IMG/VR virus record: IMGVR_UViG_3300048905_000128
Length of the DNA stretch: 64,000 nt
Reading direction: 5' to 3' (one strand)
Source: a virus
Shown here: piece by piece, positions 1 through 64,000 of the stretch
Layout of the letters: every line of letters begins with the position of its first letter
Numbering within the stretch: position 1 is the stretch's first letter
Translations under genes and position numbers: made by a program
The notes under the pieces: generated by a model
Seen by the model: only the letters and a program-made list of their open reading frames with translations
The model's database searches: none
What the model was told of the DNA's origin: nothing

Positions 1-146
1 GGGCAGTGCCCCGCGAGCTTGAGCGCGAGGGCGTAGCGGTCGCCGAGACGGAGCAGCCCGTCCCCAGACGCGATCATGTTGTCGGAGTAGGCGGCCTTGG
101 CGCGGTCGAGGCAGTCGAGGAGTTCGGCGCGGTGGTCGGTACTCAC
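1..146 (-). CDS. hypothetical protein, partial (runs off left edge)
   Basis: GTG at 146 overlaps the stop of the upstream gene (GTGA). An open GC3-rich frame (VSTDHRAELLDCLDRAKAAYSDNMIASGDG...) runs to the window edge. Absent from the ORF track because it is truncated. Confidence 0.4.
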   Translation of the reverse strand, partial: MSTDHRAELLDCLDRAKAAYSDNMIASGDGLLRLGDRYALALKLAGHC

Positions 147-682
147 CGGGCACCACCCGCCAAGATCAGGGCGGCCACGAACAGGCAAGCGTGATGCAGC
201 GCCTGGTCGGCGAGGTACGGGCCGTGCAGTGGCGCGGGCACCTGCTGCTCCTGGACGTTGCCGTGCAGGGTGCTACCCCAAGTGTGGTCTCGGAGGCGAC
301 GTTCCTTCGCCATCTCCGGTGTCTCGGTCAACACGACGAGTTCCGGCACCGTCATCTGCCCGCGGGCGAAGCTCGACGAGCCGGTGGCGCGCAGAATCGC
401 GCGGACGGGCCAGCGCCGGTCGAGCAGCGCGTGGGTGCCTGTGGACCACGCCGAGGCGAGCGCGAGCCGCCACCACGCGGGCCGGACGCCGAGCGGGTAC
501 AGCGCGGCGACGGCGAGCGCCTGGGCGGCCTGATAGGAGCCGACATGCCCGGCCATCGCCCGCCAGCTGGTCGCCTTCGTCGCGGCCTGGTGATCCGTCT
601 GGATCACGTGGTCGGCGAGATCGTGTGCGGCCATCAGGGCGGCGTAGACGGCGCCGAGGCGTGCGGCCGGGGCGTCACCCAT
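143..682 (-). CDS. membrane protein, DUF3307-like
   Basis: 179-aa track ORF with an AGGAGA SD upstream of ATG 682. It has hydrophobic segments, and the HDLADHVIQTDHQAATK motif recalls DUF3307 (from memory). Confidence 0.7.
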   Translation of the reverse strand: MGDAPAARLGAVYAALMAAHDLADHVIQTDHQAATKATSWRAMAGHVGSYQAAQALAVAALYPLGVRPAWWRLALASAWSTGTHALLDRRWPVRAILRATGSSSFARGQMTVPELVVLTETPEMAKERRLRDHTWGSTLHGNVQEQQVPAPLHGPYLADQALHHACLFVAALILAGGAR

Positions 683-938
683 GGGTGGTCTCCTGTAGCT
701 CGGGGGCGGGTTCGGTGGCGGCCAGCTCGACGACGGTTTCCGCGAGGGTTAGGACGTGCGCGAGGATCCCGGAGGGCGGGGGCTCCGACGGCCGGGCGCC
801 GAGGTGGACGGCGCCGTCGCGGAGCAGCGCGACCAGGGGCTCGGCGAACGGGGACGACTGTCGGGCGGCCTCAGCTTCGAGCAGCTTGGCGGCCTTGCGG
901 CAGGTGCGGGCATAGTTGGCGGGTCGGGTGCTGCTCAT
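675..938 (-). CDS. hypothetical protein (87 aa)
   Basis: Internal ATG 938 of track ORF 675..1178, whose N-terminal part is Arg/Pro junk. ATGA overlap with the upstream stop. Confidence 0.55.
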   Translation of the reverse strand: MSSTRPANYARTCRKAAKLLEAEAARQSSPFAEPLVALLRDGAVHLGARPSEPPPSGILAHVLTLAETVVELAATEPAPELQETTHG

Positions 939-1417
939 GCGGTCACCGGGCCGAGGCCGCCGCCGGGGGTTCCGGCCAGGAGGTCGGCGTCGTTGACGGC
1001 GACCCGGATGCGGACCGCTTCGGGGCCGCCGAACTGTTCGACGTCCTCCGTGACGATGTTGACGGTCAGCTCGCCGTCGTCGTCGAAGTAGGCGAGGACG
1101 AGGGCGCCGCCGATGCGGATTGCGGGCCGGTCGTCGTCGGTGCGTTGCGGGAGGAACTGGGCGGACCGGTTCACCCACTCGGCTTCGACGGCGGTGGTGG
1201 CGAGCCGGAACCGTTGTCCGGCACTGGCGAGGATCGAGCGCTCGCCGTCGTCGAGGATGATGCGGTGGGTGGCGGGGCGGGCGATGCCGATGCGGGCCTG
1301 CTCGGGGATGGGTTCGACGCGGAGCACGGTCGCCGCGTTCCGCATCGAGATGGCGATGCGGTCGCCTGGGTGTAGCTCGTCGACGGCGCGGGATTCGAGG
1401 TCGGTGGTGAGTGTCAT
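935..1417 (-). CDS. hypothetical protein (160 aa)
   Basis: Internal ATG 1417 (MTLTTDLESRAV...) of track ORF 935..1567. ATGA overlap with the upstream gene; non-repetitive composition. Confidence 0.6.
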   Translation of the reverse strand: MTLTTDLESRAVDELHPGDRIAISMRNAATVLRVEPIPEQARIGIARPATHRIILDDGERSILASAGQRFRLATTAVEAEWVNRSAQFLPQRTDDDRPAIRIGGALVLAYFDDDGELTVNIVTEDVEQFGGPEAVRIRVAVNDADLLAGTPGGGLGPVTA

Positions 1418-1725
1418 GCCGCCGCCTCGATCCGGAGGAGCTCGCGGAGCTGGGCGGCGCACGCCCGGTAGCCCTCGGCGACTCCTTCGTCGTGGAACTC
1501 GGACGACGACAGGGTGATGGACAGGTCCGGCGGGAGGTCTGTCTGCTCGTCGGCGGCCCGGTCCCACCGGTCGGGGAGCCCGGCCAGCTCGGCGGCCGCG
1601 TCGGTCTCGGCGAGCAGCAGCCGCAGGTACTTCGCGGTGAGGTGGTCGGACAGGGTGACGGTTCCGGCTGCGACGCGGCGGGCGTGGGCCCGCTGCCCGT
1701 CGGTGAGCCGCTCTGGGGCGGGCAT
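1414..1725 (-). CDS. hypothetical protein (103 aa)
   Basis: Internal ATG 1725 (MPAPERLTDGQ...) of ORF 1414..1965. A CCCCTACCCC leader motif lies at 1744-1753 just upstream. Confidence 0.65.
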   Translation of the reverse strand: MPAPERLTDGQRAHARRVAAGTVTLSDHLTAKYLRLLLAETDAAAELAGLPDRWDRAADEQTDLPPDLSITLSSSEFHDEGVAEGYRACAAQLRELLRIEAAA

Positions 1726-1798
1726 GACGGTCCTGCTCTCTGTGGGGTAGGGGTCGATCGCGCGGCGGGGTGACCGGCGGTCTATCGGGTCTATCTTG

Positions 1799-1836
1799 CC
1801 GGGCCGGTCCGACGTTTCAGAGCCGGACCGGCCCGG
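1799..1836 (-). terminator. GC-rich hairpin downstream of gene 1839..2024
   Basis: CCGGGCCGGTCCG (1799-1811) pairs with CGGACCGGCCCGG (1824-1836), giving a 13-bp perfect stem. Confidence 0.55.
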
Positions 1837-1838
1837 GA

Positions 1839-2024
1839 TCACGCCAAGGCGGTGACGTGGTGGGCGAGCCCGCCGAGGAGGGCCCAGATGAAGCGGATGC
1901 CGTCGACGCCCAGCTCGACCGGGTTGTATCCGGCGGTCACCAGGCCGACCAGCACGGCCATGCACAACGCGATGACGGCAAACGAGACGATCCGCGGGGC
2001 GGCGGGGGCGGTGGGCTTCGTCAT
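1839..2024 (-). CDS. small membrane protein (61 aa), possibly leaderless
   Basis: ATG 2024 (MTKPTAPAAPRIVSFAVIALCMAVLVGLV...) with two hydrophobic helices. The start lies 7 nt downstream of the TAGGGT -10-like hexamer and has no SD. Confidence 0.6.
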   Translation of the reverse strand: MTKPTAPAAPRIVSFAVIALCMAVLVGLVTAGYNPVELGVDGIRFIWALLGGLAHHVTALA

Positions 2025-2026
2025 GG

Positions 2027-2266
2027 CTATGACCCTACACCATCTCCGCCGTTTTTGACCCCAGAATCTTCGGGGTTGTGTTCGGGGTCCTCCACCCCCT
2101 CCAACCATTCGGCCGTCCGCACGAACCCCTCGAACAGATAGCTCAGCATCCGCAGGAACGTCGTACCGGCCAGCAGCAGCGGGAAACCCACCACACCGGC
2201 CCGCACCGTCCCCGGCGCGAGCACCACCTCATCCACCCACCGCCACACCCGCCCGCCCACGCTCAC
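2027..2266 (-). CDS. hypothetical membrane protein (79 aa)
   Basis: Track ORF. GTG 2266 overlaps the upstream stop (GTGA). One hydrophobic helix. The 3' end runs through the promoter repeat. Confidence 0.45.
   Translation of the reverse strand: MSVGGRVWRWVDEVVLAPGTVRAGVVGFPLLLAGTTFLRMLSYLFEGFVRTAEWLEGVEDPEHNPEDSGVKNGGDGVGS
2032..2067 (-). promoter_or_regulatory. repeated promoter/operator cassette, copy 1
   Basis: On the minus strand: ATTCTGGGGTCAAAAA, a 14-nt spacer, then TAGGGT. The architecture is the same as in 7 other copies. Confidence 0.6.
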
Positions 2267-3129
2267 GACAGCGCCTCACGCCGCTCGCCCTCCGGGACGT
2301 CGTCGACGTCGACCACCGACGCCCCGTAGCCGCACGAACTGTTCGATGCCAGCTCGGCGGCCGCGTCGAGCAGCCAGTCGTCCCGCTGCTTCTCGGTCAG
2401 CGCCTCCCACCACGCCCGGGACACGACGAGGTGATCGGTGACGTCACCGCCGGGCCACTCAGCGGTGCAGCGGATCCACACCTGCGCCGCCGGGTCGTCC
2501 CGGTCGAAGTCGCTCATCCCGTCGAACGTGAACGCGGGCGGCTCTGCGGCCTGCGCCCGCAGCCGGTCCAGCTCGCCGAGGACAGCCGACAGCGAGACCG
2601 GGGTGAGCGACATGGCGACGCCCAGCCGGACGCACTCGCGAGCGTCGTCGAGCAGCTCGGCGAGCTGTTCGCGCCCCACCGGGACCGGCAGCTCCGCGTG
2701 GCCGGTGTCGTTCCGGGCGGATCTCAGGATGCGGTCGAGTTGCGCCTTGTGGCGTCCCGAGGGGGAGCGCTCCCCGCCTTCCCAGCCGACGACGGTCCGA
2801 CGGGAGACGCCGAGCGAGTCGGCGAGCTGCTGATGTGTCAGGTTGGCGATCTCGCGGCGCCGCCGTATCTGGACAGGGGTCCAGTCCGCGGTTCGGTCCT
2901 CGCCGTCATGGGGCTGCTCGACGAGCACAACGGGCCCGGCGAGCCTCTGCAGGTGCCCGATGACGCCCTGTAGCACGCGGGCGAGGTCGACCTGTGCACG
3001 CACGATGTCCATGCGGCCGCTGTCGGTTTCTGGGTTCGCCCAGCCGATCGAGTCCTGGGCGACCTTCACCCGGTGAGAGAGATCGCGGAGCCGGTCCAGG
3101 TCGAGCTGGTCGAGGCGCTCGTCGGTCAT
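2263..3129 (-). CDS. XRE-family helix-turn-helix protein (288 aa)
   Basis: Internal ATG 3129 (MTDERLDQLD...). HTH segment IRRRREIANLTHQQLADSLGVSRRTVVGWEGGERSPS. ATGA coupling to the upstream gene. Confidence 0.75.
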   Translation of the reverse strand: MTDERLDQLDLDRLRDLSHRVKVAQDSIGWANPETDSGRMDIVRAQVDLARVLQGVIGHLQRLAGPVVLVEQPHDGEDRTADWTPVQIRRRREIANLTHQQLADSLGVSRRTVVGWEGGERSPSGRHKAQLDRILRSARNDTGHAELPVPVGREQLAELLDDARECVRLGVAMSLTPVSLSAVLGELDRLRAQAAEPPAFTFDGMSDFDRDDPAAQVWIRCTAEWPGGDVTDHLVVSRAWWEALTEKQRDDWLLDAAAELASNSSCGYGASVVDVDDVPEGERREALS

Positions 3130-3500
3130 CGGGGGTCCGCCTCGGCGTAGGCGATGAACGCGTCGAGGGCGGCGCGCACGCGGCGGGCCTGGTCGACGTC
3201 GAGGTGCCCGCGGCGGCCGGGCTCGGCATCCGAGCCGATCCACACGGCATGCTTGTCAGCCAGCGACGACCGCTGCACGGAGAACGAATGGCCGTAGAGG
3301 TCGACGAACTGGGCCCAGACGGCGAACCCGCGCGGGGTGCGAGCGGGCGGCTCGGCGGCGGTCTCGTTCTCGACTTCCTCGGCGCGCAGCAGCAGCCACT
3401 CCGCCACTGCGGCCTGGGTGGTCTCGCCGTAGCGGTTGCAGATGGCGGGCAGGTCGTCGCCGGTGGCCATGGCGCGCAGCTCGTCGGACGTGTCGGTCAT
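3126..3500 (-). CDS. hypothetical protein (124 aa)
   Basis: Internal ATG 3500 (MTDTSDELRAM...), preceded by AGGAGGG and CCCCTACCCC (3520-3529). Confidence 0.65.
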   Translation of the reverse strand: MTDTSDELRAMATGDDLPAICNRYGETTQAAVAEWLLLRAEEVENETAAEPPARTPRGFAVWAQFVDLYGHSFSVQRSSLADKHAVWIGSDAEPGRRGHLDVDQARRVRAALDAFIAYAEADPR

Positions 3501-3553
3501 GGTGCCCTCCTGGGCGGTTGGGGTAGGGGTCCGGCGGCCGGTGGAGCGACCGG

Positions 3554-3955
3554 CTACAGCTCGAGGTCCGGCACGGTGAGGACGTCGGGGGCGGTGGCGT
3601 GGTTGACCAGCTCGTCGACCAGCAGGGGGCGGCCGTCCGGGTCGACGATCACGAGCCGGTCGGCGGTGACGGGAGTGGCCGGGATGGTGAGGCCGGGCCG
3701 GTAGCGGCGCCACGGGGAGACGCGGACGGTGCCGGCGAACAGGGCGACGGCGCGGTACGGGCCGGGGACGGTGGTCTCGGCGCGGGGCGGGCTGATCGGC
3801 GCGAGGGTGTCGGGGTCGATCAGCCCGGATACTCCGAGCTCGAACGCGGTCACGTCGAGGCAGAGCAGGGCGTCGACGAGGGCGGCCATGTCGATGTCGT
3901 CGGGCATGGCGTTGACGAGGAAGTCGACGGCGGCGGCGCGGTCGCGGATGTCCAT
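3554..3955 (-). CDS. hypothetical protein (133 aa)
   Basis: Track ORF with a GGAAGGA SD upstream of ATG 3955; acidic, non-repetitive. Confidence 0.65.
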   Translation of the reverse strand: MDIRDRAAAVDFLVNAMPDDIDMAALVDALLCLDVTAFELGVSGLIDPDTLAPISPPRAETTVPGPYRAVALFAGTVRVSPWRRYRPGLTIPATPVTADRLVIVDPDGRPLLVDELVNHATAPDVLTVPDLEL

Positions 3956-3978
3956 GGCGGGATCCTTCCGGATGGTGT

Positions 3979-4009
3979 GCCGGGCCCGGGGTTGCGCGCC
4001 GGGCCCGGC
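3979..4009 (-). terminator. GC hairpin after gene 4017..4412
   Basis: GCCGGGCCCGG and CCGGGCCCGGC form an 11-bp perfect stem. Confidence 0.55.
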
Positions 4010-4016
4010 TGGGCGG

Positions 4017-4412
4017 TTAGCGGGTGGCGTGGGTGGTGTCGGCGACGAACCGGCCCTGGGCGTCGCGGCCGGTGTGCAGCCCGGTGATCTCGCGGCGGGG
4101 GGCCTGGGCGTTCTTGCCCTCCCGGATGTTCTCGATGGCCCGGATGGCGTCGGCGACGCCGCCGCCGAGGTGGTGGCGGCCGTCGCGGGTGTACCAGCCG
4201 ACCCGGGCGACGTTCAGGAGCTTGACGGTGCGGGTGCGGGCCTCGTCGCAGGCGATGTACCGCTGGGGGACGAGGACGTCGAATGAGGTGGGGCCGTACC
4301 AGCGGAGCTCGGCGCGGACGTCGCCGATGGCGATGGTGGCGATGGCCTCGACGATCATCCGGATGGTGCGGGGGAGGGTGTCGAGGGCGGGCGGTGCGGT
4401 GCGGGTCTTCAT
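4017..4412 (-). CDS. hypothetical protein (131 aa)
   Basis: Track ORF. The leader is GAACCCCTACCCCGGAGGAcacgATG, with the promoter repeat upstream. Confidence 0.7.
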   Translation of the reverse strand: MKTRTAPPALDTLPRTIRMIVEAIATIAIGDVRAELRWYGPTSFDVLVPQRYIACDEARTRTVKLLNVARVGWYTRDGRHHLGGGVADAIRAIENIREGKNAQAPRREITGLHTGRDAQGRFVADTTHATR

Positions 4413-4449
4413 CGTGTCCTCCGGGGTAGGGGTTCCGGCTACAGGTGTA

Positions 4450-4485
4450 ACCCTACACCACCGTTGCCATTTCTGACCCCACTAT
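4450..4485 (-). promoter_or_regulatory. repeated promoter/operator cassette, copy 2
   Basis: On the minus strand: ATAGTGGGGTCAGAAA, a 14-nt spacer, then TAGGGT. Confidence 0.6.
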
Positions 4486-4486
4486 T

Positions 4487-4741
4487 TCAGCCGGTGTGTT
4501 CGGCGTCCTTCGCGACGAGGTGGCGCGGGTTCGGCCGCAGAACCGGCGCCTCCCGGTTAGCCGCCCACGCGTACGTCTCCCGCTCGACCACGCCCCGGCA
4601 GTTCACCACCGTGTAGACGGTGTCCCCGGCCCGGTACACGTCGAGGACGGCCCGCCATCCGGCGACCGGCAGGCGGAGCCAGTCCCCCACGGCGACGTCA
4701 GCGACGGGCAGGGTCAGGGCGAGGCGGGCGGGCGTGTCCAT
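4487..4741 (-). CDS. hypothetical protein (84 aa)
   Basis: Internal ATG 4741 (MDTPARLALTLPV...) with an AGGAGGAACCCC SD. Confidence 0.6.
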   Translation of the reverse strand: MDTPARLALTLPVADVAVGDWLRLPVAGWRAVLDVYRAGDTVYTVVNCRGVVERETYAWAANREAPVLRPNPRHLVAKDAEHTG

Positions 4742-4785
4742 GGGGTTCCTCCTGGGGCTGTACGGGTCGGTGAGGGATGAACGGC

Positions 4786-4809
4786 CCGGCCCCGGGGTTC
4801 CGGGGCCGG
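4786..4809 (-). terminator. GC hairpin after gene 4821..5252
   Basis: CCGGCCCCGG, loop ggtt, CCGGGGCCGG: a 10-bp perfect stem. Confidence 0.55.
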
Positions 4810-4820
4810 ACCAGGGGGAC

Positions 4821-5252
4821 TCAGCGGTGGAACAGCTCGGCGACCTCGTCGGGGCCGACCTCGTCGAAGCGGGAGACGCCCGGGATCTCCTCCATGACGC
4901 CGAGGATGCGGACGTGGAGCTCCTCGACCTTCCCGGCGCTGCCGTGCATCGACTCGATGACGGCGAGGCGACCATCGGTGAGGCGGCACCGGCGGCCGTT
5001 GTCGTCCATGGTCACCGAGGGGCGGACCTGGGCCTCCCAGTACGCGACGTTCAGCTTCCCGGCCGCGAGGCGGCAGGTCGGGCACGACCCGGCGAGGCCG
5101 GTCACGATGCCGTGGTTGGCGAAGCTGCGGCGCTTGGTGGCGCACATGATCGCGGGGGCGGCGTGGCCGTCGAGGTGGGCGAGGTGGCCGACGCCGCCGT
5201 TGTCGACGAGGAGCAGGAACTCGGGGACCGTCGTGGTGGCGGTGGTGTTCAT
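4821..5252 (-). CDS. hypothetical protein (143 aa)
   Basis: Internal ATG 5252 (MNTTATTTVPEF...). The leader is CCCCTACTCCGGAGGtcaccATG. Confidence 0.7.
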   Translation of the reverse strand: MNTTATTTVPEFLLLVDNGGVGHLAHLDGHAAPAIMCATKRRSFANHGIVTGLAGSCPTCRLAAGKLNVAYWEAQVRPSVTMDDNGRRCRLTDGRLAVIESMHGSAGKVEELHVRILGVMEEIPGVSRFDEVGPDEVAELFHR

Positions 5253-5288
5253 GGTGACCTCCGGAGTAGGGGTTCGTGCTGTGGTTTC

Positions 5289-5324
5289 ACCATACACCAT
5301 ATCGCGAGTTTTTGACCCCACTAA
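5289..5324 (-). promoter_or_regulatory. repeated promoter/operator cassette, copy 3
   Basis: On the minus strand: TTAGTGGGGTCAAAAA, a 14-nt spacer, then TATGGT. Confidence 0.6.
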
Positions 5325-5548
5325 TTCGAGGGTTGTGCTCGGGGTCCTTCCAGTTCCGCGAGGGCCAGCTCACGCCCCGCCTCGTAGCCCGCCGAGAACG
5401 CAGACATGATCGCGGCCGCTCCCCCACCGACCGGCATCCCCGCGATGGCCGCCCGCACGTCGACGTCGAGCGCGGGTGCGGCCGGGCGGCCCGCATCCCA
5501 GGCCGCCCGACCCAGGGCCTCGAACCGGGCCCGCTCCTCCCCCGTCAT
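5321..5548 (-). CDS. hypothetical protein (75 aa)
   Basis: Internal ATG 5548 (MTGEERARFEALG...) of ORF 5321..6028. ATGA overlap with the upstream stop. Confidence 0.5.
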   Translation of the reverse strand: MTGEERARFEALGRAAWDAGRPAAPALDVDVRAAIAGMPVGGGAAAIMSAFSAGYEAGRELALAELEGPRAQPSN

Positions 5549-5937
5549 CGGGCCAGCTCCGCGCGCTTCGCCTCCGCGTCGACGTCGGTCGCCAGGCCGT
5601 CCGCGAGGACCTGGCCGTCCGGGGTGACGACCTGCCAGCAGCGCACGTCGCCGGTGACGATGTCGTGGTAGGACCGCACGAACGGCTCGGCGAGCACGAA
5701 CGAGGAGCGGCGGACGTGCTCGAGGGTGCGCTCGCGCTGTGCGCCCGGCTCGCCTTCCAGCCGCACGAGCTCGTACCGGTCGCTGCCGTGCCGCTGCTGG
5801 TCGGCGCATGCCTGGCGGTCGCAGTCGCACCAGCCGAGGACGCGGTACCGGCCGCGGTGCTCGGTGAGGGAGCCCCGGTAGTCGACCAGCGCGCCGGGGC
5901 GGGGCGGGGCGGTCTCGGCGGTCAGGTCGGCGGTCAT
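5545..5937 (-). CDS. hypothetical protein (130 aa)
   Basis: Track ORF. The leader is CGACTACCCCCGAGGAGcgaccATG. Confidence 0.65.
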   Translation of the reverse strand: MTADLTAETAPPRPGALVDYRGSLTEHRGRYRVLGWCDCDRQACADQQRHGSDRYELVRLEGEPGAQRERTLEHVRRSSFVLAEPFVRSYHDIVTGDVRCWQVVTPDGQVLADGLATDVDAEAKRAELAR

Positions 5938-5972
5938 GGTCGCTCCTCGGGGGTAGTCGAGCGGGGACGTGA

Positions 5973-5997
5973 GCCCGGCCCCATGTCGGGGCCGGGC
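5973..5997 (-). terminator. GC hairpin after gene 6004..6255
   Basis: GCCCGGCCCC and GGGGCCGGGC form a 10-bp stem. Confidence 0.5.
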
Positions 5998-6003
5998 GGG
6001 CGG

Positions 6004-6255
6004 CTATACCGCCGCGGCGGCCCGCCACTGGTCGGCGGCGAGGTGGGCGCGCTCGGCGCGGGTGATGGCGGTCTCGGCGACCTGGCGCCCGATCTCGAGC
6101 GCGCGGTCGCGGGTGATGTCGCCCTCAAGGCGGGTGAAGCCGACGAGGCGAGGGTCGACCATGCGGAACCCCCAGGCGGAGCCGGCGAGGTTGAGCTGCC
6201 GGACCTCGACCTCGACGCCGTTGGTGCCGGTGATGGTGGTGGTGGTGACGGCCAT
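6004..6255 (-). CDS. hypothetical protein (83 aa)
   Basis: Internal ATG 6255 (MAVTTTTITGTNG...) of the 448-aa track ORF. The leader is GAACCCCTACCCCAGGAGcaccccATG. Confidence 0.6.
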   Translation of the reverse strand: MAVTTTTITGTNGVEVEVRQLNLAGSAWGFRMVDPRLVGFTRLEGDITRDRALEIGRQVAETAITRAERAHLAADQWRAAAAV

Positions 6256-6293
6256 GGGGTGCTCCTGGGGTAGGGGTTCCGTTCGGTGTGGTT

Positions 6294-6614
6294 TCACCCT
6301 ACACCCTGGCCGTCGTTTCTGACCCCAGTAATTTGGAGGACGTGGGACACATCGGCCGCCGGGTCGCCCTCGGCGACCGGACTGGGCAGCACACGCGTCG
6401 GCGCCGACACCGCAGCCGGGGCCGCCGGACCCACCCCAGGGATCGACGGCAACGCCAGCCCGACCAGCCCGAAAGCGACCAGCAAGCCGACGAGCACGCC
6501 GCCGATCCACACGCGGATGTCGGGGTCGATGTCGGACCAGCGGCGGCGCCGCGGCCGCTCGACGGCCGGGGCGGGCGGCTCGATGCGAAGGAAGCGGGTG
6601 GTGGGCGTGTCCAT
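6294..6614 (-). CDS. membrane protein (106 aa)
   Basis: Track ORF with a transmembrane helix (VWIGGVLVGLLVAFGLVGLAL). CCCCTACCCC lies at 6635-6644 plus a GCAGGAG SD. Confidence 0.6.
   Translation of the reverse strand: MDTPTTRFLRIEPPAPAVERPRRRRWSDIDPDIRVWIGGVLVGLLVAFGLVGLALPSIPGVGPAAPAAVSAPTRVLPSPVAEGDPAADVSHVLQITGVRNDGQGVG
6296..6331 (-). promoter_or_regulatory. repeated promoter/operator cassette, copy 4
   Basis: On the minus strand: TTACTGGGGTCAGAAA, a 14-nt spacer, then TAGGGT. Confidence 0.6.
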
Positions 6615-6651
6615 CGTGGGCTCCTGCGGGGTGTGGGGTAGGGGTCGGGGC

Positions 6652-6682
6652 GGCCCGGCCGTCAGGGGTGGACGGCCGGGCC
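6652..6682 (-). terminator. GC hairpin after gene 6690..7454
   Basis: GGCCCGGCCGTC and GACGGCCGGGCC form a 12-bp perfect stem. Confidence 0.55.
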
Positions 6683-6689
6683 CGGGGAG

Positions 6690-7454
6690 TCAGCCCTGCA
6701 GCTCGGCGAGGTACTCGGTGACCGCCGCCTCGACGTCGGCGGCGAGCAGGCACCGCTGCAGCCGCACCATGACCTCGCCGCGCTGGACCGTCTTGCGGGC
6801 CGGGCGGGTGCGACCCTGGCCGCGCTGGGCGAGCCGCTCGACGCGGGCCGTCCACCACTGCACCCCGGCCTCGACGTCGACCAGGTGGCGCTGCCCGTCG
6901 ACCTCCCGGCCCGGGTAAGCCTTGTCGGACAGGACGGCCCCATACATGCGCTGCGGGGTGAAGTCCTCGGCGACCAGGCCGCGCTCCCGCAGGATCGCCA
7001 CCAGCCGGTACGGGGTGACCAGCCCGTCCGGACGCTCGACGACCCGACGGGCCCGCTTCGACTCCGGGTGCTCGTCGGTGCAGGCGTCGAGGTCCTCGCA
7101 CTCGTCGCGGGTGTGGTCGGCGACGACCACTGCGTCGACCGGCTCGCTGTAGGTCTCGGCGATGCCGTCGAGCGCGGCCTCGACGCCCTTGTCCTCGACC
7201 GGGGCCGGGGCGTCGCAGGCCTCGTCGACCTCGGGGGCCTCGGCGATCTCCTCGGCGGTCGGGGTGTCGACCAGCTCGATGCGGTCGATGCGGACCCGCT
7301 TCGTCAGGGTGGCCGCCTTGCCCTTCACCTCGACCTCGACGACAACCCAACCGGCGTCGAGGTCGACGGACTGGACGATGCCGGGGCGGGCGGCCCGACG
7401 GGGGTCGAGCGTGACGTCGACGGTCTGGCCGACCTGGGGGGCGGTGGTGTTCAT
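6690..7454 (-). CDS. hypothetical acidic protein (254 aa)
   Basis: Track ORF 6690..7460. The second ATG (7454) is preferred because the GGAG abuts the first ATG. The leader is GAACCCCTACCCCACGGAG. Confidence 0.7.
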   Translation of the reverse strand: MNTTAPQVGQTVDVTLDPRRAARPGIVQSVDLDAGWVVVEVEVKGKAATLTKRVRIDRIELVDTPTAEEIAEAPEVDEACDAPAPVEDKGVEAALDGIAETYSEPVDAVVVADHTRDECEDLDACTDEHPESKRARRVVERPDGLVTPYRLVAILRERGLVAEDFTPQRMYGAVLSDKAYPGREVDGQRHLVDVEAGVQWWTARVERLAQRGQGRTRPARKTVQRGEVMVRLQRCLLAADVEAAVTEYLAELQG

Positions 7455-7494
7455 CGTCATCTCCGTGGGGTAGGGGTTCCTGCTGACATGGATA

Positions 7495-7530
7495 ACCCTA
7501 CACGCCTTCCACCGTTTTTGACCCCAGAAA
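7495..7530 (-). promoter_or_regulatory. repeated promoter/operator cassette, copy 5
   Basis: On the minus strand: TTTCTGGGGTCAAAAA, a 14-nt spacer, then TAGGGT. Confidence 0.6.
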
Positions 7531-7701
7531 CTAGCATCGAGTTGTGTGCTCTACGTCCTCCACGTCCGACCGCCATATGTACGACAGCCCCCACACGCGC
7601 GAGACGACGCAGGCGCGGGCGACCGACCTGGGGGTTTGTGGTGTGGGTGGTGTGGGGGTGCTGGTCGGGCGGTCTGTCCTGTGTGGTCTACGTCCTCCAC
7701 A

Positions 7702-7737
7702 TTTCTGGGGCCAGATATTCGGTTTTTGGTGTAGGGT
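7702..7737 (+). promoter_or_regulatory. repeated promoter/operator cassette, copy 6 (divergent from copy 5)
   Basis: TTTCTGGGGCCAGATA, a 14-nt spacer, then TAGGGT, upstream of gene 7776. Confidence 0.55.
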
Positions 7738-7775
7738 TAACCCGTCGGATCGAGCAGGGGAGGGAGGTGAACGGT

Positions 7776-8042
7776 ATGGCAGACAAGCTGGGCGACAAGA
7801 TCATGTTGGCGGCGGCCGACCAGGGATGGACGGTCGTCGACCACGGGACCATGGTCCGGTTCGTCAGCAGCCAGGTGGCGGCGTCTTTCGACGTCCCCCA
7901 TGAGCTGCTGGACGACCCGGCGATGGAGCCGACCCTTCGGGGCACGGTGCTCCTGGACATGATCGTCGCGGGACACCTGCAGTGGCCTTGGCCGCCGGAC
8001 CACGTCGAGTGGATCCACGGTGAGACGCCGCTGATGGAGTGA
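7776..8042 (+). CDS. hypothetical protein (88 aa)
   Basis: Internal ATG 7776 (MADKLGDKIML...) of ORF 6885..8042 with a GGGAGGGAGG SD. Confidence 0.65.
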   Translation: MADKLGDKIMLAAADQGWTVVDHGTMVRFVSSQVAASFDVPHELLDDPAMEPTLRGTVLLDMIVAGHLQWPWPPDHVEWIHGETPLME

Positions 8043-8047
8043 TCCCG

Positions 8048-8090
8048 GGGCGGGGGTCCTGCCGGGGTATGACCGGCAGGGCCCCCGCCC
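8048..8090 (+). terminator. long GC hairpin
   Basis: GGGCGGGGGTCCTGCCGG pairs with CCGGCAGGGCCCCCGCCC, an 18-bp stem with one mismatch. Confidence 0.6.
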
Positions 8091-8125
8091 GCCCAGCATC
8101 GCAGGACACGCCACTCAACCCGAAG

Positions 8126-8148
8126 GCCCTAGACAAACAGTCTAGGGC
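8126..8148. promoter_or_regulatory. perfect palindrome GCCCTAGAC-N5-GTCTAGGGC (operator-like)
   Basis: 9-bp arms, 19 nt upstream of ATG 8167. The core TAGAC-N5-GTCTA is the same as at 22899-22913. Confidence 0.5.
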
Positions 8149-8166
8149 TGGGCACCATACCGACCC

Positions 8167-8685
8167 ATGACTCCTACCCCCACCGAACCCCTCAGCCTCC
8201 GCATCGTCCTCGAAGTCGACGGCCACCCCATCGCAACCAGCATGGCGAACGTCCTCGGCCGCGAAACCGCGAAGCGCCTCGGCGGCACCCTCGCCGGCGT
8301 CGGCCACCTCGGCGACAACCGGCTGTCACTCACCATCGGAACAACCCCACCCGAGAACGGCAGCCTCGCCACCCAGCTCACCAACCTCGATGTCGCCGTG
8401 CACACCGTCCTCGCCGAGACCGGGCTCCGCGACCCCGACAGCATCCGCACCGCCGACCTGCAAGGCATGACCTACCGCGAGGTCACCCGCAGAATCGCCG
8501 AACACACCACACCCGACGTCGTGGGCGTCGAAGAAGCCTGCGAGATCCTCGACGTCAACCGGGCCCGCCTCTACGAGCTCCGCGCCAACGACAAGCGGTT
8601 CCCCGCCGCCTTCCGCCGCGGAGTGTGGATGCGCGCCAGCATGGAGCGCTACGCATCCATCCGCCACCAGCGCGAAGCAGGCTGA
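8167..8685 (+). CDS. DNA-binding protein with C-terminal excisionase/MerR-type HTH (172 aa)
   Basis: Track ORF. The C-terminal segment VVGVEEACEILDVNRARLYELRANDKRFPAAF resembles Xis/AlpA-type HTH. Confidence 0.6.
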   Translation: MTPTPTEPLSLRIVLEVDGHPIATSMANVLGRETAKRLGGTLAGVGHLGDNRLSLTIGTTPPENGSLATQLTNLDVAVHTVLAETGLRDPDSIRTADLQGMTYREVTRRIAEHTTPDVVGVEEACEILDVNRARLYELRANDKRFPAAFRRGVWMRASMERYASIRHQREAG

Positions 8686-8715
8686 CCCCGTATACGTCGA
8701 CCCCTGCCCCGACGC

Positions 8716-8757
8716 GACGGAGCCCCGCCGACCCGAGAGAGTCGACGGGGCTCCGTC
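8716..8757. terminator. hairpin between convergent genes
   Basis: GACGGAGCCCCG (8716-8727) pairs with CGGGGCTCCGTC (8746-8757). Confidence 0.5.
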
Positions 8758-8842
8758 AGCACCTACCCGCCCAGCCCCCTGGACGTGCACCAACGACGCT
8801 ACACGGGCACACCGACAATCCCCGGCCGACAACCCGGACCGA

Positions 8843-9175
8843 TCACAGCACGTCGCCCGGGCCGTGCCAGCGCAACCGGGCCGTCCTGCGCAGGTGGACC
8901 TCGACACCCGACGGGAGCCGCAGCCACGAGCCGCCGCCCGTCGCCAGCGCCGCCCACCGGCCGGCGATCGCCTCAGCATCCGCCCTCGACCAGCCCGGCG
9001 TGCCGATCTCCACCTGGCCGCCCGGGACCTCGACCAGGTACCGGCCCGCCTCGGCGGCGAAGTCCACGGAGGCGAACCCGGCCGTCATCGCCAGCGAGGG
9101 CGAGTAGCCCAGCCCGGACCGGTGCAGCCACCACCGCCACCGGCCGACGCGTGCCGGGCGACGTATACGGCTCAC
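8843..9175 (-). CDS. hypothetical protein (110 aa)
   Basis: GTG 9175 inside ORF 8843..9259, in GTGA overlap with the upstream stop. Last gene of the coupled operon. Confidence 0.5.
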   Translation of the reverse strand: MSRIRRPARVGRWRWWLHRSGLGYSPSLAMTAGFASVDFAAEAGRYLVEVPGGQVEIGTPGWSRADAEAIAGRWAALATGGGSWLRLPSGVEVHLRRTARLRWHGPGDVL

Positions 9176-9459
9176 CGGTGCACCCCCGGACCGGCGAGCA
9201 GGCGGGAGACCACCCGCCACAGCCCGGCCAGCACGCCCAGCAGCAGCCACAACGGCCACACCGCCAGGACCAGCCAGGCCGAGGCAAGCGCCTCACCGTG
9301 CACGTCCTGCGCCGCCTGCCGTTCGTCGAGCCAGCCATCGACGGCGGCCCGACGTCTCGCCACGTGCACGAGCACGGTCCGCCGATAGCAGCGGCGGCCG
9401 ACCACCACGCCGATCGCCACGTAGACGACTACCACGGCCGCCCAGGCGAGCCCGCTCAC
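9172..9459 (-). CDS. membrane protein (95 aa)
   Basis: GTG 9459 (VSGLAWAAVVVVYVAIGVVV...) in GTGA overlap; two or three hydrophobic helices. Confidence 0.55.
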   Translation of the reverse strand: MSGLAWAAVVVVYVAIGVVVGRRCYRRTVLVHVARRRAAVDGWLDERQAAQDVHGEALASAWLVLAVWPLWLLLGVLAGLWRVVSRLLAGPGVHR

Positions 9460-9803
9460 CGGCCCCACCGCCGTGCGAGCTCCTCCGCGCCGTCCCTCGG
9501 GTACAGGGAGGCGCCGGACTCCATCCGCTGCACCAACTGCTTGACCCGCTCCTCGTGGCGGACAGCCGCATCCGGGTCCGCCGCCCCATACAGCACGGTC
9601 CGCAGGATCCGGGTCCGGGCGGGCTCGCCGACCCCCTCGTCCTCCATCACCAGATCGAGGGTGTGCAGCAGCCGCCGCAGCAGCGCCACGTCGTGCGCGA
9701 ACTCGGCGGACGTCCGCGCCGCCTCGTCGGCCTGCGGATACCGGGCGAGGTAGCGGTCGATCACCTCCCGGGCGCGCTCCCGGATCACGACTCCACCGCC
9801 CAT
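9456..9803 (-). CDS. hypothetical protein (115 aa)
   Basis: Track ORF. An alternative GTG 9788 gives a GTGA overlap with the upstream stop. Confidence 0.6.
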   Translation of the reverse strand: MGGGVVIRERAREVIDRYLARYPQADEAARTSAEFAHDVALLRRLLHTLDLVMEDEGVGEPARTRILRTVLYGAADPDAAVRHEERVKQLVQRMESGASLYPRDGAEELARRWGR

Positions 9804-10249
9804 TCCGGCCGGTAGCCGTCCCGATCTCGGTAGCCAGCCGCGATGATCCGCACCGCGTCCGCAGCTGCGTCTCGACGGCCTTGCGCCACATCACGATCCG
9901 GCCCTACCAGGGTCCTCATGTGCAGCCACGCCTCCGCCCGTTCGTACAGTGCGAGCAGGGCGCGAGCCGCGGCCACCTGAGCGAGGACCGCGGCCGGGTC
10001 GTGGCGAGCGATGTGCTCCGCCTGGTCTCCACTGTGGCCGCCCTCGTCGTAGAGCTGAATGTCGCCGCCGACCACGCAGCACTCACCGTGTCCGGGCGGC
10101 AGATCGTTGTCGTCGAAGTCGACGTGCCCGCACTCGCGAGTCCACACACCGGCCTCTGGCCGGTCCGCCCCCGCACCGGCGGCGCGGGCCACGCGCTCGT
10201 CGTCGTCGAGCTGCGCATACAGCCACACCAGGCAGTTCACGACGCTCAC
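9785..10249 (-). CDS. DUF6221-like protein (154 aa)
   Basis: GTG 10249 in GTGA overlap. The motif AEHIARHDPAAVLAQVAAARALLALYE is recalled from DUF6221 phage proteins. Confidence 0.6.
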   Translation of the reverse strand: MSVVNCLVWLYAQLDDDERVARAAGAGADRPEAGVWTRECGHVDFDDNDLPPGHGECCVVGGDIQLYDEGGHSGDQAEHIARHDPAAVLAQVAAARALLALYERAEAWLHMRTLVGPDRDVAQGRRDAAADAVRIIAAGYRDRDGYRPEWAVES

Positions 10250-10443
10250 CGCGACCACCACCGCAGCCGCCGCGGCACGAACGCCGTCCACTCGTTACGC
10301 GACCACCGAGCCACCCGCCCGTCGACCAGGTAGAGCGACCAGCGGATTCCGCACTCGCACTGCCACACCATGCCCGTCGCCATGGGCTGGTCCCCGGTGT
10401 CCGGCTCGCAGTCGTGGCCCGGCTTGATGATCTGTCCGCTCAC
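10246..10443 (-). CDS. hypothetical protein (65 aa)
   Basis: GTG 10443 in GTGA overlap with the upstream stop; sequence VSGQIIKPGHDCEPDTGDQPMATGMVWQCECGIRW... Confidence 0.5.
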   Translation of the reverse strand: MSGQIIKPGHDCEPDTGDQPMATGMVWQCECGIRWSLYLVDGRVARWSRNEWTAFVPRRLRWWSR

Positions 10444-10823
10444 CGGCGCCGCCCATCCAACCGCGGAAGCGCAGGCCCGGTGCTCCGCCTGCGTTTCGCC
10501 CACAGCGCCCGCTCGAGCGGATCGTCGGGGATCGGATCGGCTTCGGGGAGCACGCCGGCCTCGGCGAGCTGCGCGCCGATCTCCCGCATCGTCGCCGCGG
10601 CCTGCTCCAACGGCGGGGCGACCATCTCGAAGATCGCGCGGGCCACCTCGTGCAGGTGGGCGACACAGCGCTCTAACGCGGCGCGGAGCTCGTCGTTCAC
10701 CGCCTCCGTAGCCTCCCGATGCGACACATCGTGCTCGCGGGCGTAGGCGTATACGGCGGCCTCGTACTGCAGGGCGAACCACGCCTTCCCGTTCCGGCGC
10801 GCCCACTCCAGCGGGGTCACCAC
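10440..10823 (-). CDS. hypothetical protein (127 aa)
   Basis: Track ORF whose start overlaps the upstream stop; helical, non-repetitive. Confidence 0.6.
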   Translation of the reverse strand: MVTPLEWARRNGKAWFALQYEAAVYAYAREHDVSHREATEAVNDELRAALERCVAHLHEVARAIFEMVAPPLEQAAATMREIGAQLAEAGVLPEADPIPDDPLERALWAKRRRSTGPALPRLDGRRR

Positions 10824-11284
10824 CGTTCCCCCAGCACCGGCAGGACGGTGGCCTCGACGATGCAGGCGAGCATGATCGGCCGCCGAGGGACCACACCGAA
10901 GAGCCCGGGGCCGGGCCGGAACATGCCGGGCAGATCGGCGCGCGGGATCCGGTGCCAGCCCTCGAACAGCTCGGCGATCGGCGCCGTCGACGACACCAGC
11001 CGATCCCGAACCTTCCCCAAGTCGTACGACATGGCGTGCGGGTCACCCCACCACGACACCACCCGGTCCACCTCGAGATGTGTGCGGGCCAGGTGGTCGC
11101 AGCGGTGGTGGCCGTCCTCCTCCGCGCGGTCGAGCACGTCGAGATGTCCCCGCCACAGCGTCTCGGCAGGCACGGCCGCCAGGCAGCGGATCACCTTCCG
11201 GGACCGCCACGTCGCGGTGATGTGCTCGACGATCGCGGCCTGCCGGGCGTCCACCCGGTCGACAGTCAGGGTCTCGATCTTCAC
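10817..11284 (-). CDS. hypothetical protein (155 aa)
   Basis: Track ORF with a GTGA overlap to the upstream gene. Confidence 0.65.
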   Translation of the reverse strand: MKIETLTVDRVDARQAAIVEHITATWRSRKVIRCLAAVPAETLWRGHLDVLDRAEEDGHHRCDHLARTHLEVDRVVSWWGDPHAMSYDLGKVRDRLVSSTAPIAELFEGWHRIPRADLPGMFRPGPGLFGVVPRRPIMLACIVEATVLPVLGERW

Positions 11285-11505
11285 GTGCCCTCCGGGGGGA
11301 GCGGGGAGTGGTCGAAGTGGTGCGGGTCGTACGGGTGCCGGAACGTCGGGGCAGGCCCGCCGGTCGTCTGACCGGCCACGCGGTCCGTATACGCGGCGAG
11401 CAGGGTTGCGATGTCGCGCGACAGGCCGGTGACCCCGATCGCGTGGAGCCTGGGCACGGCCTCACGGAGCCGGACCAGGGCGCCGGGCAGCTCGGCGGCG
11501 CTCAC
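11281..11505 (-). CDS. hypothetical protein (74 aa)
   Basis: Track ORF with a GTGA overlap to the RHH gene. Confidence 0.55.
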   Translation of the reverse strand: MSAAELPGALVRLREAVPRLHAIGVTGLSRDIATLLAAYTDRVAGQTTGGPAPTFRHPYDPHHFDHSPLPPEGT

Positions 11506-11681
11506 CGGGCGGCCCGACGTCTACGGGCGCGCTCGGCGAGGGCCTCCGACAGGAGGATGCGCAGCATCGCCGACAGGTTCCCGCCGGTCTCGCCGCGGGC
11601 CTCCTCCCGTATACGGGCCTTCGCGTCCGGGTATACGCGCGTGCACATGACCTCGCGGGGCGGCCTCGTCTGGTCGCTCAC
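11502..11681 (-). CDS. ribbon-helix-helix (CopG-like) protein (59 aa)
   Basis: Hand-translated, because it falls below the 60-aa track cutoff: VSDQTRPPREVMCTRVYPDAKARIREEARGETGGNLSAMLRILLSEALAERARRRRAAR. GTGA overlaps at both ends; strand-helix-helix pattern. Confidence 0.55.
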   Translation of the reverse strand: MSDQTRPPREVMCTRVYPDAKARIREEARGETGGNLSAMLRILLSEALAERARRRRAAR

Positions 11682-12136
11682 CGGGCGCCACCTGCCCGTA
11701 TACGCGACTGGTCGCGGGCCGACCGGCGCTGCTCCGGTGTCGCGGGGAGGACGTCGAGCCGGTCATAGCCGACCCCGGGGGCGGGCACCGGGATGACGGG
11801 CGGCCAGCAGACACCGTCGGGGCCGGGAGTCTCGGCGGCCGCCACCGCCATCCGGGGCAGCCGCGAGGAGACGTCGACGAACACGACGACCGCCTCCACC
11901 TGGCGGTGCTCGATCAGCGGGATCGGGGAGCCCGGGATCTGCTCGGTGCGGCCACCGCCGCGGCCCCACGCGGCGGCGACGTCACGGGCGGGCCGGATCC
12001 CCTGGTGCAGCAGCACATGCTCCCCCCACCTCGGGCGCAGCTGCTCGACGGTGCGGGCCGCGGTGCGGGCGTCGGGCCACTCGGTGCCGGTGACCACGAG
12101 CAGCTGCCGGGGCCGCTTCGCGGGGCGGCGGGTCAC
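11678..12136 (-). CDS. hypothetical protein (152 aa)
   Basis: GTG 12136 (VTRRPAKRPRQLLVVTGTEWPD...) in GTGA overlap. Confidence 0.6.
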   Translation of the reverse strand: MTRRPAKRPRQLLVVTGTEWPDARTAARTVEQLRPRWGEHVLLHQGIRPARDVAAAWGRGGGRTEQIPGSPIPLIEHRQVEAVVVFVDVSSRLPRMAVAAAETPGPDGVCWPPVIPVPAPGVGYDRLDVLPATPEQRRSARDQSRIRAGGAR

Positions 12137-12405
12137 AGCAGCCCCGCATGGCGGCGGGCGGCGACACGCTCCCGCAGGGCCCGGTTCTCCGCCTCGACGG
12201 CGCCCAGGCGGGCGCGGAGCTGGTCGAGCTGCTCGACGAGGGCCACGACGCCCGGGGTGTGCCCGTACCAGACGGTTGCGGCGGCCTCGGCGTCGTCGAG
12301 GCGGGGGCCGACCGCGTGGAGCACGTGCACCGTCCCGTCGGGGAACCGCTGCACAGCGGCCCCGAGGTCGGGGATCCACCCGAGGTCGGGGAGCTGGGCG
12401 GTCAC
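12133..12405 (-). CDS. hypothetical protein (90 aa), C-terminal coiled coil
   Basis: GTG 12405 (VTAQLPDLGWIPDL...) in GTGA overlap. Confidence 0.55.
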   Translation of the reverse strand: MTAQLPDLGWIPDLGAAVQRFPDGTVHVLHAVGPRLDDAEAAATVWYGHTPGVVALVEQLDQLRARLGAVEAENRALRERVAARRHAGLL

Positions 12406-12854
12406 GGGGTGGGGGTGATCGCGGAGGAGACGATGCGCTGGGCGGCGGTGCCCTGTGCGACGGTGCGCCGCTCGGCGGCCAGGGCCTCCCGGATCCGGTC
12501 GAGGGGGATCACGGTCGACTCGGCGTTGCGGTCCTCGAGCGCGTGACGGCCGGGCGCCGGGCGGGCCGGGACGGGGTGGAGCTGGGCGCTGTGAGAGAGC
12601 ACCGGGGCGGGCGGGGGCGGGGGCGGGCTGGTCGGCCGGGCGGGGGGCTGCGTCGCGGTCGACCGGCCTGCGACCGAAGGCCAGTCGAACTCCGCGGCGG
12701 TGATGGGCGGGCCCCAGGAGCGGGTCGGCTCCGGTTCGGGCTGGTCGAGGCCGAAGTCCCGCCACATGCGCTCGCGCTGCACGAGCCGGACGGTCAGGCC
12801 GGCGACGAGGCCGACCAGCAGGATCAGGGCGATCTCGACAGTGGTTTCGATCAT
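12402..12854 (-). CDS. membrane-anchored Pro-rich protein (150 aa)
   Basis: ATG 12854 (MIETTVEIALILLVGLVAGL...) with an N-terminal transmembrane helix. Confidence 0.6.
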   Translation of the reverse strand: MIETTVEIALILLVGLVAGLTVRLVQRERMWRDFGLDQPEPEPTRSWGPPITAAEFDWPSVAGRSTATQPPARPTSPPPPPPAPVLSHSAQLHPVPARPAPGRHALEDRNAESTVIPLDRIREALAAERRTVAQGTAAQRIVSSAITPTP

Positions 12855-12917
12855 CGGGGGTAGCACCCTTTCCGGGCGATGAAGTGCAGCGCGGCGGGGT
12901 TGTCCGCGCTGGTCGTG

Positions 12918-13220
12918 CTATCCGGCCGCGTCTCTGCGGCCCTTTCGGGTGCCGGCCTGCCCGCACCCGGGTTTGCGGGGGTCACTGCCGGGGATCCACC
13001 AGCAGCGGCAACGCCAGTTGTCGTAGCCGCCGATGGTGCCGTGCGGGCACTCTCGGTCGGTCTGCACCATCCGGCCGTCCGGCCCTCTGACGAGGGTGGT
13101 GTTCTTCGCGTCCCGCTCCTTCTGGCGCAGGTCCGCGAAGTGTGCTCGGCATCGGTAGTCCGGGCAGCCTTTGCGGGGATGCTTGAGGTGGTCGTGCGGC
13201 GGGATCGGCCGCCCGTTCAC
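12918..13220 (-). CDS. Cys/His-rich protein (99 aa)
   Basis: The only in-frame start after the SD region is GTG 13220 (VNGRPIPPHDHLKHPRKGCPDYRCRAHF...CPHGTIGGYDNWRCRCW). It is coupled by GTGA to a 21-codon uORF. Confidence 0.5.
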   Translation of the reverse strand: MNGRPIPPHDHLKHPRKGCPDYRCRAHFADLRQKERDAKNTTLVRGPDGRMVQTDRECPHGTIGGYDNWRCRCWWIPGSDPRKPGCGQAGTRKGRRDAAG

Positions 13221-13282
13221 GACAGCGAACGGGCGTTGTTCTCGCGTGGCGGGGCGCTGGCTGTTCGGGCTGGTCGTCTCAT
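13217..13282 (-). other. 21-codon upstream ORF (MRRPARTASAPPRENNARSLS)
   Basis: CCCCTACCCCCGGAG plus 9 nt precede ATG 13282. The stop TGA overlaps GTG 13220 of the main ORF. Confidence 0.35.
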
Positions 13283-13379
13283 GACGGTGGACTCCGGGGG
13301 TAGGGGTCGCAGGGTGCGTCCCGGGCGGGCTCTTTGGGGCGAAGAGCCTGTCCGGTACCCACACGATACCGCCGATTAT

Positions 13380-13685
13380 CTATCGGGACACTCCGGCCGG
13401 GTGGCGGCGTGTCGAGCACACCCGCCCCGGCACCGCCCGACGCCGCCCCCGGCTACACCACGCCCCGACCGGCGCACCGCACCCGCCGTCCTCCGACCGG
13501 CACGGCTGCACCAGCGGGTTCGGCCGCCACCCGCGCTCAGCCCGGACAGCCGCCACCAGCTCGGCGACCCGCGACGGGTCGGCCGGGTGCTCGCACGGGC
13601 CCGGATCGCGGAGATCCTCGCGGTACTCCTCGACGTCCGGGACGTGCGACAGCCCGAGGTCTGTCGGGTCCCGCTCCACGTCCAT
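13380..13685 (-). CDS. hypothetical Cys-containing protein (101 aa)
   Basis: Internal ATG 13685 (MDVERDPTDLGLSHVPDVEEYRE...). A degenerate promoter-repeat-like sequence lies upstream (13690-13745). Confidence 0.5.
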   Translation of the reverse strand: MDVERDPTDLGLSHVPDVEEYREDLRDPGPCEHPADPSRVAELVAAVRAERGWRPNPLVQPCRSEDGGCGAPVGAWCSRGRRRAVPGRVCSTRRHPAGVSR

Positions 13686-13701
13686 AGCCAGAGCATACGG
13701 G

Positions 13702-14886
13702 TTACACCACCAACGCCGCATCAGTTTCCGGGGTCGATAAACCCGGCTGCCCGTCCGGGATGAACTCCCGTGTCCGCCCCAGCCCCCGCCGCCTCGGCGC
13801 AGGCTTCGGCGCCGACTTGCGCGGCTGGTAGATCCGCCGCGCAGCCGCACGACCGGCCTCCGCGATCGGGGCGGGCTCCGTCTCGGCAGCGCGCCGGGCC
13901 TCCTCGGCCGCCTCCTCGGCGGCCGCCAGCTCAGCCACGACGACCCGATGCGGAGTCGTGTGGTCGCACGGCGTCCGCGGCGACAACAGGACCCCGGGAT
14001 GCCCAGGCTGGCACCGGTCGCCCACCGGGTTGCACATCTCGCACGCCGCCAGGACGGCCGCCGTTTCGCGGGTCTCAACGGCGACCGGGTCCGGGGCCGC
14101 CTCGTGGCGGACCCGCTGCTGCCGGTTGTGGTTCTTGACCCGCTGGCACTTCCAGCAGCCCGGCACGTCGAACTCGGGATCGGCCCGGATCGCCGCGAGG
14201 TGCTCGGCGCACGCCCACTCCGACTCGGGGTCCGTCCACTTCGACTTCGGCAGGGGTGGGGGGGCGTCCGGGACCGGCCCCGTCTCGGGCTGGCCGTCGA
14301 CGGTCTCAGCTGCCCCCCCGGTCCCCCTGATGGTTCCTAAATGGTTCAAGGGGTCCCGCTCCGGGACCCCTGCTACGTCCCGCTCCGGGACGGGGGTAGT
14401 CCCGGAGCGGGACCTTGCCGACACATGGTCCCGCTCCGGGACTATGTCGTCGACCTGGGGATCATCGTCGCATGGTCCCGCTGCGGGACTATGTTCGCCA
14501 CCTGGGGTTTCTTCGGCGTCTAGGGCGTCGTCGGTCGGGGTCGGGTCGTCCTCGAACAGGGCTTCGAGCTCGTCCATCTCCTCCTTCGAGACGACTCGCT
14601 TCCGCGCCTTGAGGGCCTCGATGTTGAGTCGGTAGGCGTTCGAGCGCCGCGACCCGTTCCGGCGACGGCGGGCCCGACGCTCGATCAGGCCGTCCTCGTT
14701 CTCCAGCTCCTTGAGGAGCCGGAACACAGTCGATCGCGGGATGCCCGACGACCCCATCAGGTGCTCAATGCCGGGCTTGCACAGCCCGACGACGTTCGCG
14801 TTGTTGGCGATGGCGATCAGCAGCATCCGCTTGTTGACCGGGCCGACGTCGGACTCGAGGACAGCGTTCAGGGCCGGGATGCTCAC
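13702..14886 (-). CDS. winged-helix DNA-binding protein, candidate replication initiator (394 aa)
   Basis: GTG 14886 (VSIPALNAVLESDVGPVNKRMLLIAIANNANVVGLCKPGIEHLMGSSGIPRSTVFRLLKELENEDGLIERR) is a wHTH. Five palindromic iterons lie inside the gene. It is coupled to a 22-codon uORF. Confidence 0.7.
   Translation of the reverse strand: MSIPALNAVLESDVGPVNKRMLLIAIANNANVVGLCKPGIEHLMGSSGIPRSTVFRLLKELENEDGLIERRARRRRNGSRRSNAYRLNIEALKARKRVVSKEEMDELEALFEDDPTPTDDALDAEETPGGEHSPAAGPCDDDPQVDDIVPERDHVSARSRSGTTPVPERDVAGVPERDPLNHLGTIRGTGGAAETVDGQPETGPVPDAPPPLPKSKWTDPESEWACAEHLAAIRADPEFDVPGCWKCQRVKNHNRQQRVRHEAAPDPVAVETRETAAVLAACEMCNPVGDRCQPGHPGVLLSPRTPCDHTTPHRVVVAELAAAEEAAEEARRAAETEPAPIAEAGRAAARRIYQPRKSAPKPAPRRRGLGRTREFIPDGQPGLSTPETDAALVV
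14353..14489. repeat. five copies of the 15-bp palindrome GTCCCG-N3-CGGGAC (iteron-like)
   Basis: Copies at 14353-14367, 14377-14391, 14399-14413, 14428-14442 and 14475-14489. Confidence 0.8.
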
Positions 14887-14951
14887 CAGACGACCCCCGC
14901 CCTCTTGAGCGCGGCCATCGAGCCGGGCGGTGGTTCGTGGGCAGGCGTCAT
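14883..14951 (-). other. 22-codon upstream ORF (MTPAHEPPPGSMAALKRAGVVW)
   Basis: CCCCTACCCCAGGGAGG plus 9 nt precede ATG 14951. The stop TGA overlaps GTG 14886 of the rep-like gene. Confidence 0.35.
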
Positions 14952-15027
14952 CGCGACGCACCTCCCTGGGGTAGGGGTCGATCGAGCGCGGTGGGGTTGA
15001 CCGGCTCGGGGGTAGGTGGGGTGAACA

Positions 15028-15711
15028 CTAAGCCGCCCCCCGCTGGTGGGAAAGCCGGGCCGGGGCCGGTGCGGGTTCCGCGACGTCCGGGGCGGTGGCG
15101 AGGAGGATCTCGACGACGGCGATCGGGCAGCCGAGACGTTGGGCGATCCGCGACGTGTGCATCCACTGGGCGCGCAGTGTCCGGACGGGGATCCACCAGT
15201 GTTCGGCGGGCAGGTCGGTGATCGGGGCGAGCCCGGCGGCGACACGGGCCACCAGGGTGCCGTCCACGCCCGCGAGGATCGAGCCGTGGCGTACGGCCGG
15301 GTTGTCGATGTCGTGGCCGTACCAGTCCTGCCGGGACGCCCAGCGGTGCGCCTGGGCGGCGAGCCGGGCGTGCGGGGATGGGCCGGGGCAAGACTCGAGG
15401 TCGATGAACAGGACGGTGATCTTCTCGGCGAGCGCCACGGTGACGGTGCGGGCCCCGCCGTCGCGGATCTTCGAGATGAGCCGCGGGGACTCGTCGAGCG
15501 CTTCGGCGATGTCGGGGACGGGCCAGCCTTCGGCGGCGAGGGCGCGCAGGCGGCGAACGGTTCCGCGGGCGTCGGTGCGCGGCACCTTTTTACTGTCGGG
15601 AGGGTTCTTCTTTCGGGTCGGCGGTGTGAATGTGTTGGGCGGCCGGGATGCGATTTCTTCGGTTGACTGTGCAACCAACGCCGGCGACGGTGAGTGATTG
15701 ACGCAGGTCAT
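15028..15711 (-). CDS. DNA-binding protein with two HTH-like segments; start uncertain
   Basis: Track ORF 15028..15828. GC3 becomes high only after about 15585 (GTG, VPRTDARGTVRRL...). HTH-like segments are WPVPDIAEALDESPRLISKIRDG and WMHTSRIAQRLGCPIAVVEILL. Confidence 0.55.
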   Translation of the reverse strand: MTCVNHSPSPALVAQSTEEIASRPPNTFTPPTRKKNPPDSKKVPRTDARGTVRRLRALAAEGWPVPDIAEALDESPRLISKIRDGGARTVTVALAEKITVLFIDLESCPGPSPHARLAAQAHRWASRQDWYGHDIDNPAVRHGSILAGVDGTLVARVAAGLAPITDLPAEHWWIPVRTLRAQWMHTSRIAQRLGCPIAVVEILLATAPDVAEPAPAPARLSHQRGAA

Positions 15712-15736
15712 GGGCGTAACCGTCGTGGCCGCTGCG

Positions 15737-15844
15737 TCACTTGTCGCAAAGATCGCAGCCGGGTGGATGAAGGCGACAGACGCTTGGGGACGTGTCATCA
15801 TGCGTGCTGCACCCGACTTGTGGTGCATGCCGCCAGATCGCCAT
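15737..15844 (-). CDS. possible 35-aa Cys-rich miniprotein
   Basis: CCCCTACCCCTAGGAGctgcgATG is a well-formed start (ATG 15844). Product: MAIWRHAPQVGCSTHDDTSPSVCRLHPPGCDLCDK. GC3 is only moderate. Confidence 0.35.
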   Translation of the reverse strand: MAIWRHAPQVGCSTHDDTSPSVCRLHPPGCDLCDK

Positions 15845-16039
15845 CGCAGCTCCTAGGGGTAGGGGTCGATGCGAGGCGGGCGGCATCGGCGAGCCGGTGC
15901 GGAGAGGGCCCCTCCGCGCCGGCTCGCCCCATGTCACCAGCCAGGCAGCTACCGGTCGGTACGGATACGGGTCTCGCGGAGCCGTCCGTCCGCCGTGTCA
16001 GTCGCGCCCCTACGTCCTCGCGCGCCGTTCCCCGACTCT

Positions 16040-16068
16040 GCCGCCCCGCTGGGGTCATGCGGGGCGGC
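16040..16068. terminator. GC hairpin
   Basis: GCCGCCCCGC and GCGGGGCGGC form a 10-bp perfect stem. Confidence 0.45.
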
Positions 16069-16342
16069 ACGCCAGAGGCGGAGGTTCTCAGCCGCGCCAC
16101 GCCGTGAGTAGCGTCCGTCACACCCTTGTGTGGAGTGCGGCGGACGGGGGTACCACCCCGGAGTCCGCAGATTTCGACCTCAAACATTTGAATCATCCCG
16201 CATCCGTTCGGCGTTACCGTCGTTGCGGAATCAGGACCTATGGCGTGCGCCATATACAGATTCACCGCACAACGGAATTTGAAGGGCAAATACGGCATCT
16301 CGGCCGCACTTGTGTTGTTGCTTACGCAAACAACGTGGCGGA

Positions 16343-16561
16343 TCAGCTCGTCAGCTGATATCCGCTCGCCACTCCCCCGCCGTTCGGGCCGACAGCCCGC
16401 AACACGCGGATCAGCCCCGCCCGTTCCAGCTCGCGCGTCGCACGCTGTGCAGTGCGGGACGACGTCCCGATCACCCGCGCCAGCTCGGCCACCGTCAGCG
16501 ACCGAGCCCCCTGCGCGCACACGACCCGCAGATGCGACAGCAGACGATCCCTCGCGGACAT
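16343..16561 (-). CDS. small winged-HTH regulator (72 aa; possible extension to 16666)
   Basis: ATG 16561 (MSARDRLLSHLRVVCAQGARSLTVAELARVIGTSSRTAQRATRELERAGLIRVL). Confidence 0.55.
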   Translation of the reverse strand: MSARDRLLSHLRVVCAQGARSLTVAELARVIGTSSRTAQRATRELERAGLIRVLRAVGPNGGGVASGYQLTS

Positions 16562-16822
16562 GCTCGACGATTCCGGCGCGCCTGCTTGAGGACGCGCATC
16601 ACCCACAGCTAGGGTCATCCCTAGACCAACTCTCTCGGTCACCTCTTCCCCTCGGGCGCCAACCATCGGGGTAGAGGTCTGCCCGCTCGTCGGGCATGGG
16701 CGAACCGTATCCCCGATTACATCCACAGCCGGGCAGGCTCGGTCAGCCCGGCGTGTCACCCCCCGACGGTCGGAACAATCGGGGACACCACTCGGCGCGG
16801 CGGCCCTCGACAGCCGCCCCAG

Positions 16823-17230
16823 ATGACCTACGCTCGCGGTGTGGCAGGACAAGAGCAGCGCACCACGACGCTCCCCCGCGGGCTGAACCGCCGATTCGGC
16901 GACCTCGTGAAGGCCCGCGGCGTCACCCGCGCATCCGTCCTGTACGCGCTGCTCCGCGAGGCCGCCGCCGCCGTCGTCGCAGGCCAGGGTGACCTGCTCC
17001 CCAAGGCCCCGCCGTCGGGGCGCCTCGAACGTGGCAGCGTCGGACCCGTCGACGAGGTCCGGTGGACCCAAGGTCTCGCCGAATACACCGACTGGTGCCA
17101 ACTCTACGAGTCCGTGGGTTCGTCTCTGGTCGTCGTGGCACGCGCCCGCGTGGCCGCCTACGTCGAGGCCGGTGGAGACTCGGTCCGGATGTCGTGGGCC
17201 GTCAAAAGGACCCTGAGCACAGCGGCCTAA
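16823..17230 (+). CDS. hypothetical protein with RHH-like N-terminus (135 aa)
   Basis: Track ORF. The segment TTTLPRGLNRRFGDLVKARGVTRASVLYALLREAA fits a strand-helix-helix pattern. Confidence 0.55.
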   Translation: MTYARGVAGQEQRTTTLPRGLNRRFGDLVKARGVTRASVLYALLREAAAAVVAGQGDLLPKAPPSGRLERGSVGPVDEVRWTQGLAEYTDWCQLYESVGSSLVVVARARVAAYVEAGGDSVRMSWAVKRTLSTAA

Positions 17231-17237
17231 CCCACCG

Positions 17238-17267
17238 TTGACCCCCCTTATATGGGGGGCGTATCGT
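17238..17267 (+). promoter_or_regulatory. candidate sigma70-type promoter (TTGACC, 18 nt, TATCGT)
   Basis: -35 at 17238-17243 and -10 at 17262-17267. In-frame GTGs at 17269 and 17275 suggest a leaderless or near-leaderless mRNA. Confidence 0.4.
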
Positions 17268-17268
17268 C

Positions 17269-18000
17269 GTGGGCGTGAACACCCCTACCCCAGGTGTTCA
17301 GCAGGTCACCCCGCCTGCTGACGCCGCGCCGTTCGTCGGCGCCCTCGTTCCCGTCCCGACCGCTGGCGCGCTGCCCGGTCTCCCCTCCCCCGCCGAGACC
17401 CGGCGCCTGCTCAAGGAGGGTGTGAACGCGGCCGTCGGCCGTGTCCGCGCCCAGCGGGTCGCCCAGAAGCCCGGCGACTACTTCCCGCTGATCCTCGACC
17501 TCACCGCGCTGCGGGAGCTGCTCGGCGAGTACGTCGACGCATTCAAGGCGATCATGGCGATCCTGCTGCAGGTGATCGAGGAGGAGCACCTCGAGGCCGC
17601 GGGCGAGCAAGACGGCATTCCGAACACCGGTCTCGACGTCCCCGACAGCGACGGAACCGTCGTGAAGGTCCGCGCCAAGACGTCGAACAAGCACGTCATC
17701 GACCCCGATCAGGTCCTCGGGCCCATCGCCGCACTCGTCATGGAGCGGTGGGTGATGCGCACCGTCCGCGAACCCGACACGGCCCTGATCGCCGCCGAGG
17801 CCCCCGAGGAGTACGCGATCGAGGTCGCCCGCGAGGCCCTCGCGATGATGGGCTCCGCGAAGATGCAGACGTCGCGGCTCAAGGAGCTGCGGCTCACCCT
17901 CGGCCAGATGGGACTGCACCAGCTCGCCGACGTGGTCAAGGACGCCGAGACCACCACCCGCAAGTTCGAGGGCACCACCGTGGAGCGCAAGACCGCCTGA
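17269..18000 (+). CDS. hypothetical protein (243 aa)
   Basis: Track ORF directly upstream of recT. The start may be GTG 17275. Confidence 0.65.
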   Translation: MGVNTPTPGVQQVTPPADAAPFVGALVPVPTAGALPGLPSPAETRRLLKEGVNAAVGRVRAQRVAQKPGDYFPLILDLTALRELLGEYVDAFKAIMAILLQVIEEEHLEAAGEQDGIPNTGLDVPDSDGTVVKVRAKTSNKHVIDPDQVLGPIAALVMERWVMRTVREPDTALIAAEAPEEYAIEVAREALAMMGSAKMQTSRLKELRLTLGQMGLHQLADVVKDAETTTRKFEGTTVERKTA

Positions 18001-18097
18001 CCGCGGGGTCCGTACCCCTGGGCCCGCGCCGCTGTACCCCGCAACGCCTTGACGCCGCGACCTACCCCGCGCGGCTCCTACCCCGGAAGGCACCGCC

Positions 18098-19741
18098 ATG
18101 ACGGCATCCGTACTCGACGCGCCCGCGTCGCCCGACCCCGACCAGCCAGACCCCGCGAAGGGCATCGCGGTCCGCCAGGGCCCGACCCCCACGAACGCCA
18201 TCACCCGACGGGCCACCATGGCCGAGAAGGTGCACTGGGCAGAGCAGATGGCCCGGTCGACCCTCGTCCCCGACGCCTACCGCGGCAAGCCCGCGAACCT
18301 GCTGTTCGCCTGCGAGTACGCCGAGTCCCTCAACCTCCCGACGATGGCCGCCATCCAGGGCATCCACGTCATCAAGGGCAAGCCGTCCGCGTCGGCCGCA
18401 CTTATGACGGCGCTGGTCCGCAACGCCGGTCACCGCGTGCGGTCCGGGTGGAAGCGCACCAGCGATGACGGGCCGTGGGGCATCGGCTGGTGCGAGATCG
18501 TCCGCAAGGACGACCCCGACTTCACGTTCCGCGCCGAGTGGCGGCTCGACGACGCCGCCCGCGCCGGCCTCTGCACGATCACCGCCGAGGGGAACCCCTA
18601 CTGCCGCTCCGACAAGGGCGAGCCGCAGAGCTGGGAGAAGTACCCGAAGGCGATGCTGACTTGGCGTGCGGTCACCGAATGCGTCCGTCAGGCGTGCGAG
18701 GAAGTGCTCTACGGGGCCCACTACACCCCGGAGGAGATGGGCATGGAGATGTCCGCCGACGGGGAGCCGATCATCATTGAGGGCGAGCTCGTCCGCACGA
18801 ACAACATCGCGCCCAAGCTGGTCGGGGATCCCGACCCGATCGACTGGGCGCCTCACATCGCGAAGGCCGGGACGGACCCCGTCGAGCTGGGCAAGCTCCT
18901 CGCCTGGGCTCGCAACGAGGCCCCCGAGGACTTCGTGCTGCACGACCGCATCAGCGGGGCGGTGCCGTGGCAGCTGATGATCGACGAGGCCGCCGACCGG
19001 GACGCCGCGGTCGCGCTGTACCGGCGGGCGAAGGGCATGCGCCCGAACGATGTCGAGCTGCTGGCCCGGATCACCGCCAAGGGCGAGACGTTCCCCAAGC
19101 CCGAGAAGGGGCCACAGCCGGGCGACGTCGACGACGACGGCATCGAGGAGGCGGACGTCGTCGACGTCCCGCCGGTCGGGTCGGAGGCCGCCGAGGAGAT
19201 CGAAGCCCACGAGGCCGCCGCCGAGTTCCACGCCACGCCGACCGCCGGATCCGACGCCGCCGAGGCGCTCGACGGCCACCAGCCGCCCGACGGGTTCCCC
19301 GCGCCCACGAAGGGCCGCAGCCTGAGCAAAGGCGACATCGCGAAGGCCGCGTCGGCGCTGGTGACGTTCCTGCTCGACGAGCACGACCTCGATATGGTCG
19401 AGCTGGCTATGTCGGAGGTCCACCCGGCAGCGGCCCGCACCGACGTGTCCGGCCTGCTGGGCGAGCACGCCGAGACCCTCGACGCGCAGGGCCGCACCAC
19501 CCTGGCGCAGCTCGCCGACCTCGTCATGGGCTACATCGCCCGCCACGGCCACGCCGTCACCGCAGTGGCCGAGCCCTCCGGCATCATCCACGACACCGGT
19601 AGCGCCCTGACCGACCAGCAGATCGCGGCCGCCGGGCTGGTCGCCCGGATGAGCGACCAGCAGGTTGAGGAACACTTCCACCGGTTCGCACGGCAGCAGG
19701 TCCGCGAGGCGCGTGACCTCGAATGGGATGGCGAGCTGTGA
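18098..19741 (+). CDS. recT: RecT-family single-strand annealing protein with long acidic C-terminal extension
   Basis: 547-aa ORF containing LVPDAYRGKPANLLFACEYAESLNLPTMAAIQGIHVIKGKPSASAALMTALVRNAGH, typical of RecT. GGAAGG SD. Confidence 0.85.
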   Translation: MTASVLDAPASPDPDQPDPAKGIAVRQGPTPTNAITRRATMAEKVHWAEQMARSTLVPDAYRGKPANLLFACEYAESLNLPTMAAIQGIHVIKGKPSASAALMTALVRNAGHRVRSGWKRTSDDGPWGIGWCEIVRKDDPDFTFRAEWRLDDAARAGLCTITAEGNPYCRSDKGEPQSWEKYPKAMLTWRAVTECVRQACEEVLYGAHYTPEEMGMEMSADGEPIIIEGELVRTNNIAPKLVGDPDPIDWAPHIAKAGTDPVELGKLLAWARNEAPEDFVLHDRISGAVPWQLMIDEAADRDAAVALYRRAKGMRPNDVELLARITAKGETFPKPEKGPQPGDVDDDGIEEADVVDVPPVGSEAAEEIEAHEAAAEFHATPTAGSDAAEALDGHQPPDGFPAPTKGRSLSKGDIAKAASALVTFLLDEHDLDMVELAMSEVHPAAARTDVSGLLGEHAETLDAQGRTTLAQLADLVMGYIARHGHAVTAVAEPSGIIHDTGSALTDQQIAAAGLVARMSDQQVEEHFHRFARQQVREARDLEWDGEL

Positions 19742-19974
19742 GCGGCCGCGAGTCGCGCCGGAAGGACAAGCGGCCCCGCTGTCTCGCCGACGGTGACAAG
19801 GTGATCTTCGAGTCGGAGGAGCAGGCCCGGTACGCCCTCTTCGAGGCCCGGATGCGGAAGGCGCTCTACCCGAACAACTACGGGAACCGCCGGGAAGCCC
19901 GCTACTACCCGTGCACCCGCAACCCGATGCACTTCCACCTGACCAGCCAGGACGAGCCCTCCCGCTCGCGCTGA
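19738..19974 (+). CDS. hypothetical protein (78 aa)
   Basis: GTG 19738 in GTGA overlap with the recT stop; sequence ...REARYYPCTRNPMHFHLTS. Confidence 0.55.
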   Translation: MSGRESRRKDKRPRCLADGDKVIFESEEQARYALFEARMRKALYPNNYGNRREARYYPCTRNPMHFHLTSQDEPSRSR

Positions 19975-19980
19975 CCCCAC

Positions 19981-20016
19981 GGCCCGGCCGCCGACCTACC
20001 CCTCGGCGGCCGGGCC
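19981..20016 (+). terminator. 14-bp-stem hairpin with CCTACCCC in the loop
   Basis: GGCCCGGCCGCCGA, loop cctacccc, TCGGCGGCCGGGCC. Confidence 0.55.
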
Positions 20017-20046
20017 CGACCCCTACCCCACAACCGGAGCCCAGCC

Positions 20047-20430
20047 ATGTATGTGAGACCCGACTTCGACCTGGTCGGCTACCTGCTGACCCTCCCCGAC
20101 GACCTGAGCCCCGTCGCATGGGAGCTGCACGAGCTGAGATGGATGCTGTCCGCGCTGTGCGCCGAGATCGGCACGCAGGCGTGGTTCTCCGAGCAGGGCG
20201 AGAACACCCACCCCGCCCGGCGCATCTGCGCCGCCTGCCCCGTCCGGTACGACTGCCTCGTCTACGGGCTGCGCAACCGCGAGGAGTACGGGGTGTTCGG
20301 CGGGCTCACCGCCAACGAACGCGACATCGTCCTCGCCCGGCACAAGCAGATGCGCCGCGGCACCCTGCCCCAGCCGGTCGCCGCCGCCCTGGCCGCCGCC
20401 CTCGACGACGACCAGGCGGTCGCCGCGTGA
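20047..20430 (+). CDS. WhiB-like transcription factor
   Basis: C-X24-C-X2-C-X5-C pattern (LCAEIG...RRICAACPVRYDCLVYGL) plus a GVFGGLTANER turn. CCCCTACCCC lies at 20020. Confidence 0.85.
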   Translation: MYVRPDFDLVGYLLTLPDDLSPVAWELHELRWMLSALCAEIGTQAWFSEQGENTHPARRICAACPVRYDCLVYGLRNREEYGVFGGLTANERDIVLARHKQMRRGTLPQPVAAALAAALDDDQAVAA

Positions 20431-20789
20431 GCACGATCGCCACCATCGGACAGGTCGTCACCGGCCACACCTGGCGCGCCAACAGCGAGGACGAGCTACA
20501 GGCCGGGCTCGCCGCGGCGCTCACCGCGGCCGGGGTCGACGTCGAACGGGAGCACCGGCTCGACGCCCGCAACCGGCTCGACCTGTGGACCGTCGACGGC
20601 ATCGCCATCGAGGTGAAGACGTCACGCCGCACCACCACCGCGGACGTGCTCCGTCAGGTTCGCCGCTACGCCGAACACGACGAGGTTTCGGCGGTCGTGG
20701 TGCTGTCGACGGTCCCCTCCCACACCCTGCTACCGGCGATGATCGGCGGGAAGCCGTGCCATGCCTACCACCTGCGGGGCGCTCTGTGA
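20427..20789 (+). CDS. PD-(D/E)xK (VRR-NUC-like) nuclease (120 aa)
   Basis: GTG 20427 in GTGA overlap. The motif DLWTVDGIAIEVKTS fits D...ExK. It is paired with the SNF2 helicase. Confidence 0.7.
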   Translation: MSTIATIGQVVTGHTWRANSEDELQAGLAAALTAAGVDVEREHRLDARNRLDLWTVDGIAIEVKTSRRTTTADVLRQVRRYAEHDEVSAVVVLSTVPSHTLLPAMIGGKPCHAYHLRGAL

Positions 20790-22510
20790 CCGCCACGTAC
20801 GGCACGCTGCGGCACTCCGTACCGGAGGGGAAGGGCCGCCCGGTGTGGGCGGTCAAGGCCGAGCCGCACGTGATGATCCGGCTCAAGCGCACCCTGCCCC
20901 GCATCCAGGCGTCACGGACCGGGGAGATCACGGTGGTCGATACCCCGGAGATGGCGCGCGAGCTCGCGTGGTTCATGGACCGGTTCCCGCTCACCGTCGA
21001 CCCGATCGCCCGGGCTCGCCTCGACAAGCGGCTGGGCGAGCACCGGGCACGTGAGGAGGACGTCGCCGCTGTGCTGCAGGGCAACGGCGGGTTACCCGGC
21101 CTCGTCGAACCGGCACGGACGCCGCGGGACTATCAGCAGGTCGCGGCGGCGATGATGCGCGCCTCCCGGCGCATGATCCTCGGCGACGACCTCGGGCTGG
21201 GGAAGACGTTCGAGAGCCTGCTGCTGCTCGCCCAGGAGGACGCGCTCCCCGCGCTCGTCGTGACCCAGACGCACCTGCCGTGGCAGTGGATCGGGGAGCT
21301 GGGGCAGACGTGGCCGCTGCTGCTCGGTCACATCCTGCGGGGCACGAAGCCGTACGACCTGGCGAACATCCGCGCGCACCGCGGCTATGTGCCCGACGTG
21401 CTCGTGTCCGGGTACTCGCGGGTCGCGGGCTGGGCCGACACGCTGGCCGGGAAGATCAAAACGGTGATCTTGGACGAGTGCCAGGAGCTGCGTAACGGGG
21501 TGGAGACGGCGAAGGGCACGGCGATCGCGCAGATCGCCGACCAGGCGAACTACGTGGTGGGGCTGTCCGCGACGCCGATCTACAACTACGGCGAGGAGAT
21601 GTGGAGCATCCTGTCGATCATCGCGCCCGACGCGTTGGGTGACAGACAGGAGTTTCGGCGCGAGTGGTGCAAGAACGTCACCCAGAACGGGCACGCGATC
21701 GTCGAGAACCCGGCCGCGCTCGGCGGCTACCTGCGCGACCAAGGGCTGTTCCTTCGCAGGACGCGCGCCGAGGTGGGCCGCGAGCTGGGCAGCGAACCGC
21801 AGCGGATCCGCGTCGACGTCGAGTCCGACCCGAAGGCCCTCGAAGCGCTCAAGGCCGACACCCTCGCGCTCGCCCGGCTGATCCTCGACCAGTCCACCGA
21901 GCACACCCGCCGCTTCGTCGCCATGGGCAGCCTCGACGCCCAGATTCGGCAGGCCACCGGCATAGCGAAGGCCCCGTACGTGGCCGCGTTCGTGCGGCTG
22001 CTCCTCGAGTCCACGCCGAAGCTCGTCCTGTTCGGCTGGCACCACAGCGTGTACGACATCTGGCGGGAGGAGCTGGCCGACGCCAACCCGGTGTTCTACA
22101 CCGGCGACGAGACCGCGGCGCAGAAGCGCAAGGCGGTGGAGGCGTTCATCGACGGTGACGCCCGCGTGCTCGTCATGTCGCTGCGGTCCGGGGCCGGTCT
22201 CGACGGACTGCAGAAGGCGACGTCGGTGTGCGTGTTCGGCGAGCTGGGCTGGTCGCCCGGCGTGCACGCGCAGGCGATTGGCAGGCTGCAGCGCGATGGG
22301 CAGGCCGCCCCGGTGCTCGCCTACTTCCCCGTGTCCGATGGCGGATCCGATCCGGTGATGGACTCGGTGCTGCAGCTCAAGTCCGCGCAGGCCGAGCCGA
22401 TGCTTGACCCCGACGCGCCTGTGTTCGTCCCGACCGCCGAGGACGCCGCCGACCACGTCCGGCTCCTCGCCGAGCAGCTCGTCGCGCGCGCCGCCACCGA
22501 CGCCGCCTGA
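20786..22510 (+). CDS. SNF2/DEAD-like helicase (574 aa)
   Basis: GTG 20786 in GTGA overlap. Motifs DDLGLGKT (I), VILDECQ (II), LSATPIYN (III) and QAIGRLQRDGQ (VI). Confidence 0.85.
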   Translation: MTATYGTLRHSVPEGKGRPVWAVKAEPHVMIRLKRTLPRIQASRTGEITVVDTPEMARELAWFMDRFPLTVDPIARARLDKRLGEHRAREEDVAAVLQGNGGLPGLVEPARTPRDYQQVAAAMMRASRRMILGDDLGLGKTFESLLLLAQEDALPALVVTQTHLPWQWIGELGQTWPLLLGHILRGTKPYDLANIRAHRGYVPDVLVSGYSRVAGWADTLAGKIKTVILDECQELRNGVETAKGTAIAQIADQANYVVGLSATPIYNYGEEMWSILSIIAPDALGDRQEFRREWCKNVTQNGHAIVENPAALGGYLRDQGLFLRRTRAEVGRELGSEPQRIRVDVESDPKALEALKADTLALARLILDQSTEHTRRFVAMGSLDAQIRQATGIAKAPYVAAFVRLLLESTPKLVLFGWHHSVYDIWREELADANPVFYTGDETAAQKRKAVEAFIDGDARVLVMSLRSGAGLDGLQKATSVCVFGELGWSPGVHAQAIGRLQRDGQAAPVLAYFPVSDGGSDPVMDSVLQLKSAQAEPMLDPDAPVFVPTAEDAADHVRLLAEQLVARAATDAA

Positions 22511-22521
22511 ACTCCGAGAGC

Positions 22522-22890
22522 GTGGCCCGCCGGATCGTCCGCGAACGATCCGGCGGGGTGTGCGAGGGCTGCGGTGCGGCCAGGGCGACGAGCTGGTCGC
22601 ACCGGATCGGCCGCGGCGTGGGCGGGTGGTGGTCGCCCGAGAACGGCCTCGACCTATGCGGGGACGGCGTCACCGGATGCCATGGGTGGGCGACCAGGGA
22701 ACGGCACGCGACCAGGCCGGACGCTGCGCGGGCGAAGGGGTGGGTGATCCGATCGACGGACGACCCGGCGACGTTCCCGGCGCTGACCGCGATGTGGGGA
22801 TGGGTGCAGCTCACCGAGGACGGGCTCTATATCCCATCCGACCCACCCGAAATTAGTGGGGTCAGAAACGTGAGACTTGGTGTATGGTGA
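22522..22890 (+). CDS. HNH endonuclease
   Basis: CEGCG...SHRIGRGVGGWWSPENGLDLCGDGVTGCH. The 3' end overlaps promoter repeat copy 7. Confidence 0.8.
   Translation: MARRIVRERSGGVCEGCGAARATSWSHRIGRGVGGWWSPENGLDLCGDGVTGCHGWATRERHATRPDAARAKGWVIRSTDDPATFPALTAMWGWVQLTEDGLYIPSDPPEISGVRNVRLGVW
22853..22888 (+). promoter_or_regulatory. repeated promoter/operator cassette, copy 7
   Basis: TTAGTGGGGTCAGAAA, a 14-nt spacer, then TATGGT. It is followed by the CCCTAGAC-N5-GTCTA palindrome (22896-22913) and CCCCTACCCC (22914). Confidence 0.6.
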
Positions 22891-22938
22891 AAGCACCCTA
22901 GACGGGTTGTCTACCCCTACCCCGACCGGAGCGCCGCC

Positions 22939-23436
22939 ATGACGAAGCCCCGCACGACCTGCCCGAGCTGCAACCGCAACGTCGCGATCGTGTCCAAATC
23001 CGGCGGGCTCGCCTACCACCGCTGCGAGCCCGTAGACCTCACCGAGGCCCGCGCCAACGTCATCCGCCACCGGGGCGCACGGGAGCGCGCCGTCCAGCTG
23101 CGCCGCGAGGTCCCCGCCGTGCTCCGCCGCGCCCTGGTCCGCGGCACCACCACCACCGTCGTCCTCGGCGCTCTCGGCGGGGTCGGTGTCGCCACCAGCT
23201 CTGTCGTGTGGCTCGCCTGGATCGCCGTGGTCGCCGCCGGGCTGGTCGCTCTGGTCACCGGGTGGTTCATCGAGACCACCGCCCGTGCTGTCCCCCGGCT
23301 CGACGCCGCGATCGTCGCGGCAACCGAGAAGTGCGGCCGGGCTGTGGACGAGCTGCGGGCGGTCGAGGCGTCCCTCCCGCTGCACGTCGTGTTCCCCGAG
23401 GTTTACCCGGCCCCGGAGGACCCCCACCACATCTAG
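22939..23436 (+). CDS. membrane protein with N-terminal CxxC...HxC zinc-ribbon-like motif (165 aa)
   Basis: Track ORF with two adjacent transmembrane helices (VVLGALGGVGVATSSVVWLAWIAVVAAGLVALVTGWF). Confidence 0.65.
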   Translation: MTKPRTTCPSCNRNVAIVSKSGGLAYHRCEPVDLTEARANVIRHRGARERAVQLRREVPAVLRRALVRGTTTTVVLGALGGVGVATSSVVWLAWIAVVAAGLVALVTGWFIETTARAVPRLDAAIVAATEKCGRAVDELRAVEASLPLHVVFPEVYPAPEDPHHI

Positions 23437-23440
23437 CAAG

Positions 23441-23476
23441 TTTCTGGGGTCAAAAACGGTCGGTGTGGTGTATGGT
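23441..23476 (+). promoter_or_regulatory. repeated promoter/operator cassette, copy 8
   Basis: TTTCTGGGGTCAAAAA, a 14-nt spacer, then TATGGT, followed by GACCCCTACCCCAGGAGatcgacATG. Confidence 0.6.
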
Positions 23477-23515
23477 GAAACCAAGCAACCGAGACCCCTA
23501 CCCCAGGAGATCGAC

Positions 23516-24202
23516 ATGACCGCCACCGCCACCACCTACCGCGGAGCCAAGGAGATCGCCGCAGACATCCGCAAGGCCGTCCGCGCCGCCACCAAGGACG
23601 AGAACGACGTCCTGTCCGGCATGAAGATCAGCGTGCGCACCCGCTACGCCTCGATGATGTCCGCGATCGACATCGTCATCGGCGCCGCGTTCGGCGACCT
23701 CTCCGAGGCCGACCCCGACGCCCCCGAGTGGAACCCCGAGCAGCGCCGCTGGACCGCCCCGGCCGTCGCCGTCATCGCCCGGCTGTACGAGCTGGCCGCC
23801 GAGGGGATGGCGTGGGCCGACAACACCATGCACTTCTGCGGCGTCTCCACCGAGGACGGCGTCAGCGCCCCCACCGAGTACCACCTCGGCGCTCTGGTGG
23901 CCCGATACCGGGACGAGGCCGAGTGCGCCGCCGCCGAGGCCGCGGCCGCCGCGCAGGCTGACGAGCCGGCTCCGACCGTCGTCGTCGACCCGGCCCCGGC
24001 CCGCCCGGTCCTGCACCTCATCACCGCCGACGAGGCCCTGATCCTCGAGTCCCTCGGCGGCACCTACGGCGACGTCGCCCAGACCGTCGCCCAGCTCGCC
24101 GTCGAGGCCGGGATCCAGGACAGCACGATCAGCGACCCCGCCCGGACGGCGGCCCGGTTCCGGGCGGTGTTCGCCGCCCTCGACGTCGAGCCCCCCGCCT
24201 GA
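23516..24202 (+). CDS. hypothetical protein (228 aa)
   Basis: Internal ATG 23516 (MTATATTYRGAKEIAADIRK...) of ORF 23186..24202. Confidence 0.65.
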   Translation: MTATATTYRGAKEIAADIRKAVRAATKDENDVLSGMKISVRTRYASMMSAIDIVIGAAFGDLSEADPDAPEWNPEQRRWTAPAVAVIARLYELAAEGMAWADNTMHFCGVSTEDGVSAPTEYHLGALVARYRDEAECAAAEAAAAAQADEPAPTVVVDPAPARPVLHLITADEALILESLGGTYGDVAQTVAQLAVEAGIQDSTISDPARTAARFRAVFAALDVEPPA

Positions 24203-24273
24203 TCCCCGGGCCCGGCCGCACACCCCGGCGGCCGGGCCCGTCACGACCCCTACCCCACGCAAGGAGGGCCACC

Positions 24274-24441
24274 GTGCCCGAGCTCCCCGACTACTACCCG
24301 CCCACCCCCGCCTACGGGACCCGGATCGTCTGGGTCAAACAGTGCACCTGCTCCGGGCCGCCCCACGAGCCGAACTGCGGGCAGGTCCCCGCCGACGAGC
24401 TGCCCGGTTCCGGGTTCACGCAGACGTTCGGGCCCCGATGA
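24274..24441 (+). CDS. hypothetical protein (55 aa)
   Basis: Hand-translated, because it falls below the track cutoff: VPELPDYYPPTPAYGTRIVWVKQCTCSGPPHEPNCGQ... CCCCTACCCC at 24247 and AAGGAGGG SD. ATGA overlap with the next gene. Confidence 0.45.
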   Translation: MPELPDYYPPTPAYGTRIVWVKQCTCSGPPHEPNCGQVPADELPGSGFTQTFGPR

Positions 24442-24671
24442 CCGACTGCGAGACGTGCACCAGCCCGGCAACCCGTGAACGCTCCTTCGTGCGGACGGTG
24501 GGCGTCGACGAGCCCGAGGGCGGCGCCTACGCCTCCTGCGACAACCCCGAGTGTGACCAGGAATCCCACGACTACATCACGGCTGTAGGCCACTACATCG
24601 AAACCTATTTACTGTCCCCGGAAATCCGGTACGCTGGCGGGGAACCGATCATCGTGGAGGAGAGGAGATGA
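24438..24671 (+). CDS. hypothetical Cys-rich protein (77 aa)
   Basis: ATG 24438 (MTDCETCTSPATRE...). Confidence 0.55.
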   Translation: MTDCETCTSPATRERSFVRTVGVDEPEGGAYASCDNPECDQESHDYITAVGHYIETYLLSPEIRYAGGEPIIVEERR

Positions 24672-25120
24672 CCGTCATGAACACCGTCACGAAGCTACCG
24701 ACCAAGGTCGCCGACCTGGCCGATCTCATCAGGCAGCACACCGACGACCCGGAGGGCGAGCAGATCCTCCGCGCGAAGCTCATCGACCAGGAGGGCGACA
24801 AGCGGGCCGAACGGCTGTGGCTGCGCTCCCTCGGCCACCTCGAGGCCGCCCGCAAGCGCGCCGAGCGGGAGGCCGCCGAGGCCGCGAAACCCAAGCGCGG
24901 CCCCGGACGGCCACCGGTGAACCCGGACGGCACGAACACCCGCCCCAAGTGGACGCCCGCCCCCGGCCAGCTCAAGCGGATCGAGCGGGTCGTCCACACC
25001 CGCCAGGCCACCCCCAGCGACGGCCGCACCGACCCCACCGACACGAGCTCGGCAACCCGCGAAGCCGTCGAACTGTGGCTGCAGCACTGGGAGAAGGAGC
25101 TGAACCTCCCCCGCGCGTAG
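24668..25120 (+). CDS. hypothetical protein (150 aa)
   Basis: Track ORF with a GGAGGAGAGGAG SD and ATGA overlap. Confidence 0.65.
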   Translation: MTVMNTVTKLPTKVADLADLIRQHTDDPEGEQILRAKLIDQEGDKRAERLWLRSLGHLEAARKRAEREAAEAAKPKRGPGRPPVNPDGTNTRPKWTPAPGQLKRIERVVHTRQATPSDGRTDPTDTSSATREAVELWLQHWEKELNLPRA

Positions 25121-25131
25121 CCCGACACGAC

Positions 25132-25166
25132 GAGGGCCCCCGATCCGATCCGGATCGGGGGCCCTC
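25132..25166. terminator. bidirectional hairpin between convergent modules
   Basis: GAGGGCCCCCGATCCG, loop atc, CGGATCGGGGGCCCTC: a 16-bp perfect stem. Confidence 0.65.
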
Positions 25167-25172
25167 CTGCGT

Positions 25173-25493
25173 TCAGGCCGCCTCGTCGAGGTGCCGGTAC
25201 CGCCGCGGCTGGCGGCGGGCCCGCCACCAGGCCCGCCACCACCGCCGAGGGGCCCGATGCCGCCCCCAGAGCACCACCAGCAGCCCCACCGCCGCCACCA
25301 CGACCCCGAGGAGCGGGTGACCGTTCACGGCCAGCAGGAGCGCCACCCCAACCCCCGTCATGACCTGCCAGACATTCGCCCGGACCGGCGCGGGCGGGTC
25401 CGGTTCCGGGCGGGTGTCCCCGACGACGATCACCCGCTGCGCCGGGTAATGCCGGGAGAACGGGAACCGCTCGTCGGCCTCCTCCGGGGTCAC
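25173..25493 (-). CDS. small membrane protein (106 aa)
   Basis: Track ORF with a GTGA overlap; two transmembrane helices and an Arg/Trp-rich tail. Confidence 0.55.
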   Translation of the reverse strand: MTPEEADERFPFSRHYPAQRVIVVGDTRPEPDPPAPVRANVWQVMTGVGVALLLAVNGHPLLGVVVAAVGLLVVLWGRHRAPRRWWRAWWRARRQPRRYRHLDEAA

Positions 25494-25831
25494 GCCGCGC
25501 CCTCCCCACGGATCAGCCGCAGCGCCGGACGGCCCAGCTCGACGTCGTGGTCCTCGACGACCGCGACAGGTTGCGCGGCCACCGCGGGCAGCGGGGCCGG
25601 CTGCGCCTCGCGGGCGTCGCGCTCGGCGGCCGCCGCGACAAGGTCACGGACCCGCAACTCCATCGCGGCCCGCCGCGCCGCCCACACGAGCACCAGCAGG
25701 GCGACGAGCCCGCCGACCGTCCAACCCCACCCGACCCGCCAGATCGCCAGAGTCACGACCGCGACGACCGCGACCGTCCCGTAACCCCACGGCCACACCC
25801 ACAGATCGGATGTCGCGGTCGAGGCCCTCAT
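25490..25831 (-). CDS. small membrane protein (113 aa)
   Basis: ATG 25831 (MRASTATSDLWVWPWGYGTVAVVAVVTLAIW...) with two transmembrane helices. Confidence 0.5.
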   Translation of the reverse strand: MRASTATSDLWVWPWGYGTVAVVAVVTLAIWRVGWGWTVGGLVALLVLVWAARRAAMELRVRDLVAAAAERDAREAQPAPLPAVAAQPVAVVEDHDVELGRPALRLIRGEGAA

Positions 25832-25836
25832 TCCGC

Positions 25837-26040
25837 TCACTCGCTCCTCCTCATGAACCCGAGCCGGATCCGCTTCCCCGACCCGCCGCAGCGCGGGCAC
25901 GGTCTCGATGCGGACTTACTGAGCGGCGACACGAACCGCCCCGCCCCGTCGCATTTGCGACACGGCTTGCGCCAGTAGCGGCGCGCATCCCACAGCCACA
26001 CGACCGCGACAACCACCACGAGCGCGACCAGCAGGGTCAC
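25837..26040 (-). CDS. membrane-anchored DnaJ-type zinc-finger protein (67 aa)
   Basis: N-terminal transmembrane helix plus two CxxCxGxG motifs (CRKCDGAG, CPRCGGSG). GTGA overlap. Confidence 0.6.
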   Translation of the reverse strand: MTLLVALVVVVAVVWLWDARRYWRKPCRKCDGAGRFVSPLSKSASRPCPRCGGSGKRIRLGFMRRSE

Positions 26041-26813
26041 AGCCGACCCCCAACCGCCGCCGCCGCGGAGTCACGCACCTCGGCGAGCCACGGCCACAAC
26101 CCAGCACCCAGCCACAGCGCCGCCGCCGTCATCCCGGCGAGCAGCACGACCTCCACCACGCCTCCGGTGTGGAACCGCAGCGGCCTGGGCAGCCCGACCG
26201 GGTACCAGCGCCGCCCCCGGATCGACAGCGGCCACAACAGCGGCGCCCCCGACTCGGTCAGCGCATCCCCGACGTCGTGCACGAGCATCCCCACCGCGAC
26301 AGCTGTCCCGGCCCAGGCGTGCCCGGCCCCGACCGTCCACCACAACCCGGCCGTCAGCAGCCCGGCCGCGGCCAGGGACGGCGGCCCGGGGATCAGGTGG
26401 TCGATGCCCTTCACGGCGAGGGCCAGGCCGACGAACACCACCGACCACAGCGCCCACGACCCCCACACGGCCACCGCGGCGTTCACGCCGACGCCGAGAG
26501 CGACGGCCGCCGCCCCGGTGTGGGTGAGCGCCCGATGAGTGCCCTCGCCGTGATCGCCGGGCCCGGCCGTCGCCCGGAACACGGCCGCCGACAGCGGCCG
26601 CACCACCCGGGAGGCGAGCCACGACGCCGGACCGAACCGGCGTGTGGCGGTCGACGTCGGGTGGTCGAGGTCGGGCAGCAGGCTGAACCCGGCCGTCAGC
26701 ACCGCGAACACGAGCGCGTCCTCACGGCTGTGCACACCCGCGAGCGCGGGCGCCGCGGACGCGAGCGCCAGGCCCACGAACGCACCCGACGTCGCATGAC
26801 TCACGCCCATCAC
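26037..26813 (-). CDS. membrane-bound metal-dependent hydrolase-like protein (DUF457/YdjM-like)
   Basis: LLPDLDHPTSTATRRFG and HRALTHTG motifs with multiple transmembrane helices. GGAGG SD 8 nt before GTG 26813. Confidence 0.6.
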   Translation of the reverse strand: MMGVSHATSGAFVGLALASAAPALAGVHSREDALVFAVLTAGFSLLPDLDHPTSTATRRFGPASWLASRVVRPLSAAVFRATAGPGDHGEGTHRALTHTGAAAVALGVGVNAAVAVWGSWALWSVVFVGLALAVKGIDHLIPGPPSLAAAGLLTAGLWWTVGAGHAWAGTAVAVGMLVHDVGDALTESGAPLLWPLSIRGRRWYPVGLPRPLRFHTGGVVEVVLLAGMTAAALWLGAGLWPWLAEVRDSAAAAVGGRL

Positions 26814-26955
26814 GTGATCCGCCTCCGCTCGTTCGTTCGCTCGTTCGCCCTCATCGCGCCCCCAATGCGCGCAGGCGTGTGCGGGTGTGCGCGGGCGCTT
26901 GCGCTCTCGCACGCGCGCACGTACGCGCGCGCGCACGGTGGGGTCACGGTGGGGT

Positions 26956-28767
26956 TCATGTCCGCACCCACTTGCCGCGCCCGCTGTTGCGGGCCCGGCC
27001 CGCCTCGGCGAGCTTCCGCAGCGCCCGGTCGACCCGGCCCCGATCCACGTCGAGGGCCTTCGCGATGGCCGTCGGCCCGATCCCGCCCTCGGCGGGGAGC
27101 TGGGCGAGCACCTCGTCCTCGAAGTCCGCCGCGGCGACCGCGAGGGATGGGGCGACCTCGAGCGCAGGCACCGGCCTGTGGTCGACGACCTGGGAGGTGG
27201 AGCCCGACAGGATCCCGGCCGACCCGTGGTCGAGCATGATCGCGCCCGCGTCGACGGCGGCCCGGATCAGCCGCTCCCGCTCACCGTCGGTCAGGTACAC
27301 GCCCTTCGCCACGCGCGGGATGTTGTGCTCGTCGTCGCGGAGCAGCCACGTACCGGCCTGCAACTGCGTGCCGTCCCAGCCCTGCTTCACCGCGGAGCCC
27401 CACAGGATGCCGTTCATGTGCTGGTCGAGGCGGCCCCCGAACACGGCCATCATCTGCGCCCGGAACTCGGTGGACCCGGCATCCTCCTTCGTGCCGTTCT
27501 GCAGCATCACGTAGATCCACACCTCGGCCTTGCGGGCACGCTCGGCGAGCACCGTCAACGGGCCCACGATCTCCGGGCCCAGCGCCCTGACCAGCGACGG
27601 AAGCTCGTCGATCACCAGGAAGATGGGGGTGCCGTCCCACTTCTTGAGCTTCCGTTTGCGCATGTCGCGCTCGCGGTGCTCCACGGCCGCCATCACGCGG
27701 TTGAGCAGCTCACTGGCCTGCCCGGCGGTCGTCGCGACCGGGGCGAGCATCGTCGGCTCCCACTCCCCCAGCGACACCCCGCCCGCCATGTCGACCCCGA
27801 CGACCCCGGCCCGGCCGATCGTCATCCACGCCATGAGCGTGTCGCCCATGACGGACTTCCCGCCGCCGGACTGGGCGCAGATCATCGTGTGGCGGGTCAT
27901 CTTGTGCCCGAGCGGCGCCCGGTCCTCGAGCCTCGCCACGTTGCACAGCTCCGAACGCAGGTCTATCTGCCCGAACGGGATCGGGCCGGTCTTCGGGACC
28001 CCCGGGTGCGGGATGACGCCCTGCCACGGGTTCCGCGGCACGATCCGCACCAGCACCCGCCGCGAAGACGCCGCCTGCGAGATCGTCACCGCCCCCGGTC
28101 GCAGATGCGTGGACAGGGCGGACTCGACCTCCCTCGCGGTCCCGCCGACGCTCTTGACCGTCTGGGCGCGTCGCAGCTCGATGACCAAGTCGGTGACGAG
28201 CCGGTCGCCAGTCGTCAAAGACGGGATCACCCGCGACCCCTCGAAGGCCTTGATCGACGATGCGACATGCGGCCACCGTCGCGCCCACCGCGACGAGCGA
28301 CGCCGCGACCGGAACCGGCGATGCCACCACCACGGCAGCCCGAGCGATGCGACAGTCGCAGCCCACGCGATCCACGCCGGCTGCGACATCCCCGCCCACG
28401 CGATGAACGCCATCCAGCCGCCGCCGACCGCGACGAGCGCCGCCAGGTAGGTGCGTTCGCTGTCGCGGTCGAGCACGCCTTTGCGTCCGGCGTCGATCCG
28501 CTCCGGGACGAACCACGCCAGGGCCCGCTGCAGCCACGGCGACAGCCGGTGCCCGGCGTGTAGCAGCACCGGTGCGACACCGAGTGCGACGAGCGCGACC
28601 ACCGCGGCCGCCCAGGGTGCGACAGCGTGTAGCAGCAGGCCTGCGACGAGGATCCCGGCCGCGACAGCCCACGGGGCCAGCCCGGACCGGTACCGCCACA
28701 GCCGCCGCGACACCCACCGGGCCGCCCGCCAGGTGCGGCGAGCGGTCCGCTTCGTCGACGCCTTCAC
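26956..28767 (-). CDS. FtsK/SpoIIIE-family DNA translocase (TraB-like), N-terminal membrane anchor, C-terminal wHTH
   Basis: 603 aa with Walker A (AQSGGGKSV), Walker B (IFLVIDELP) and N-terminal transmembrane helices. The C-terminus is GIGPTAIAKALDVDRGRVDRALRKLAEAGRA. Confidence 0.85.
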   Translation of the reverse strand: MKASTKRTARRTWRAARWVSRRLWRYRSGLAPWAVAAGILVAGLLLHAVAPWAAAVVALVALGVAPVLLHAGHRLSPWLQRALAWFVPERIDAGRKGVLDRDSERTYLAALVAVGGGWMAFIAWAGMSQPAWIAWAATVASLGLPWWWHRRFRSRRRSSRWARRWPHVASSIKAFEGSRVIPSLTTGDRLVTDLVIELRRAQTVKSVGGTAREVESALSTHLRPGAVTISQAASSRRVLVRIVPRNPWQGVIPHPGVPKTGPIPFGQIDLRSELCNVARLEDRAPLGHKMTRHTMICAQSGGGKSVMGDTLMAWMTIGRAGVVGVDMAGGVSLGEWEPTMLAPVATTAGQASELLNRVMAAVEHRERDMRKRKLKKWDGTPIFLVIDELPSLVRALGPEIVGPLTVLAERARKAEVWIYVMLQNGTKEDAGSTEFRAQMMAVFGGRLDQHMNGILWGSAVKQGWDGTQLQAGTWLLRDDEHNIPRVAKGVYLTDGERERLIRAAVDAGAIMLDHGSAGILSGSTSQVVDHRPVPALEVAPSLAVAAADFEDEVLAQLPAEGGIGPTAIAKALDVDRGRVDRALRKLAEAGRARNSGRGKWVRT

Positions 28768-29633
28768 GCCGTCACCTTCCGGGCCGCCCGCCGGGCGGCC
28801 TGACGGTCACGGTTGTAGCGCCTGCGGGCCTCCTCGACCGTCTCCCCCGGCATCGGCTTCGCCGAGAGCACCCCGGACGTCGTGTCGCGACGTCGCGGTG
28901 TCGCAGGCTTCGCCGGGCGGGCCTGCGCACGCACCGTCGCCGGCGACGTCGCGGCAGCCGCGACACGAGACGCGACCGGCTCAGCCGCGACAACCGGCGT
29001 CGGGGGCGGCTCCGGCCCTGTGGCGGCCGTCGCCTCGGCCTTCCGTGTCGCCTTCCAGCTCTCCCACGCTGCACGAGGGTCATCGGTGAAGGTGTCGATC
29101 GAGTGCCGCCACACCCGCGGCGTCACGAGCGGGAAAGCGAACCACCGCGACAGCCCGAACACCGCCCCGTGCGTGTCCGACGTCCCCCGCGCGGCGAGGA
29201 TGATCGCCTGGCGGCGGCGGGTGTGCATCCCCCACAGCCACGGCGACATCACCGAGAACACGGCGAACATGAATGCGAGCGGTGTCGGCGCCCAATGGTC
29301 GGAGAAATGCCACCACTGCAGCAGTGCCGCCCCGATCGCCAGCCCGTACGACGCGAGACGGCGACGGGCCGCCTGCAGTGTGGCGTTGCGGAGCAGCTCG
29401 TCATGGGCGTGCCACTGCACCGACAGTGACAGCGACTCGAACCCGGCCGACGCGGCGATCGACAGCGCGATACGGGCCCCGAGAGGCCAGCCGCTCGACT
29501 CGGTGATCCCCAGCAGGGCGATCACCTGCCCCGTCATCGCCAGACCGGTGTCGAGCACCAGCGGGACGAGCAGGTGCAGCGTCGGGAGGTGGCGGGCCCA
29601 GTACCCGGGCCGCTCCCCCGTGTCGGCGCTCAT
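28764..29633 (-). CDS. polytopic membrane protein, DUF2637-like (289 aa)
   Basis: ATG 29633 in ATGA overlap. Four hydrophobic helices and a basic C-terminal tail. Adjacency to the FtsK-like gene is as in actinobacterial conjugative elements (from memory). Confidence 0.6.
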   Translation of the reverse strand: MSADTGERPGYWARHLPTLHLLVPLVLDTGLAMTGQVIALLGITESSGWPLGARIALSIAASAGFESLSLSVQWHAHDELLRNATLQAARRRLASYGLAIGAALLQWWHFSDHWAPTPLAFMFAVFSVMSPWLWGMHTRRRQAIILAARGTSDTHGAVFGLSRWFAFPLVTPRVWRHSIDTFTDDPRAAWESWKATRKAEATAATGPEPPPTPVVAAEPVASRVAAAATSPATVRAQARPAKPATPRRRDTTSGVLSAKPMPGETVEEARRRYNRDRQAARRAARKVTA

Positions 29634-29842
29634 GCGACGTTCCCGCGCTGCTCGAGGTTCTCGATCCACGACTGCAGCTGTGCGCGGACGACCTCGGCTG
29701 CGTCGGCGGCCAGCGCGGGCGGCGCGTTCCGGATCGCCGCGGCGAGACGGTCACCGAGCACGCGGATCAGCGCGTCGGGGGTGGTGGCCGCGGCTTCCCG
29801 CGCGGCGAAGAACGCGACGCGGTTGTCCAGGGTCCCAGGCAT
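29630..29842 (-). CDS. hypothetical protein (70 aa)
   Basis: ATG 29842 (MPGTLDNRVAFFAAREAA...) with a GAGAGGA SD. Confidence 0.5.
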   Translation of the reverse strand: MPGTLDNRVAFFAAREAAATTPDALIRVLGDRLAAAIRNAPPALAADAAEVVRAQLQSWIENLEQRGNVA

Positions 29843-29872
29843 TACGAGTCCTCTCGGGGTCGTGCGGGTCGC

Positions 29873-29907
29873 GCGGCAGCCCGGGGGCGCCATCCCAGGG
29901 CTGCCGC
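29873..29907 (-). terminator. GC hairpin
   Basis: GCGGCAGCCC pairs with GGGCTGCCGC. It lies between CCCCTACCCC (29914) and the SD of gene 29842. Confidence 0.45.
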
Positions 29908-29930
29908 GCAGGTGGGGTAGGGGTCGCAGG

Positions 29931-30116
29931 TCAGCCGATCTGTCGGTTGCAGCCGACGCAGTAGGCGGAGGAGAAGAGCAGCCCGGAGTGCACGCACACG
30001 TCGGCGTCGGCGCACTCCGGGTGCCGCTCGACGTGCTTGTCCATCCGCTTGTTCGCGGCCTTCCGATCCCCCGCGCTCACCGTGTTGGGCTGCCAGTGCG
30101 CCCGGTGGTTCGCCAC
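29931..30116 (-). CDS. small zinc-ribbon-like protein (61 aa)
   Basis: AAGGAGA SD 5 nt before GTG 30116. Sequence: VANHRAHWQPNTV...HPECADADVCVHSGLLFSSAYCVGCNRQIG. Confidence 0.5.
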   Translation of the reverse strand: MANHRAHWQPNTVSAGDRKAANKRMDKHVERHPECADADVCVHSGLLFSSAYCVGCNRQIG

Positions 30117-30245
30117 TGCTGTCTCCTTGCGTGTGCGCGCACGCGGTCGCGGGCGTGCGCGCGTTGTGTGATTCGGTCGCCCGCCGGGGCTCCGGGAGGG
30201 GACTCGGAGGGCGGCACCCGGCGGGCGACCGCTGCACGCCACGCT

Positions 30246-30264
30246 ATCCAATGACTGATTGGAT
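30246..30264. promoter_or_regulatory. palindrome ATCCAAT-N5-ATTGGAT (operator-like), with an extra ATCCAA half-site at 30272
   Basis: Lies in the divergent intergenic region upstream of the XRE cassette. TTGACT is at 30285-30290. Confidence 0.5.
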
Positions 30265-30342
30265 CGTCTACCATCCAAGGGCACGTTGACTCGATCGGCG
30301 CAGCGCCGGACACTCGAACCGCTGACCGCGGGAAGGGGACCC

Positions 30343-30561
30343 ATGAAGATCACGACGCTGCGCACCATGGCCGGAACGAACAAGTGCCCGGACATCGAGA
30401 GCTGTCCTGCTGTGCTCACCACCGACACCACCGACGACCTGTTCGTCGTCACGAGAGTGGTCGACGACCCGGCCGTACTCGCCGAGTTCGCACACCTGGT
30501 CGGCCCAGGCGAGCAGCTCGGCTACGTGCCGCGCGAGCTGCTCAAGGACCTGGAGGTCTGA
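30343..30561 (+). CDS. hypothetical small protein (72 aa)
   Basis: ATG 30343 (MKITTLRTMAGTNKCPDIESCPAVLTTDTTDDLFVVTRVVDDP...) with a GGAAGGGGA SD. Confidence 0.55.
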   Translation: MKITTLRTMAGTNKCPDIESCPAVLTTDTTDDLFVVTRVVDDPAVLAEFAHLVGPGEQLGYVPRELLKDLEV

Positions 30562-30563
30562 GC

Positions 30564-31127
30564 ATGGGCGACTTCCTGGAGCCCCACGAGGTCGGGCCCG
30601 TCATCCGCTCCTACCTGCGCGGGGAGGGCGACGTCGCGTGGCGGATCGAGCAGCTCCCTGCCTACGCGGTCACCTCCGACGGAGACGACTTCCGGCGTTG
30701 GCAGGCTGGGGAGCTCGAACCGACGTGGGAGCGCAAGCAGCTCAACTTCGATGTCCTCGCCCAGCGTGCGGCCAACGGGATCCGCTCGGAGCGGGTGCGG
30801 ATCTTCACCCCCGAGCTGACCGAGTACGAGCGGTACGCCTGCGAATGGGGCTACGCGCTGAATGGCCCGGCGGGCGAGGACATCCGCGTCCTGCATCGCG
30901 GCGAGCACAGGATCCCGCCGCTCCTCGGCTTCGACTACTGGCTCCTCAACGACACGGCAGTGATCCGGATGCACTACGACGAGGTCGGCCGGTGGTGCGG
31001 CGGCGAGTTCGCGCCCGAGCTCCTCGACGTCTGCCGCCGCGAGCGGGCCGCGCTGTGGGCGGCAGCCGAGCCCTTCGACACCTGGTATGCCCGCCACCCT
31101 GAGCTGCAGAGACGACTGGCAGCCTGA
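30564..31127 (+). CDS. DUF6879-like protein (187 aa)
   Basis: ATG 30564 with a GGAGG SD. MGDFLEPHEV...YWLLNDTAVIRMHYDEVGRW. The family assignment is from memory. Confidence 0.6.
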   Translation: MGDFLEPHEVGPVIRSYLRGEGDVAWRIEQLPAYAVTSDGDDFRRWQAGELEPTWERKQLNFDVLAQRAANGIRSERVRIFTPELTEYERYACEWGYALNGPAGEDIRVLHRGEHRIPPLLGFDYWLLNDTAVIRMHYDEVGRWCGGEFAPELLDVCRRERAALWAAAEPFDTWYARHPELQRRLAA

Positions 31128-31132
31128 TCGAC

Positions 31133-31987
31133 ATGACGGACAGTGCGTTTCCGGAGCGGCCCCCGCACAAGCTGGGGCCGCTCCTCCGCGCTGCCCGCCG
31201 AATCGCCGGCCTGTCGCAGAGCGCCGTGGCGAAGTCGACGAGCCTCCCCCAGTCGTCGGTGTCCCGCATGGAGCAGGACCCGCCGGGCAGCGTCCCGACA
31301 CCGAAGCAGGCAGTCGAGCTGGCGGACCTCTACCGGCTCCCCCACGAGTGGAGGGACCAACTGGTGCAGCTCGCCGAAGATCACAAAGAGCAGCGCGAGG
31401 AGCATCGATTCGTCGTCGTCCGCGGCCGCAACGTGCTGCACGTGCAGCGACGATTCCGTCGCCTCGAAGAGTCCGTGCAACGGATGCGGTCGTACTCGTC
31501 CGGGGTCGTGCTCGGTCAGCTGCAGTCACCGCGGTACGCGGCAGCCATCTTCGGCCAGCCCGCCGACTCCGAGGTCGTGCGCGAGCGTCTTGCCCGCGGA
31601 GTGCAGTCGGCAGCCAACAGCGGCCGCCGCTACGAGGTCGTGATGACCGAAGGGACCGCGTACCCGGGTCTGGGATCCGCCGAGGTGATGGTCGAGCAGT
31701 TCGAGCACCTGATCGAGGTGAGCCGTCTCCCCCACGTTGACCTGCGATGGATCGGCCGCGGCACGGTGCTCGACTCCCCGTCGTCGGTCCCCGGTTTCAA
31801 CATCTATGACGACACCGCGGTGGTCCTCAGCCAGGTCGATGGCGCTGCCACCCTCGACGACCCGGACGACATACTCCGCTACGTCGCCGAGTTTGATCGA
31901 CTCTGGGGTGCCGCCGCGGCTGGTGCCGAGGCGCGCGACGCGCTCGCCGAGGTCTCCGGCTGGTACTCCCGCTGGGCCGCCCAGTGA
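31133..31987 (+). CDS. XRE HTH regulator with DUF5753-like C-terminal domain (284 aa)
   Basis: HTH segment LGPLLRAARRIAGLSQSAVAKSTSLPQSSVSRMEQ, then a long C-terminal domain as in WhiJ/Scr1-type regulators (from memory). Confidence 0.75.
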   Translation: MTDSAFPERPPHKLGPLLRAARRIAGLSQSAVAKSTSLPQSSVSRMEQDPPGSVPTPKQAVELADLYRLPHEWRDQLVQLAEDHKEQREEHRFVVVRGRNVLHVQRRFRRLEESVQRMRSYSSGVVLGQLQSPRYAAAIFGQPADSEVVRERLARGVQSAANSGRRYEVVMTEGTAYPGLGSAEVMVEQFEHLIEVSRLPHVDLRWIGRGTVLDSPSSVPGFNIYDDTAVVLSQVDGAATLDDPDDILRYVAEFDRLWGAAAAGAEARDALAEVSGWYSRWAAQ

Positions 31988-32163
31988 GGCGCACCCGGAC
32001 CGCCGGATGCGAGAGCACCGGGCCTCGTCGTCGATCCCGCTCGGTCACGGGTTAAATCCCGCACGGGACGACACGTATTCGACCCCGGAATAGGTGACGG
32101 GTGTTCTGCGGTCTCTCCCCGTACTCTGCGAGGGCCCTACCCGTGCCCCGGAAGGTTCTCGCC

Positions 32164-32526
32164 GTGCCCCGTCTCCTCCCCCCACCCACCGGTCACCCGA
32201 CGCCCGAGACGTCTGAGCTGATCGCCCGGATCTACGCGCTCGCCGATGCCCCGTACGAGGACGGGGAGGACCGGCTGACGGCTATCCGGGACCTGCACCA
32301 CCTGTTCGATGCGGCGTCGGCGGCATGGGAGGTGGCCGTCGCCCGGGCGGCTGGTGAGGTGGAGACGGGTGCGACGCTGCAGGACATCGCGGACGTGTGC
32401 GGCATGGATTACGGGACGATCCGGGACCGCGCCGAGAAGGGGCGCGAGCGGGTCGGTGGCCGGGAGCGCGCACGGCTCGAAGCGGGGATGAAGGCGAGAC
32501 GGAGCCGGGGGCCCCGTAAGTCGTGA
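32164..32526 (+). CDS. HTH-containing protein (120 aa)
   Basis: GGAAGG SD 8 nt before GTG 32164. HTH-like segment ATLQDIADVCGMDYGTIRDRAEKG. Confidence 0.55.
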   Translation: MPRLLPPPTGHPTPETSELIARIYALADAPYEDGEDRLTAIRDLHHLFDAASAAWEVAVARAAGEVETGATLQDIADVCGMDYGTIRDRAEKGRERVGGRERARLEAGMKARRSRGPRKS

Positions 32527-32783
32527 CGCCCCGCCACTCCCCCGCCGCCCGCTGAGATCGATTCTCCCGATTCCCGCGCCCGCGAGCACGGGCGGCCCCG
32601 ACTGGCGCGTCCTCGTGGCGCTCAGCCCCTCGGAATGGCCATGCGGCCCCCGGGCCGGGCGTCGGGAACCGGCCCGGGAGCGGTGTGACGTGTGGGCAGC
32701 CCGCTACCCGACCGCACCCCGCCAAGAGGCCGCACGCGGGTAGCCAGTGAGTGGCCGACCGGCTGCCACCCTGCCGCACACCA

Positions 32784-32892
32784 GCGGCCAACAGGCGGCC
32801 AACATGCGGGCAACGGGCGGCACGGTGGTGGCCGACAGACGGCCAGTGTGCCGCGTGTCGGCCCGTCATGGATGGGACACGTGCCGCGTGTC
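32784..32892. repeat. phased short repeats upstream of parA (candidate centromere/operator)
   Basis: Four tandem 11-bp units at 32784-32827: GCGGCCAACAG, GCGGCCAACAT, GCGGGCAACGG, GCGGCACGGTG. GTGCCGCGTGTC occurs at 32848 and 32881, 33 bp apart. Confidence 0.6.
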
Positions 32893-32987
32893 TGTCGCCA
32901 ACCGGTGGGGGAGTGGTGGTGTACTTTCCGCGCGCAACCGGCCCACCTGCCACCCGCACCCCACAAGCCCCCCAGGAGCTCCCCGCC

Positions 32988-33893
32988 ATGATCGAGCGCA
33001 CCGTGTCCTTCATCAACGGGAAGGGTGGCGTCGGGAAGACGTCGCTCACCGCGAACCTCGGTGGGCTGATCGCCGCCGCCGGGTATCGGGTCCTGCTGTG
33101 CGATCTCGACCGCCAGGGAAACCTGGCCCGCGACCTCGGCATCAAAAATGACCCCAGAAATGATCTAGGTCGGTCGATGTTCGTCGCCGCCACCACCGGG
33201 GCCCCACTCGCACCCGTGGAGAACGTGCGACCGAACCTCGACGTCATCCCCGGCGGGAAGGTCATCGGCGAGATGGCGGGCGCGCTCTACTCCCGGGCCA
33301 TCCGCGGCGAGAGCGTCGACACAGCCGTCGAGCAGGCCCTCGCACCGCTCGCCGGGAACTACGACCTCATCCTGTTGGACTGCCCGCCGGGGGAGGAGAC
33401 GGTGCAGCGCATGGCGTTGACCACGTCGGAGTACGTCGTCATCCCCACCAAGAGCGACGCCGCATCCCTCGACGGGCTCGTCGAGGTCTCCGAGCTGTTC
33501 GCCGCCGTCCGCCAGTCGAGCAACCCGTACGTGCAGCTCCTCGGCGTGGTGCTGTTCGGGACCGGGGTGACGTCGAAGCGGATCGCCGCCGACACCCGCA
33601 AAGCGGTGGCGCGGGACCTGGGGAACCCCGACCTCGTGTTCGACGCCCGGATCCGGCACGTCGAGGCGGCCGCCGTGAACACCCGCGACGTCGGCCGTCT
33701 CGTCCACGAAGTCGAGGCCGACCTGCCCGCCGCGAAGGCGGCCCGGCTCGCGCAGCTGCGAGCCGGGCGGCACCGGGCCGACGACGCCGGGCCCCGGCTC
33801 GCCGCATCGGCCGCCGGGCTGGCCGCCGACTATGCGGCGCTCGCCCAGGAGTTCACCGCCCGTCTCGCCGAGCGCGTCGAGGTGGCGCCATGA
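32988..33893 (+). CDS. parA: ParA-family partition ATPase (301 aa)
   Basis: Deviant Walker A FINGKGGVGKTS, plus LLDCPPG. AGGAG SD before ATG 32988. Confidence 0.9.
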   Translation: MIERTVSFINGKGGVGKTSLTANLGGLIAAAGYRVLLCDLDRQGNLARDLGIKNDPRNDLGRSMFVAATTGAPLAPVENVRPNLDVIPGGKVIGEMAGALYSRAIRGESVDTAVEQALAPLAGNYDLILLDCPPGEETVQRMALTTSEYVVIPTKSDAASLDGLVEVSELFAAVRQSSNPYVQLLGVVLFGTGVTSKRIAADTRKAVARDLGNPDLVFDARIRHVEAAAVNTRDVGRLVHEVEADLPAAKAARLAQLRAGRHRADDAGPRLAASAAGLAADYAALAQEFTARLAERVEVAP

Positions 33894-34411
33894 CGCAGGA
33901 CCCCCGCGACCTGTCCGCGATGACGTCCCCGCCACCCGCCCGGGCGGCCGGGCTCGCACTCCCGCCGAGGCGGCAGACAGCGGCGCCCGCCCCCGAACGG
34001 GAACCGGTGGGGGAGGAGCCCGAGAAGCGGGCCCGCCCGCCGAAACGCAAGCCCGCCGAGAAACCCGCAGGGCGCACGAAGCTGCAGTACACCGCCTACT
34101 TCCCGCTCCCCGTCGTCGAAGCCATCGAGCGCGACCTCGCAGGCCGGTCATGGTCGGAGTGGTTCCTCGACGCCTTCCGCGCCCACCACCACGAGCTCGA
34201 CGACCGCTTCGACAAGGGGGTGCCGGGGGACGACTCCGGGCTCCCCGCCCGCCCTCGCGGCGCACGGAAGGCCGTCGACAGGCCCACACCCAAGCAGCTC
34301 CGTCTGACGGCCGAGGAGATCGCCGTCCTCGAGTCCAAGCGGGAGAAGGTCGGCAGCCCCAACCGGTCCGAGTTTCTCACTGTGCTCGCGGAGCTCCACC
34401 TGGCGAGGTGA
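33890..34411 (+). CDS. partition partner, tandem ribbon-helix-helix (ParG-like) protein
   Basis: ATGA overlap with the parA stop. Basic Pro-rich N-terminus. Two RHH-like units: YTAYFPLPVVEAIERDLAGRSWSEWFLDAF and LRLTAEEIAVLESKREKVGSPNRSEFLTVLAELHL. Confidence 0.6.
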   Translation: MTQDPRDLSAMTSPPPARAAGLALPPRRQTAAPAPEREPVGEEPEKRARPPKRKPAEKPAGRTKLQYTAYFPLPVVEAIERDLAGRSWSEWFLDAFRAHHHELDDRFDKGVPGDDSGLPARPRGARKAVDRPTPKQLRLTAEEIAVLESKREKVGSPNRSEFLTVLAELHLAR

Positions 34412-34509
34412 CGCCCGTCCTCGTCGTCTACCGGTAACGACGATTCCACGTCACAACGATGTTGGTTGTGGGAGCACCACCCGACCCCTACCCCCGAGAG
34501 AGGCCCCTC

Positions 34510-35133
34510 GTGTCCCAGCACACCCACCGCCCCGACCCTGCGACACCCGCCCCGGCCCAGCCTCGCGGCCAGAACTGGGTTCCGCCACAGCCGCAGCCGG
34601 TCCCGGCGCAGGCCCAGCACGCCTACACGGCGCCGACCCGCGTCCAGCACCCGACGAACACCCCCGTCGAGCTGCCCGCGCCCGCGAAGAAGTCGGCCCG
34701 CCGCTTCGTCCTGCCGCTCGTCACGTTCGTGCTCGGCCTGCTGATCGGGCTCGTCGCCCACGGCGGAGGATCCAGCACCCCCACCTCGTCGGCGGCGTCC
34801 CCGACCACGCAGGCCGCAGCCCCGGCAGCCGCAGCCCCGGCAGCCCCGGCAGCCGCGGCCCCGGCGGCGGCGCCCGCCCAGCCGGCCGGGCCGCAGACCT
34901 CGTTCTCGGATGGCACCTACACCGTGCCGGACGAGATCGCGCCCGGCACGTACAGCGCCGACGGATCGAAGGGCACCCTCGGGTCCTGCTACTGGGCGCG
35001 GGAGAAGGACACGAGCGGCGACATGGGGGCGATCATCGCCAACGGGAACGCCGCCGGCCCCGTCACCGTGACGATCAAGGCCAGCGACAAGGCGTTCGAG
35101 ACGTCGGGCGGCTGCACCTGGACGAAGAAGTAG
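34510..35133 (+). CDS. membrane-anchored secreted-domain protein (207 aa), moron candidate
   Basis: CCCCTACCCCCGAGAGAGG lies before GTG 34510. It has a transmembrane helix (FVLPLVTFVLGLLIGLV), an Ala/Pro linker and a C-terminal domain with two Cys (GTYTVPDEIAPGTYSADG...CYWAR...GGCTW). Confidence 0.65.
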   Translation: MSQHTHRPDPATPAPAQPRGQNWVPPQPQPVPAQAQHAYTAPTRVQHPTNTPVELPAPAKKSARRFVLPLVTFVLGLLIGLVAHGGGSSTPTSSAASPTTQAAAPAAAAPAAPAAAAPAAAPAQPAGPQTSFSDGTYTVPDEIAPGTYSADGSKGTLGSCYWAREKDTSGDMGAIIANGNAAGPVTVTIKASDKAFETSGGCTWTKK

Positions 35134-35147
35134 CCCCGGACACGACG

Positions 35148-35191
35148 AAACGGCCCCGGCCACCCGCGAAAGCAGGTGGCCGGGGCCGTTT
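35148..35191. terminator. bidirectional terminator
   Basis: AAACGGCCCCGGCCACC, a 10-nt loop, GGTGGCCGGGGCCGTTT: a 17-bp perfect stem flanked by A and T runs. Confidence 0.75.
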
Positions 35192-35204
35192 CATGTTCGG
35201 ATGG

Positions 35205-36125
35205 TCAGCGCGACAGCGCGATCACCGAGGCGTTCACCTCGGCCGTCGGGTCGCATCGGCCCTCGACGGTGACCGCGACACAGCCGTCGAGCACCACGAC
35301 GCCGTGGATCAGGTTCCGCGGCGACCCGGGGATGTTCACCTCGCCGTTCGGGAGTACGACGCCGTGCTCGTCGAGCTGGCAGACCCGGAAGTCGGCGGTA
35401 CCGCCGTCGGGGCCGTACGCCATCCCGAACTTCACCCAGCAGGCGCGCAGGGCCGCGGACTGGGGTCCGGCCTCGGCGGCGGTGATGAGCCGCCGGAACG
35501 TGCCGTCGGGGCGGACGGTGATCGAAACGTCGGACACGGGGTCCTCCTCGGACGGGGCCGCCGCGGCGGCCGGGGAGCTGGTGGGGGAGCCGGTGACGGC
35601 GGCCATGAACTCGGGCCACGGGAACCCCGGCCCGGGGTCGGTGTGGGTGGACTGGTGCCACGTCTCGGAGACGTCGACGTGCCCGCAGATCCCGTGCCCG
35701 CCCTCGTGGAGCTCCGGGACGCCGATCCGGACGGCCGGGATCGCGAACCGGGCACACAGCTCGGCAGTGCGCCCGGCGGCCCGGACGACGGCGGGCCACA
35801 CGGCGGGGGAGAGCCACTGCTCCCGCGTGTAGGTGGCCTCCCCGCACACCTCGATGCCGATGCTGTGCTGGTTGGGCGGCGCATGCCAGGCGATGTGCGC
35901 GTCGGGGACGCAGTGCTGCTCCCCGGCGACGTCGACGACGTAGTGGGCGGACCCACGCGCCTCAGCCGTGTCGAAGTAGTGGGCCGTCGAGGCGGCCTGT
36001 CCTGCAGCGGACGCCTCCGGATAGCCCAGATCCGGGCAGGTCGCGTGGATGACGACCCGGGTCGGCATCAGGTTGCCCGGCCCGTCGTCGTGGACGGCCT
36101 GCAGAGTGACCGGCGGTTCCGCCAC
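35205..36125 (-). CDS. endolysin, N-acetylmuramoyl-L-alanine amidase (Amidase_2/PGRP-like) plus C-terminal domain
   Basis: GTG 36125 after GGGGA. Motifs VVIHATC, HYVVD, IAWHAPPNQHSIGIEVCG and HVDVS...HTDPG. Confidence 0.85.
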   Translation of the reverse strand: MAEPPVTLQAVHDDGPGNLMPTRVVIHATCPDLGYPEASAAGQAASTAHYFDTAEARGSAHYVVDVAGEQHCVPDAHIAWHAPPNQHSIGIEVCGEATYTREQWLSPAVWPAVVRAAGRTAELCARFAIPAVRIGVPELHEGGHGICGHVDVSETWHQSTHTDPGPGFPWPEFMAAVTGSPTSSPAAAAAPSEEDPVSDVSITVRPDGTFRRLITAAEAGPQSAALRACWVKFGMAYGPDGGTADFRVCQLDEHGVVLPNGEVNIPGSPRNLIHGVVVLDGCVAVTVEGRCDPTAEVNASVIALSR

Positions 36126-36138
36126 GGCGTCCCCTCTC

Positions 36139-39100
36139 TCAGATGGTGGTGATCGGTGTCGCGGCCCGGTAGAGGCCGCGGGCGTACGGGCGTCCGGCCC
36201 GGGGGAGACCGGTCGCGTAGGGCTGGCCTGCGCGCAGAGCACCGACCGGGCCCGGGCCGACCCCGAACGGGGCCGCCGAATCCCGCGCGGCCGCCACATC
36301 GGTAGCGGTCCGTGTGACCGCGTGGATCCGGGTGGCCGTGTCGAGGGCTGCGGCCTGGTCGACGACCGCCCGACCCCGCTGCGACGGGGCCCTCACCGCG
36401 ACATCGGTTGCGGCCGCGACATCCGCGGCGGTAAAGGCCCTCGTCGAGGTGGGCCCCGCCTGGTCGGCTGCGGGGGCCGCATCGGAGGCGGTGCGGGACA
36501 CCACCAGGTGACGGAGCACCGTGTCCGCTGCCGTCGCGGCATCGGCGATCAGCCGCGACAGCGACACCGCGGCCGTGGTGACATCGGAGGCCGGTGCGAC
36601 ATCCGATGCAAACCGGGGGAGCCCCGCCGGTACGAACACGCTGTCGAATGCCGGGGCCGAATCCTGGGCGGTCCGCGACCGTGACAGCGGGCTGCGGGTG
36701 GCGGCCGGTGTCGCCGAGGCCGAGTCGGTGACGTCGCGGCTGGTCGAGAGGTTCGCCCGGGTGGCGACGTCGACCGCTACGGCGACGTCCTGCGCCGTGT
36801 GTTGGAGCTGCACGGCCCGGCCCGCGACGTCGAGCGCCGGGGCCGAATCGGCGCTGCCCCGGGTGGGGGACAGCGCAGCCCGGGACGCCACGTCGACTGC
36901 AGCTGCGACATCCACGGCGGTGCGGCCGACACCGTCCGGGGCTCGGGTCGCCCCGTCGAGCGCCGCCGCGGTGTCGGCGACGGTCCGCCCGATCGAGGCG
37001 GCCGCCGTCGCCGCATCGACCGCGGCGGCCTGGTCGTCGGCGGTCCGGGCCCCGAGCTCGGGGGGGCGCCCGGCCTGATCCGTTGCCGCCGCGGTGTCGG
37101 CGGCCTGCCGGTCGACGGTGACCTGCCCGGCCGCGGTGTCGACGGCCGGGGCGTGGTCGACGACGAACTGGCCGCCCGCCGCTGACGTCCCCGCCGTGTC
37201 CACGGCGGGCGCCGAGTCGGCGGCCGACCGGGATCTCGTCGTTGCTGCTCGTCCCGCCGAGTCCACGGCCGGGGCGGAGTCGCCTGCCTGGCGGGATGCC
37301 ACCGTGCTCCGGGCCGCGCTGTCTGTCGCTGGCGCGGTGTCGGTGACGGTGCGGGACAGCCGGACAGCCGGTGTAGCACCGTCGACCGCAGGGGCGGTGT
37401 CCGTGGTGCTCCGTAGCGGCGACATCGTGGCCCGTGCCGCGACGTCGACGGCCGCCGCGACATCGGATGCTGTCGTAGCGCCGCCGAGCTGGTCGGCCGC
37501 CGAGTCCACGGCCGGGGCGGAGTCTGTCGCAGTGCGGGACCATGTCGCGCCACCCCGGTTTGCGACATCGGTCGCAGCCGCGGTGTCACCGGCCGTGCGG
37601 GCGGCCGAGAACGGGGCCCGGCCCGCCGAGTCGGTCGCGGCGGCGGTGTCCGTTGCGACCCGGGCGGGGGTCAGAGCAGACCGGGTGGCCGAGTCGGTCG
37701 CGGCCGCGGTGTCCCCGCCGGTTCGGGAGAAGATCGAGCCTGCACGGGCGGCGGTATCCGTCGCCGGCGCGAGGTCACCACCGGTGCGGCTGACCGCCAG
37801 TGCCGTCCGGCTGGCTGTGTCGGTAGCCGCGGCGGTGTCGGCGGCCGTCCTAGACCACGTGTCCGCCGAGCGTGTGGCGCTGTCGGTCGCCGCAGCGGTG
37901 TCGGCCCCGGTCCGGGTGACGAGCAGGGCCGCCCGGGTGGCCGTGTCGGCGGCTGGGGCCGTGTCGGTCGCGGTCCGGGCCCGGGTGATCGTCGAGCGGG
38001 TCGCGGTGTCCGCCGCCGGGGCCGAGTCGGTCGCGCCGATCGTGCTGGCCTGGGCGCCCCGCACCACCGCGTCGCCGGCCGGGGCCGAGTCCGATGCGGT
38101 GCGGATGGACGAGGTGGCCGCCCGTGAGGCCGCATCGGTGGCGGCCGCCGAGTCGACGGGGGAGCGGCCCGCCGTGGTCGTGCGGGCTACGGAGTCCGTC
38201 GCGGCCGCCGTGTCGGCGCCCGACCGGGACTTGAGTACCGCTCCGTGGGTAGCGGAGTCGCTGGCCGGGGCCGAGTCCGACGCGGTCGCCAAATGCGACC
38301 CCGACGTGCCGAGCAGCGCGTTCGTGACGAGGCCGCCGATGATGGCGTGTCCGGCGTCGGTCGGGTGATAGTCCGACGTCCAGTCGGTGGTTCCGGGGCC
38401 GCCGGTGCCGGACATCCACGTCTCGGCGTCGATGACCAGCAGGTTTCCGTCGGTTGCCGCGTAGCTCCTGATGGCGGCGGCGTACGCCGCCCACGTCGGG
38501 CTGGCCGTCGCGGCGGTCGGGGACACGTTGTGCGCGATGAACAGGGCGATCGACGGCACCTTCGTGAGGGCGCGCGCCCATCCGACCAGGGTGGTCAGGT
38601 AGCCGATGTACGCGGCCGTCGTGGTGTTCGCCGACCAGTCGTTGAGCCCCAGCTCGATGAGCACGAGGTCGGGGCTGAGGGCATCCCACGTGGCCGGGAG
38701 CGTGTTCGACCCGACCGCGTCGAAGCCGCTCGCATACTGCTGGGCGGTGATGCCGACGCGGGCCCCGTCGTAGAGCGTGATCCCGCTGGTGGCGTCGCCG
38801 TCGAAGACGACGAGGCCGCCGACGTACGCGTTCTGCGCTGCGTTCGTGGCGACCTGCACGGTGTGGGACCCGGAGGCGCCGAGGGTGATGGTCGTCGGCG
38901 TCCAGGTGGGCGCACCGCCGTTGTCGGCGGTCACGGTGACCGGGGAGCCGCCGTCGACGGAGTAGGTGAACTGGGAGGCGCCGCTGTAGGCGCCGTACCA
39001 GAGCTGCGCCGAGGTGCCGGTGACCGTCCACGTGAGGGTGGCGGTGGTGCCCAGTAGTCGAGTGTTGAAGCCGAACGGTCCGGACCAGAAGTCCGTATTG

Positions 39101-39564
39101 CTGCTGCCAGTTTCGGCGATCCCGGTTGTGCCCCAAGGGGAATCGGGGCCATACACCTGGTACTTCGCCGGGATGGCGCCGACGCCGCCCGCGGCCAGGC
39201 CCAGCCGTGCCCGGATCGCCGCGACCGTGAGGCTCGCCCACCGGTTGGCCCGGACGGACGCCCCCTGCCCTTCCCCGACGGAGTCGCCGATGACAAGCAG
39301 CCGGGCCCGACCCGTCCCTACCTGGGCCGCCGAGAGCGCCGTGTTCCATGCGGTCAGCGGTCCACTGGCGGGCACAGCCCGGTCGCCCGCTGTGTCCGTC
39401 GCCCCGGCCGTGTCCGCGGCCGACCGGGCACGGGTCGCCACACTGCGGGTCGCGGTGTCGGTGGCCGGGGCCGAATCCGAGGCGGACAGATTCGCCTGGA
39501 CCTGCGAGGCCACCACGGGCGCGGCCCGCAGGCGGCGGGGGATGCTGCGGCCGAGGATCGCCAC
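36139..39564 (-). CDS. 1141-aa minor tail-like protein: SGNH/GDSL hydrolase domain plus about 32 tandem 21-aa repeats
   Basis: GDS block LLVIGDSVGEGQG, GLNDW block and DYHPTDAGH (DxxH) block. From about aa 427 to 1105 the protein is a run of units such as RTGADTAAATDSATRSADTWS. Confidence 0.8.
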   Translation of the reverse strand: MAILGRSIPRRLRAAPVVASQVQANLSASDSAPATDTATRSVATRARSAADTAGATDTAGDRAVPASGPLTAWNTALSAAQVGTGRARLLVIGDSVGEGQGASVRANRWASLTVAAIRARLGLAAGGVGAIPAKYQVYGPDSPWGTTGIAETGSSNTDFWSGPFGFNTRLLGTTATLTWTVTGTSAQLWYGAYSGASQFTYSVDGGSPVTVTADNGGAPTWTPTTITLGASGSHTVQVATNAAQNAYVGGLVVFDGDATSGITLYDGARVGITAQQYASGFDAVGSNTLPATWDALSPDLVLIELGLNDWSANTTTAAYIGYLTTLVGWARALTKVPSIALFIAHNVSPTAATASPTWAAYAAAIRSYAATDGNLLVIDAETWMSGTGGPGTTDWTSDYHPTDAGHAIIGGLVTNALLGTSGSHLATASDSAPASDSATHGAVLKSRSGADTAAATDSVARTTTAGRSPVDSAAATDAASRAATSSIRTASDSAPAGDAVVRGAQASTIGATDSAPAADTATRSTITRARTATDTAPAADTATRAALLVTRTGADTAAATDSATRSADTWSRTAADTAAATDTASRTALAVSRTGGDLAPATDTAARAGSIFSRTGGDTAAATDSATRSALTPARVATDTAAATDSAGRAPFSAARTAGDTAAATDVANRGGATWSRTATDSAPAVDSAADQLGGATTASDVAAAVDVAARATMSPLRSTTDTAPAVDGATPAVRLSRTVTDTAPATDSAARSTVASRQAGDSAPAVDSAGRAATTRSRSAADSAPAVDTAGTSAAGGQFVVDHAPAVDTAAGQVTVDRQAADTAAATDQAGRPPELGARTADDQAAAVDAATAAASIGRTVADTAAALDGATRAPDGVGRTAVDVAAAVDVASRAALSPTRGSADSAPALDVAGRAVQLQHTAQDVAVAVDVATRANLSTSRDVTDSASATPAATRSPLSRSRTAQDSAPAFDSVFVPAGLPRFASDVAPASDVTTAAVSLSRLIADAATAADTVLRHLVVSRTASDAAPAADQAGPTSTRAFTAADVAAATDVAVRAPSQRGRAVVDQAAALDTATRIHAVTRTATDVAAARDSAAPFGVGPGPVGALRAGQPYATGLPRAGRPYARGLYRAATPITTI
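36250..38286 (-). repeat. in-frame degenerate 63-bp (21-aa) tandem repeat array
   Basis: Consensus R-T-x-x-D-T/S-A-A/P-A-x-D-x-A-x-R-x5; two further units at the N-terminus (aa 27-62). Confidence 0.8.
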
Positions 39565-39593
39565 CGAATGACCCCCCTCCTACTGTCGGCGGG

Positions 39594-40091
39594 TCATTCG
39601 TCGTAGACGATGTAGCAGTTCGCGGATACCGCGGTGGCGGTCGTCATCCGGATGCGCAGCACCCGCGTGGGCGGGACCACGAACTCGCGTCCGAGGGACC
39701 ACTCGTAGTCGTACTGCGACACCCCGATCGGGGCGATCCACTCGTCGCCGGTGCGGGTCGCGGTGATCGAGCCCTCCGCGGTCGAGGTGTAGCCGGTCCC
39801 GGACGTCGACAGGGTCACCCCGGAGGCCGGGGTGGTCTCACCGGCGCTGTAGGGCTGCACACCGGCGGCGACGTGCGCGGTCACGGTCGCCGCGACGGTG
39901 CCGGTCTCGAGCAGCTCGCACGAGACGACGGCGGTCGGGGCGGACGAGAACCGCACGCCCCACCGCACGACCCGCATCGCGCGGGTCGAGTGGAGGACCT
40001 GCAGCATCGTCTTGATCGAGGTGCCGGTCGTGACCGGTGTGCGGGCCGCCGTCGTCGGCATCGCGCTGTTCCACACGACGAACTGAGTCAT
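39594..40091 (-). CDS. minor structural protein (165 aa), paralog of 50668..51129
   Basis: AGGAGA SD before ATG 40091. The C-terminus SLGREFVVPPTRVLRIRMTTATAVSANCYIVYDE parallels PLGREPRGVGGSGNRIGLRVTTATGSTPNARAYIEIEE. Confidence 0.65.
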   Translation of the reverse strand: MTQFVVWNSAMPTTAARTPVTTGTSIKTMLQVLHSTRAMRVVRWGVRFSSAPTAVVSCELLETGTVAATVTAHVAAGVQPYSAGETTPASGVTLSTSGTGYTSTAEGSITATRTGDEWIAPIGVSQYDYEWSLGREFVVPPTRVLRIRMTTATAVSANCYIVYDE

Positions 40092-40108
40092 GGTGTCTGT
40101 CTCTCCTG

Positions 40109-40786
40109 CTACCAGTTGGCCGCGCGGCGGCGAGGCGTGTAGAGCTGCCGGGCGGGGATGACCAGCTCCGGGACGCCGGGCGGATCGGCGTCGGTGGTGG
40201 TGGCGGTCGACCCGGCAGTGAGCGTGTTCCCGAGCCCCGAATCGTCGGCTGTCGACGCCGAGACGAACCGGTGGTAGCGCAGCAGCCCGGTGGGTGACAC
40301 GGGCCTGAACTGTGTGAACTCGGCTGTCATCTGGTCGTCGGTGAGCGCGACGTTCCAGAGCTTCACCCCGGCGAGGCGACCGGGCCACCATCCCGAGTAT
40401 TCGTCCGAGCCGAGAAACAGTCGGGTCGGGGTGATCGCGGATACCGACGTGGCGGTGTACTTGGTGAGCGCGCTACCGAGGCTTGCCGCGAAGAACGCCA
40501 CTGACGTCCCGGACACGACGAAGCCGAGCTGATACCAGGTGTTCAGCGCGAACGCGTACCCGCCTGGGGCGACGTTGTTGTCCGAGAAGAACAGCTGAGT
40601 GGATCCCGAGTTCGTGCACAGATACCAGGCGTTCTGCCCGGTCGCGGTCGGCGCGAGGTACAGGACGGAGCCGCCGGCCGGGTTCGCGGTGGCGTAGGCC
40701 CAGCACACCCCCGAGTAGGTGGACCCGCCGGGGGCGCCGTTGCCGGCCGTGTAGGCGTCCGTGGCGGCGGCGAAGCGGACGGACAC
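40109..40786 (-). CDS. LamG/concanavalin-like lectin domain protein (225 aa)
   Basis: NTWYQLGFVVSGTSVAFF...RLFLGSDEYSGWWPGRLAGVKLWNVALTDDQM is typical of the Laminin_G_3 fold. Confidence 0.7.
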   Translation of the reverse strand: MSVRFAAATDAYTAGNGAPGGSTYSGVCWAYATANPAGGSVLYLAPTATGQNAWYLCTNSGSTQLFFSDNNVAPGGYAFALNTWYQLGFVVSGTSVAFFAASLGSALTKYTATSVSAITPTRLFLGSDEYSGWWPGRLAGVKLWNVALTDDQMTAEFTQFRPVSPTGLLRYHRFVSASTADDSGLGNTLTAGSTATTTDADPPGVPELVIPARQLYTPRRRAANW

Positions 40787-40798
40787 CGGCGGCCCCCT

Positions 40799-41167
40799 CT
40801 ACTGGATCAGGCGGTCGACCGCGAGGAAGGGGCCCCGTCCGGGGATGCCGGGCTGACCGAGGGGGTTGGTGATCTGCAGCTCGAACATCGCCGAGGTCCA
40901 CGTCCACGCGGCGGTGATCTCGCCGAGGAGCTGGAGGACGACGCCGTCGTCTGTGCAGGTCAGGTTGTTGTTGGCGGCCGACCACTCGTAGTAGAGGGTC
41001 TGGTCGCCGCCTTCCTGGCAGACCTGGGCGATGGCGGACCATCCGGCCATGGAGATCACGGCGGCGGAGTCGTCGAGGATCGGGATGGTGATCGTGAACG
41101 TCTCACCCTTGTTGACCTTGAAGTTGAGTGGGGTCGTCCGAACGTCCAACCCGAGCGCGGCCGTCAC
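40799..41167 (-). CDS. hypothetical structural protein (122 aa)
   Basis: Track ORF with a GTGA overlap to the upstream gene. Confidence 0.6.
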   Translation of the reverse strand: MTAALGLDVRTTPLNFKVNKGETFTITIPILDDSAAVISMAGWSAIAQVCQEGGDQTLYYEWSAANNNLTCTDDGVVLQLLGEITAAWTWTSAMFELQITNPLGQPGIPGRGPFLAVDRLIQ

Positions 41168-41505
41168 CCCGTCTCGCAGCTGTAGACGCCCGCCGACCGG
41201 TAGGTCAGCGGACAGTCCTCCACCCGACCGCCGACGTGCACCCGCACCGACACTGGGGGGACGGTCACGGTCTGGACGACCGGCGGGGGCGGATCGGCCG
41301 TCACCGGCGCCGTGGGGGCCGCGGACGGGGTGATCCGGCCGAACAGGTGCACCCCATCCGACACCGCCGTCCCCTGCAGGGCAGGAGCGCCGAGCACGAA
41401 CACGACCACCGCCACGACCACACCCGCCGTCGCGGCCAGAGCCTCGACAGGGAACACGCGGCTGGGCGAGCTGGGGCGCCGGTGGGCGCCCACCTGATGG
41501 GCCAC
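41164..41505 (-). CDS. membrane-anchored protein (113 aa)
   Basis: GGAAAGGAGGGG SD. It has a transmembrane helix (AATAGVVVAVVVFVLGA), a Pro-rich linker and two C-terminal Cys. Confidence 0.6.
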   Translation of the reverse strand: MAHQVGAHRRPSSPSRVFPVEALAATAGVVVAVVVFVLGAPALQGTAVSDGVHLFGRITPSAAPTAPVTADPPPPVVQTVTVPPVSVRVHVGGRVEDCPLTYRSAGVYSCETG

Positions 41506-41531
41506 GAGGCCCCTCCTTTCCGACGATGGGT

Positions 41532-41569
41532 GTCGCCGGACCCGGCCCTCTCCCTCCGGGCCCGGCGAC
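41532..41569 (-). terminator. GC hairpin after the holin
   Basis: GTCGCCGGACCCGG pairs with CCGGGCCCGGCGAC, a 14-bp stem with one mismatch. Confidence 0.45.
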
Positions 41570-41572
41570 AGA

Positions 41573-41962
41573 TCAGGACCCGGTCGGGACGGCCGGGATC
41601 TCGGCGGTCGACTCGGCGTCCGCCGGGGACGTCACCGACGACACAGCCGGGGCGGTGGCGGCCTGCACCGCCGAGATGTGACCGCGCAGCAGGTCCTCGA
41701 GATCGTCGATCAGCCCCGGCACGGCGGCCCGGGCGTCGGCCTCGACATCGGCGATCAGCTTCGTGCGGTTCGACGACGCGGCGTTCACCCCGACGACCTT
41801 GAGCAGCGCCAGGAGCGCGGCAACCCCGCCCCCGGCGAGCGCGGCCCGCCAGTCGAAGGTCTGCAGCGTGACGGCGGTTCCGCCCGCGGCGATGGATCCG
41901 GCGAAGGCCTGGACGAAGGTCCAGCCGACGCGCTCGGCGAGATCGAAGAGGGTGGCGTTCAC
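41573..41962 (-). CDS. holin (phage r1t-like family)
   Basis: GTG 41962 in GTGA overlap. ERVGWTFVQAFAGSIAAGG...FDWRAALAGGGVAALLALLKVV resembles r1t-type holins. Confidence 0.7.
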   Translation of the reverse strand: MNATLFDLAERVGWTFVQAFAGSIAAGGTAVTLQTFDWRAALAGGGVAALLALLKVVGVNAASSNRTKLIADVEADARAAVPGLIDDLEDLLRGHISAVQAATAPAVSSVTSPADAESTAEIPAVPTGS

Positions 41963-42588
41963 GGGGCTGCTCCGTTCGTGCCCGCCGTCGGGGTCGGGCA
42001 TGCGTAGTTGGGTGCCTGGTCGGTGCCGGGGTCGTTGGGGTCGCGGGTACAGACCGAACTGGTGCCGTCCGCGTAGCGCTCGGTGATCCGGGCAGGCGGG
42101 GCGCCGTCAGCCCCGGGTTTCCCGTCGACACCGTTGGTGCCGTTCGTTCCGTTGGCGCCGTCCACCCCGGGTTTCCCGTCCACCCCGGGTTTCCCGTCAG
42201 CCCCGGGTTTCCCGTCGGCCCCGTTGGTGCCGTCGCGACCGACGCACTGGCTCGGCGTGGACAGGCACGGCGGGGACTGACCGTCGTGGCCGTTCTGCCC
42301 CGGCGGGCCTTGGGTCCCGTCCCTTCCGTTGACCGGGGCGGGGGTGACTACGGGGGTGTGTCCGAGCGAGCGCACCTGATCTGCGAGCTGCGATGCGGAG
42401 TCGCCGAGGGACACGACCTCGCCCTGCAGCGTGTCGATCTGGCGGTGCGAGCCGAGCCAGAGCGTGAACAGGGCGATCGCGGCCGTCACTATCAGCCCGA
42501 ACAGGATCAGCAGTAGTCGGATCGTGCGGGGTTCGCGCGCCTGGTCGGCGGCCGTCGCGGTGATCGCCGCCCGTAGATCATCAGTCAC
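41959..42588 (-). CDS. membrane-anchored collagen-like repeat protein (209 aa)
   Basis: GTG 42588. Transmembrane helix IRLLLILFGLIVTAAIALFTLWL, then Gly-X-Y runs of 5 and 15 triplets (GRDGTNGADGKPGADGKPGVDGKPGVDG...). Confidence 0.7.
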   Translation of the reverse strand: MTDDLRAAITATAADQAREPRTIRLLLILFGLIVTAAIALFTLWLGSHRQIDTLQGEVVSLGDSASQLADQVRSLGHTPVVTPAPVNGRDGTQGPPGQNGHDGQSPPCLSTPSQCVGRDGTNGADGKPGADGKPGVDGKPGVDGANGTNGTNGVDGKPGADGAPPARITERYADGTSSVCTRDPNDPGTDQAPNYACPTPTAGTNGAAP

Positions 42589-42880
42589 CGTCGCCTCCGT
42601 CGTCGGTGAGGTCGTCGGCGACCTTCTCTGCCAGCTCGCCCAGCTCCACCAGCGCCTTGAGGCGGGCTGTGAGGACGTCGTCAGGGTCGCCGCGCTTGGC
42701 GTGCTTGTGTCTCTTGTGCGATGGCGGCCGACTGGCGGTCGCGAGCTCGGCGGCCTTCCCGGCTGCCTGCTCGCGCTGTCGTCCCGAGGAGCGCACCGCG
42801 ATGATGATCGCTGCCGTGGCGGAGCCGAGCGCCGTGACGAGGCTGGCGATAGCCGTGACGAGCGCGGCTGCTCCGTCCAC
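42581..42880 (-). CDS. small membrane protein (99 aa), holin-like topology
   Basis: GGGAAGGTGA SD. N-terminal transmembrane helix and a charged C-terminus. Confidence 0.55.
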   Translation of the reverse strand: MDGAAALVTAIASLVTALGSATAAIIIAVRSSGRQREQAAGKAAELATASRPPSHKRHKHAKRGDPDDVLTARLKALVELGELAEKVADDLTDDGGDGD

Positions 42881-42956
42881 CGGTCACCTTCCCTGCAGTG
42901 CTGCGCGGCCCCCTCCGGCCCGGCTGGCGCGAGGTGGGGGGCCGCAAGGCGGTCAT

Positions 42957-43427
42957 TCATGTCTGGGCGGCCGGGATGCTCTGCGGGCGGGGCTCGGGGG
43001 CGACCACGACGTGCTGCCAGTCGAAGTCGCCTTTCGCGACCCCGTGCTCGTTGCGGTGCGGCCACTCGTGGGACAGCACCCGGTAGTGCTGCCCGGCGAT
43101 CGACACCTCCTGCCCGGTCCGTAGCGGCGCCGAGACCGGCCCGGACATCAGCTCCTCGCCCTGCGGGGTGCGAACCTTCACCCGTGCCGCGGGGGTGCTG
43201 CTGACGACCCGGAATGCGGGGTCGAGGCTCACCGCGGGGTGCGGCTCCGAGCTGACGACGAGCTCCGCGCTACCGCCGTCGGCGGCGATGTGGACGTCGA
43301 GGAGTGTGTGCTGGTAGTGGGGGTCGAGGCCGGGCATCGTGATGTGCCGCTGCAGGAGGTCGTGGAAGGTGTCGGGTCGGAAACCGCCGGCCCGCTGGGC
43401 GTGCACGGTGAAGCGGCCTGTGAACAT
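42957..43427 (-). CDS. hypothetical protein (156 aa)
   Basis: GGAGG SD 5 nt before the internal ATG 43427 (MFTGRFTVHAQRAGG...). Confidence 0.6.
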   Translation of the reverse strand: MFTGRFTVHAQRAGGFRPDTFHDLLQRHITMPGLDPHYQHTLLDVHIAADGGSAELVVSSEPHPAVSLDPAFRVVSSTPAARVKVRTPQGEELMSGPVSAPLRTGQEVSIAGQHYRVLSHEWPHRNEHGVAKGDFDWQHVVVAPEPRPQSIPAAQT

Positions 43428-43456
43428 CGGGGCCTCCGAGGTCGAGGGGGGATGGT

Positions 43457-45514
43457 TCAGACCGCGTACTGGCGGTACCAGGCGACGTCCATGCGGCAGG
43501 GGTTCATGGGGGCCCCGGGGCCGCTGCCTGAGTCGAGCTGCGCGGTGGGGTGCATCGGCGACGCGGTCTGTACGTAGCCGTTGGTGTCGTCGAAGATCAG
43601 CGTGCCGTTCAGGTACACCCGGACATGGCCGGGAATCCACTCCACCGCATAGTTGTTGAATTGCGTCAGGTCGACGGCGTTTCCTTCTTGGGCGTCCTGG
43701 CCGCCGCCATAGTGGATGTAGATGCTGAAGGTGCTGTCGCCGACGTTCGACTCCGAGAAGTCCTGTTCGCCGTCGTCGGGCCAGTTCTCCGAGTCCGGCC
43801 ACATGAGCAGCACCGGGTGGTAGTCGTCGGCCCCGCCGCCGCCGGTGCGGTAGTGGCGCATCCGCGCTTCCCACCGGTGATACCGCGTGTTGTTGTCGTG
43901 TTTGTAGGAGACCGCGCCGCCGTGATTGTCGGCGGAGCCGGTGATGGTCAACATTCCGTTAGCGACGGAACACTGTTCCGGGTAGCGGACACCCGTCCCG
44001 TTTGTTTGCCCGAATGTGTTGTAGACGTCCCACTTCGCAGGGTCGGGGTCGCCCGAATACCCGAACTCGTCCCCGCCGATCGGGCTGCCCCAGCCCTGGG
44101 TGACCGCGGCCTGGACACCGTCGTCGGCTGACCCGCCCGTCGACCCGCCGCCCGTGCCTCCGGTGCCCGACCCGGTCCCGGTGTTGCCTCCCCCTGCCGC
44201 GTTCCCGGACCCCGACGTTCCCCCGGACGCCCCGACTGTGGCGCCCGCGGAGTCCCACACCGCCGACATCCACGTGCCACCCCAGTACGGGGCCGTGGCC
44301 GCGCCGTCCGCGGCGGACTGGCTGATCAGCCCGTACACCTTCGTCCCGGCCGGGAGGAAGTCCGAGAGGACCACCTGCACCCGTATCGGGTTCCCGATCC
44401 GGGCCGGTTCGTCCTTGACCGCGACGATGTTCGTCGGGGTGTCGAGGGCGATGTAGGCGGACATCGACCCTGCACCGATGTTGCCCCAGGCGCACTGGAC
44501 GACGACGTCGTACCAGCCTGCGGTGGCGATCGTGATGTGGTCGGGTGACCCGGAGCTCCACATGCCGTCGGGGTCGAATCCGGCGTCGACACCCGACCAT
44601 GTGATCGTCTTGAGCTCGTTCTGGTTGCTGGTCATCGGGCTGGCCAGCAGCCGGGCCAGGGGCCGCCCGGTCGGGGCGGACGCGGCGTGTTTCCCGGTCG
44701 TCAACACGGCGAGGGTGTCGACGTCGTCGGCGATGGTCGTCAGCTGGGCTGCGTGGACGAGGACCCCGTCGACGAAGGTGGGCAGCGCCGCCATCGGGGT
44801 GTTCGAGCCCCCACCACCAGTACCGCCGCCACCGGTACCGCCGTCGCCGCCGCCCGCGGTGGTGGTGCGGATCGCGAACAGCTTCGACGCCGCCCCAAAG
44901 GCGGGCGCCCGGTCCGCCGTCGCCGAGCGGGCCCCGGTGCTACCGGCCGCGGTCAGGGTCTGGACGGCCACGGCGAGGGTGACGTGCCCGGACGGGTCAG
45001 ACACCTGCCCGTTGGTGGGGATCGCCATACCGGCCGGGGCGGTGTAGGTGATCGCCGCACCGAACTGGATGCCGCCGAACACGGCGACGAGGAGGTCGTC
45101 GGTTCCGGTGGGGGACACCGCGCCGACGGTCTGCGTAGTGCCCGGGGGGGCGCCCTGGCTGACCACGACGTCGGTCGGTGTGCCGTCGATCGCCCCGCCG
45201 TCGCGGACGTGGAGGACGACGAGCGCGTTCTCGTTGGGGGCGGTCACGGACAGGGTGTGCGTGCCGGCGGCGGTGCACACCTTCGACCAGCCGGCGAGGT
45301 TGAAGTTCTCGTAGTCGGGGGCTTCCGGGGAGCCCAGGCGGGCCCCCACGGGCGTCCACGGGGCGTTGTCGGCGTCGTCGGCGACACCGAGGGCGGCGGT
45401 GGAGTAGCCGTTCCCGACGAGCGCGACGAGCTGGTCGGAGGCTTCGACGTTCAGGACGTCGAGTGTGGCGCCGCCGTTGTCCGCGTTGCTGTAGACGGCG
45501 ATCAGGTCGGGCAC
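43457..45514 (-). CDS. tail fibre/minor tail protein with C-terminal glycoside hydrolase family 16 domain
   Basis: 685 aa with Gly-rich linkers. The C-terminal WPDDGEQDFSE fits the GH16 ExDxxE motif. The middle module is paralogous to 45534..46124 and 46121..46822. Confidence 0.8.
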   Translation of the reverse strand: MPDLIAVYSNADNGGATLDVLNVEASDQLVALVGNGYSTAALGVADDADNAPWTPVGARLGSPEAPDYENFNLAGWSKVCTAAGTHTLSVTAPNENALVVLHVRDGGAIDGTPTDVVVSQGAPPGTTQTVGAVSPTGTDDLLVAVFGGIQFGAAITYTAPAGMAIPTNGQVSDPSGHVTLAVAVQTLTAAGSTGARSATADRAPAFGAASKLFAIRTTTAGGGDGGTGGGGTGGGGSNTPMAALPTFVDGVLVHAAQLTTIADDVDTLAVLTTGKHAASAPTGRPLARLLASPMTSNQNELKTITWSGVDAGFDPDGMWSSGSPDHITIATAGWYDVVVQCAWGNIGAGSMSAYIALDTPTNIVAVKDEPARIGNPIRVQVVLSDFLPAGTKVYGLISQSAADGAATAPYWGGTWMSAVWDSAGATVGASGGTSGSGNAAGGGNTGTGSGTGGTGGGSTGGSADDGVQAAVTQGWGSPIGGDEFGYSGDPDPAKWDVYNTFGQTNGTGVRYPEQCSVANGMLTITGSADNHGGAVSYKHDNNTRYHRWEARMRHYRTGGGGADDYHPVLLMWPDSENWPDDGEQDFSESNVGDSTFSIYIHYGGGQDAQEGNAVDLTQFNNYAVEWIPGHVRVYLNGTLIFDDTNGYVQTASPMHPTAQLDSGSGPGAPMNPCRMDVAWYRQYAV

Positions 45515-45533
45515 GGGGCGTCTCCGTTCATGC

Positions 45534-46124
45534 TCAGTAGGGGGCGTCCCAGATCGCGGAGAGCCACGTCCCGTAGTTGCCGGATTTGCGGAGCTGCACG
45601 TCGCCGCCGGTGTCCTGCCACACCCCGACGAAGATCGACGCCCCGGCGTCGAGGTGCTCGTACGCCATGCACTGGTGGCGCAGCTCGGTGGCCCCGCCGA
45701 GTACGACGTTCTCCGAGTCGGTGACGTTCGTCGGGTCGCCGGTCCCGTTCACGAGGATCTGCACGACGCGTTCGCTGGCTCCCGCCGCGCTCTCCCAGGA
45801 GGCGCCTGCGACGAGCCGATACCAGCCGGGGGTCTTGACGGTGAGGTGGTCGTTCGTGGCCGGGTCGAACATGGCGTCGGTGTCGATGGTGGCCGCACCC
45901 CAGGACACGATCTGTGTCGTCCCGCCCGCCCCCGAGGGGATGGGCACCCCACCGGAGAGCACCACCTTGCACGCCGGTTTCGCTGTGAGCCCGGACGCGG
46001 CCGGTTTGCCCTGCGTGATCTGGCAGAGCGTGTCGACGTTGTACGACAGCAGGTTCAGCTCGAACTGGTGGACGAAGTCGTCGGGGATCCAGTCGTCGGG
46101 CAGCGGGAGAAGGGATGCGCTCAC
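45534..46124 (-). CDS. minor tail protein, receptor-binding-module paralog (196 aa)
   Basis: Shares GKPxA, VSW, DxDxM/W, TPGWYR and WxSAxWD blocks with its neighbours. GTGA overlap. Confidence 0.7.
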   Translation of the reverse strand: MSASLLPLPDDWIPDDFVHQFELNLLSYNVDTLCQITQGKPAASGLTAKPACKVVLSGGVPIPSGAGGTTQIVSWGAATIDTDAMFDPATNDHLTVKTPGWYRLVAGASWESAAGASERVVQILVNGTGDPTNVTDSENVVLGGATELRHQCMAYEHLDAGASIFVGVWQDTGGDVQLRKSGNYGTWLSAIWDAPY

Positions 46125-46822
46125 AGCTGCCGCTCCCAGCTTGCGGACATCCAGCAGCCCCAGCGGGTATTCGGGAGCAGGTAGAGGCCCGACAGGGTGA
46201 CGTTCCCGCTACCACCCTGCACTGTGTAGGTGGTTTGTGAGCTTTGGAAGACTTGCCCGTAGATGGTGGTTCCGGCCTCGCAGCGCACGAGCGCCGAGCA
46301 TTGCTGGCGGATCGGGCGGGCAGGCTCCGGCTCGATGGACGCCGTGCAGTCACCCATGAGCGTGTTCGAGCTGGCGACGACGTTGTTCCCGGCACCGTCG
46401 CCCACCGAGTTGTCGACGGTGCCGTTGACGGTGATCTGGCAGACCCGTTCGACGGTCGCGGCGTCGGCGGTGGCGGAGAAATCCCACGTCACCTGCATGC
46501 GGACCCGGTACCAGCCGGGAGTACGGACGAGGAAGTGATCCTTGTCGGCGGTGTTCCACAGGTGGTCGGTGTCGTAGTCGTCGACATCCCAGGAGACGAC
46601 GGCCTCGCCGGTGTTGGTCTGCGACCCGCCGATCCGGTTCGGCACCAGCTGTGTGTTCAGCAGCCGCACCTTGGCCGCCGGTTTCGCCGCGTGCCCGGTG
46701 GCCACCGGCTTACCGGTGGCCACCTGCGACAGCGCGTCGATCTGCGCTTTCAGGGCGTTGAGCGAGGCGGCGGTGACGACCACGCCGTCGGTGAACGTGG
46801 GAAGGGCGGCCATCGCGACCAC
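46121..46822 (-). CDS. minor tail protein, receptor-binding-module paralog (233 aa)
   Basis: TAGGAGG SD 7 nt before GTG 46822 (VVAMAALPTFTDGVVV...). Confidence 0.7.
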   Translation of the reverse strand: MVAMAALPTFTDGVVVTAASLNALKAQIDALSQVATGKPVATGHAAKPAAKVRLLNTQLVPNRIGGSQTNTGEAVVSWDVDDYDTDHLWNTADKDHFLVRTPGWYRVRMQVTWDFSATADAATVERVCQITVNGTVDNSVGDGAGNNVVASSNTLMGDCTASIEPEPARPIRQQCSALVRCEAGTTIYGQVFQSSQTTYTVQGGSGNVTLSGLYLLPNTRWGCWMSASWERQL

Positions 46823-46833
46823 CGGCTCACCTC

Positions 46834-49584
46834 CTAGAAGATCGGGACGGTGGTCTGGCCCAACACGCCGCGCGTCGGGTCTTCGAGCACCCACGCCGAG
46901 TCGACGAACACGGGGGAGAGCTGCAGGTCCACGGTCCACTCCGACGTGTCGGCGACCACCTTGATTTCGATCTTCTCGACGTAGTAGTCGTGAGAGAACG
47001 ACAAGGCGGGGGAGCGGCGGAACACCCTCACCCGTTGCTGCAGCTCGAGGCCGAGCACGACCGGCCACAGCGACGGGTTCGCCGCCGGACGCAGCGTCAG
47101 CTTGGTGATCCGGGTACGTGGCGCCCCATAGCGGGCGAGGTAGAAGATGCCCGCCTGCTCGACGTCGAAGTCGGTGTTGACCTGCAGCTCTTGGGTGAGG
47201 ATCCGTTGCCCGTAGCGGTCCTGAGCGGCCTGGTCCACCATCGGGGCGATGTTGCTGTTGTCCGGCCTGGTCAGGTTCGCCTGCGTGAACACGTACGTGG
47301 GGTCGTGGTCGGTCGAGTAGTCCGAGTAGGGCAGCTCCGACTCGTCGTTGTCGGGGTCCTCCCCGAACACGGCCACCGGCTCCTGGTCGAGGTAGCGGTA
47401 ATCGCGGTCGGGCCACTGGACGGCGCCCGCCACGTCGGCGAACAGCACCGCCCGTTCGGTCTCGCCGATCTCCTGTAGGACGTCGAGCATCGTCCGGGTG
47501 TCATAGGAGAAATCCGGGGCCATTCGGGCGTAGCCGCCCATGTAGCCGCGCGGCCCCTTCCAGTACTTGTCGAGCAGCCGCGCCACCCGGGCACCGGACC
47601 GCTCGCCCTTGTACCCGATGCCGCGCTGGTAGTGCGCGAGCCGCCGCGCCGTCATGTCGGCGATCGACCACGCATAGTTGTAGACGGCCCACCTGCTGAC
47701 GGACCCCTGGGCCTGCGGCTCCCCGAACTGGCTGCTCGCCTCGTGGTACAGGGTGTTGAACCCGAGGAAGCGGGGGTAGCCGCCCGCGGAACCGCCCGGG
47801 GTGATCGAGAGATAGCCGAGGGCGTCCCCGTCCATCGCGACATACCAGCGGGCGCCGACGACGGCCTGCCACATGTAGTGCCACTCGCCGTCGTCGAACG
47901 TCTCGAAGCTCAACGAGTCCGCGAGCCCGTATGAGGCGCCCGACCCGGCGATCCCGGTCCGGAGCGCGAACCGCAGCTGCCCGCCGTAGCCGAGCGCGGC
48001 GACGGTGGGCACATTCCAGTTGAGGCCGTGCGGATCTGCGACGTCGAGGAGTTCGAGGGTGCCGAACTGGATGGTGCCCGCGTTGTAGCGCACCCACAGC
48101 TCCCACATGAACCCGCCTGCGGTGTCCAGTGAGACGAACCCGCCCTGCACGGTCATCTCGGTGGAGCCGCCGGTCGAGGGGAACACGGCGGGGGCGTCCT
48201 TGCTCTCGCCCCTGGCTGGGTCGCCGCCTGGGTTCTGGTTGGCGAACGTCACGGCGGGGGTGCCGTCGGGTGCGGCGTCCGACCCCCAGTTGATCGACCC
48301 GCCGTCGGGGATCACCCACCGAGTGAAGCCGTTGGGGCCCTTGCCCAGCTCGGCACCGGTGTTCGGGCTGACCTGGTTGCTCATCGGGTGGTACAGCATG
48401 GGGGTGTCGGCGGCGATCTCGGCGTCGTAGCTTTGCGCGATCGCGGTCCGGGAGAGGATCGCGAGGGCGTCGACGGCCTGTAGCGGTCGCTGTGCCCGCG
48501 TGCCGGACATGTCGTAGTTGGTGGGCCAGCGTTCGACGTAGCCGGTGAACTGCGGGTAGAGCACGGGGCCGGTGAGCGTGGCGTCGCTCAGGGACGGCCC
48601 GAACTCCAACTGGTAGTCATCCACGTAGAATGTCGGATTCGCGACGCCTGCACCGAAGATGATGATCTGTTCGGCGGTGTCGACCGTCTGCCAGTTGAAG
48701 AAGATCCGCGTCCACACGTTCTGTGCAGCCGCAACCGCCGACTGCGTCGTGTCCCCGCCCGCATCGACGACCTGCGCCATCACCGTGCACCCACCCGTCG
48801 GGCGCACCCACACCGACCACGTGTAGTCGAGCGCGGGCACCGTCGGCGGCACGATCGCCACCCCATGCCCCGCGCCCGCCGCCGCCTGCACCACCTTGAG
48901 CGACGACGAACCCGAGTGGTGCTGCTCGGTCACCACCGTCCGCGTCGTCGCCTCATCGAGCACCACCCACGGCGCCGCCGGATCCGCCGAACCCGCAGCC
49001 TCGAAGTCGGGCCGGTAGTCGACCCCGAGCGTCGGGTTGAAGATGTTCCCGCTGCCCGGCTGATTCGGCCACATCCCCCACACCCGAACCGCCCGGTACG
49101 CGGTGACCGCGTTGTCCCCGACGTTGTACGGCGAGGACGGGCTGTCCGGGTTCAGCATCTCCAGCGGGTCCGGCACGTCGATCTCACACGTCCCGGCCTG
49201 GACCTGGTCCAGCTCGTACTGACGTCCGCGCGACGTCGACCACGACCGCACCACCAGGCGCCGCCCAACCCGGTTGAGGGACTGCCGGGCCGCCCCCGGC
49301 ACACCGGGCGGCCCCTGGGTGAAGTCCACGTCGAACCCCACGACAGGCCAGTTCGGGTTCGGCAGCGTCGCCACCGGCGGGGCGGCGAGCTTGAGCGCCC
49401 CCGCAACATCGGTGGCCCCGGCGACGTCCTGCACGGTGCGGGACTGCGCAGGCATCCGCCACGACACCGAGTCCACGGCGGGCGCCGAATCGAACGCCAG
49501 CCCAGGAGTGACCGGCGCCGCCAGCACCCCCGGCGACACCCCGCGTGCCGGCCGGGCGGAGTAGCTCCGACCGATGCGAGCCAT
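46834..49584 (-). CDS. large minor tail protein (916 aa) with CBM4_9-like carbohydrate-binding module
   Basis: Track ORF. The block ...SLKVVQAAAGAGHGVAI...WTRIFFNW...ANPTFYVDDYQLEF is typical of CBM_4_9. Confidence 0.8.
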   Translation of the reverse strand: MARIGRSYSARPARGVSPGVLAAPVTPGLAFDSAPAVDSVSWRMPAQSRTVQDVAGATDVAGALKLAAPPVATLPNPNWPVVGFDVDFTQGPPGVPGAARQSLNRVGRRLVVRSWSTSRGRQYELDQVQAGTCEIDVPDPLEMLNPDSPSSPYNVGDNAVTAYRAVRVWGMWPNQPGSGNIFNPTLGVDYRPDFEAAGSADPAAPWVVLDEATTRTVVTEQHHSGSSSLKVVQAAAGAGHGVAIVPPTVPALDYTWSVWVRPTGGCTVMAQVVDAGGDTTQSAVAAAQNVWTRIFFNWQTVDTAEQIIIFGAGVANPTFYVDDYQLEFGPSLSDATLTGPVLYPQFTGYVERWPTNYDMSGTRAQRPLQAVDALAILSRTAIAQSYDAEIAADTPMLYHPMSNQVSPNTGAELGKGPNGFTRWVIPDGGSINWGSDAAPDGTPAVTFANQNPGGDPARGESKDAPAVFPSTGGSTEMTVQGGFVSLDTAGGFMWELWVRYNAGTIQFGTLELLDVADPHGLNWNVPTVAALGYGGQLRFALRTGIAGSGASYGLADSLSFETFDDGEWHYMWQAVVGARWYVAMDGDALGYLSITPGGSAGGYPRFLGFNTLYHEASSQFGEPQAQGSVSRWAVYNYAWSIADMTARRLAHYQRGIGYKGERSGARVARLLDKYWKGPRGYMGGYARMAPDFSYDTRTMLDVLQEIGETERAVLFADVAGAVQWPDRDYRYLDQEPVAVFGEDPDNDESELPYSDYSTDHDPTYVFTQANLTRPDNSNIAPMVDQAAQDRYGQRILTQELQVNTDFDVEQAGIFYLARYGAPRTRITKLTLRPAANPSLWPVVLGLELQQRVRVFRRSPALSFSHDYYVEKIEIKVVADTSEWTVDLQLSPVFVDSAWVLEDPTRGVLGQTTVPIF

Positions 49585-49607
49585 GAGCTACCCCCGTCCC
49601 GGGTCGA

Positions 49608-50234
49608 TCAGTTGGTGACGGAGTGCGTGATCGTCAGCTGATCCCCGGACGCGTTGATCGTCGCCGCCGCGCTCAGCGTCGTGTGGAACAGCGGAGCACC
49701 ACCCTGGGCGCGCTGAAAGATCCCGTCCGAGTACACGGTGACCGGCAGACCCGAGTCGGAGCCGTTCGCCGTGAACGTCGCGGTCAGCGTGTAGCCCGCC
49801 GCCGACGTCGTGTGCGTGTACCCGGCGGCCTTGCGGTAGAGCCCGCCCGCGGTGGTCGCGTACTCCGAGCCGAGCGCGGTGTCGCCCGCCGCCGGGGCGG
49901 TGTTGCTCGTGTCCAGGCCCATGAAGTAGGCGGCGGCCTGGCCCGGCAGCACGACGAACCCCGGCGTGCCGGTGGGGATCGACCCGGCCGTGGTGCCGCC
50001 CGGGGTCGACGGGTTGTACCACTTGTCCACGGTCAGGACGCTGGTCGTGTGGCTGACGATGTAGCCGTAGACGCCCCCGACCGCGACGATGTGGCCGACG
50101 AGCGCCGGGCTCGCCGGGAACGGGGTGCCCGTCGCCGTGATCGTCGTCGAGGTCGCCGACGACATGGTCGCGGTGACCTGCGTCGGGTCGCCCATCTGAC
50201 CGGCCTGCTGGTCGTTGCCTGCGTTGGTCTTCAC
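49608..50234 (-). CDS. minor tail protein (208 aa)
   Basis: Track ORF. Two CCCCTACCCC copies plus GGGAG lie upstream of GTG 50234. Confidence 0.7.
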   Translation of the reverse strand: MKTNAGNDQQAGQMGDPTQVTATMSSATSTTITATGTPFPASPALVGHIVAVGGVYGYIVSHTTSVLTVDKWYNPSTPGGTTAGSIPTGTPGFVVLPGQAAAYFMGLDTSNTAPAAGDTALGSEYATTAGGLYRKAAGYTHTTSAAGYTLTATFTANGSDSGLPVTVYSDGIFQRAQGGAPLFHTTLSAAATINASGDQLTITHSVTN

Positions 50235-50250
50235 TTCGAGGTGCTCCCGT

Positions 50251-50276
50251 GGGGTAGGGGTCGACAGGGGTAGGGG
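50251..50276 (-). repeat. tandem double copy of the CCCCTACCCC leader motif
   Basis: GGGGTAGGGG at 50251-50260 and 50267-50276; the only copies in the late operon. Confidence 0.7.
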
Positions 50277-50606
50277 TCAGCCCTGGACGGTCTGACCGGG
50301 AGCGCCCGCGACTGCCGCGGCGGGCACAGCGGGGCGACCGATGGGGACGTCGCCGCCCCAGGCCGCGACGAGCGCGGCGGTGAGGGCCGGGTCGGACGTC
50401 TCGATCCACGCGGGCTTCGTGACGGCGCTGTGACGCGCCCACGCCCCGTCGTCGTGGGTGATCGAGCGGACGATCGAGGGGATCGGCTCGTCGTCCGGGA
50501 ACACGGACGTGGTGATCTGCTCGCCGAGGTCCTCCCCGGTGGCGTGGTGGACGGCCTGCGGGTTGCCCATGACGATGGTCAGCACGGGGGTTACTCCTCT
50601 GGACAT
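50277..50606 (-). CDS. hypothetical structural protein (about 109 aa; start 50606 or 50585)
   Basis: ATG 50606 (MSRGVTPVLTIVMGN...). The alternative GTG 50585 has a GAGGAG SD. Confidence 0.55.
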   Translation of the reverse strand: MSRGVTPVLTIVMGNPQAVHHATGEDLGEQITTSVFPDDEPIPSIVRSITHDDGAWARHSAVTKPAWIETSDPALTAALVAAWGGDVPIGRPAVPAAAVAGAPGQTVQG

Positions 50607-50667
50607 GACGAAGCCCCGACACCGGGGAGGCGTCGGGGCTGGGGGACTCGAGCAGGCCCGGCGGGCT

Positions 50668-51129
50668 CTACTCTTCGATCTCGATGTAGGCGCGGGCGTT
50701 GGGGGTGGACCCGGTCGCGGTGGTGACACGCAGCCCGATCCGGTTTCCGGACCCGCCGACGCCACGCGGCTCACGGCCCAGCGGGAACTGCACCATGACG
50801 AGCCCCCCGAAGGGCTGCACGTACCAGGTGCGGATGATCTCGATGGCCGACGGCTCCGCGGTCAGGGCGGCGATCGCTGTCGCCGCGGCGACGGCCGCGG
50901 TGGGCATGCTGCCCCGCACGGGTGTCACGGACGTCCCGGCGGGTGACCCGATCGTCGTGGTCCGGTAGAGCTCGACGAGCGCCCCCGTCGCGGTGGCGGA
51001 CGCGTCGAACGAGACGGCCAGCTCGGTGATGACGAAGTCGACGGTCGGGACGATCAGCAGCAGGGATTTCGCGGTCGCCGCCGAGAGCGCGACCGCCGAG
51101 GGGGTTGATATGACGTGGGTACGCCCCAC
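50668..51129 (-). CDS. minor structural protein (153 aa), paralog of 39594..40091
   Basis: AGGAGG SD 6 nt before GTG 51129. Confidence 0.65.
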   Translation of the reverse strand: MGRTHVISTPSAVALSAATAKSLLLIVPTVDFVITELAVSFDASATATGALVELYRTTTIGSPAGTSVTPVRGSMPTAAVAAATAIAALTAEPSAIEIIRTWYVQPFGGLVMVQFPLGREPRGVGGSGNRIGLRVTTATGSTPNARAYIEIEE

Positions 51130-51145
51130 GGTGAGCCTCCTGAGG

Positions 51146-51856
51146 TCAGAGCAGAGCGGCCCGGTGAACGGGGGTCCGCGGGGCAGTCGAGGGCTTGGGG
51201 GGCGCCCCGGCGGTGACAGGCACGAACAGCCCGCCAACCGACACCCACTGCCCGGCCGGGGCGGCGGGGGCGGTGGTGGTGATCGAGCCGGACCCGACGG
51301 CCAGGTCGTAGGCGTAGACGCTGGTGTAGCCGTCGATCACATACGTGAACCCGGATGTGCTCCCCGCCGATCCGACGTTCGTGGGGACTGCGCAGCCGAC
51401 GTAGAGCCGCCCAGACCCCGCCGAGGTGAGCGTCGGGAAGTCCATGGTCGTCGCCGTGCCGGTCCCGCTGGTCGCGGTCGCGGGCGTGCCGTCGAGCGCC
51501 CACGTGGCACCGGCGATGTCGGTGTGGAACTGCGAGCCGGTCCACTGGCTGTTCACGGTGCCGATCGCGGCGGCCGGGGTGCCGACGATGGTGTCGGCTT
51601 GCCCGGCCGCCGTGACGATCCCCGCGAACCACGTCAGCCCCATGACCTCGGCGCCGCCCACGGCTTGGATGAGCCCGAGCCGCCCGAACGACCAGTTGAT
51701 GTAGGTCGAGGTGACGGATGCGAAGTAGTTCGTTGTGCTCGACGTCTGGATCACGAGGGTGACGAGGTCCCCGACGGCGCCGGTGGTGATCGCCTGGGTG
51801 GTTTTGCCGTCGGCGTTGGAGTCGACGTCCCCGCCGGATACCCGGGTTGTGGTCAC
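51146..51856 (-). CDS. minor tail protein (236 aa)
   Basis: Track ORF immediately downstream of the tape measure gene. Confidence 0.7.
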   Translation of the reverse strand: MTTTRVSGGDVDSNADGKTTQAITTGAVGDLVTLVIQTSSTTNYFASVTSTYINWSFGRLGLIQAVGGAEVMGLTWFAGIVTAAGQADTIVGTPAAAIGTVNSQWTGSQFHTDIAGATWALDGTPATATSGTGTATTMDFPTLTSAGSGRLYVGCAVPTNVGSAGSTSGFTYVIDGYTSVYAYDLAVGSGSITTTAPAAPAGQWVSVGGLFVPVTAGAPPKPSTAPRTPVHRAALL

Positions 51857-51860
51857 CGGG

Positions 51861-54800
51861 TCACCGCCCCGTGCCGAAGCCGTAGGTGGTGCCCGATCCG
51901 GTGTTCCGGATGCCGTGCTTGAGGAGCTCCTGCTGTAGCTCGGTGACGAGGTCCTTGGTGGTCCACACGTTGCCCTGCACAGTCGGTTGGACGTTGACGA
52001 CGGTGATCTGCTGGCCGGTGGGGGCGCCGGCGAGGATGCCGGGGCGTCCGGCCAGCAGGTTGGGGGTCGCCGCGAGGGCGGCCCCGTCGGACCCGATCGT
52101 CGAGGCGGTGAGCGACAGCCCGGACAGGGCGCCGCTGGTGGAACGGGTGGCGGCGATGATCTGGTTGGCGGCTGCCTGGGCTGCGGTGACGGCGAGGGGC
52201 GCTGCGGCGTCGATGCCGTTCGCGAGGCCTTGCATCAGCCACATGCCGGACTCGTGGGCGATCTTCGACGGGGAGGAGATCCCGAGGGCGGACTTCACGC
52301 CGCCCCACAGCGAGGACGCCCAGCCGGTCAGCTTGTCCCACACCCAGCCGGTCATCGAGGAGATGCCGTTCCACAGCCCGGCGAGTAGGTCGTGTCCGGC
52401 GTTGACGAGCCAGTCACCGGCGGACGCGAAGAAGTCCTTGATCTTCCCGGGCAGTTCGGACAGGAATCCGGTGAACTGCTCCCACTGGACTTTGATGCCA
52501 TTCCAGAGGCCCTGAACGACGTCCCCGCCGATGCTGTGGAAGATCGTCGACGGCGACGCGATGCCGAGCCCGCGCTTGAATCCGTCGATGAAGTTCGAGA
52601 TAAACGAAGTGATGCCATCCCAGATTGTGGAAAAGAATCCGGTGATGCCATTCCACAGGCCCTGCAGGATGTTCTTTCCGGCGTCGAGCAGCCAGCTACC
52701 TGCGTCGGAGAAGAAGTGGCCGATCTTGCTCGGCAGCGAGGTGAAGAAGTCCACCTCGATCTGCCACTGGCGCTTGCCGGACTCGATCCAGCCGTCCCAC
52801 ATCTCCTTCGCCTTGTCGGCGATCCAGTTCTTGGCGTCAGTGAAGAAGTCTTTTACTCGCTGAGGGATGGACTTGATGAAGGCGACCTCCATCTGCCAGC
52901 CCTCTTGGAACTTCTCTTTGAAGCCCTCCCACAGCGCCTTCGCCTTATCGGCAATCCAGTTCTTGGCGTCGGAAAAGAAGTCCTTGATCCGCTGAGGGAT
53001 GGATTTAATGAAGGCGACTTCCATCTGCCAGCCCTCTTGGAACTTCTGCTTGAAGCCCTCCCACAGTTCCTTCGCCTTATCGGCGATGGTGCGGGCCAGC
53101 TCGCCGAGCTTCTGACCCAAGATTTGTCCCCACTCGGCGGGGCTCTTGGACATGATCGTCTTGACCAGGTCGACCCCGGCCCGGAAGGGGGCGAGGAGGA
53201 AGTCACCGACCTTCGACAGGGCGGTCTTGACCGCGTCACCCGCAGCCGACAGCGCCGCCCCGATCTTCTCCGGAATGGATTTCACGAAACCGACGAGGTC
53301 GGAGATCCGGTCGCCGCACCAGTTGACGGCTGTGGTGAAAGCGGATTTGACCTTGTCCCACAGCCCGGAGAAGAAGTCGGCGACCCCCTGCCAGTGCTGC
53401 ACCAGCTCGTAGATGCCGTAGGCGAGCAGGGCGACCGCGGCGATGATCGCGAGGATCGGCCAGGTCGCGGCGATCACGCCGACCGCCGCCGTCGCGGCCG
53501 CGATGCCGAGGGCGACGAACGCGGCCACCAGGACCACGCCGATCACGACGGCCGCGATGGTGGCGACCGTCGAGTGCTGTGTGAGCCAGGTCGTCGCGGT
53601 CGAGAAGGCGCCGATGATCCCGGACACGACCGGGAGCAGCTTCTCCCCGATCTGGATCGCCAGGGCGCCGAGAGAGTCCTTCGCCTGACTCAGCTTGGTG
53701 TTGAACTCGTTCTGGATGTCGGCCCAGCCGCGGACGTGACCGCCCGCCTCGGTGGTTGCGCCCGAAACGTTCTTGATCGCCTGGTTGGTGTAGTCGGCGT
53801 TCTCGCCGGTCGTCATCAGGGCGACCTTGAGCCCGGTCGCATCGCCCATGACCTTCGTCATCGCGCCGCCGTAGGTCTGCAGCGCGGTCGCACCGTCCAT
53901 GTTCGTGGTGCCGAGCTGGTGGGTCTGACCGGCCAGGGTCGCGAACGACTGCGCCTGCTTCGCCGAGATGGGGTCGAGGGCCTTCGCCTGCTTGGTGAAG
54001 GCGGCGAGGCTGATCGACCCGTCCTCGAGTTTCGCCGCGAGCTGCTGAACGGCCGGGGTGCTGTTCTGCACCGCCGTCTTGAGCTGGGCGACGACCTGGT
54101 CCGTGCCGGGCGGCATCGCCTTCGACACGGCCTGCTGCAGGTACTGCATGGTTCCGGAGAGCCCGCGCTGCCCGAGCTTCGCTGAGACGTCGTCGGCGCT
54201 GATCCCGAGGAGCGCCATCTCCTGACGCTGGGTCGCGGTCGGGGCCTGCAGATGCCGGATGGCGTCCGCCATGTTCTGCGTCGCCTGGTCGGCCGAGATG
54301 CCGTGCGACGTCATCGAGGCGAGCGTGCCCAGCATGTCGTCGAGGGAGATGTTCGCCGCCGACGCGAGCGGGGCGACCGACGAGAGCGCGCCCGACAGCT
54401 CCTCGAAGGACATCTTGCCGGACGCGGTGGCCGCGACGAACTTGCTGGTCACGGTGGCCGCATCGTCGGCCTTGAGGTGGTAGTCGATCAGCGCGGTGGT
54501 GACCGCGTCCGAGACTGTCGTCAGGTCGGCGTTCTCGGCCTTCGCACCCTCGGCGGCGGCCTGCAGCACCTTGAGCCCATCGGCGCCGTGCTGCCCGCCG
54601 GACTCGATCTTGTACATGGCCTTGGCGAGGTCGTCGGCGCTGTACCCGACCTGACCGGCCATCTTGAGGATGCCGTCGCGAACCATGTCGAGGTTGCCCT
54701 CGGTCTCGTTCGCCGAGGTCACAAGGCGGGTGGTCGCCATGTCGAAGTCGCCGGCCATCTTCACCGTGACCCCGGCGACGATCCCGGCCGCTGCACCGAG

Positions 54801-55355
54801 CCCCATCAGCTGACCGGAGGTGAGGCCGACCATCCCGGCCGTGTCGGACAGCGTGGTCTTGAAGGTGTTAGCTGCTGTCGCGACGGTTCCCATCTCGATC
54901 GCCGAGCCGGACCACTTGGCGGCGGCGAGCTCGTTCGCAGCGACCAGCCGAGTCTCGGCCGCCTCCATCTCGGCGACGTCAGACAGCACTTTGTCCCGCA
55001 TGACGGACATCGCCGCGGCGCTGTCCCCGGCCGCCTTCTCGTAGCCGAGGGCGAGCTCCTGGGCGGACTTGGCGAGCATCGAGTTCGCGTCGATCAGCTC
55101 GCCGTCGATGGTGAACATGCGCCCGGTGGCGTCGATGTAGACCCCGACGGCGGCCAGCACCGCGGCCTGGACTTCCTCGGACATCGACACGGACGCCGCC
55201 GCGACGGTCTCGAACCCGCCCGCGGCCTCCGCGGAGGCCGCGGTGAGCGCGGCCGTCATCTCCTCGCCCGCGGCGGCGGCCTCGCCGAATCCTGCGGTGA
55301 GGGGGGCGGTCTCGGCGCGGAGGGAGACGTAGAGGTCTGCGACGGCGTCCGACAC
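51861..55355 (-). CDS. tape measure protein
   Basis: More than 1160 aa and helical, with a central transmembrane-like Ala/Ile/Val stretch and internal 44-aa repeats. It lies downstream of the G/GT chaperones. GAAGGGGG SD before GTG 55355; the alternative start is 55391. Confidence 0.9.
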   Translation of the reverse strand: MSDAVADLYVSLRAETAPLTAGFGEAAAAGEEMTAALTAASAEAAGGFETVAAASVSMSEEVQAAVLAAVGVYIDATGRMFTIDGELIDANSMLAKSAQELALGYEKAAGDSAAAMSVMRDKVLSDVAEMEAAETRLVAANELAAAKWSGSAIEMGTVATAANTFKTTLSDTAGMVGLTSGQLMGLGAAAGIVAGVTVKMAGDFDMATTRLVTSANETEGNLDMVRDGILKMAGQVGYSADDLAKAMYKIESGGQHGADGLKVLQAAAEGAKAENADLTTVSDAVTTALIDYHLKADDAATVTSKFVAATASGKMSFEELSGALSSVAPLASAANISLDDMLGTLASMTSHGISADQATQNMADAIRHLQAPTATQRQEMALLGISADDVSAKLGQRGLSGTMQYLQQAVSKAMPPGTDQVVAQLKTAVQNSTPAVQQLAAKLEDGSISLAAFTKQAKALDPISAKQAQSFATLAGQTHQLGTTNMDGATALQTYGGAMTKVMGDATGLKVALMTTGENADYTNQAIKNVSGATTEAGGHVRGWADIQNEFNTKLSQAKDSLGALAIQIGEKLLPVVSGIIGAFSTATTWLTQHSTVATIAAVVIGVVLVAAFVALGIAAATAAVGVIAATWPILAIIAAVALLAYGIYELVQHWQGVADFFSGLWDKVKSAFTTAVNWCGDRISDLVGFVKSIPEKIGAALSAAGDAVKTALSKVGDFLLAPFRAGVDLVKTIMSKSPAEWGQILGQKLGELARTIADKAKELWEGFKQKFQEGWQMEVAFIKSIPQRIKDFFSDAKNWIADKAKALWEGFKEKFQEGWQMEVAFIKSIPQRVKDFFTDAKNWIADKAKEMWDGWIESGKRQWQIEVDFFTSLPSKIGHFFSDAGSWLLDAGKNILQGLWNGITGFFSTIWDGITSFISNFIDGFKRGLGIASPSTIFHSIGGDVVQGLWNGIKVQWEQFTGFLSELPGKIKDFFASAGDWLVNAGHDLLAGLWNGISSMTGWVWDKLTGWASSLWGGVKSALGISSPSKIAHESGMWLMQGLANGIDAAAPLAVTAAQAAANQIIAATRSTSGALSGLSLTASTIGSDGAALAATPNLLAGRPGILAGAPTGQQITVVNVQPTVQGNVWTTKDLVTELQQELLKHGIRNTGSGTTYGFGTGR
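52690..53090 (-). repeat. three tandem 132-bp (44-aa) repeats inside the tape measure gene
   Basis: ADKAKELWEGFKQKFQEGWQMEVAFIKSIPQRIKDFFSDAKNWI occurs twice, nearly identical, plus one diverged copy. The anchor CGCCTT(A/G)TCGGC lies at 52809, 52941 and 53073. Confidence 0.8.
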
Positions 55356-55394
55356 CGGGCCCCCTTCGGTTCGGTGAGACAGGGGGCGCACAGC

Positions 55395-55868
55395 TCAGGC
55401 CAGGGTCATGCCCCAGGACTGGCCGTAGATTTCGCGGAAGATCACATAGACGGACACGGTGACGACCATGTGGAAGGCGGGCGCGAGGAACGGGTAGCGG
55501 ACCCTCGATCGCCCGGCGCCCTCGACTTCGAGGTAGCGGCCGTACTTGTTCGCCGGTGTCCGACGGCTGTAGGTGGGGTAGAGCCCGGTGGCGGTGCCGA
55601 CGAGCACCTCCCACCCGGTGGCGGTGCGGTGCACGTCGGAGTGGGTGATCGAACGGACCAGCGTCCCGGAGATTCGGGCGGGTCCGCTGCCCGGCCAGGC
55701 GGGGGTGGGGGTGCCGTAGCGGTGCTGACCGGTCGAGGCGTTGATCTTCGCCTGGCGTTCGACGGCCAGTGCGACGGGCGCGAGCGCGACCCGGCCCCGC
55801 ACCTCACCCTCCGCGGCCAGGCGGGTGAACAGCGCGGTCAGCACGCCCGGTAGGAGCTCCTCAGCCAC
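55395..55868 (-). CDS. HK97 gp10-family-like head-tail/tail completion protein (157 aa)
   Basis: GGGAGG SD before GTG 55868. ISGTLVRSITHS...VLVGT...YGRYLEVEGAGRSRVRYPFLAPAF resembles the HK97 gp10 family. Confidence 0.65.
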   Translation of the reverse strand: MAEELLPGVLTALFTRLAAEGEVRGRVALAPVALAVERQAKINASTGQHRYGTPTPAWPGSGPARISGTLVRSITHSDVHRTATGWEVLVGTATGLYPTYSRRTPANKYGRYLEVEGAGRSRVRYPFLAPAFHMVVTVSVYVIFREIYGQSWGMTLA

Positions 55869-56651
55869 CGGCCTCCCGTCTCGCCCGGTCGTGGGCTTCC
55901 TTCTCCGCGGTGCGGCGGGCCTGGATGAAGTCCCAGCAGTACCGGCGCACATAGGTGGGGGTGGACTGCAGGTCGTCCCACGTCCAGCGCATCTCGTGCA
56001 TCAGCTCGAAGTCCCGCCACTCGCTGGGGGGCGGCCCGGACGCCCACGTGCCGTCATAGATCGCCTCGACGGGGAGCAGGACGTCCTCGAAGTACTCCGA
56101 CCCGGGCTCTACTGAGGGTTTGCGGCCGCCTTGAGCTCCTCGGAGATCCGCGTGATGATCTGCATCGGCAGGCGGCGGACGAGGTCGACGGTGGCCGGGG
56201 TCGAGTGGCTGATCTTCGGCAGTTGCGGCTGGTCGAGTGGGGCCCCGGTGTCGGGGTCGACCGCTGCCGCGGTGGCGTCGTACACGCGCCAGGCGACGAG
56301 CAGGCCCGCGATGATCTCGTACATGGCGACCACGGCCTGGTCGTCGTCGAGGGGCCGCCCGTTCTCGTCGGTGGGGATCTCCCGGGGGCGCAGCTTGTCC
56401 GGGGGCTGCTGGCGCGGGTTGAGGATCGCCACCCACACCTGGTCGCCTTCCTCGGCGAGCTCGGGGAAGGGGATCGTGATGGTGCGGTTCGCGTAGCCGG
56501 CCACGGGGGGCTCCTTGAGCAGAGAGAGGACGTCGCGGGTCACCGACGCCAAGCAGGCGCCGGTGACCATCGCGACGAGGACTTGAGAGGGCACGCCGAT
56601 CAGCGCGGGGGCGACGAGCGCCAGGCCGACGAGCGCGAGGAAATAGCCCAC
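55861..56651 (-). CDS. tail assembly chaperone G-T fusion via -1 programmed frameshift
   Basis: The -1 frame is open from the slip site and encodes PSVEPGSEYFEDVLLPVEAIYDGTWASGPPPSEWRDFELMHEMRWTWDDLQ... through to 55861. Confidence 0.6.
56109..56651 (-). CDS. tail assembly chaperone (G-like); N-terminal start uncertain
   Basis: Lies between the major tail and tape measure genes. It ends ...ISEELKAAANPQ with the slippery heptamer 2 codons before the stop. Confidence 0.7.
   Translation of the reverse strand: MGYFLALVGLALVAPALIGVPSQVLVAMVTGACLASVTRDVLSLLKEPPVAGYANRTITIPFPELAEEGDQVWVAILNPRQQPPDKLRPREIPTDENGRPLDDDQAVVAMYEIIAGLLVAWRVYDATAAAVDPDTGAPLDQPQLPKISHSTPATVDLVRRLPMQIITRISEELKAAANPQ
56115..56121 (-). 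other. slippery heptamer A_AAC_CCT (X_XXY_YYZ in the zero frame)
   Basis: The minus strand reads gcA AAC CCT cag tag. Confidence 0.55.
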
Positions 56652-56652
56652 C

Positions 56653-57801
56653 TCAGTAGGCGGTGGAAGTGAAGTTCTTGATCGTCGCTGCGACGGCGCC
56701 GCCGTCGGTGGCGTTGTAGATCCCGGAGAGCGCGAACGACGCCTGGACGTAGTCGCCGCCCATGTCTCGCTTCCCGGAGTGCCAGCCCGACTTCGACATC
56801 GTCAACCCGAGGTAGGCGCCCCCGTTGGCGAGCGGCTGCACGAGCACCGCGGTGGCGGGCTGCTGCAGGTACTGCAGGTACAGATTCAGGTCGGTGTTGT
56901 TCTCGAAGATCGCCTTGTATGAGCCGTCAGCCTCGAGCGCGCCCTGGAAGATCTCGCGGGGCCCCTGGGTGCCGTCGGAGGAGTGGATGACGTCGACGGC
57001 CCGCTTCACGGTCAGGTCGTAGGACAGGCCGCGGTCGGACGAGGCGCCCGCGTTGGTCATCTGCCACTGCCAGCCGAGGTTCGGGGCGAGCTGTGTGAAC
57101 GTCGGGGTCATGGCCGACTGGGGGACCCCGGCGAAGCAGGAGGCCTTGAGCGCGAGGGTGACGGCCGCCTTCGGGTCGATCTTGATCTGCATCTCGGAGA
57201 ACACGACGTCGCTGTAGCCGAGGGTCTGCACGGTGTCGTACACGGTCAGCGAGTAGGTGGCCTTCGGCGCCGTCACGTCCTGCTTGAAGCTGTGGACGGA
57301 CTGGGCGACGACCGGGTCCCCGGAGGAGTGGGCCAGGGCCAGCCCCGCAGACCCCGTGTCGGCGCTCGTGACCGTCAGCGTGGTCCCGGCCGCGTTGGTG
57401 ACCTTCGCGTACTCGGTGGTGTTGCCCGAGCCGATCCGGATCACCGAGCCCGTCGCGATGGTGCTTGCGACGGTGATCGTGGTCGCACCCTGCGCCGACG
57501 CAGCGGACAGGGTCGTCGACGTCCCGGCCGTGACGGTGTCGGGGCCGACCACGCCGCGGAGGAAGTGCCCGATGAGGTCGGGGTAGGCCATCAGGTCGAT
57601 CGTCCAGTCGGCCTGAATGTTCCCGGCGTACATGCCCTGCAGCATGGTGTCGTTCGCCCGGATCGAGTTGTCCTTGATCTCGGTGATCTTGTCTTCGAAG
57701 TCGGCCTTCGAGAACGGGATGTAGGTGGTCGGCACGGTGTAGGTGCCGGGCGCCGACTCCTTCGCGAGTCCGAGGATCGCGGAGCGCGAGAGCTGCGTCA
57801 T
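56653..57801 (-). CDS. major tail protein (382 aa)
   Basis: AGGAGG SD. Its position upstream of the chaperones and its size and composition are typical of siphovirus tube proteins. Confidence 0.8.
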   Translation of the reverse strand: MTQLSRSAILGLAKESAPGTYTVPTTYIPFSKADFEDKITEIKDNSIRANDTMLQGMYAGNIQADWTIDLMAYPDLIGHFLRGVVGPDTVTAGTSTTLSAASAQGATTITVASTIATGSVIRIGSGNTTEYAKVTNAAGTTLTVTSADTGSAGLALAHSSGDPVVAQSVHSFKQDVTAPKATYSLTVYDTVQTLGYSDVVFSEMQIKIDPKAAVTLALKASCFAGVPQSAMTPTFTQLAPNLGWQWQMTNAGASSDRGLSYDLTVKRAVDVIHSSDGTQGPREIFQGALEADGSYKAIFENNTDLNLYLQYLQQPATAVLVQPLANGGAYLGLTMSKSGWHSGKRDMGGDYVQASFALSGIYNATDGGAVAATIKNFTSTAY

Positions 57802-57802
57802 G

Positions 57803-58045
57803 TCAGGCCTCCTGGGCGGGCACCGTCACGGCGCCCGGGGTCGCGGTGGTGGTCGGCGCGACGGGGGAGGGGGGCGTCGACGGGGTGGGGGGTGGGGACG
57901 GCGGGGCCGGGTCCTCGGGCTGGTCGACGGGCTCGAACCCGGCGAGCAGCTTGTCGAAGTCGATGTCGCCGTCCGGCGGGACCTCGACGGGCGGGTGCAG
58001 GGTCGGGAGGACAAGGGTGTAGCCGGTGACGTTGCGCTGCTGCAC
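57803..58045 (-). CDS. hypothetical Pro-rich protein (80 aa)
   Basis: GAAGGAG SD 4 nt before GTG 58045. Confidence 0.55.
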   Translation of the reverse strand: MQQRNVTGYTLVLPTLHPPVEVPPDGDIDFDKLLAGFEPVDQPEDPAPPSPPPTPSTPPSPVAPTTTATPGAVTVPAQEA

Positions 58046-58060
58046 GACGCTCCTTCGAGG

Positions 58061-58567
58061 TCAGGCGGTGTACTCGCGGCCGTCCGCGTCCCACAGGACT
58101 TCGCACCGCAGACAGGCGGGCGAGGCGGCGGCCGTCTGCTCCGGGTCCGAGTAGTGGACGGTGATCCGGCCAGGGCCGGGGGCCTCGGCGACGGACAGGA
58201 ACGCGCCCCCGTGGGTGTGATCGGCCCAGGACGCTTCGATCCGTTCGATCAGCAGGTCGAGGGCGTCATCGAGGGCCCGCTGCTCGTCCTCCCACAGCCC
58301 GGTCGATGTCGTGGTCGACCCGATCGGCCACCAGCACTTCGCCCTGAACTGCATCGAAGGGCGGCGGCGCTGTGTGGCGACCCGCGCGGTGGCGCGCTGC
58401 GGAGCCAGCAGGTAGATCCCCGTCGACCGGGTCTGCAGGGTGCGCGGCCAGTACGCCTGCACGACCTGCCACGGCCCCCCGTCGGCTTCGAGGAGCGACG
58501 GGAGACCGTCACCGGACCTCTTCAGCCAGGCGACTTCGGCATCCACGCGGCGGCCATCCTGGGGCAC
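58061..58567 (-). CDS. head-tail joining/tail terminator-like protein (168 aa)
   Basis: GAGGAGGAGG SD 6 nt before GTG 58567. The function is inferred from position only. Confidence 0.6.
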   Translation of the reverse strand: MPQDGRRVDAEVAWLKRSGDGLPSLLEADGGPWQVVQAYWPRTLQTRSTGIYLLAPQRATARVATQRRRPSMQFRAKCWWPIGSTTTSTGLWEDEQRALDDALDLLIERIEASWADHTHGGAFLSVAEAPGPGRITVHYSDPEQTAAASPACLRCEVLWDADGREYTA

Positions 58568-58570
58568 CGC

Positions 58571-59095
58571 TCACCTCCTCCTCGGGCGGACCCGGTGGTT
58601 ACGGTGCGGGCGGCGCCGCTTGAGGTGAGACCGTCCGGGCCGCCGCACACGGCTGTGGAGGAGCCCGCGGCTGGTGTGGTGGGTGCCGGTGCCCGCGGAG
58701 ATCAGCCCGTGCGCCGGGCGTGGCTTCCGGCGGCCCCGCTGTGGGGCGCTGACGGCCCGCGACGACGCGATGCCGGTCCGTCCGAGCTTGGCGCGCTGGG
58801 CAGCCCTCCGGGCCGTCCTTGCCGGTGTGGTGCCGACCGCGTGCCCGGCGGGGCGGGCCTTCTTCGGCGGCTTCGGCTTCGCCGGATGACGGGCCTTGAG
58901 CGACGCGCTGATCTTCGCCCTGGTCGCCGCCGAGATGGCGTGACCGGCGTGGGGGTGCTTCTTCCCCCTCAGCGCCGCACTGATCTTCGCCCTGGTGGCC
59001 GAGGAGACTGCGTGCCCGGCGTGGGGGTGCTTCTTCCCTTTGAGCGACGCGCTGATCTTCGCCCGGGTGGCTGCCGAGACGGCGTGACCGGCCAC
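58571..59095 (-). CDS. NUMOD3-repeat DNA-binding-like protein (174 aa)
   Basis: Three 23-aa units GHAVSxATRAKISAxLxGKKHPHA match the NUMOD3 signature (H-S-x-E-T-K-x-K-I-S...GK). The basic C-terminal half has high GC3. Confidence 0.55.
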   Translation of the reverse strand: MAGHAVSAATRAKISASLKGKKHPHAGHAVSSATRAKISAALRGKKHPHAGHAISAATRAKISASLKARHPAKPKPPKKARPAGHAVGTTPARTARRAAQRAKLGRTGIASSRAVSAPQRGRRKPRPAHGLISAGTGTHHTSRGLLHSRVRRPGRSHLKRRRPHRNHRVRPRRR

Positions 59096-59096
59096 G

Positions 59097-59771
59097 TCAG
59101 GCCGACCGCCCGTAGGGGAGCAGCCACGCCCCGGCGAGCTCCTCGAGGTTTCCGGCGTCGTGGGCCGTCTCCGGGCCGTGGATCGGGTCGAGCTCGCGGA
59201 CGCAGATCGCGGCCGCCATGTACTTGCACGCCCGCCGCAGGTCCGCGGGGACGGTGGAGTAGCCGCCCGAGTACGTCACCCGCAGCATCGAGGCGAGCGG
59301 GATGAACTCGCCGATCGCGAACCACACGTGTCCGGAGTCCGGCTCCGGACCCGACAGCACCCGCACCGACTGTGTGCCGCCGATCGAGCGGGTCACCTGC
59401 ACCGTGATGTCGGGCCCGTACTCCCACATCTCCGGGAACATGGGCGCGTACTCGTTGAGCCACACGTGCCGCACCATCGAACCGGCGTTGCCGAGGCTCG
59501 CCGCGTAGGACTGCGACAGGCTGGCCGTCTGGTCGAGCGGGATCCCACCCATGACGGCGTCGTACTCGTCGGGGTCGATCCCGCCCGCACGGTGGGATTC
59601 GGTGAGCGTGAACGGGGCCAGCCTGCGGTGTGTCTCGGTTTCGCAGGCCCGGGTGGCCTCGACGACGATCTGTTCGAGCGCGTCCGGCGGGAACGACTTC
59701 ACCAGGTCCGCGAAGGCGCCCTGCTGCAGCTCCGGGACGGTGCACAGCGGGACCGGGTTGTCGACGGCCAC
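59097..59771 (-). CDS. head-tail connector/adaptor-like protein (224 aa)
   Basis: Track ORF; function inferred from its position downstream of the capsid gene. Confidence 0.65.
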   Translation of the reverse strand: MAVDNPVPLCTVPELQQGAFADLVKSFPPDALEQIVVEATRACETETHRRLAPFTLTESHRAGGIDPDEYDAVMGGIPLDQTASLSQSYAASLGNAGSMVRHVWLNEYAPMFPEMWEYGPDITVQVTRSIGGTQSVRVLSGPEPDSGHVWFAIGEFIPLASMLRVTYSGGYSTVPADLRRACKYMAAAICVRELDPIHGPETAHDAGNLEELAGAWLLPYGRSA

Positions 59772-59774
59772 CGC

Positions 59775-60002
59775 TCAGGCCTTCGAGGCCGCGGCCCGAC
59801 GCTTCGCCGCGGGCTTCGCCGCGGCCTGCCCGGGGTCGTCGGTGCTGACGTCGATGCCCTCGGCGATGCTGAACCCGCCGTCGGGGATGGTGAGGAGCTC
59901 GGCGGCGTGGTAGTCGTCGACGGGCACGATCGCGCCGTCCTCGGGCCACACGTAGCCGGTGCTCGCGGACCCGGCGCGGGCCTTCCGGATGTGGACCGCC
60001 AC
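59775..60002 (-). CDS. hypothetical protein (75 aa)
   Basis: GGAAAGGGGG SD 5 nt before GTG 60002. Confidence 0.55.
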   Translation of the reverse strand: MAVHIRKARAGSASTGYVWPEDGAIVPVDDYHAAELLTIPDGGFSIAEGIDVSTDDPGQAAAKPAAKRRAAASKA

Positions 60003-60031
60003 GGCGGCCCCCTTTCCTGGGTCAGGACCAC

Positions 60032-60068
60032 GACGGCGGGCCCACCCGTGGGGGGTGGGCCCGCCGTC
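60032..60068 (-). terminator. 16-bp-stem hairpin immediately after the major capsid gene
   Basis: GACGGCGGGCCCACCC pairs with GGGTGGGCCCGCCGTC. Confidence 0.6.
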
Positions 60069-60074
60069 TGCGGG

Positions 60075-61448
60075 TCAGAGCGAGACGGCCACGCCGGTCA
60101 GCGCGCCGATGTACTTCGGCGCCCGGACCGCCAGGCAGGTGTCGCTGACCAGCGCGTAGGGCAGCGAGTCGGGCGACGAGGTGGTCGGGTAGATGTCGAC
60201 CGGGACGGCCTCCCGCACGTACGGGCGGCAGATGAAGTTCTCGTCGCGGGCCATCAGGTAGATCGGCTCACGCCCGGCGCTGGGCGCCTTCTTCGCCGTG
60301 TTCCCGCCGACGTACGCGGGCGGGACCTGGGCGGGCTGCGACGACCCGTTCTTCGGCGTCAGCTTGGTGCCGTCGTCGACGATCGAGGTGGTCGGGACGG
60401 GGGTGATGCCGTCCGCCGCGAGGCCGACGGTGGCGTCGACGACGCCGATCAGGGTCTCGGCGCCGGTGGCGGTGCCGCGGTAGACCTTGTAGAGGGTCGG
60501 CTGCAGCCCGTCGAGGCCGGTCGGGGTCGGGAAGGACAGGGTGACCGTCGAGGTGCCGCCGGTGGTGGTCTGCGACACCTCGGCGGACGCGGCGATCTCG
60601 CCCTGGCGGGCGATCACGGCGCTGACCTGGTAGTAGTACGTGTTCGCCGCGAGGGTGCCACCGGTGGTGGCGGGCGTGGTGGTCACCGTGCCGACCTGGA
60701 AGGACCGGGTCGACAGCATCGACGACTTGACCAGCGGGATGCCGCGGTAGGTGGGCACGAGCAGCCCGGCCGCGACCTCGACCTGGTCGACGAACCGCTG
60801 CTGGTTGGTGAGCAGCTGGGCGATCTTGGACACCGCCGAGTTCGACATCACGAACTGCCAGGACGAGTCGAACACCGACATGGCGGCGTTGGACTCGACC
60901 ATGTCTGCGAGCTCGTCGAGCAGAGCCAGCGACAGGGCACCCGAGTTGGCGGCGCCGGTGGCATCGATGCAGTTCTTGCCGTCACCCGAGTACTGCGACA
61001 CCTGCGAGTCCAGCCCGTCGAACTGCGGGTAGGCGCCGAACTGGGTTGCGCCCGCCGAACCCCACAGCAGGGCGTGCTCGGTGTCCCAGTAGAGGCCCTG
61101 GATGGAGCCCTCGATCTCGCGCGCCCGGAGGTCGCCGATGACCTGGCGGGTGACCTCCTCGGCGTAGCCGGTGATCGCGCCCACGATCTGCAGGTGCTTC
61201 ATCTGGAAGCTGTTCTGCACGTACGTGGAGTTCGACACGACCCGCGCGCCGCCGTCGATCACGAACCCGCCGTTGGGGTTCACGGTGCGCTGGTTGAAGT
61301 AGTAGGTGTCCGAGTCCCACTTGAGGGACGGGATCGAGCGGACCAGCGGGGAGTAGCGCCGCTGGTACTCGAGCAGCATCGGGCTGATGATCTTCGGGAT
61401 GAGGGCGGACGCACCGGCGGCGGTCAGGGCCTCGCGAAGCTCGGTCAC
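60075..61448 (-). CDS. major capsid protein (457 aa)
   Basis: AAGAGGAG SD before GTG 61448 (VTELREALTAAGASALIPK...). Size, position after the protease/scaffold gene and composition are typical of HK97-fold capsids. Confidence 0.85.
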   Translation of the reverse strand: MTELREALTAAGASALIPKIISPMLLEYQRRYSPLVRSIPSLKWDSDTYYFNQRTVNPNGGFVIDGGARVVSNSTYVQNSFQMKHLQIVGAITGYAEEVTRQVIGDLRAREIEGSIQGLYWDTEHALLWGSAGATQFGAYPQFDGLDSQVSQYSGDGKNCIDATGAANSGALSLALLDELADMVESNAAMSVFDSSWQFVMSNSAVSKIAQLLTNQQRFVDQVEVAAGLLVPTYRGIPLVKSSMLSTRSFQVGTVTTTPATTGGTLAANTYYYQVSAVIARQGEIAASAEVSQTTTGGTSTVTLSFPTPTGLDGLQPTLYKVYRGTATGAETLIGVVDATVGLAADGITPVPTTSIVDDGTKLTPKNGSSQPAQVPPAYVGGNTAKKAPSAGREPIYLMARDENFICRPYVREAVPVDIYPTTSSPDSLPYALVSDTCLAVRAPKYIGALTGVAVSL

Positions 61449-61584
61449 GGGGATGGGCTCCTCTTGGGCATGCGAAAGCCCCCGGCCAGGGTCGGCGCGG
61501 GGGCGGGGAGAGGGGGCGACCATCACTGCCTGAGAGGCACCAGCGCAGGGCTGGCGGTCCGGGGTGAAACGGTTGTGCGGGAAA

Positions 61585-61610
61585 GGCCCCGCCCGGTCAG
61601 GGGCGGGGCC
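61585..61610 (-). terminator. GC hairpin after the protease/scaffold gene
   Basis: GGCCCCGCCC, loop ggtcag, GGGCGGGGCC. Confidence 0.5.
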
Positions 61611-61616
61611 GGGGGG

Positions 61617-63341
61617 TCACTGCCCGGCGGCCTTGGCGCCGAGGACGGCACCGGCGGTCTGCGGGCGCACGTGCTGGCGCCACTCCTCCGGGGTGTACTC
61701 GTGCAGCGGCTTGAGCGGCCCGGTCCAGCCCTCCGGGTACCCGAAGTCGCCCGCGGCGGTGCTGGTGGCGGCCGCGCCGGTGCCCGGGGCGGTGAGCACA
61801 CCGGACGTGGACTCGACGAGGCCCTTCCGGGTCGGGCCGTTCGCCTCGACGTGCGCCTGCACGGCGCCCGGCAGCGCCGCCTTGACACCCTCGGCGACCA
61901 GCCGGGCGATGCGCTGCTCCTCGGTCTCCTGCACCGCGGCGGGCGCGGGGGCCGCCTCGGCGACCGGGGCCGCCGCAGCCGGGGCCGCCTCGACGGCCGC
62001 TGCGGGTGCCGCGACCTGGGCGCCGAGGCCACCGATAGCGCCGGCGAAGGACGCGAAGAGGTCCTTCACCTGCCCGAGGGACAGGCGGGGCTCGTCGACG
62101 GCCGGGGTGACGACGGCGGTCGGGGCCGGGGGCTCGATGTTCTCGACCGGCGCGGCCGCGGCGGGCGCCGGGGCCGCCTGGGCGGCGGGTGCGGCCGGGG
62201 TACCGGCCGCCGTGGGGGTCTGCTCCGACACGCGGGGCTCCTGTTCCTGTGCGGTCTGGCCGGTCGCCTGGTCGGCGGCCGGTGGAGAGGTCGTTTCCAT
62301 CGCGTCGTCGTCGGGGCGACGCGCGGTGGTCTCCTCGTCGCCGGTGTCGGCGTCGGGGATGTCGATGTCGCCGTCCTGGTCGGGGTCGACGGCGTTGAGC
62401 GCGGCGATCGCGCCGTCCATCGCCTTGCGGGCCGCCAACTCGAGGTCGGCCGGGTCGACCCCGTACGAGGACACGGAGATGTCGACGGTGCCGTTGTCCA
62501 GGCACACCCGGTAGCAGCCCGCCGTCTGCGGCCACAGCTCCATCTCGCGGACGGGCTCGGTGGTCATCACCCAGCCCTCGCGGGTGATCGTGGCGCCATG
62601 CTCGGCGAGGGCCTTCCGCACACGCTCGCGGACCCGCTTGCGCTGCCTGTCGGTGTAGCCGTGCTGCTCGCGCAGCGCCGCCCACGCCGCCCGGGCCTGC
62701 CCCATCGTGTCGAGCGGGAGGGCCTTCTCCCCGAGGTAGCCCGGATCCGCCCACCGCGACGGCGACGGGGCGGCCTCGACGAGCTGCACGGTGGCGTCCG
62801 TGGGGGCCGACTCGACGATGCGGCGGTCGTCGGCGGCGGTCTCCCGCGGGCTGGCGCCGACGCGGACGACACGGTCGATGTTCGCGCCGTCCACCCCCGG
62901 GGACTTGGTGAAGTCCAGCCCGTCGAGGGAGAGCCCGTCGGCGGTGGTGACGGTGCGGCCCTCGTGGGTGACCCGCCGGATCTCGCCCTTCCACGACCCC
63001 CGGATGCTCACGTTGCGCAGCACGGGGGGTGCGCCGCCCTCGGTTTCGATCAGCGGGAGGATCGAGCGGGCCGCCGGGTTGTCCACCAGGGCGAGCCGGT
63101 ACCGGGCGGCCCCGGACTCGTCGCAGGTGAGCTGGTCGAGACGGCCGGTGATCTTCTCGCTGTCGTCCTCGGCGTCGTGGTGGGTCATCGCGGTCATCGG
63201 GGTGATGTCCGGGCCGTCGGCGAGCCGGGTTTGTGCCTCGTCGACCGCGGCCCGGATCATGTCGGCGGTGTAGAGCCGCCCGTTCCGGGACACCCCGGGC
63301 TTCACGGCGGTGCCGTAGACGTACGCGAGCGTTCGAGCCAC
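61617..63341 (-). CDS. capsid maturation protease fused to Ala/Pro-rich scaffold-like C-terminus (574 aa)
   Basis: GGAGGAGGAG SD before GTG 63341. The N-terminal VSRNGRLYT motif is recalled from gp21/S77-type prohead proteases. The C-terminal half is low-complexity (AAPAPAAAAPV...). Confidence 0.7.
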   Translation of the reverse strand: MARTLAYVYGTAVKPGVSRNGRLYTADMIRAAVDEAQTRLADGPDITPMTAMTHHDAEDDSEKITGRLDQLTCDESGAARYRLALVDNPAARSILPLIETEGGAPPVLRNVSIRGSWKGEIRRVTHEGRTVTTADGLSLDGLDFTKSPGVDGANIDRVVRVGASPRETAADDRRIVESAPTDATVQLVEAAPSPSRWADPGYLGEKALPLDTMGQARAAWAALREQHGYTDRQRKRVRERVRKALAEHGATITREGWVMTTEPVREMELWPQTAGCYRVCLDNGTVDISVSSYGVDPADLELAARKAMDGAIAALNAVDPDQDGDIDIPDADTGDEETTARRPDDDAMETTSPPAADQATGQTAQEQEPRVSEQTPTAAGTPAAPAAQAAPAPAAAAPVENIEPPAPTAVVTPAVDEPRLSLGQVKDLFASFAGAIGGLGAQVAAPAAAVEAAPAAAAPVAEAAPAPAAVQETEEQRIARLVAEGVKAALPGAVQAHVEANGPTRKGLVESTSGVLTAPGTGAAATSTAAGDFGYPEGWTGPLKPLHEYTPEEWRQHVRPQTAGAVLGAKAAGQ

Positions 63342-63358
63342 GCGGCTCCTCCTCCTGG

Positions 63359-64000
63359 TCAGGACCCGCCGACGTAGCGGGCGATGCCCGGCGGGATGGC
63401 TTCGAGCGGGTTGGCAGGCATGAGCACGCACCGACACCACGGATGCCACCCCGGTGCGGGGGCCTGGTCGACCGGCCACGGGTTCTTCGACTCGTATTCC
63501 AGGCAGGTGGGGCACACGTTGCCGCCGCCCGCGGTGGAGTAGTCGACGGTGCGGATGCCCTCGCGGTCGTAGAGGGCGAGGGCGCCGCGCGAGTAGGCCT
63601 GATTCATGGCGAGGTCGACGAGCGTGGACACGGCGCGCGTGTCGGGGCCGTCGATCACGTCGGTGACCGCGCGCACGTAGTCGTCGTAGCCGCCGCCGTC
63701 CCGGACCTCGCGGGCGAGGGCGGCGCCGCCGTCGTTGGCGTTCCCGGCCACGACGCGGGACACCCAGCCCTGCGCCTCACCCCAGGACTCGCCGAGGCGT
63801 TCGAGCTGGTCCAGGGCGTCGTGGAACACGAGGTCGAAGTCGACGCCGGACTGTCCGGCGTGCTCGGCGATCAGCCCGACGGTCCCGGCCTGGCCCTCGG
63901 CCTGGGCCTCGACGATGGCGCGCTGCAGCGCGGTGACCATGTCCTGGTAGGTGCGCGCGGCCGGGTTCGCGATGACGTCGTGCACGAGCCGCTGCGCCTC
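63359..64000 (-). CDS. head morphogenesis protein, SPP1 gp7/MuF-like (partial, continues past right edge)
   Basis: NVCPTCLEYESKNPWPVDQAPAPGWHPWCRCVL is typical of the MuF C-terminus. Confidence 0.85.
   Translation of the reverse strand, partial: EAQRLVHDVIANPAARTYQDMVTALQRAIVEAQAEGQAGTVGLIAEHAGQSGVDFDLVFHDALDQLERLGESWGEAQGWVSRVVAGNANDGGAALAREVRDGGGYDDYVRAVTDVIDGPDTRAVSTLVDLAMNQAYSRGALALYDREGIRTVDYSTAGGGNVCPTCLEYESKNPWPVDQAPAPGWHPWCRCVLMPANPLEAIPPGIARYVGGS

Follow-up and report, generated by a model that had tools for sequence, protein, structure and literature searches.

Why does one decamer, CCCCTACCCC, recur ahead of so many genes on both strands of this DNA from an uncultured high-GC phage, and what reads it? 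Throughout the 64-kb window (i.e., the whole 64,000-nucleotide stretch analyzed), the decamer is found in 18 exact copies over both strands and represents the commonest 10-mer, while dinucleotide-preserving shuffles averaged 0.15 copies with at most 2, and 0 of 100 reached 18. The initial annotation had reported this same count and had put the chance expectation below one; both were borne out. When up to one mismatch was allowed, 33 copies were observed in the window (7.8 expected), and four more exact copies precede other genes outside it. Alignment of the 18 copies showed an A at -1 (18/18), a G at -2 (13/18) and an A at +10 (12/18), and the conserved unit is a sharply bounded 13-mer, GA-CCCC-TA-CCCC-a, built of two tandem ACCCC units that form a direct repeat with a 6-nt period; no partner element was conserved at a fixed distance from the 13-mer among these copies. 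The positions given previously were right save for two that were off by one (34485 rather than 34486 and 18075 rather than 18076). Among the variants previously described as having one mismatch, those at 5263, 16668 and 18075 do have one, while those at 5950 (CGACTACCCC) and 19993 (GACCTACCCC) have two and keep the core CTACCCC; the variant given as 32137 is a plus-strand copy at 32134-32143 (GCCCTACCCG), also with two mismatches, upstream of GGAAGG and GTG 32164. That set was also incomplete, as other intergenic one-mismatch copies exist (e.g., at 15009).

The copies had been described as lying in 5' leaders on the coding strand, and with independent GC-frame gene calls all 18 were indeed intergenic and sense to the downstream gene. 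The same was true for 22 of 24 CCTACCCC cores, none of which was antisense, even though non-coding DNA represents only 10.5% of the window. The proposed association with start codons was likewise non-random: among 17 leaders, 15 had the motif ending 10-20 nt before the start codon, as compared to 2.6 expected under uniform placement within the gap, and the observed 15 was reached in 0 of 200,000 placement simulations. Copies were also said to lie just upstream of GGAG-type Shine-Dalgarno (SD) sequences, and in 14 leaders the SD core begins 0-9 nt after the motif, with a spacing from SD to start of 5-9 nt in motif leaders.

On the minus strand, 13-mers of the form GACCCCTACCCCA are located at 1743..1755 (18 nt before ATG 1725), 3519..3531 (19 nt before ATG 3500) and 6634..6646 (20 nt before ATG 6614), AACCCCTACCCCG at 4422..4434 (abutting GGAGG, 10 nt before ATG 4412), AACCCCTACCCCA at 6266..6278 (abutting AGGAG, 11 nt before ATG 6255) and at 7466..7478 (12 nt before ATG 7454), and GACCCCTACCCCT, followed by AGGAG, at 15855..15867 (11 nt before ATG 15844). 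One-mismatch copies on this strand are found at 5263..5272 (CCCCTACTCC, 10 nt before ATG 5252) and, at the upstream edge of a MarR-like wHTH ORF, at 16668..16677 (CCTCTACCCC). Two minus-strand 13-mers precede short upstream ORFs, namely GACCCCTACCCCC with GGAG at 13296..13308 (14 nt before ATG 13282 of a 21-aa uORF) and GACCCCTACCCCA with GGGAGG at 14967..14979 (16 nt before ATG 14951 of a 22-aa uORF); the latter shares its leader with the one-mismatch copy CACCTACCCC at 15009..15018. The 21-aa uORF overlaps the GTG 13220 start by GTGA, and the 22-aa uORF overlaps the GTG 14886 start of a replication-initiator-like gene. On the plus strand, GACCCCTACCCCA is located at 20018..20030 (17 nt before ATG 20047 of whiB), at 23493..23505 (abutting AGGAG, 11 nt before ATG 23516) and at 24245..24257 (17 nt before GTG 24274), TACCCCTACCCCG, which reads CTACCCC-TACCCC, at 22912..22924 (15 nt before ATG 22939), and GACCCCTACCCCC at 34483..34495 (15 nt before GTG 34510).

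Two copies had been singled out as exceptions. The minus-strand GACCCCTACCCCA at 29913..29925 lies 7 nt after the upstream stop, is followed by a 13-bp hairpin and, as noted originally, is far from its start (71 nt before the SD-bearing ATG 29842). The copy at 17282 does fall inside the ORF called in the database (17269-18000), but GC-frame analysis moves the real start to 17422.

We also compared the positions of the motif with those of promoters. The motif had been considered independent of the repeated promoter, and only six copies follow that promoter, i.e., five exact copies (at 4422, 6266, 7466, 22912 and 23493) and the one-mismatch copy at 5263; those without it are preceded by hairpins or plain gaps. 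The distance from the -10 to the motif varies from 14 to 25 nt, and the motif follows the -10 in every case, so that it is transcribed. Placement of the motif thus tracks the start or SD and not the promoter. This bears on the possibility that the 13-mer is itself recognized by a phage sigma factor or RNA polymerase driving middle-gene transcription, as in the T4 late TATAAATA element or T7-type promoters. Such a signal would explain why copies are sense, intergenic, upstream of genes and class-specific, and also the order of terminator and then motif, as three copies directly follow strong terminator-like hairpins; moreover, Microbacterium Cluster EC phages carry an 18-bp motif 22-30 bp upstream of starts and encode a sigma factor. 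However, as a -10-type element the motif would put the start site inside or after the SD, which it abuts at 4423, 6267 and 23495; there is no -35-like partner, a sigma-70-type promoter immediately precedes six copies, and neither a sigma factor nor an RNA polymerase turned up in the approximately 84 kb examined. We consider this reading improbable, as it also leaves unexplained the pair of copies 16 nt apart at 50250-50278 and the units in hairpin loops described below.

The motif was unevenly distributed among gene classes. Of the 18 copies, 17 mark early genes, with one late gene also marked, and the core was present in 17 of 35 early leaders as compared to 1 of 11 late leaders (P = 0.03). 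The only copies in the late operon are two tandem 13-mers with a period of 16 on the minus strand (50250..50278), which immediately follow the upstream stop and precede GTG 50234 by 16 and 32 nt. ATG starts were used by 12 of 15 genes with the motif but by 28 of 75 without it (P = 0.004). On the sense strand of early leaders ACCCC was enriched 4-fold (54 observed, 12.6 expected), whereas its complement was not comparably enriched (8 observed, 4.0 expected). As the motif marks early genes, it is not a general translation signal. It is very unlikely, in our judgment, that the tract serves as a translational enhancer or standby site for the host ribosome, read by ribosomal protein S1 or by pairing with rRNA. 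The location upstream of the SD, where 30S subunits touch mRNA, and the association with ATG starts and independent initiation regions would agree with such a role, as would GGUAGGGG in Streptomyces 16S and GGGUAGGGG in 23S rRNA, both complementary to part of the motif. On the other hand, rRNA complements of equal length turned up for permuted motifs in 24% of trials with 16S and 13% with 23S. The match involves the 5' part of the motif while the conserved core is the 3' CUACCCC, and the 16S match belongs to an internal helix that is base-paired. The motif is missing from late genes, which are presumably translated most heavily, and CCCCTACCCC is absent both from 693 kb of Streptomyces chromosomal DNA and from SNF2-sharing phages of similar GC.

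Single ACCCC units, which the initial annotation did not include, were also observed in the loops of stem-loops with unrelated stems. On the minus strand these comprise a 12-bp stem-loop at 6652..6682 (loop CACCCCU, 5 nt upstream of the copy at 6634), an 8-bp stem-loop at 12887..12911 (loop ACAACCCCG, in the leader of gene 12402-12866), an 11-bp stem-loop at 16039..16069 (loop AUGACCCCA, downstream of the MarR-like gene) and a short hairpin formed by the degenerate copy TCGACTACCCC at 5945..5963 (loop ACUACCCC), the 3' arm of which overlaps the SD 12 nt before ATG 5937. On the plus strand, an 8-bp stem-loop at 17276..17300, right after a promoter (TTGACC-17-TATCGT), carries the exact motif core in its loop CCUACCCCA and is followed in the same leader by a second stem-loop at 17298..17321 (loop UCACCCCG); the RecT leader (18054..18084) has a short hairpin with loop ACCUACCCC and then a linear CTCCTACCCC with GGAAGG, 13 nt before ATG 18098; and a 13-bp stem-loop at 24207..24240 (loop ACACCCCG) lies upstream of the copy at 24245. 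Finally, a 14-bp plus-strand stem-loop precedes whiB (19981..20016; loop CCUACCCC), with different stems in its counterparts in the relatives L033, L286 and L288; across four related phages this hairpin has unrelated stems and the loops CCUACCCC, ACUACCCC, ACCACCCC and ACCACCCC.

Hairpins with ACCCC in the loop accounted for 7 of approximately 17 cases in early intergenic DNA of the window, 0 of 5 in late intergenic DNA and none antisense, as compared to 1-2% in control DNA (5/278, 3/123, 1/64 and 0/41). When 11 such hairpins were aligned, the only invariant columns were ACCCC, and L288 has five hairpins that carry the identical loop ACCACCCC on five different stems. Stem pairs were changed on both sides in 5 of 6 cases, a count biased upward as the hairpins were picked for perfect stems. 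With a 20-nt covariance model trained on the relatives, the window hairpins were among the top matches but not significant (E about 0.3), and predicted folds showed no gain in accessibility for the motif over permuted C-rich controls (0.63 for both). These hairpins could simply be intrinsic terminators with C-rich loops. The recognized unit appears to be ACCCC, displayed in hairpin loops as well as in the linear 13-mer.

Conservation in related phages, suggested earlier as a check, was observed for the core. In L033, where six syntenic genes share 38-61% amino acid identity with those of the window, the core adjoins the SD in each of the homologous leaders (4 of 4) despite diverging flanks; the core of the RecT leader and the stem-loop at 17276 are conserved there as well. 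We regard it as extremely unlikely that the motif lacks a sequence-specific function, having spread by cassette duplication or representing FtsK/KOPS-like signals at the DNA level, G-quadruplex or i-motif formers or recombination linkers. In two subsets of copies, sharing extends beyond the motif to longer cassettes (the repeated promoter; the GGGCCCGGCCG hairpin). The motif complement GGGTAGGG fits the KOPS-like GGGNAGGG, the gene at 26956-28767 encodes an FtsK/SpoIIIE-type protein that has a wHTH at its C terminus, and the tandem site at 50250..50278 has four G4 runs. Neutral spread is nevertheless contradicted by the abrupt end of conservation at the 13-mer edges in all 18 copies and by survival of the core in L033 despite diverged or rearranged flanks. 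KOPS-type signals occur throughout coding DNA along the direction of replication, whereas all 18 motif copies are intergenic and flip with gene direction; four G-runs are found at one site only, and the only mosaic breakpoint seen is not at a motif.

We tentatively propose, at somewhat under even confidence and from the sequence patterns above, that the motif is an mRNA leader element recognized in single-stranded RNA by a putative, probably phage-encoded factor that would co-regulate early genes. The element would act in cis in the leaders of early and middle genes, with the sense-strand pentamer ACCCC as the recognized unit, presented either as a tandem pair (GACCCCUACCCCA) 0-9 nt upstream of the SD or as a single ACCCC that a GC-rich stem-loop shortly upstream displays in a loop of 7-9 nt. 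These units would be bound by a sequence-specific factor, most likely a phage-encoded single-stranded-RNA-binding protein, and given their position next to the ribosome-binding site, such binding would govern access of the 30S subunit, and perhaps also mRNA stability, at about 25 transcription or translation units together; the effect may be repression or activation. No KH, S1, CSD, Hfq, CsrA or RegA-like domains were detected in a scan of the early proteins of the window, and no candidate factor emerged from these or from the precomputed Pfam labels of the genes in the 10 kb on either side.

Recognition of RNA rather than DNA is what we infer, but sense-only sites would also follow from an orientation-dependent roadblock on DNA. 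Specifically, the motif may be an asymmetric 13-bp DNA site at which a phage repressor, bound at many places, blocks RNA polymerase, as described for the stoperators of L5 gp71 in Cluster A mycobacteriophages and of R4-like Streptomyces phages. The size (13 bp), the asymmetry, the 20-25 or so copies and their single orientation to transcription match the description of stoperators, and promoter-linked motifs lie at about +8 to +28 from the start site, a location at which polymerase could be stopped by a bound protein. In addition, the phage encodes several HTH proteins and ParA and thus may be temperate, like Cluster A phages that carry parABS. We nonetheless regard this reading as rather unlikely. 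Stoperators span both arms, whereas only a single site occurs in the 29-kb late operon; none of the copies overlaps a -35 or -10, and the divergent promoter has, between its -35 and -10, a separate perfect palindrome of 18 bp that resembles a classical operator. A roadblock needs no placement close to the SD, yet this was seen in gaps of 70-430 nt, and a direct repeat of 6-bp period is unusual for a dimer that binds duplex DNA. Stoperator motifs also drift with the repressor, whereas L033, with proteins diverged by 40-60%, has the same motif, and ACCCC loops on unrelated stems are left unexplained.

A reading at the RNA level could alternatively involve processing or stability: a host or phage endoribonuclease would cut the single-stranded C-rich tract that follows a hairpin, leaving an upstream mRNA protected by the hairpin and a downstream mRNA whose leader is short and defined. 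Intercistronic processing sites typically show the order of hairpin, unpaired motif and SD that is seen here at internal operon junctions, and mycobacterial RNase E preferentially cuts 5' of cytidines. Copies just after promoters, with no upstream cistron to separate, and copies in loops fit less well, and the preferences known for RNase E fall far short of the specificity of an exact 13-nt sequence; we judge processing improbable.

Overall, the motif we prefer to read as an mRNA leader element has, as suspected at the outset, no known description: a full-text search for CCCCTACCCC showed no phage paper among the 20 matches listed out of 202, and Rfam gave no match. The likeness previously drawn to the start-associated sequences (SAS) of Cluster K phages, with a different sequence, holds with a refinement. 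The motif is alike in kind to the SAS/ESAS start-associated repeats of actinobacterial phages but differs from them in sequence, position and presence in hairpin loops, and strictly speaking it does not qualify as an SAS; SAS contain the SD and lie 3-7 bp from the start (PMC3203893), whereas the motif lacks an SD and is located upstream of a separate one. The proposed control of many ribosome-binding sites by one factor would follow the same logic as the T4 RegA or CsrA regulons.

The 10-mer CCCCTACCCC occurs 18 times in the window as compared to 0.15 occurrences expected, and is the most frequent 10-mer present; none of 100 shuffled sequences reached 18 copies, in agreement with the excess over chance proposed in the initial annotation. 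The motif positions listed there were correct except for two values that were off by one. Its "one-mismatch" variants, on the other hand, include some with two mismatches (5950, 19993 and 32134, the last given as 32137), although all of them keep the core CTACCCC; further degenerate copies occur besides the 18 exact ones. The repeated unit is a sharply bounded 13-mer, with A at position -1 of the 10-mer in all 18 copies, G at position -2 in 13 and A directly after the 10-mer in 12; nothing else, including a partner element at a fixed distance, is conserved around the 18 copies. The 13-mer reads GA-CCCC-TA-CCCC-A, i.e., an asymmetric sequence with two tandem ACCCC units at a 6-nt period. Based on our own gene and start calls, which used G+C content at codon positions, each of the 18 copies is located between genes, in sense orientation to the gene that follows, and motif orientation reverses at each of the four changes in gene direction. 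The core was found to be more skewed than the 10-mer (CTACCCC was intergenic and sense in 25 of 33 occurrences and CCTACCCC in 22 of 24), where the non-coding share of the window is 10.5%. On the sense strand of early leaders, ACCCC itself occurs at 4 times the expected frequency (54 vs. 12.6 expected), while its complement does not show a comparable enrichment (8 vs. 4.0).

In 15 of 17 leaders, 10 to 20 nt separate the end of the motif from the start codon, as compared to 2.6 leaders expected if the motif were placed uniformly inside each gap (0 of 200,000 simulations reached 15), which bears out the proposed association with starts; upstream gaps of motif-bearing genes range from 38 to 498 nt. 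The motif was also correctly placed just upstream of a GGAG-type Shine-Dalgarno (SD), as a separate SD (GGAG, AGGAG or GGAGG) starts 0 to 9 nt past the motif and is located 5 to 9 nt from the start codon. Both copies that had been singled out as exceptions do depart from this pattern: the copy at 29914 lies upstream of a hairpin, 71 nt away from an SD-bearing start, and the copy at 17282 is located in a hairpin loop, 130 nt before a start supported by GC frame. Only six copies, of which five are exact and one (5263) has a single mismatch, are preceded by a promoter-like cassette, GGGGTCArAAA-N10-GGTGTA(G/T)GGT, while the others follow stem-loops (a strong GC-rich stem-loop precedes three copies) or lie in plain gaps, so that the motif is independent of the repeated promoter, as had been suggested. 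A seventh promoter-linked copy (17282) follows a TTGACC-17-TATCGT promoter. In all seven cases the motif is located 14 to 25 nt downstream of the -10 and is therefore transcribed; the distance from motif to start is steady at 10 to 15 nt in the six cassette-linked leaders, as compared to 130 nt at 17282. A phage-specific promoter of the T4 late or T7-like type would explain the order of terminator followed by motif, but a -10-type element at this position would put the transcription start inside the SD, a partner element is lacking, and neither a sigma factor nor a polymerase was found in the approx. 84 kb examined; we thus consider the motif improbable as a promoter.

The promoter-like cassette, in its extended form aaaTTnnTGGGGTCArAAA-N10-GGTGTA(G/T)GGT, is present in eight copies in the window, on the minus strand at 2032-2062, 4450-4480, 5289-5319, 6296-6326 and 7495-7525 and on the plus strand at 7707-7737, 22858-22888 and 23446-23476, with a -10 region similar to the reverse complement of the motif. 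As just 7 nt separate the cassette from the ATG of gene 1839-2024, the mRNA of this gene is probably leaderless; the cassette copy before 7776-8042 is without a motif. A perfect 18-bp palindrome, CCCCCCTTATATGGGGGG (17242-17259), is located between the -35 and -10 of the TTGACC-17-TATCGT promoter (17238-17267) and adjoins a divergent gene (16343-16561 or 16343-16666, minus strand) encoding a MarR-like winged-helix protein, with which it likely forms a classical repressor-operator pair; this palindrome and promoter are only partly conserved in L033, a 5.7-kb relative contig. Two upstream ORFs of 21-22 codons (13220-13282 and 14886-14951, minus strand), each with motif, SD and ATG, both end in GTGA overlapping the GTG start of the main gene, which in one of the pairs encodes a replication-initiator-like protein. 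This arrangement suggests translational coupling via leader peptides.

The window has a G+C content of 72% and the gene set of a tailed phage. A late operon on the minus strand (approx. 64000 down to 35205) encodes capsid, tail tube, tape measure, CBM and GDSL proteins and an amidase, and divergent early blocks on both strands (1-35000) encode RecT-like, WhiB, SNF2 helicase, replication-initiator-like, ParA, FtsK-like and several HTH proteins, with most early proteins showing no family match. The core is present in 17 of 35 early leaders, i.e., approx. half of the early genes with their own leader, as compared to only 1 of 11 late leaders, despite gaps and strong SDs in the late operon (P = 0.03; Fisher's exact test). 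Of the 18 copies, 17 are located outside the 29 kb late operon, where one motif locus was found. Motif-bearing genes also start with ATG more frequently than other genes (12 of 15 vs. 28 of 75; P = 0.004). The distribution among early and late leaders thus indicates that the motif marks a gene class and is not a general translation signal. A role as ribosome enhancer or in pairing with rRNA is very unlikely and is weakened by the absence of the motif from late genes. Complementarity to rRNA, which had been proposed as a check, was not borne out, as the matches of 8 to 9 nt are within chance (13 to 24% of permuted motifs equal them) and cover the non-conserved half of the motif.

The genome represented by the window is also present on metagenome contigs of up to 132 kb, with portal, terminase and queuosine-type genes located past the window end. 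Beyond the window start, a variant of this phage carries five additional copies (four exact, one with a single mismatch) before further early genes, all in sense orientation and 7 to 14 nt from called starts; the packaging and queuosine genes beyond the window (10 kb) contain no motif copy. Two contigs of this phage, L159 and L161, are 99.98% identical up to position 10699 and unrelated beyond, with the break 17 nt past the window start, which may represent either a mosaic variant or an assembly join. Among 50,697 phage records, megablast of 20 kb found no DNA relative, and the best capsid match in a tblastn search with two proteins had 26-30% identity; these searches indicate a lineage that is known from metagenomes only, with no related cultured phage. 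Streptomyces or a related actinomycete is suggested as the host by the composition, by WhiB and HTH_31+DUF5753 and by the best RecT homologues. Genes for QueC, QueD (PTPS), QueE (radical SAM) and GTP cyclohydrolase I adjoin the terminase and portal genes beyond the window end (538-2940 of contig L162), and DpdA is encoded by the looser relative L288 (838-1683); the phage DNA probably carries 7-deazaguanine modifications. This phage of at least 100 kb also encodes an FtsK/SpoIIIE-type ATPase with a C-terminal winged helix (26956-28767, minus strand) and a ParA-type ATPase (32988-33893, plus strand), which suggest functions in DNA transfer or in maintenance similar to that of a plasmid. The ORF at 36139-39564 (minus strand, 1141 aa) contains a GDSL lipase/acylhydrolase domain, shows atypical GC at codon positions 1 and 2 and scores poorly with a frame-based gene caller; it may encode a Gly-rich tail or host-surface enzyme.

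Conservation was assessed in one close relative (L033) and two looser relatives (L286 and L288), each represented by a partial locus. L033, which has six syntenic genes with 38-61% amino-acid identity, retains the motif, or else its core, in each of the four homologous leaders (the one that follows the divergent-region promoter, those of RecT and whiB, and the one after SNF2, where it reads CCCCTACCCCtgccAGGAGcacacgATG), while the leader flanks are diverged or rearranged around it; conservation in a related phage, which the initial annotation had proposed as a check, was thus observed. The regions compared from capsid relatives at 46-77% identity were structural and are uninformative for a motif of early genes. 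The 10-mer was not found in 693 kb of Streptomyces chromosomal DNA, and a scan of viral contigs for GACCCCTACCCC-N0-12-GGAG yielded at least approx. 119 stretches; those listed were all chance singletons or doublets in unrelated contigs, so that the motif is not widespread among viral contigs, judged by the matches listed. Most SNF2-bearing phages (L024, L153, L154, L158, L284, L285 and L287) have SNF2 alone in common with the window and are without the motif. One of these, the otherwise unrelated 110-kb contig L154, has a motif of its own, GAACnGTTTCC, with 7 copies at no more than one mismatch (312, 3005, 6190, 8357, 18127, 18701 and 18898) vs. 0.26 expected; for most of these, the order is again stop, motif, SD and start, with the motif 12 to 19 nt from the start. 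Two others contain an intergenic repeat of approx. 45 nt and of hairpin type, GGCGCTTCCGACTCCGCTGCGCGGAGCCGGCCGGAAGCGCC (L158 2345, 4845, 8311, 12807 and 13031; L153 290, 1628 and 2642).

Readings of the motif as a KOPS-like site, a G-quadruplex, a recombination linker or a product of neutral duplication are highly improbable even when taken together, as its distribution, sharp boundaries and conservation in L033 are all contrary to them. FtsK-orienting polar sequences (KOPS, GGGNAGGG) are frequent in coding as well as non-coding DNA and are oriented along replication towards a terminus; KOPS was rejected because all 18 copies are intergenic and SD-proximal with an orientation that follows gene direction, the G-quadruplex reading was rejected on motif distribution, and the only mosaic breakpoint available for the recombination linker is not at a motif.

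All stem-loops that adjoin the motif show ACCCC in a loop of 7 to 9 nt, represented by CCUACCCC, CACCCCU, ACACCCCG, CCUACCCCA and UCACCCCG in the window and by ACUACCCC, CCACCCCA and CUACCCC in L033. Sense ACCCC loops were found in 7 of approx. 17 early intergenic hairpins of the window, as compared to none of 5 late hairpins and none in antisense orientation; in control DNA, the rate of such hairpins was 1-2% (5 of 278 in Streptomyces; 3 of 123, 1 of 64 and 0 of 41 in other controls). When 11 ACCCC-loop hairpins were aligned, the only invariant columns were ACCCC. The hairpin upstream of whiB has unrelated stems and similar loops in four related phages (stem/loop GGCCCGGCCGCCGA/CCUACCCC in the window, UCGGCG/ACUACCCC in L033, GCGAGCA/ACCACCCC in L286 and GCCGCA/ACCACCCC in L288), and L288, a 104-kb relative with four genes in common, contains five hairpins that display one identical loop, ACCACCCC, each on a different stem and all in sense orientation. 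Among six hairpins from relatives, five of six stem pairs differ on both sides, in a set picked for perfect stems, which affects covariation. A covariance model for hairpins with ACCCC loops, built from the relatives, ranked the window hairpins high (E approx. 0.3) with coding-region matches scoring equally; at 20 nt, the model holds too little information for a significant independent census. L288 and L286 also contain, alongside their ACCACCCC-loop hairpins, a highly conserved initiation region, GAGGAGCACCCGATG, in 6 (L288 374, 743, 3922, 5737, 12038 and 20513) and 2 copies (L286 59 and 3597), which can be classed as a true repeat of the start-associated sequence (SAS) type, SD included; a similar sequence, AGGAGCACCCCATG, is present in the window at 6255.

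Hairpins at gene junctions would agree with an RNA processing site, whereas promoter-proximal copies and copies in loops agree with it less well, and we regard processing as quite unlikely. A DNA site similar to a stoperator is a stronger but still unlikely alternative. The size (13 bp), asymmetry, copy number and orientation rule of the motif all agree with it; however, the late arm is nearly empty, no motif copy overlaps a promoter (with a separate palindromic operator candidate present at 17242-17259), and both the SD-proximal placement and the loop form would be left unexplained. Several HTH proteins are encoded by the phage, none assignable to the motif, which is unchanged in L033. If the motif is a DNA site, the stoperator concept would be extended to a new phage lineage.

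We tentatively favor, at somewhat less than even confidence, the reading that the motif is an RNA element recognized in single-stranded form by a sequence-specific factor. Like all our inferences on motif function, this one is drawn from sequence; it is suggested by copies that are sense-only and always within the transcript, by a placement that follows the SD rather than the promoter, by the direct repeat with a 6-nt period, by ACCCC in loops on unrelated stems and by the restriction to early genes. Bound beside the SD, such a factor would govern the access of ribosomes and perhaps the fate of the mRNA; T4 RegA and CsrA control ribosome access by binding next to the SD. A phage-encoded factor is favored, as the loop consensus differs between relatives (CUACCCC vs. 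ACCACCCC) and host DNA lacks the motif. A search of approx. 60 proteins with Pfam and PHROGs found no RNA-binding domain, sigma factor or RNA polymerase, and the same result was obtained for the approx. 84 kb examined in total, beyond which the genome extends for another 20-50 kb. Actinobacteria are not known to encode Hfq or CsrA. It is possible, but rather doubtful, that the motif represents a new type of post-transcriptional regulon in actinobacterial phages, in which a phage protein would read ACCCC as single-stranded RNA, in tandem by the SD or in loops, and switch approx. 25 early mRNAs on or off together, with a specificity that drifts between relatives.

Motif accessibility and SD sequestration in RNA folds were the same as for permuted controls, with no consistent pairing between motif and SD, and a phage-encoded complementary RNA was rejected as sense transcripts hold essentially no GGGGTAG (1 copy). 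A search of the window against Rfam 15 found no relevant family and no 6C RNA, only two sub-threshold chance matches elsewhere. The view that the motif had no known description held, as the matches listed in a full-text search for the 10-mer were all unrelated to phages and Rfam gave no match.

As the motif is separate from the SD, it can be mutated with the ribosome binding site (RBS) left intact, and the presence of ACCCC in loops on unrelated stems in four related phages points to recognition of single-stranded RNA and provides a concrete pull-down bait. If confirmed, the element would reveal the way in which early genes are co-regulated in a large (at least 100 kb) and uncultured phage of high GC, and might serve as a portable regulatory tag for Streptomyces-type hosts.

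In the T4 RegA and CsrA/RsmA systems, many mRNAs carry a common short single-stranded motif at or beside the RBS, through which a gene class is co-controlled, and in CsrA targets a hairpin loop often displays one copy, with a second adjoining or overlapping the SD. The likeness to our motif is one of logic only, as the motifs are unrelated (GGA for CsrA, AU-rich for RegA), and no RegA or CsrA homologue was found among the proteins scanned here. Lambda-type nut sites consist of a linear boxA and a boxB hairpin with a specific loop and thus also combine a linear element with a hairpin conserved in loop and not in stem, but they occur once per operon, as compared to before approx. 25 genes here. 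The actinobacterial 6C sRNA has C-rich loops as functional determinants, which is where the likeness lies; unlike the motif, it is trans-acting.

Since 2011, repeats located close to start codons have been recorded in several clusters of actinobacteriophages (SAS and extended SAS (ESAS), EC, EG), with their function unexplained. SAS and ESAS were described in Cluster K mycobacteriophages (Pope et al. 2011, PMC3203893) and in Cluster EF Microbacterium phages (PMC7302621). The initial annotation had likened the motif to the Cluster K sequences in position but not in sequence, and length, copy number, strand rule and ATG preference are indeed alike, with no sequence similarity. Both are asymmetric 13-nt repeats with 11-19 or more copies in a single orientation to genes, are confined to the non-structural part of the genome, precede genes with larger upstream gaps, include some sites with an inverted repeat immediately upstream and are kept across diverged relatives before different genes. 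However, SAS contains the SD core (GGGATAGGAGCCC) and sits 3-7 bp from the start (PMC3203893), whereas our motif is G-free, contains no SD and stops 10-20 nt short of the start, a separate SD lying in between; by definition, it is thus not an SAS. Approximately half of the SAS sites have a sequence-conserved 17-bp imperfect inverted repeat (ESAS) in which differences in the arms do not support RNA pairing, while the stems by our motif pair perfectly, are unrelated in sequence and have the loop (ACCCC) as their conserved part. Microbacterium phages of Cluster EC carry an 18-bp motif 22-30 bp upstream of starts and those of Cluster EG a repeat 14-21 bp upstream (PMC7302621). Like our motif, these are intergenic repeats of approx. 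10-12 copies at a short, fairly fixed distance before starts and clear of the RBS, conserved among relatives with little other sequence in common; they differ in sequence (short inverted motifs in EG, 18 bp in EC), no hairpin-loop form has been described for them, and EC phages encode a sigma factor, while none was found in the approx. 84 kb examined here. Stoperators, finally, known from Cluster A mycobacteriophages (L5 gp71) and R4-like Streptomyces phages (PMC6550527, PMC10276819), are likewise asymmetric intergenic sites of 13 bp, with some 20-30 copies in a single orientation to transcription. They are distributed over both genome arms, with one overlapping the early lytic promoter, and co-vary with the repressor, whereas our motif leaves the late arm almost empty, overlaps no promoter, follows the SD in its placement and has its unit also in hairpin loops.

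Follow-up and report, generated by a model that had tools for sequence, protein, structure and literature searches.

A repeated cassette in the non-structural arms

The window (i.e., the whole 64,000-nucleotide stretch that was analyzed) belongs to an uncultured siphovirus-like phage of Actinobacteria with 72% GC, which may be a plasmid-prophage. It hosts eight copies of a promoter-like cassette in which a 16-mer is followed, after 14 nt, by a TAGGGT or TATGGT hexamer. On the minus strand, copy 1 (ATTCTGGGGTCAAAAA-N14-TAGGGT, 2032..2067) is predicted to drive g006 (1839-2024), and copy 2 (4450..4485) to drive g010 (4017-4412) and then g009, g008, g007 (HTH), and ORF 2027-2266. Copy 3 (5289..5324) precedes g012 (4821-5252), which is followed by a hairpin (4786-4809) and g011, and copy 4 (6296..6331) precedes g014 (6004-6255), a hairpin (5973-5997), g013, and ORF 5321-5548. 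Copy 5 (7495..7530), placed before g016 (6690-7454), a hairpin (6652-6682), and g015, is the leftward member of a divergent pair; its rightward partner on the plus strand, copy 6 (7702..7737), would drive g017 (7776-8042), with a hairpin at 8048-8090 and g018 (HTH_17) behind it. Also on the plus strand, copy 7 (22853..22888) lies inside the 3' end of an HNH gene and precedes g038 (22939-23436), and copy 8 (23441..23476) precedes g039 (23516-24202) and a hairpin at 24207-24240. All eight copies, their strands, the constant spacer, and the divergence of copies 5 and 6 agree with the original prediction, which had, however, assigned one or two genes to each cassette; the actual content is one to five genes.

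The pattern TGGGGYCARAWA-N11-GTGTAKGGT has exactly eight matches in the window, even when three mismatches are allowed, versus 0.00 expected from 100 dinucleotide shuffles. In a position weight matrix scan, the true copies scored 48-58 bits and no other site exceeded 12 bits. On the same contig, ~6 kb beyond the left end of the window, there is a ninth, more divergent copy (L007:17610-17645), and the 14-nt spacing between 16-mer and hexamer is identical in 9/9 copies. TAGGGT accounts for 5/8 and TATGGT for 3/8 of the hexamers in the window, with the A at position 2 and the T at position 6 invariant, and the hexamer is always preceded by GTG. Upstream of this extended -10 lies an asymmetric 12-nt box (TGGGGTCARAAA), which is most divergent in copy 6 (GGGGCCAGATA). 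The two form an obligate pair: we found 0 cases of a box lacking its -10 and 0 of an exact extended -10 lacking its box, and the search for orphan boxes in the window yielded three 2-mismatch matches, against 2.3 expected by chance. Pairwise identity between copies is 0.91 in the box and 0.94 in the extended -10, as opposed to 0.29 in the central spacer (random expectation, 0.30). Two blocks that are 91-94% identical, separated by a spacer at random level, indicate selection on two elements at a fixed distance rather than recent duplication. Metagenomic variants are ~100% identical across the array, including those with a different gene content, and we found no other element carrying the motif beyond the variants of this lineage.

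The cassette orientation agrees with that of the downstream gene in 9/9 copies, and the start codon lies 36-50 nt downstream, with the exception of copy 1. There, the ATG of g006 begins 7 nt past the hexamer (i.e., at the 8th nt), leaving no room for a Shine-Dalgarno sequence. The JGI gene call has the same start, the GC3 of g006 is 0.97, and the geometry is that of leaderless mRNAs in Actinobacteria. The genes behind the eight copies are ORFans with no relation to one another, so gene duplication does not account for the repeat. All copies lie in the non-structural arms, and none occurs in the structural and packaging region. As had been suggested, upstream genes read into the repeat: the HNH endonuclease gene (22522-22890; PHROG 740, E=7e-24) ends inside the -10 of copy 7, and g015 crosses copy 4 and ORF 2027-2266 crosses copy 1, their stop codons falling 1 and 2 nt past the respective hexamers. 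The stop codon of ORF 5321-5548 is the TAG within the 5' arm of copy 3.

Strong GC hairpins do follow the first gene after five of the promoters (g016, g014, g012, g017, and g039), but they do not end the cassettes, as had been proposed. Beyond them lie further genes with their own start-associated element (see below), running into the next promoter. The hairpin directly after g016 (minus strand) has a 12-bp stem and no U tract, and the other four resemble it, as do those at 19981-20016 and 22526-22557; a search for T-tailed terminators found none. These hairpins probably attenuate read-through after the first gene of each unit.

Upstream and leader modules and the single canonical promoter

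The 36-mer core that was originally described is real, but the conserved unit is longer and modular, consisting of an upstream element, the box, the GTG with its hexamer, and a leader element. The upstream element has the consensus GRAGGAC-N3-SR-N-CACA and lies at about -68..-52 or, when inverted, at -62..-46. In forward orientation it occurs as GGAGGACCCCGAACACA at 2077..2093 (minus strand), 9 nt from copy 1, and also at 4495-4511(-), 5334-5350(-), 7545-7561(-, with a 14-nt gap), and 23415-23431(+). Reversed elements were found 3 nt from copy 4 (6335..6351, plus strand) and 3 nt from copy 6 (7682-7698, minus strand). It is translated in different frames by the upstream ORFs and forms an orientation-independent module of the cassette.

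The leader element, ACCCCTACCCC, is associated with gene starts in general, occurring in 25 copies in the window versus 1.57 expected. It is nearly always in gene orientation and 10-30 nt upstream of the start, with the g073 copy being the only one in the structural arm. At the cassettes, it occupies about +8..+18 of an unstructured leader of 30-40 nt and is followed by the Shine-Dalgarno sequence, to which it lies 5', and by the start codon; in one case it falls within an ORF that is leaderless. In copy 2, the leader carries it at 4423..4433 (minus strand), and equivalent leader copies are located at 5263-5273(-), 6267-6277(-), 7467-7477(-), 22913-22923(+), and 23494-23504(+). Copies without a promoter include those at 1744, 3520, 6635, 14968, 15856, 29914, 50251, and 50267 on the minus strand and at 17281, 20019, 24246, and 34484 on the plus strand. 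Analysis of the leader for an RNA family or structure gave 0 Rfam hits, 0 pairs by RNAalifold, and folding z-scores of -0.45 to +1.6.

A relaxed scan revealed a sole canonical intergenic promoter in the window, P17238 (TTGACC-18-TATCGT, 17238..17267, plus strand), with a probable leaderless GTG downstream at 17275. It heads an operon comprising g032, a RecT-like gene, g034, a WhiB gene (g035), g036, and an SNF2 gene. At about -70..-54 of this promoter lies a sequence resembling the upstream element (AAAGGACCCTGAGCACA, 17205..17221, plus strand). Since P17238 is flanked by the same upstream and leader modules, the box apparently fills the -35 slot of a shared architecture. Taken with the genome-wide occurrence of the start-associated element, this single canonical promoter and the upstream element show the box to be an interchangeable module.

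The product of g035 (20047..20430, plus strand) is WhiB-like (PF02467, 1.2e-18; 8dy7_H, 4.6e-16), closest to developmental WhiB, and a candidate partner of sigma region 4. Related phage WhiB homologues are known instead to interfere with host cell division.

A host-type -10 with a box in the -35 slot

The hexamers conform to the TANNNT -10 of a primary-sigma (sigma70/sigmaA/HrdB-type) promoter. In line with the original description of promoter-like cassettes in gene orientation, no TTGACA-like -35 was found 16-19 nt upstream of this good actinobacterial -10, the best candidate being GGGTCA at 18 nt (3/6 matches). A canonical-promoter consensus scan of positions 1-9000 returned 0 sites, so none at the cassettes there, and TGn does not occur in the cassettes in the register of an ordinary extended -10. 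Counted from the inferred transcription start, the box spans about -38 to -27, the usual place of a -35. The 16-mer had been read as a pseudo-palindrome occupied by a dimeric repressor or activator, which our data do not support. Its symmetry is weak: only 2-6 of 8 positions are self-complementary, the invariant core (TGGGGTCA) is asymmetric, and the arms do not covary, which leaves a symmetric site for a dimeric regulator without support.

From these sequence patterns, we consider it probable (roughly 75%) that the cassettes represent a lineage-specific promoter class for early/non-structural ORFans, combining a host-type -10 with an asymmetric box that replaces the -35. The host RNA polymerase holoenzyme with its housekeeping sigma would melt the -10, and the box would be read stereospecifically in place of the -35, given its asymmetry and its unvarying distance from the -10. 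Its reader would most likely be a DNA-binding factor of the phage that acts as a monomer, or else sigma region 4 in a remodelled form. On that reading, the box promoters would be a delayed-early (middle) class that comes into use later than P17238, the only canonical promoter.

As is well established, a -10 by itself is often sufficient for an actinobacterial promoter, and the box could then be purely regulatory. The -10 with its GTG would be a self-sufficient host promoter, and the box an operator for the phage immunity repressor that silences the early array in the prophage. An asymmetric box of ~12 nt overlapping the -35 region of every copy would suit such an operator, as would the plasmid-prophage-like features of the DNA (ParA, an O-like initiator with iterons, and several HTH proteins). 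We nevertheless regard this as rather unlikely, given that the box never occurs away from a -10, as stoperators do, and is not found near the own promoter of any candidate repressor gene, and that a repressor does not need a spacing that is exactly 14 nt in 9/9 copies. Strictly bipartite blocks with fixed spacing and a fully variable spacer are the signature of a sigma-dependent promoter, and the box might be an unusual -35 read directly by a non-housekeeping sigma, whether host alternative or phage-encoded elsewhere in the genome. Gene annotation spanned about -9 to +73 kb, part of the 101-132-kb contig, which leaves room for such a gene; within that span, none of the families of sigma factors, RNA polymerases, MotA, or AsiA turned up. 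Neither Sigma70_r2 nor Sigma70_r4 is represented there, the sole sigma-type trace is a sub-threshold HTH cross-hit in g007 (E=0.009), and the -10 is a textbook primary-sigma TANNNT, which we take to be unlike the -10 of ECF or SigF/SigB-type promoters. An alternative sigma is thus quite improbable.

The copies also lie at the borders of small ORFan cassettes, and gene content varies between the metagenomic variants further left, as might be expected if the repeats were recombination, packaging, or mobile-element boundaries at exchangeable gene cassettes rather than promoters. We find this very hard to reconcile with an orientation that always follows the downstream gene, a tightly constrained distance to the start codon, a perfect -10, the leaderless geometry of one copy, a fixed spacing around a randomized spacer, and the identity across the array of variants that differ in gene content. 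In addition, a distant syntenic relative (L011), which has a g016 homologue at 36% identity, a g017-like gene, and the same divergent pair, carries at the equivalent positions a different repeated cassette with a canonical TTGACA-17-TACCTT promoter. The promoter reading is thus the one we retain, and the window and L011 make a natural pair for testing what replaces -35 recognition in Actinobacteria.

Relation to known phage and host systems

To place its own repeated promoter before unrelated early genes is a familiar phage strategy; what is unusual here is the phage-specific 12-base box in the place of the -35. To our knowledge, almost nothing is known of temporal gene control in uncultured high-GC actinophages, and phage-specific repeated promoter cassettes are entry points to temporal control in phages. 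At 36 bp, the cassette is also compact, keeps one geometry throughout, and pairs a canonical -10 with a substitute for the -35; should its factor be found, it may be usable as an orthogonal promoter part in Streptomyces-type hosts.

A host-type -10 combined with a phage-specific box near -30 in place of the -35 is also seen in the T4 middle promoters (MotA box, AsiA sigma appropriation). The T4 middle class follows early canonical promoters, and the sigma-region-4 binder is encoded in an early operon; the counterpart in the window would be, speculatively, the WhiB-like g035. In contrast to T4, no MotA or AsiA homologues were found in the window and its flanks (genes from about -9 to +73 kb), and g035 is the only candidate binder of sigma region 4. 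For phage Wbl proteins, AsiA-like binding to sigmaA region 4 has been reported (PMC13013590). One can imagine an actinophage form of sigma appropriation, in which g035, expressed from P17238, clamps region 4 of the host housekeeping sigma so that the -35 is no longer read, TGGGGTCARAAA is recognized at its fixed distance from the -10 by a phage DNA-binding protein or by the remodelled complex itself, and GRAGGAC..CACA is the site of a tethered HTH, like the WhiA motif. This scheme is a long shot; if true, Wbl parts would make transcription change over in time from dependence on the -35 to dependence on the box.

At WhiA/WhiB-dependent promoters of Streptomyces, an asymmetric upstream motif occurs on either strand and at variable distance, and an HTH domain is tethered via WhiB to sigma region 4 (PMC10243135). 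The upstream element of the window likewise occurs on either strand at variable distance and ends in GA-N-CACA. The WhiA motif GACAC, however, is present in only 1/9 upstream-element copies, GRAGGAC (the most conserved part) has no counterpart, and no WhiA gene is encoded in the window.

The repressor of Cluster A phages (L5) binds asymmetric 13-bp sites, one of which overlaps the early lytic promoter; under the operator reading, the box would be comparable. These stoperators resemble the box in being short, asymmetric, oriented with transcription, and repeated many times in the non-structural region, the one at the early promoter overlapping its -35. They are independent of promoters, whereas every box has its -10 at the same distance.

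The closest known analogues are the phiC31 early promoters and the ESAS and SAS of Cluster K mycobacteriophages. The Streptomyces phage phiC31 is likewise a high-GC actinophage with a repeated motif before its early genes and a second, separate repeated element: a conserved non-sigma70-like motif (GGGTTGCCGACTCCCTTAC) lies 45-68 nt ahead of each of at least 8 early genes, and a palindrome (CCTACTCACGTGAGTAGG) occurs in 15 copies. The former are reportedly mapped early promoters and the latter are said to be repressor operators. In contrast to the bipartite motif of the window with its canonical -10, GGGTTGCCGACTCCCTTAC is one contiguous block without TANNNT, and the sequences are unrelated. 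Neither phiC31 element has a match in the window within 4 mismatches, and the search for an abundant palindromic operator found just two TAGAC-N5-GTCTA sites and one CTAGGG-N4-CCCTAG site.

In Cluster K, the ESAS is a repeated intergenic motif of ~46 bp with a putative promoter before a subset of non-structural genes, containing SigA-like -35 and -10 hexamers 17-18 bp apart and an imperfect inverted repeat of 15-17 bp (Pope et al. 2011, PMC3203893; Adephagia 2024, PMC11373665). The SAS is a 13-bp sequence (GGGATAGGAGCCC) with an AGGAG Shine-Dalgarno core, located 3-9 bp upstream of start codons (PMC3203893, PMC11373665). The window cassette shares no sequence with the ESAS and has an asymmetric box for the -35 without a convincing inverted repeat: no ESAS-type repeat of 15-17 bp was found, the 16-mer being self-complementary at the few, non-covarying positions given above. 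Moreover, ACCCCTACCCC sits 5' of the Shine-Dalgarno sequence rather than containing its core, GGGATAGGAGCCC is absent from the window (only three 2-mismatch matches, none of them start-codon-associated), and the host clade and phage lineage differ. The organization is nonetheless alike: both have a repeated intergenic putative promoter before some of the non-structural genes and largely absent from structural ones (in the window, 8 copies, or 9 with the one outside it, all in the non-structural arms), together with a separate short asymmetric element in one orientation, close upstream of the starts of mostly non-structural genes, that has many more copies than there are promoters. The consensus differs between Cluster K subclusters, as it does between the window and L011. 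An architecture of promoter motif plus start-associated sequence thus recurs, with unrelated sequences, in a lineage far from Cluster K, which argues that it is functional and not a peculiarity of one cluster.

Occurrence and conservation of the proposed box promoters

The original prediction proposed eight copies of a promoter-like cassette in the window, and all eight were recovered where it had placed them. Indeed, a search for TGGGGYCARAWA-N11-GTGTAKGGT with up to 3 mismatches returned 8 matches in the window and none in 100 shuffles, and a PWM scan for further copies revealed nothing else above 12 bits. The same contig has a ninth, weaker copy ~6 kb beyond the left end of the window (L007:17610-17645). 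The box, i.e., the asymmetric 12-nt element in the -35 slot, never occurs apart from its -10 (without it, there were three 2-mismatch matches vs 2.3 expected), and the exact extended -10, GTGTAKGGT, was found solely together with the box. Pairwise identity between copies is 0.91 for the box and 0.94 for the extended -10, compared to 0.29 for the central spacer (0.30 expected from composition). Since the blocks are conserved while the spacer matches compositional expectation, the copies are old and not recent duplicates, with two blocks at a fixed distance under selection. Gene duplication as the origin of the repeat was ruled out, because the proteins downstream of the eight copies are unrelated among themselves; none of them has a Pfam or PHROG family. 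Population variation was uninformative, given that metagenomic variants are 99.97-100% identical over the array (the repeated box promoters and their small ORFan genes). No lineage other than this one has the motif in any collection searched: scans gave 0 matches in viral_contigs, 0 in genome_contigs, and 3 in metagenome_contigs, all of the latter by chance and in contigs of 41-51% GC.

Several features led us to infer that the nine copies are promoters. The -10 hexamer, TAGGGT or TATGGT, conforms to TANNNT and fits the Streptomyces consensus TAG(A/G)(A/G)T. All nine copies face the adjacent gene, and in seven the hexamer is 36-50 nt from the start codon. In copy 1, the ATG of g006 (GC3 of 0.97; same start in the JGI call) lies 7 nt past the hexamer, which leaves no room for a ribosome-binding site and matches the geometry of an actinobacterial leaderless mRNA exactly. 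Copies 5 and 6 are divergent, as claimed, with 171 bp between them, and the structural and packaging region is free of the box motif. The reverse-complement reading, in which TTTTTGACCCCA includes TTGACC, was rejected, as there is no TANNNT 16-19 nt downstream in that orientation.

The 16-bp pseudo-palindrome described initially proved to be weak. It is self-complementary at 2-6 of 8 positions, its arms vary without covariation, and the invariant core TGGGGTCA is asymmetric; together, these properties do not favour a symmetric dimer site. GC hairpins were likewise said to end the cassettes. A hairpin does follow the first gene at five promoters, but the cassette is not closed there, as more genes follow, reaching the next promoter or overlapping it. 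No canonical T-tailed terminators were found, and because the hairpins are U-less, their role as terminators is uncertain. Upstream genes do read into the repeat, as anticipated: g015 and ORF 2027-2266 cross the motif entirely, with stops 1 and 2 nt past the hexamer, respectively, ORF 5321-5548 ends at the TAG of the copy 3 5' arm, and the genuine HNH gene (22522-22890; PHROG 740, E=7e-24) terminates within the copy 7 TATGGTGA.

There is strong avoidance of hexamers with CTAG (CCCTAG/CTAGGG, 7 vs ~41 expected), and 6 of those 7 are intergenic. They form three palindromes, which are candidate operators. Two have the form TAGAC-N5-GTCTA and are found between g017 and the HTH gene g018 (8130-8144) and in the copy 7 leader (22899-22913), and the third is a perfect CTAGGG-N4-CCCTAG (16609-16624) in the 16.6-kb regulatory region, adjoining a 72-aa winged-helix gene.

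Elements flanking the proposed box promoters

An upstream element, GRAGGAC-N3-SR-N-CACA, accompanies 8 of the 9 copies. Five of these (the ninth copy included) have it in forward orientation with a gap of 8-9 nt to the motif; in another, the forward element is 14 nt away, and the remaining two have it inverted, with a gap of 3 nt. Since it is either intergenic or read in differing frames by upstream ORFs, it is conserved as DNA, not as peptide. The WhiA motif also occurs on either strand and at variable distance (PMC10243135), yet only 1 of 9 upstream-element copies contains GACAC itself, and this identification was therefore ruled out.

Downstream, the leader element ACCCCTACCCC occurs 25 times in the window vs 1.6 expected, nearly always in gene orientation and immediately 5' of the Shine-Dalgarno, with or without a box promoter. 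Examples include 1744-1754, 3520-3530, 6635-6645, 50251-50261, and 50267-50277 on the minus strand and 17281-17291, 20019-20029, 24246-24256, and 34484-34494 on the plus strand. It is often right behind a GC hairpin and once within a leaderless ORF. In addition, it is conserved at homologous positions in a box-less relative with 61% helicase identity (L016:278, L016:5673, and L017:2601). ACCCCTACCCC is a start-associated-sequence-like element. It is also a near reverse complement of the -10 region GGTGTAGGGT. The leader has no consensus RNA structure, unremarkable folding z-scores, and no Rfam match, which ruled out both an RNA explanation and, for read-through transcripts, a hairpin between the -10 region and the leader. 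In contrast to the unstructured leaders within the window, the 72-nt leader of the ninth copy (L007:17646-17717) contains a strong hairpin (GTTGGTCGGGCCC...GGGCCCGACCAAC), and its leader element is a variant, CCCTTACCCCAGGAG.

Unrelated promoter-driven genes (g012, g014, g016, and g039) share near-identical first codons, ATGAACACCACCGCC... or, more generally, M-(N/T/A)-T-T-(A/T)-rich starts, as do genes in relatives (L011:2440, L011:3526, and L016:5702). Conservation thus reaches into the first ~five codons, which may form a G-poor, unstructured translation-initiation region.

The single canonical intergenic promoter in the window, TTGACC-18-TATCGT at 17238-17267(+) (P17238), precedes an operon comprising g032, a RecT-like protein, g034, the WhiB-like g035, g036, and SNF2, and probably leads to a leaderless GTG at 17275. 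It has an upstream-element-like sequence 5' at equal distance and ACCCCTACCCC 3'. Given these like flanking elements, the box fills the -35 slot of a shared architecture.

Relatives, precedents, and candidate readers of the box

The sole distant relative of the array is the syntenic contig L011, which has a g016 homologue (36% identity), a g017-like gene, and a matching divergent layout. At equivalent positions, it harbors five copies of another conserved cassette, TGTGTTGACATGG-N14-TACCTTAGGTGTGTAAG, which is a canonical TTGACA-17-TACCTT promoter. These canonical promoters in L011 also speak for a promoter reading of our copies. Canonical and box-type -35 elements in sister lineages offer a clean natural contrast. 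Helicase-anchored searches uncovered further relatives, namely an IMG/VR contig (L012, 47% identity), five metagenome contigs (L013-L017, 58-61%), and a Bacilli MAG (L025, 36%). The box is absent from all of them, and the leader element is found among them only in L016 and L017.

Phage-specific repeated promoters with accessory elements are a well-known phenomenon. The closest architectural match is the ESAS/SAS system of Cluster K mycobacteriophages, in which a repeated promoter-containing motif precedes some non-structural genes and a start-associated sequence is more numerous (PMC3203893, PMC11373665). The sequences are unrelated, however, and our motif lacks the inverted repeat and has its -35 replaced; moreover, the start-associated element lies 5' of the Shine-Dalgarno here, whereas that of ESAS/SAS contains it. 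Our data extend this type of architecture beyond Cluster K. A second precedent for a repeated early motif is phiC31, whose sequence has a 19-nt non-canonical motif 45-68 nt upstream of at least 8 early genes as well as a separate palindromic repeat family; reportedly, the former are promoters and the latter operators. The closest functional analogy is with T4 middle promoters, which combine a -10 with a box near -30, although the proteins that define them in T4 are absent here: among the annotated genes from about -9 to +73 kb, none belongs to a sigma factor, RNA polymerase, MotA, or AsiA family.

The core geometry consists of a host-type -10 and an asymmetric box at about -38..-27, with strictly invariant spacing. 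The box might instead be a repressor operator, and L5 stoperators are asymmetric and co-oriented in the same way; unlike the box, they show no coupling to a -10. The strict spacing and asymmetry better suit a role in recognition or activation than a simple operator, making the repressor reading the less favoured one. With the box as a recognition or activation element, the host housekeeping-sigma holoenzyme would use the -10, and the box would be read stereospecifically in place of a -35, most likely by a phage factor. The box promoters would then constitute a delayed-early class, active after P17238.

Candidate readers are g007 (HTH_3 + DUF7167), g018 (HTH_17), g031 (HTH_23), the 72-aa winged-helix protein (16343-16561), g034, and, indirectly, g035. 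The latter is a bona fide Wbl protein whose closest match is Streptomyces WhiB, the structure of which is known from RNA polymerase complexes. AsiA-like binding to sigmaA region 4 has been reported for phage Wbl proteins (PMC13013590), which motivates, without demonstrating, a model resembling sigma appropriation. We consider Wbl-based sigma appropriation at the box promoters quite unlikely.

The phage and its gene content

The window (72% GC) derives from a siphovirus-type actinobacterial phage. It encodes tape-measure, major capsid, and tail tube proteins, an amidase, and a holin, with portal and terminase genes just right of its end. A RecT-like annealase, SNF2 helicase, WhiB-like protein, HNH endonuclease, lambda-O-like replication initiator, ParA, and FtsK-like ATPase are also encoded. 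Since no integrase was seen, it is possibly a plasmid-prophage. Contigs of 87-132 kb that carry the sequence come from soil-type metagenome assemblies (JGI 3300048920, 3300048906, and others; Logan SRR359254xx-359257xx). Close relatives in culture are lacking: the window had no megablast match in phage or plasmid collections, helicase identity to Arthrobacter phage helicases is at most 49%, and the major capsid protein is essentially an orphan.

The initiator gene g030 (13702-14961, minus strand; PHROG 391, E=4e-13) contains, at 14349-14494, GGTCCCGCTCCGGGAC and variants of it as a set of four GC hairpins or iteron-like repeats, which probably represent a replication origin inside the gene. 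A cluster of QueC, QueD(PTPS), QueE(radical SAM), and GTP cyclohydrolase I (L021:538-2940) neighbours the terminase and portal genes, about 7-9.5 kb beyond the right end of the window. This 7-deazaguanine (preQ0-type) pathway suggests modified guanines in the phage DNA, which, if present, could matter for the G-rich promoter box. The region left of the window is a cassette-replacement hotspot, where variants otherwise ~100% identical differ in genes (L007:11272-12672 vs L009:11272-15135); one has a 466-aa PF04447 dATP/dGTP pyrophosphohydrolase, whereas a DUF1643 protein is among the different genes of the other. Between the lysin and tail genes, JGI called a 1141-aa ORF without a Pfam family (36139-39564, minus strand), which was overlooked by GC3-based gene calling that produced small spurious plus-strand ORFs (g057-g060). 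Finally, g050 (a DUF6879 protein) adjoins g051 (HTH_31 + DUF5753, an XRE-family regulator) at 30564-31987 on the plus strand, a phage-borne instance of a gene pair that typifies toxin-antitoxin or defence modules of the Streptomyces type.
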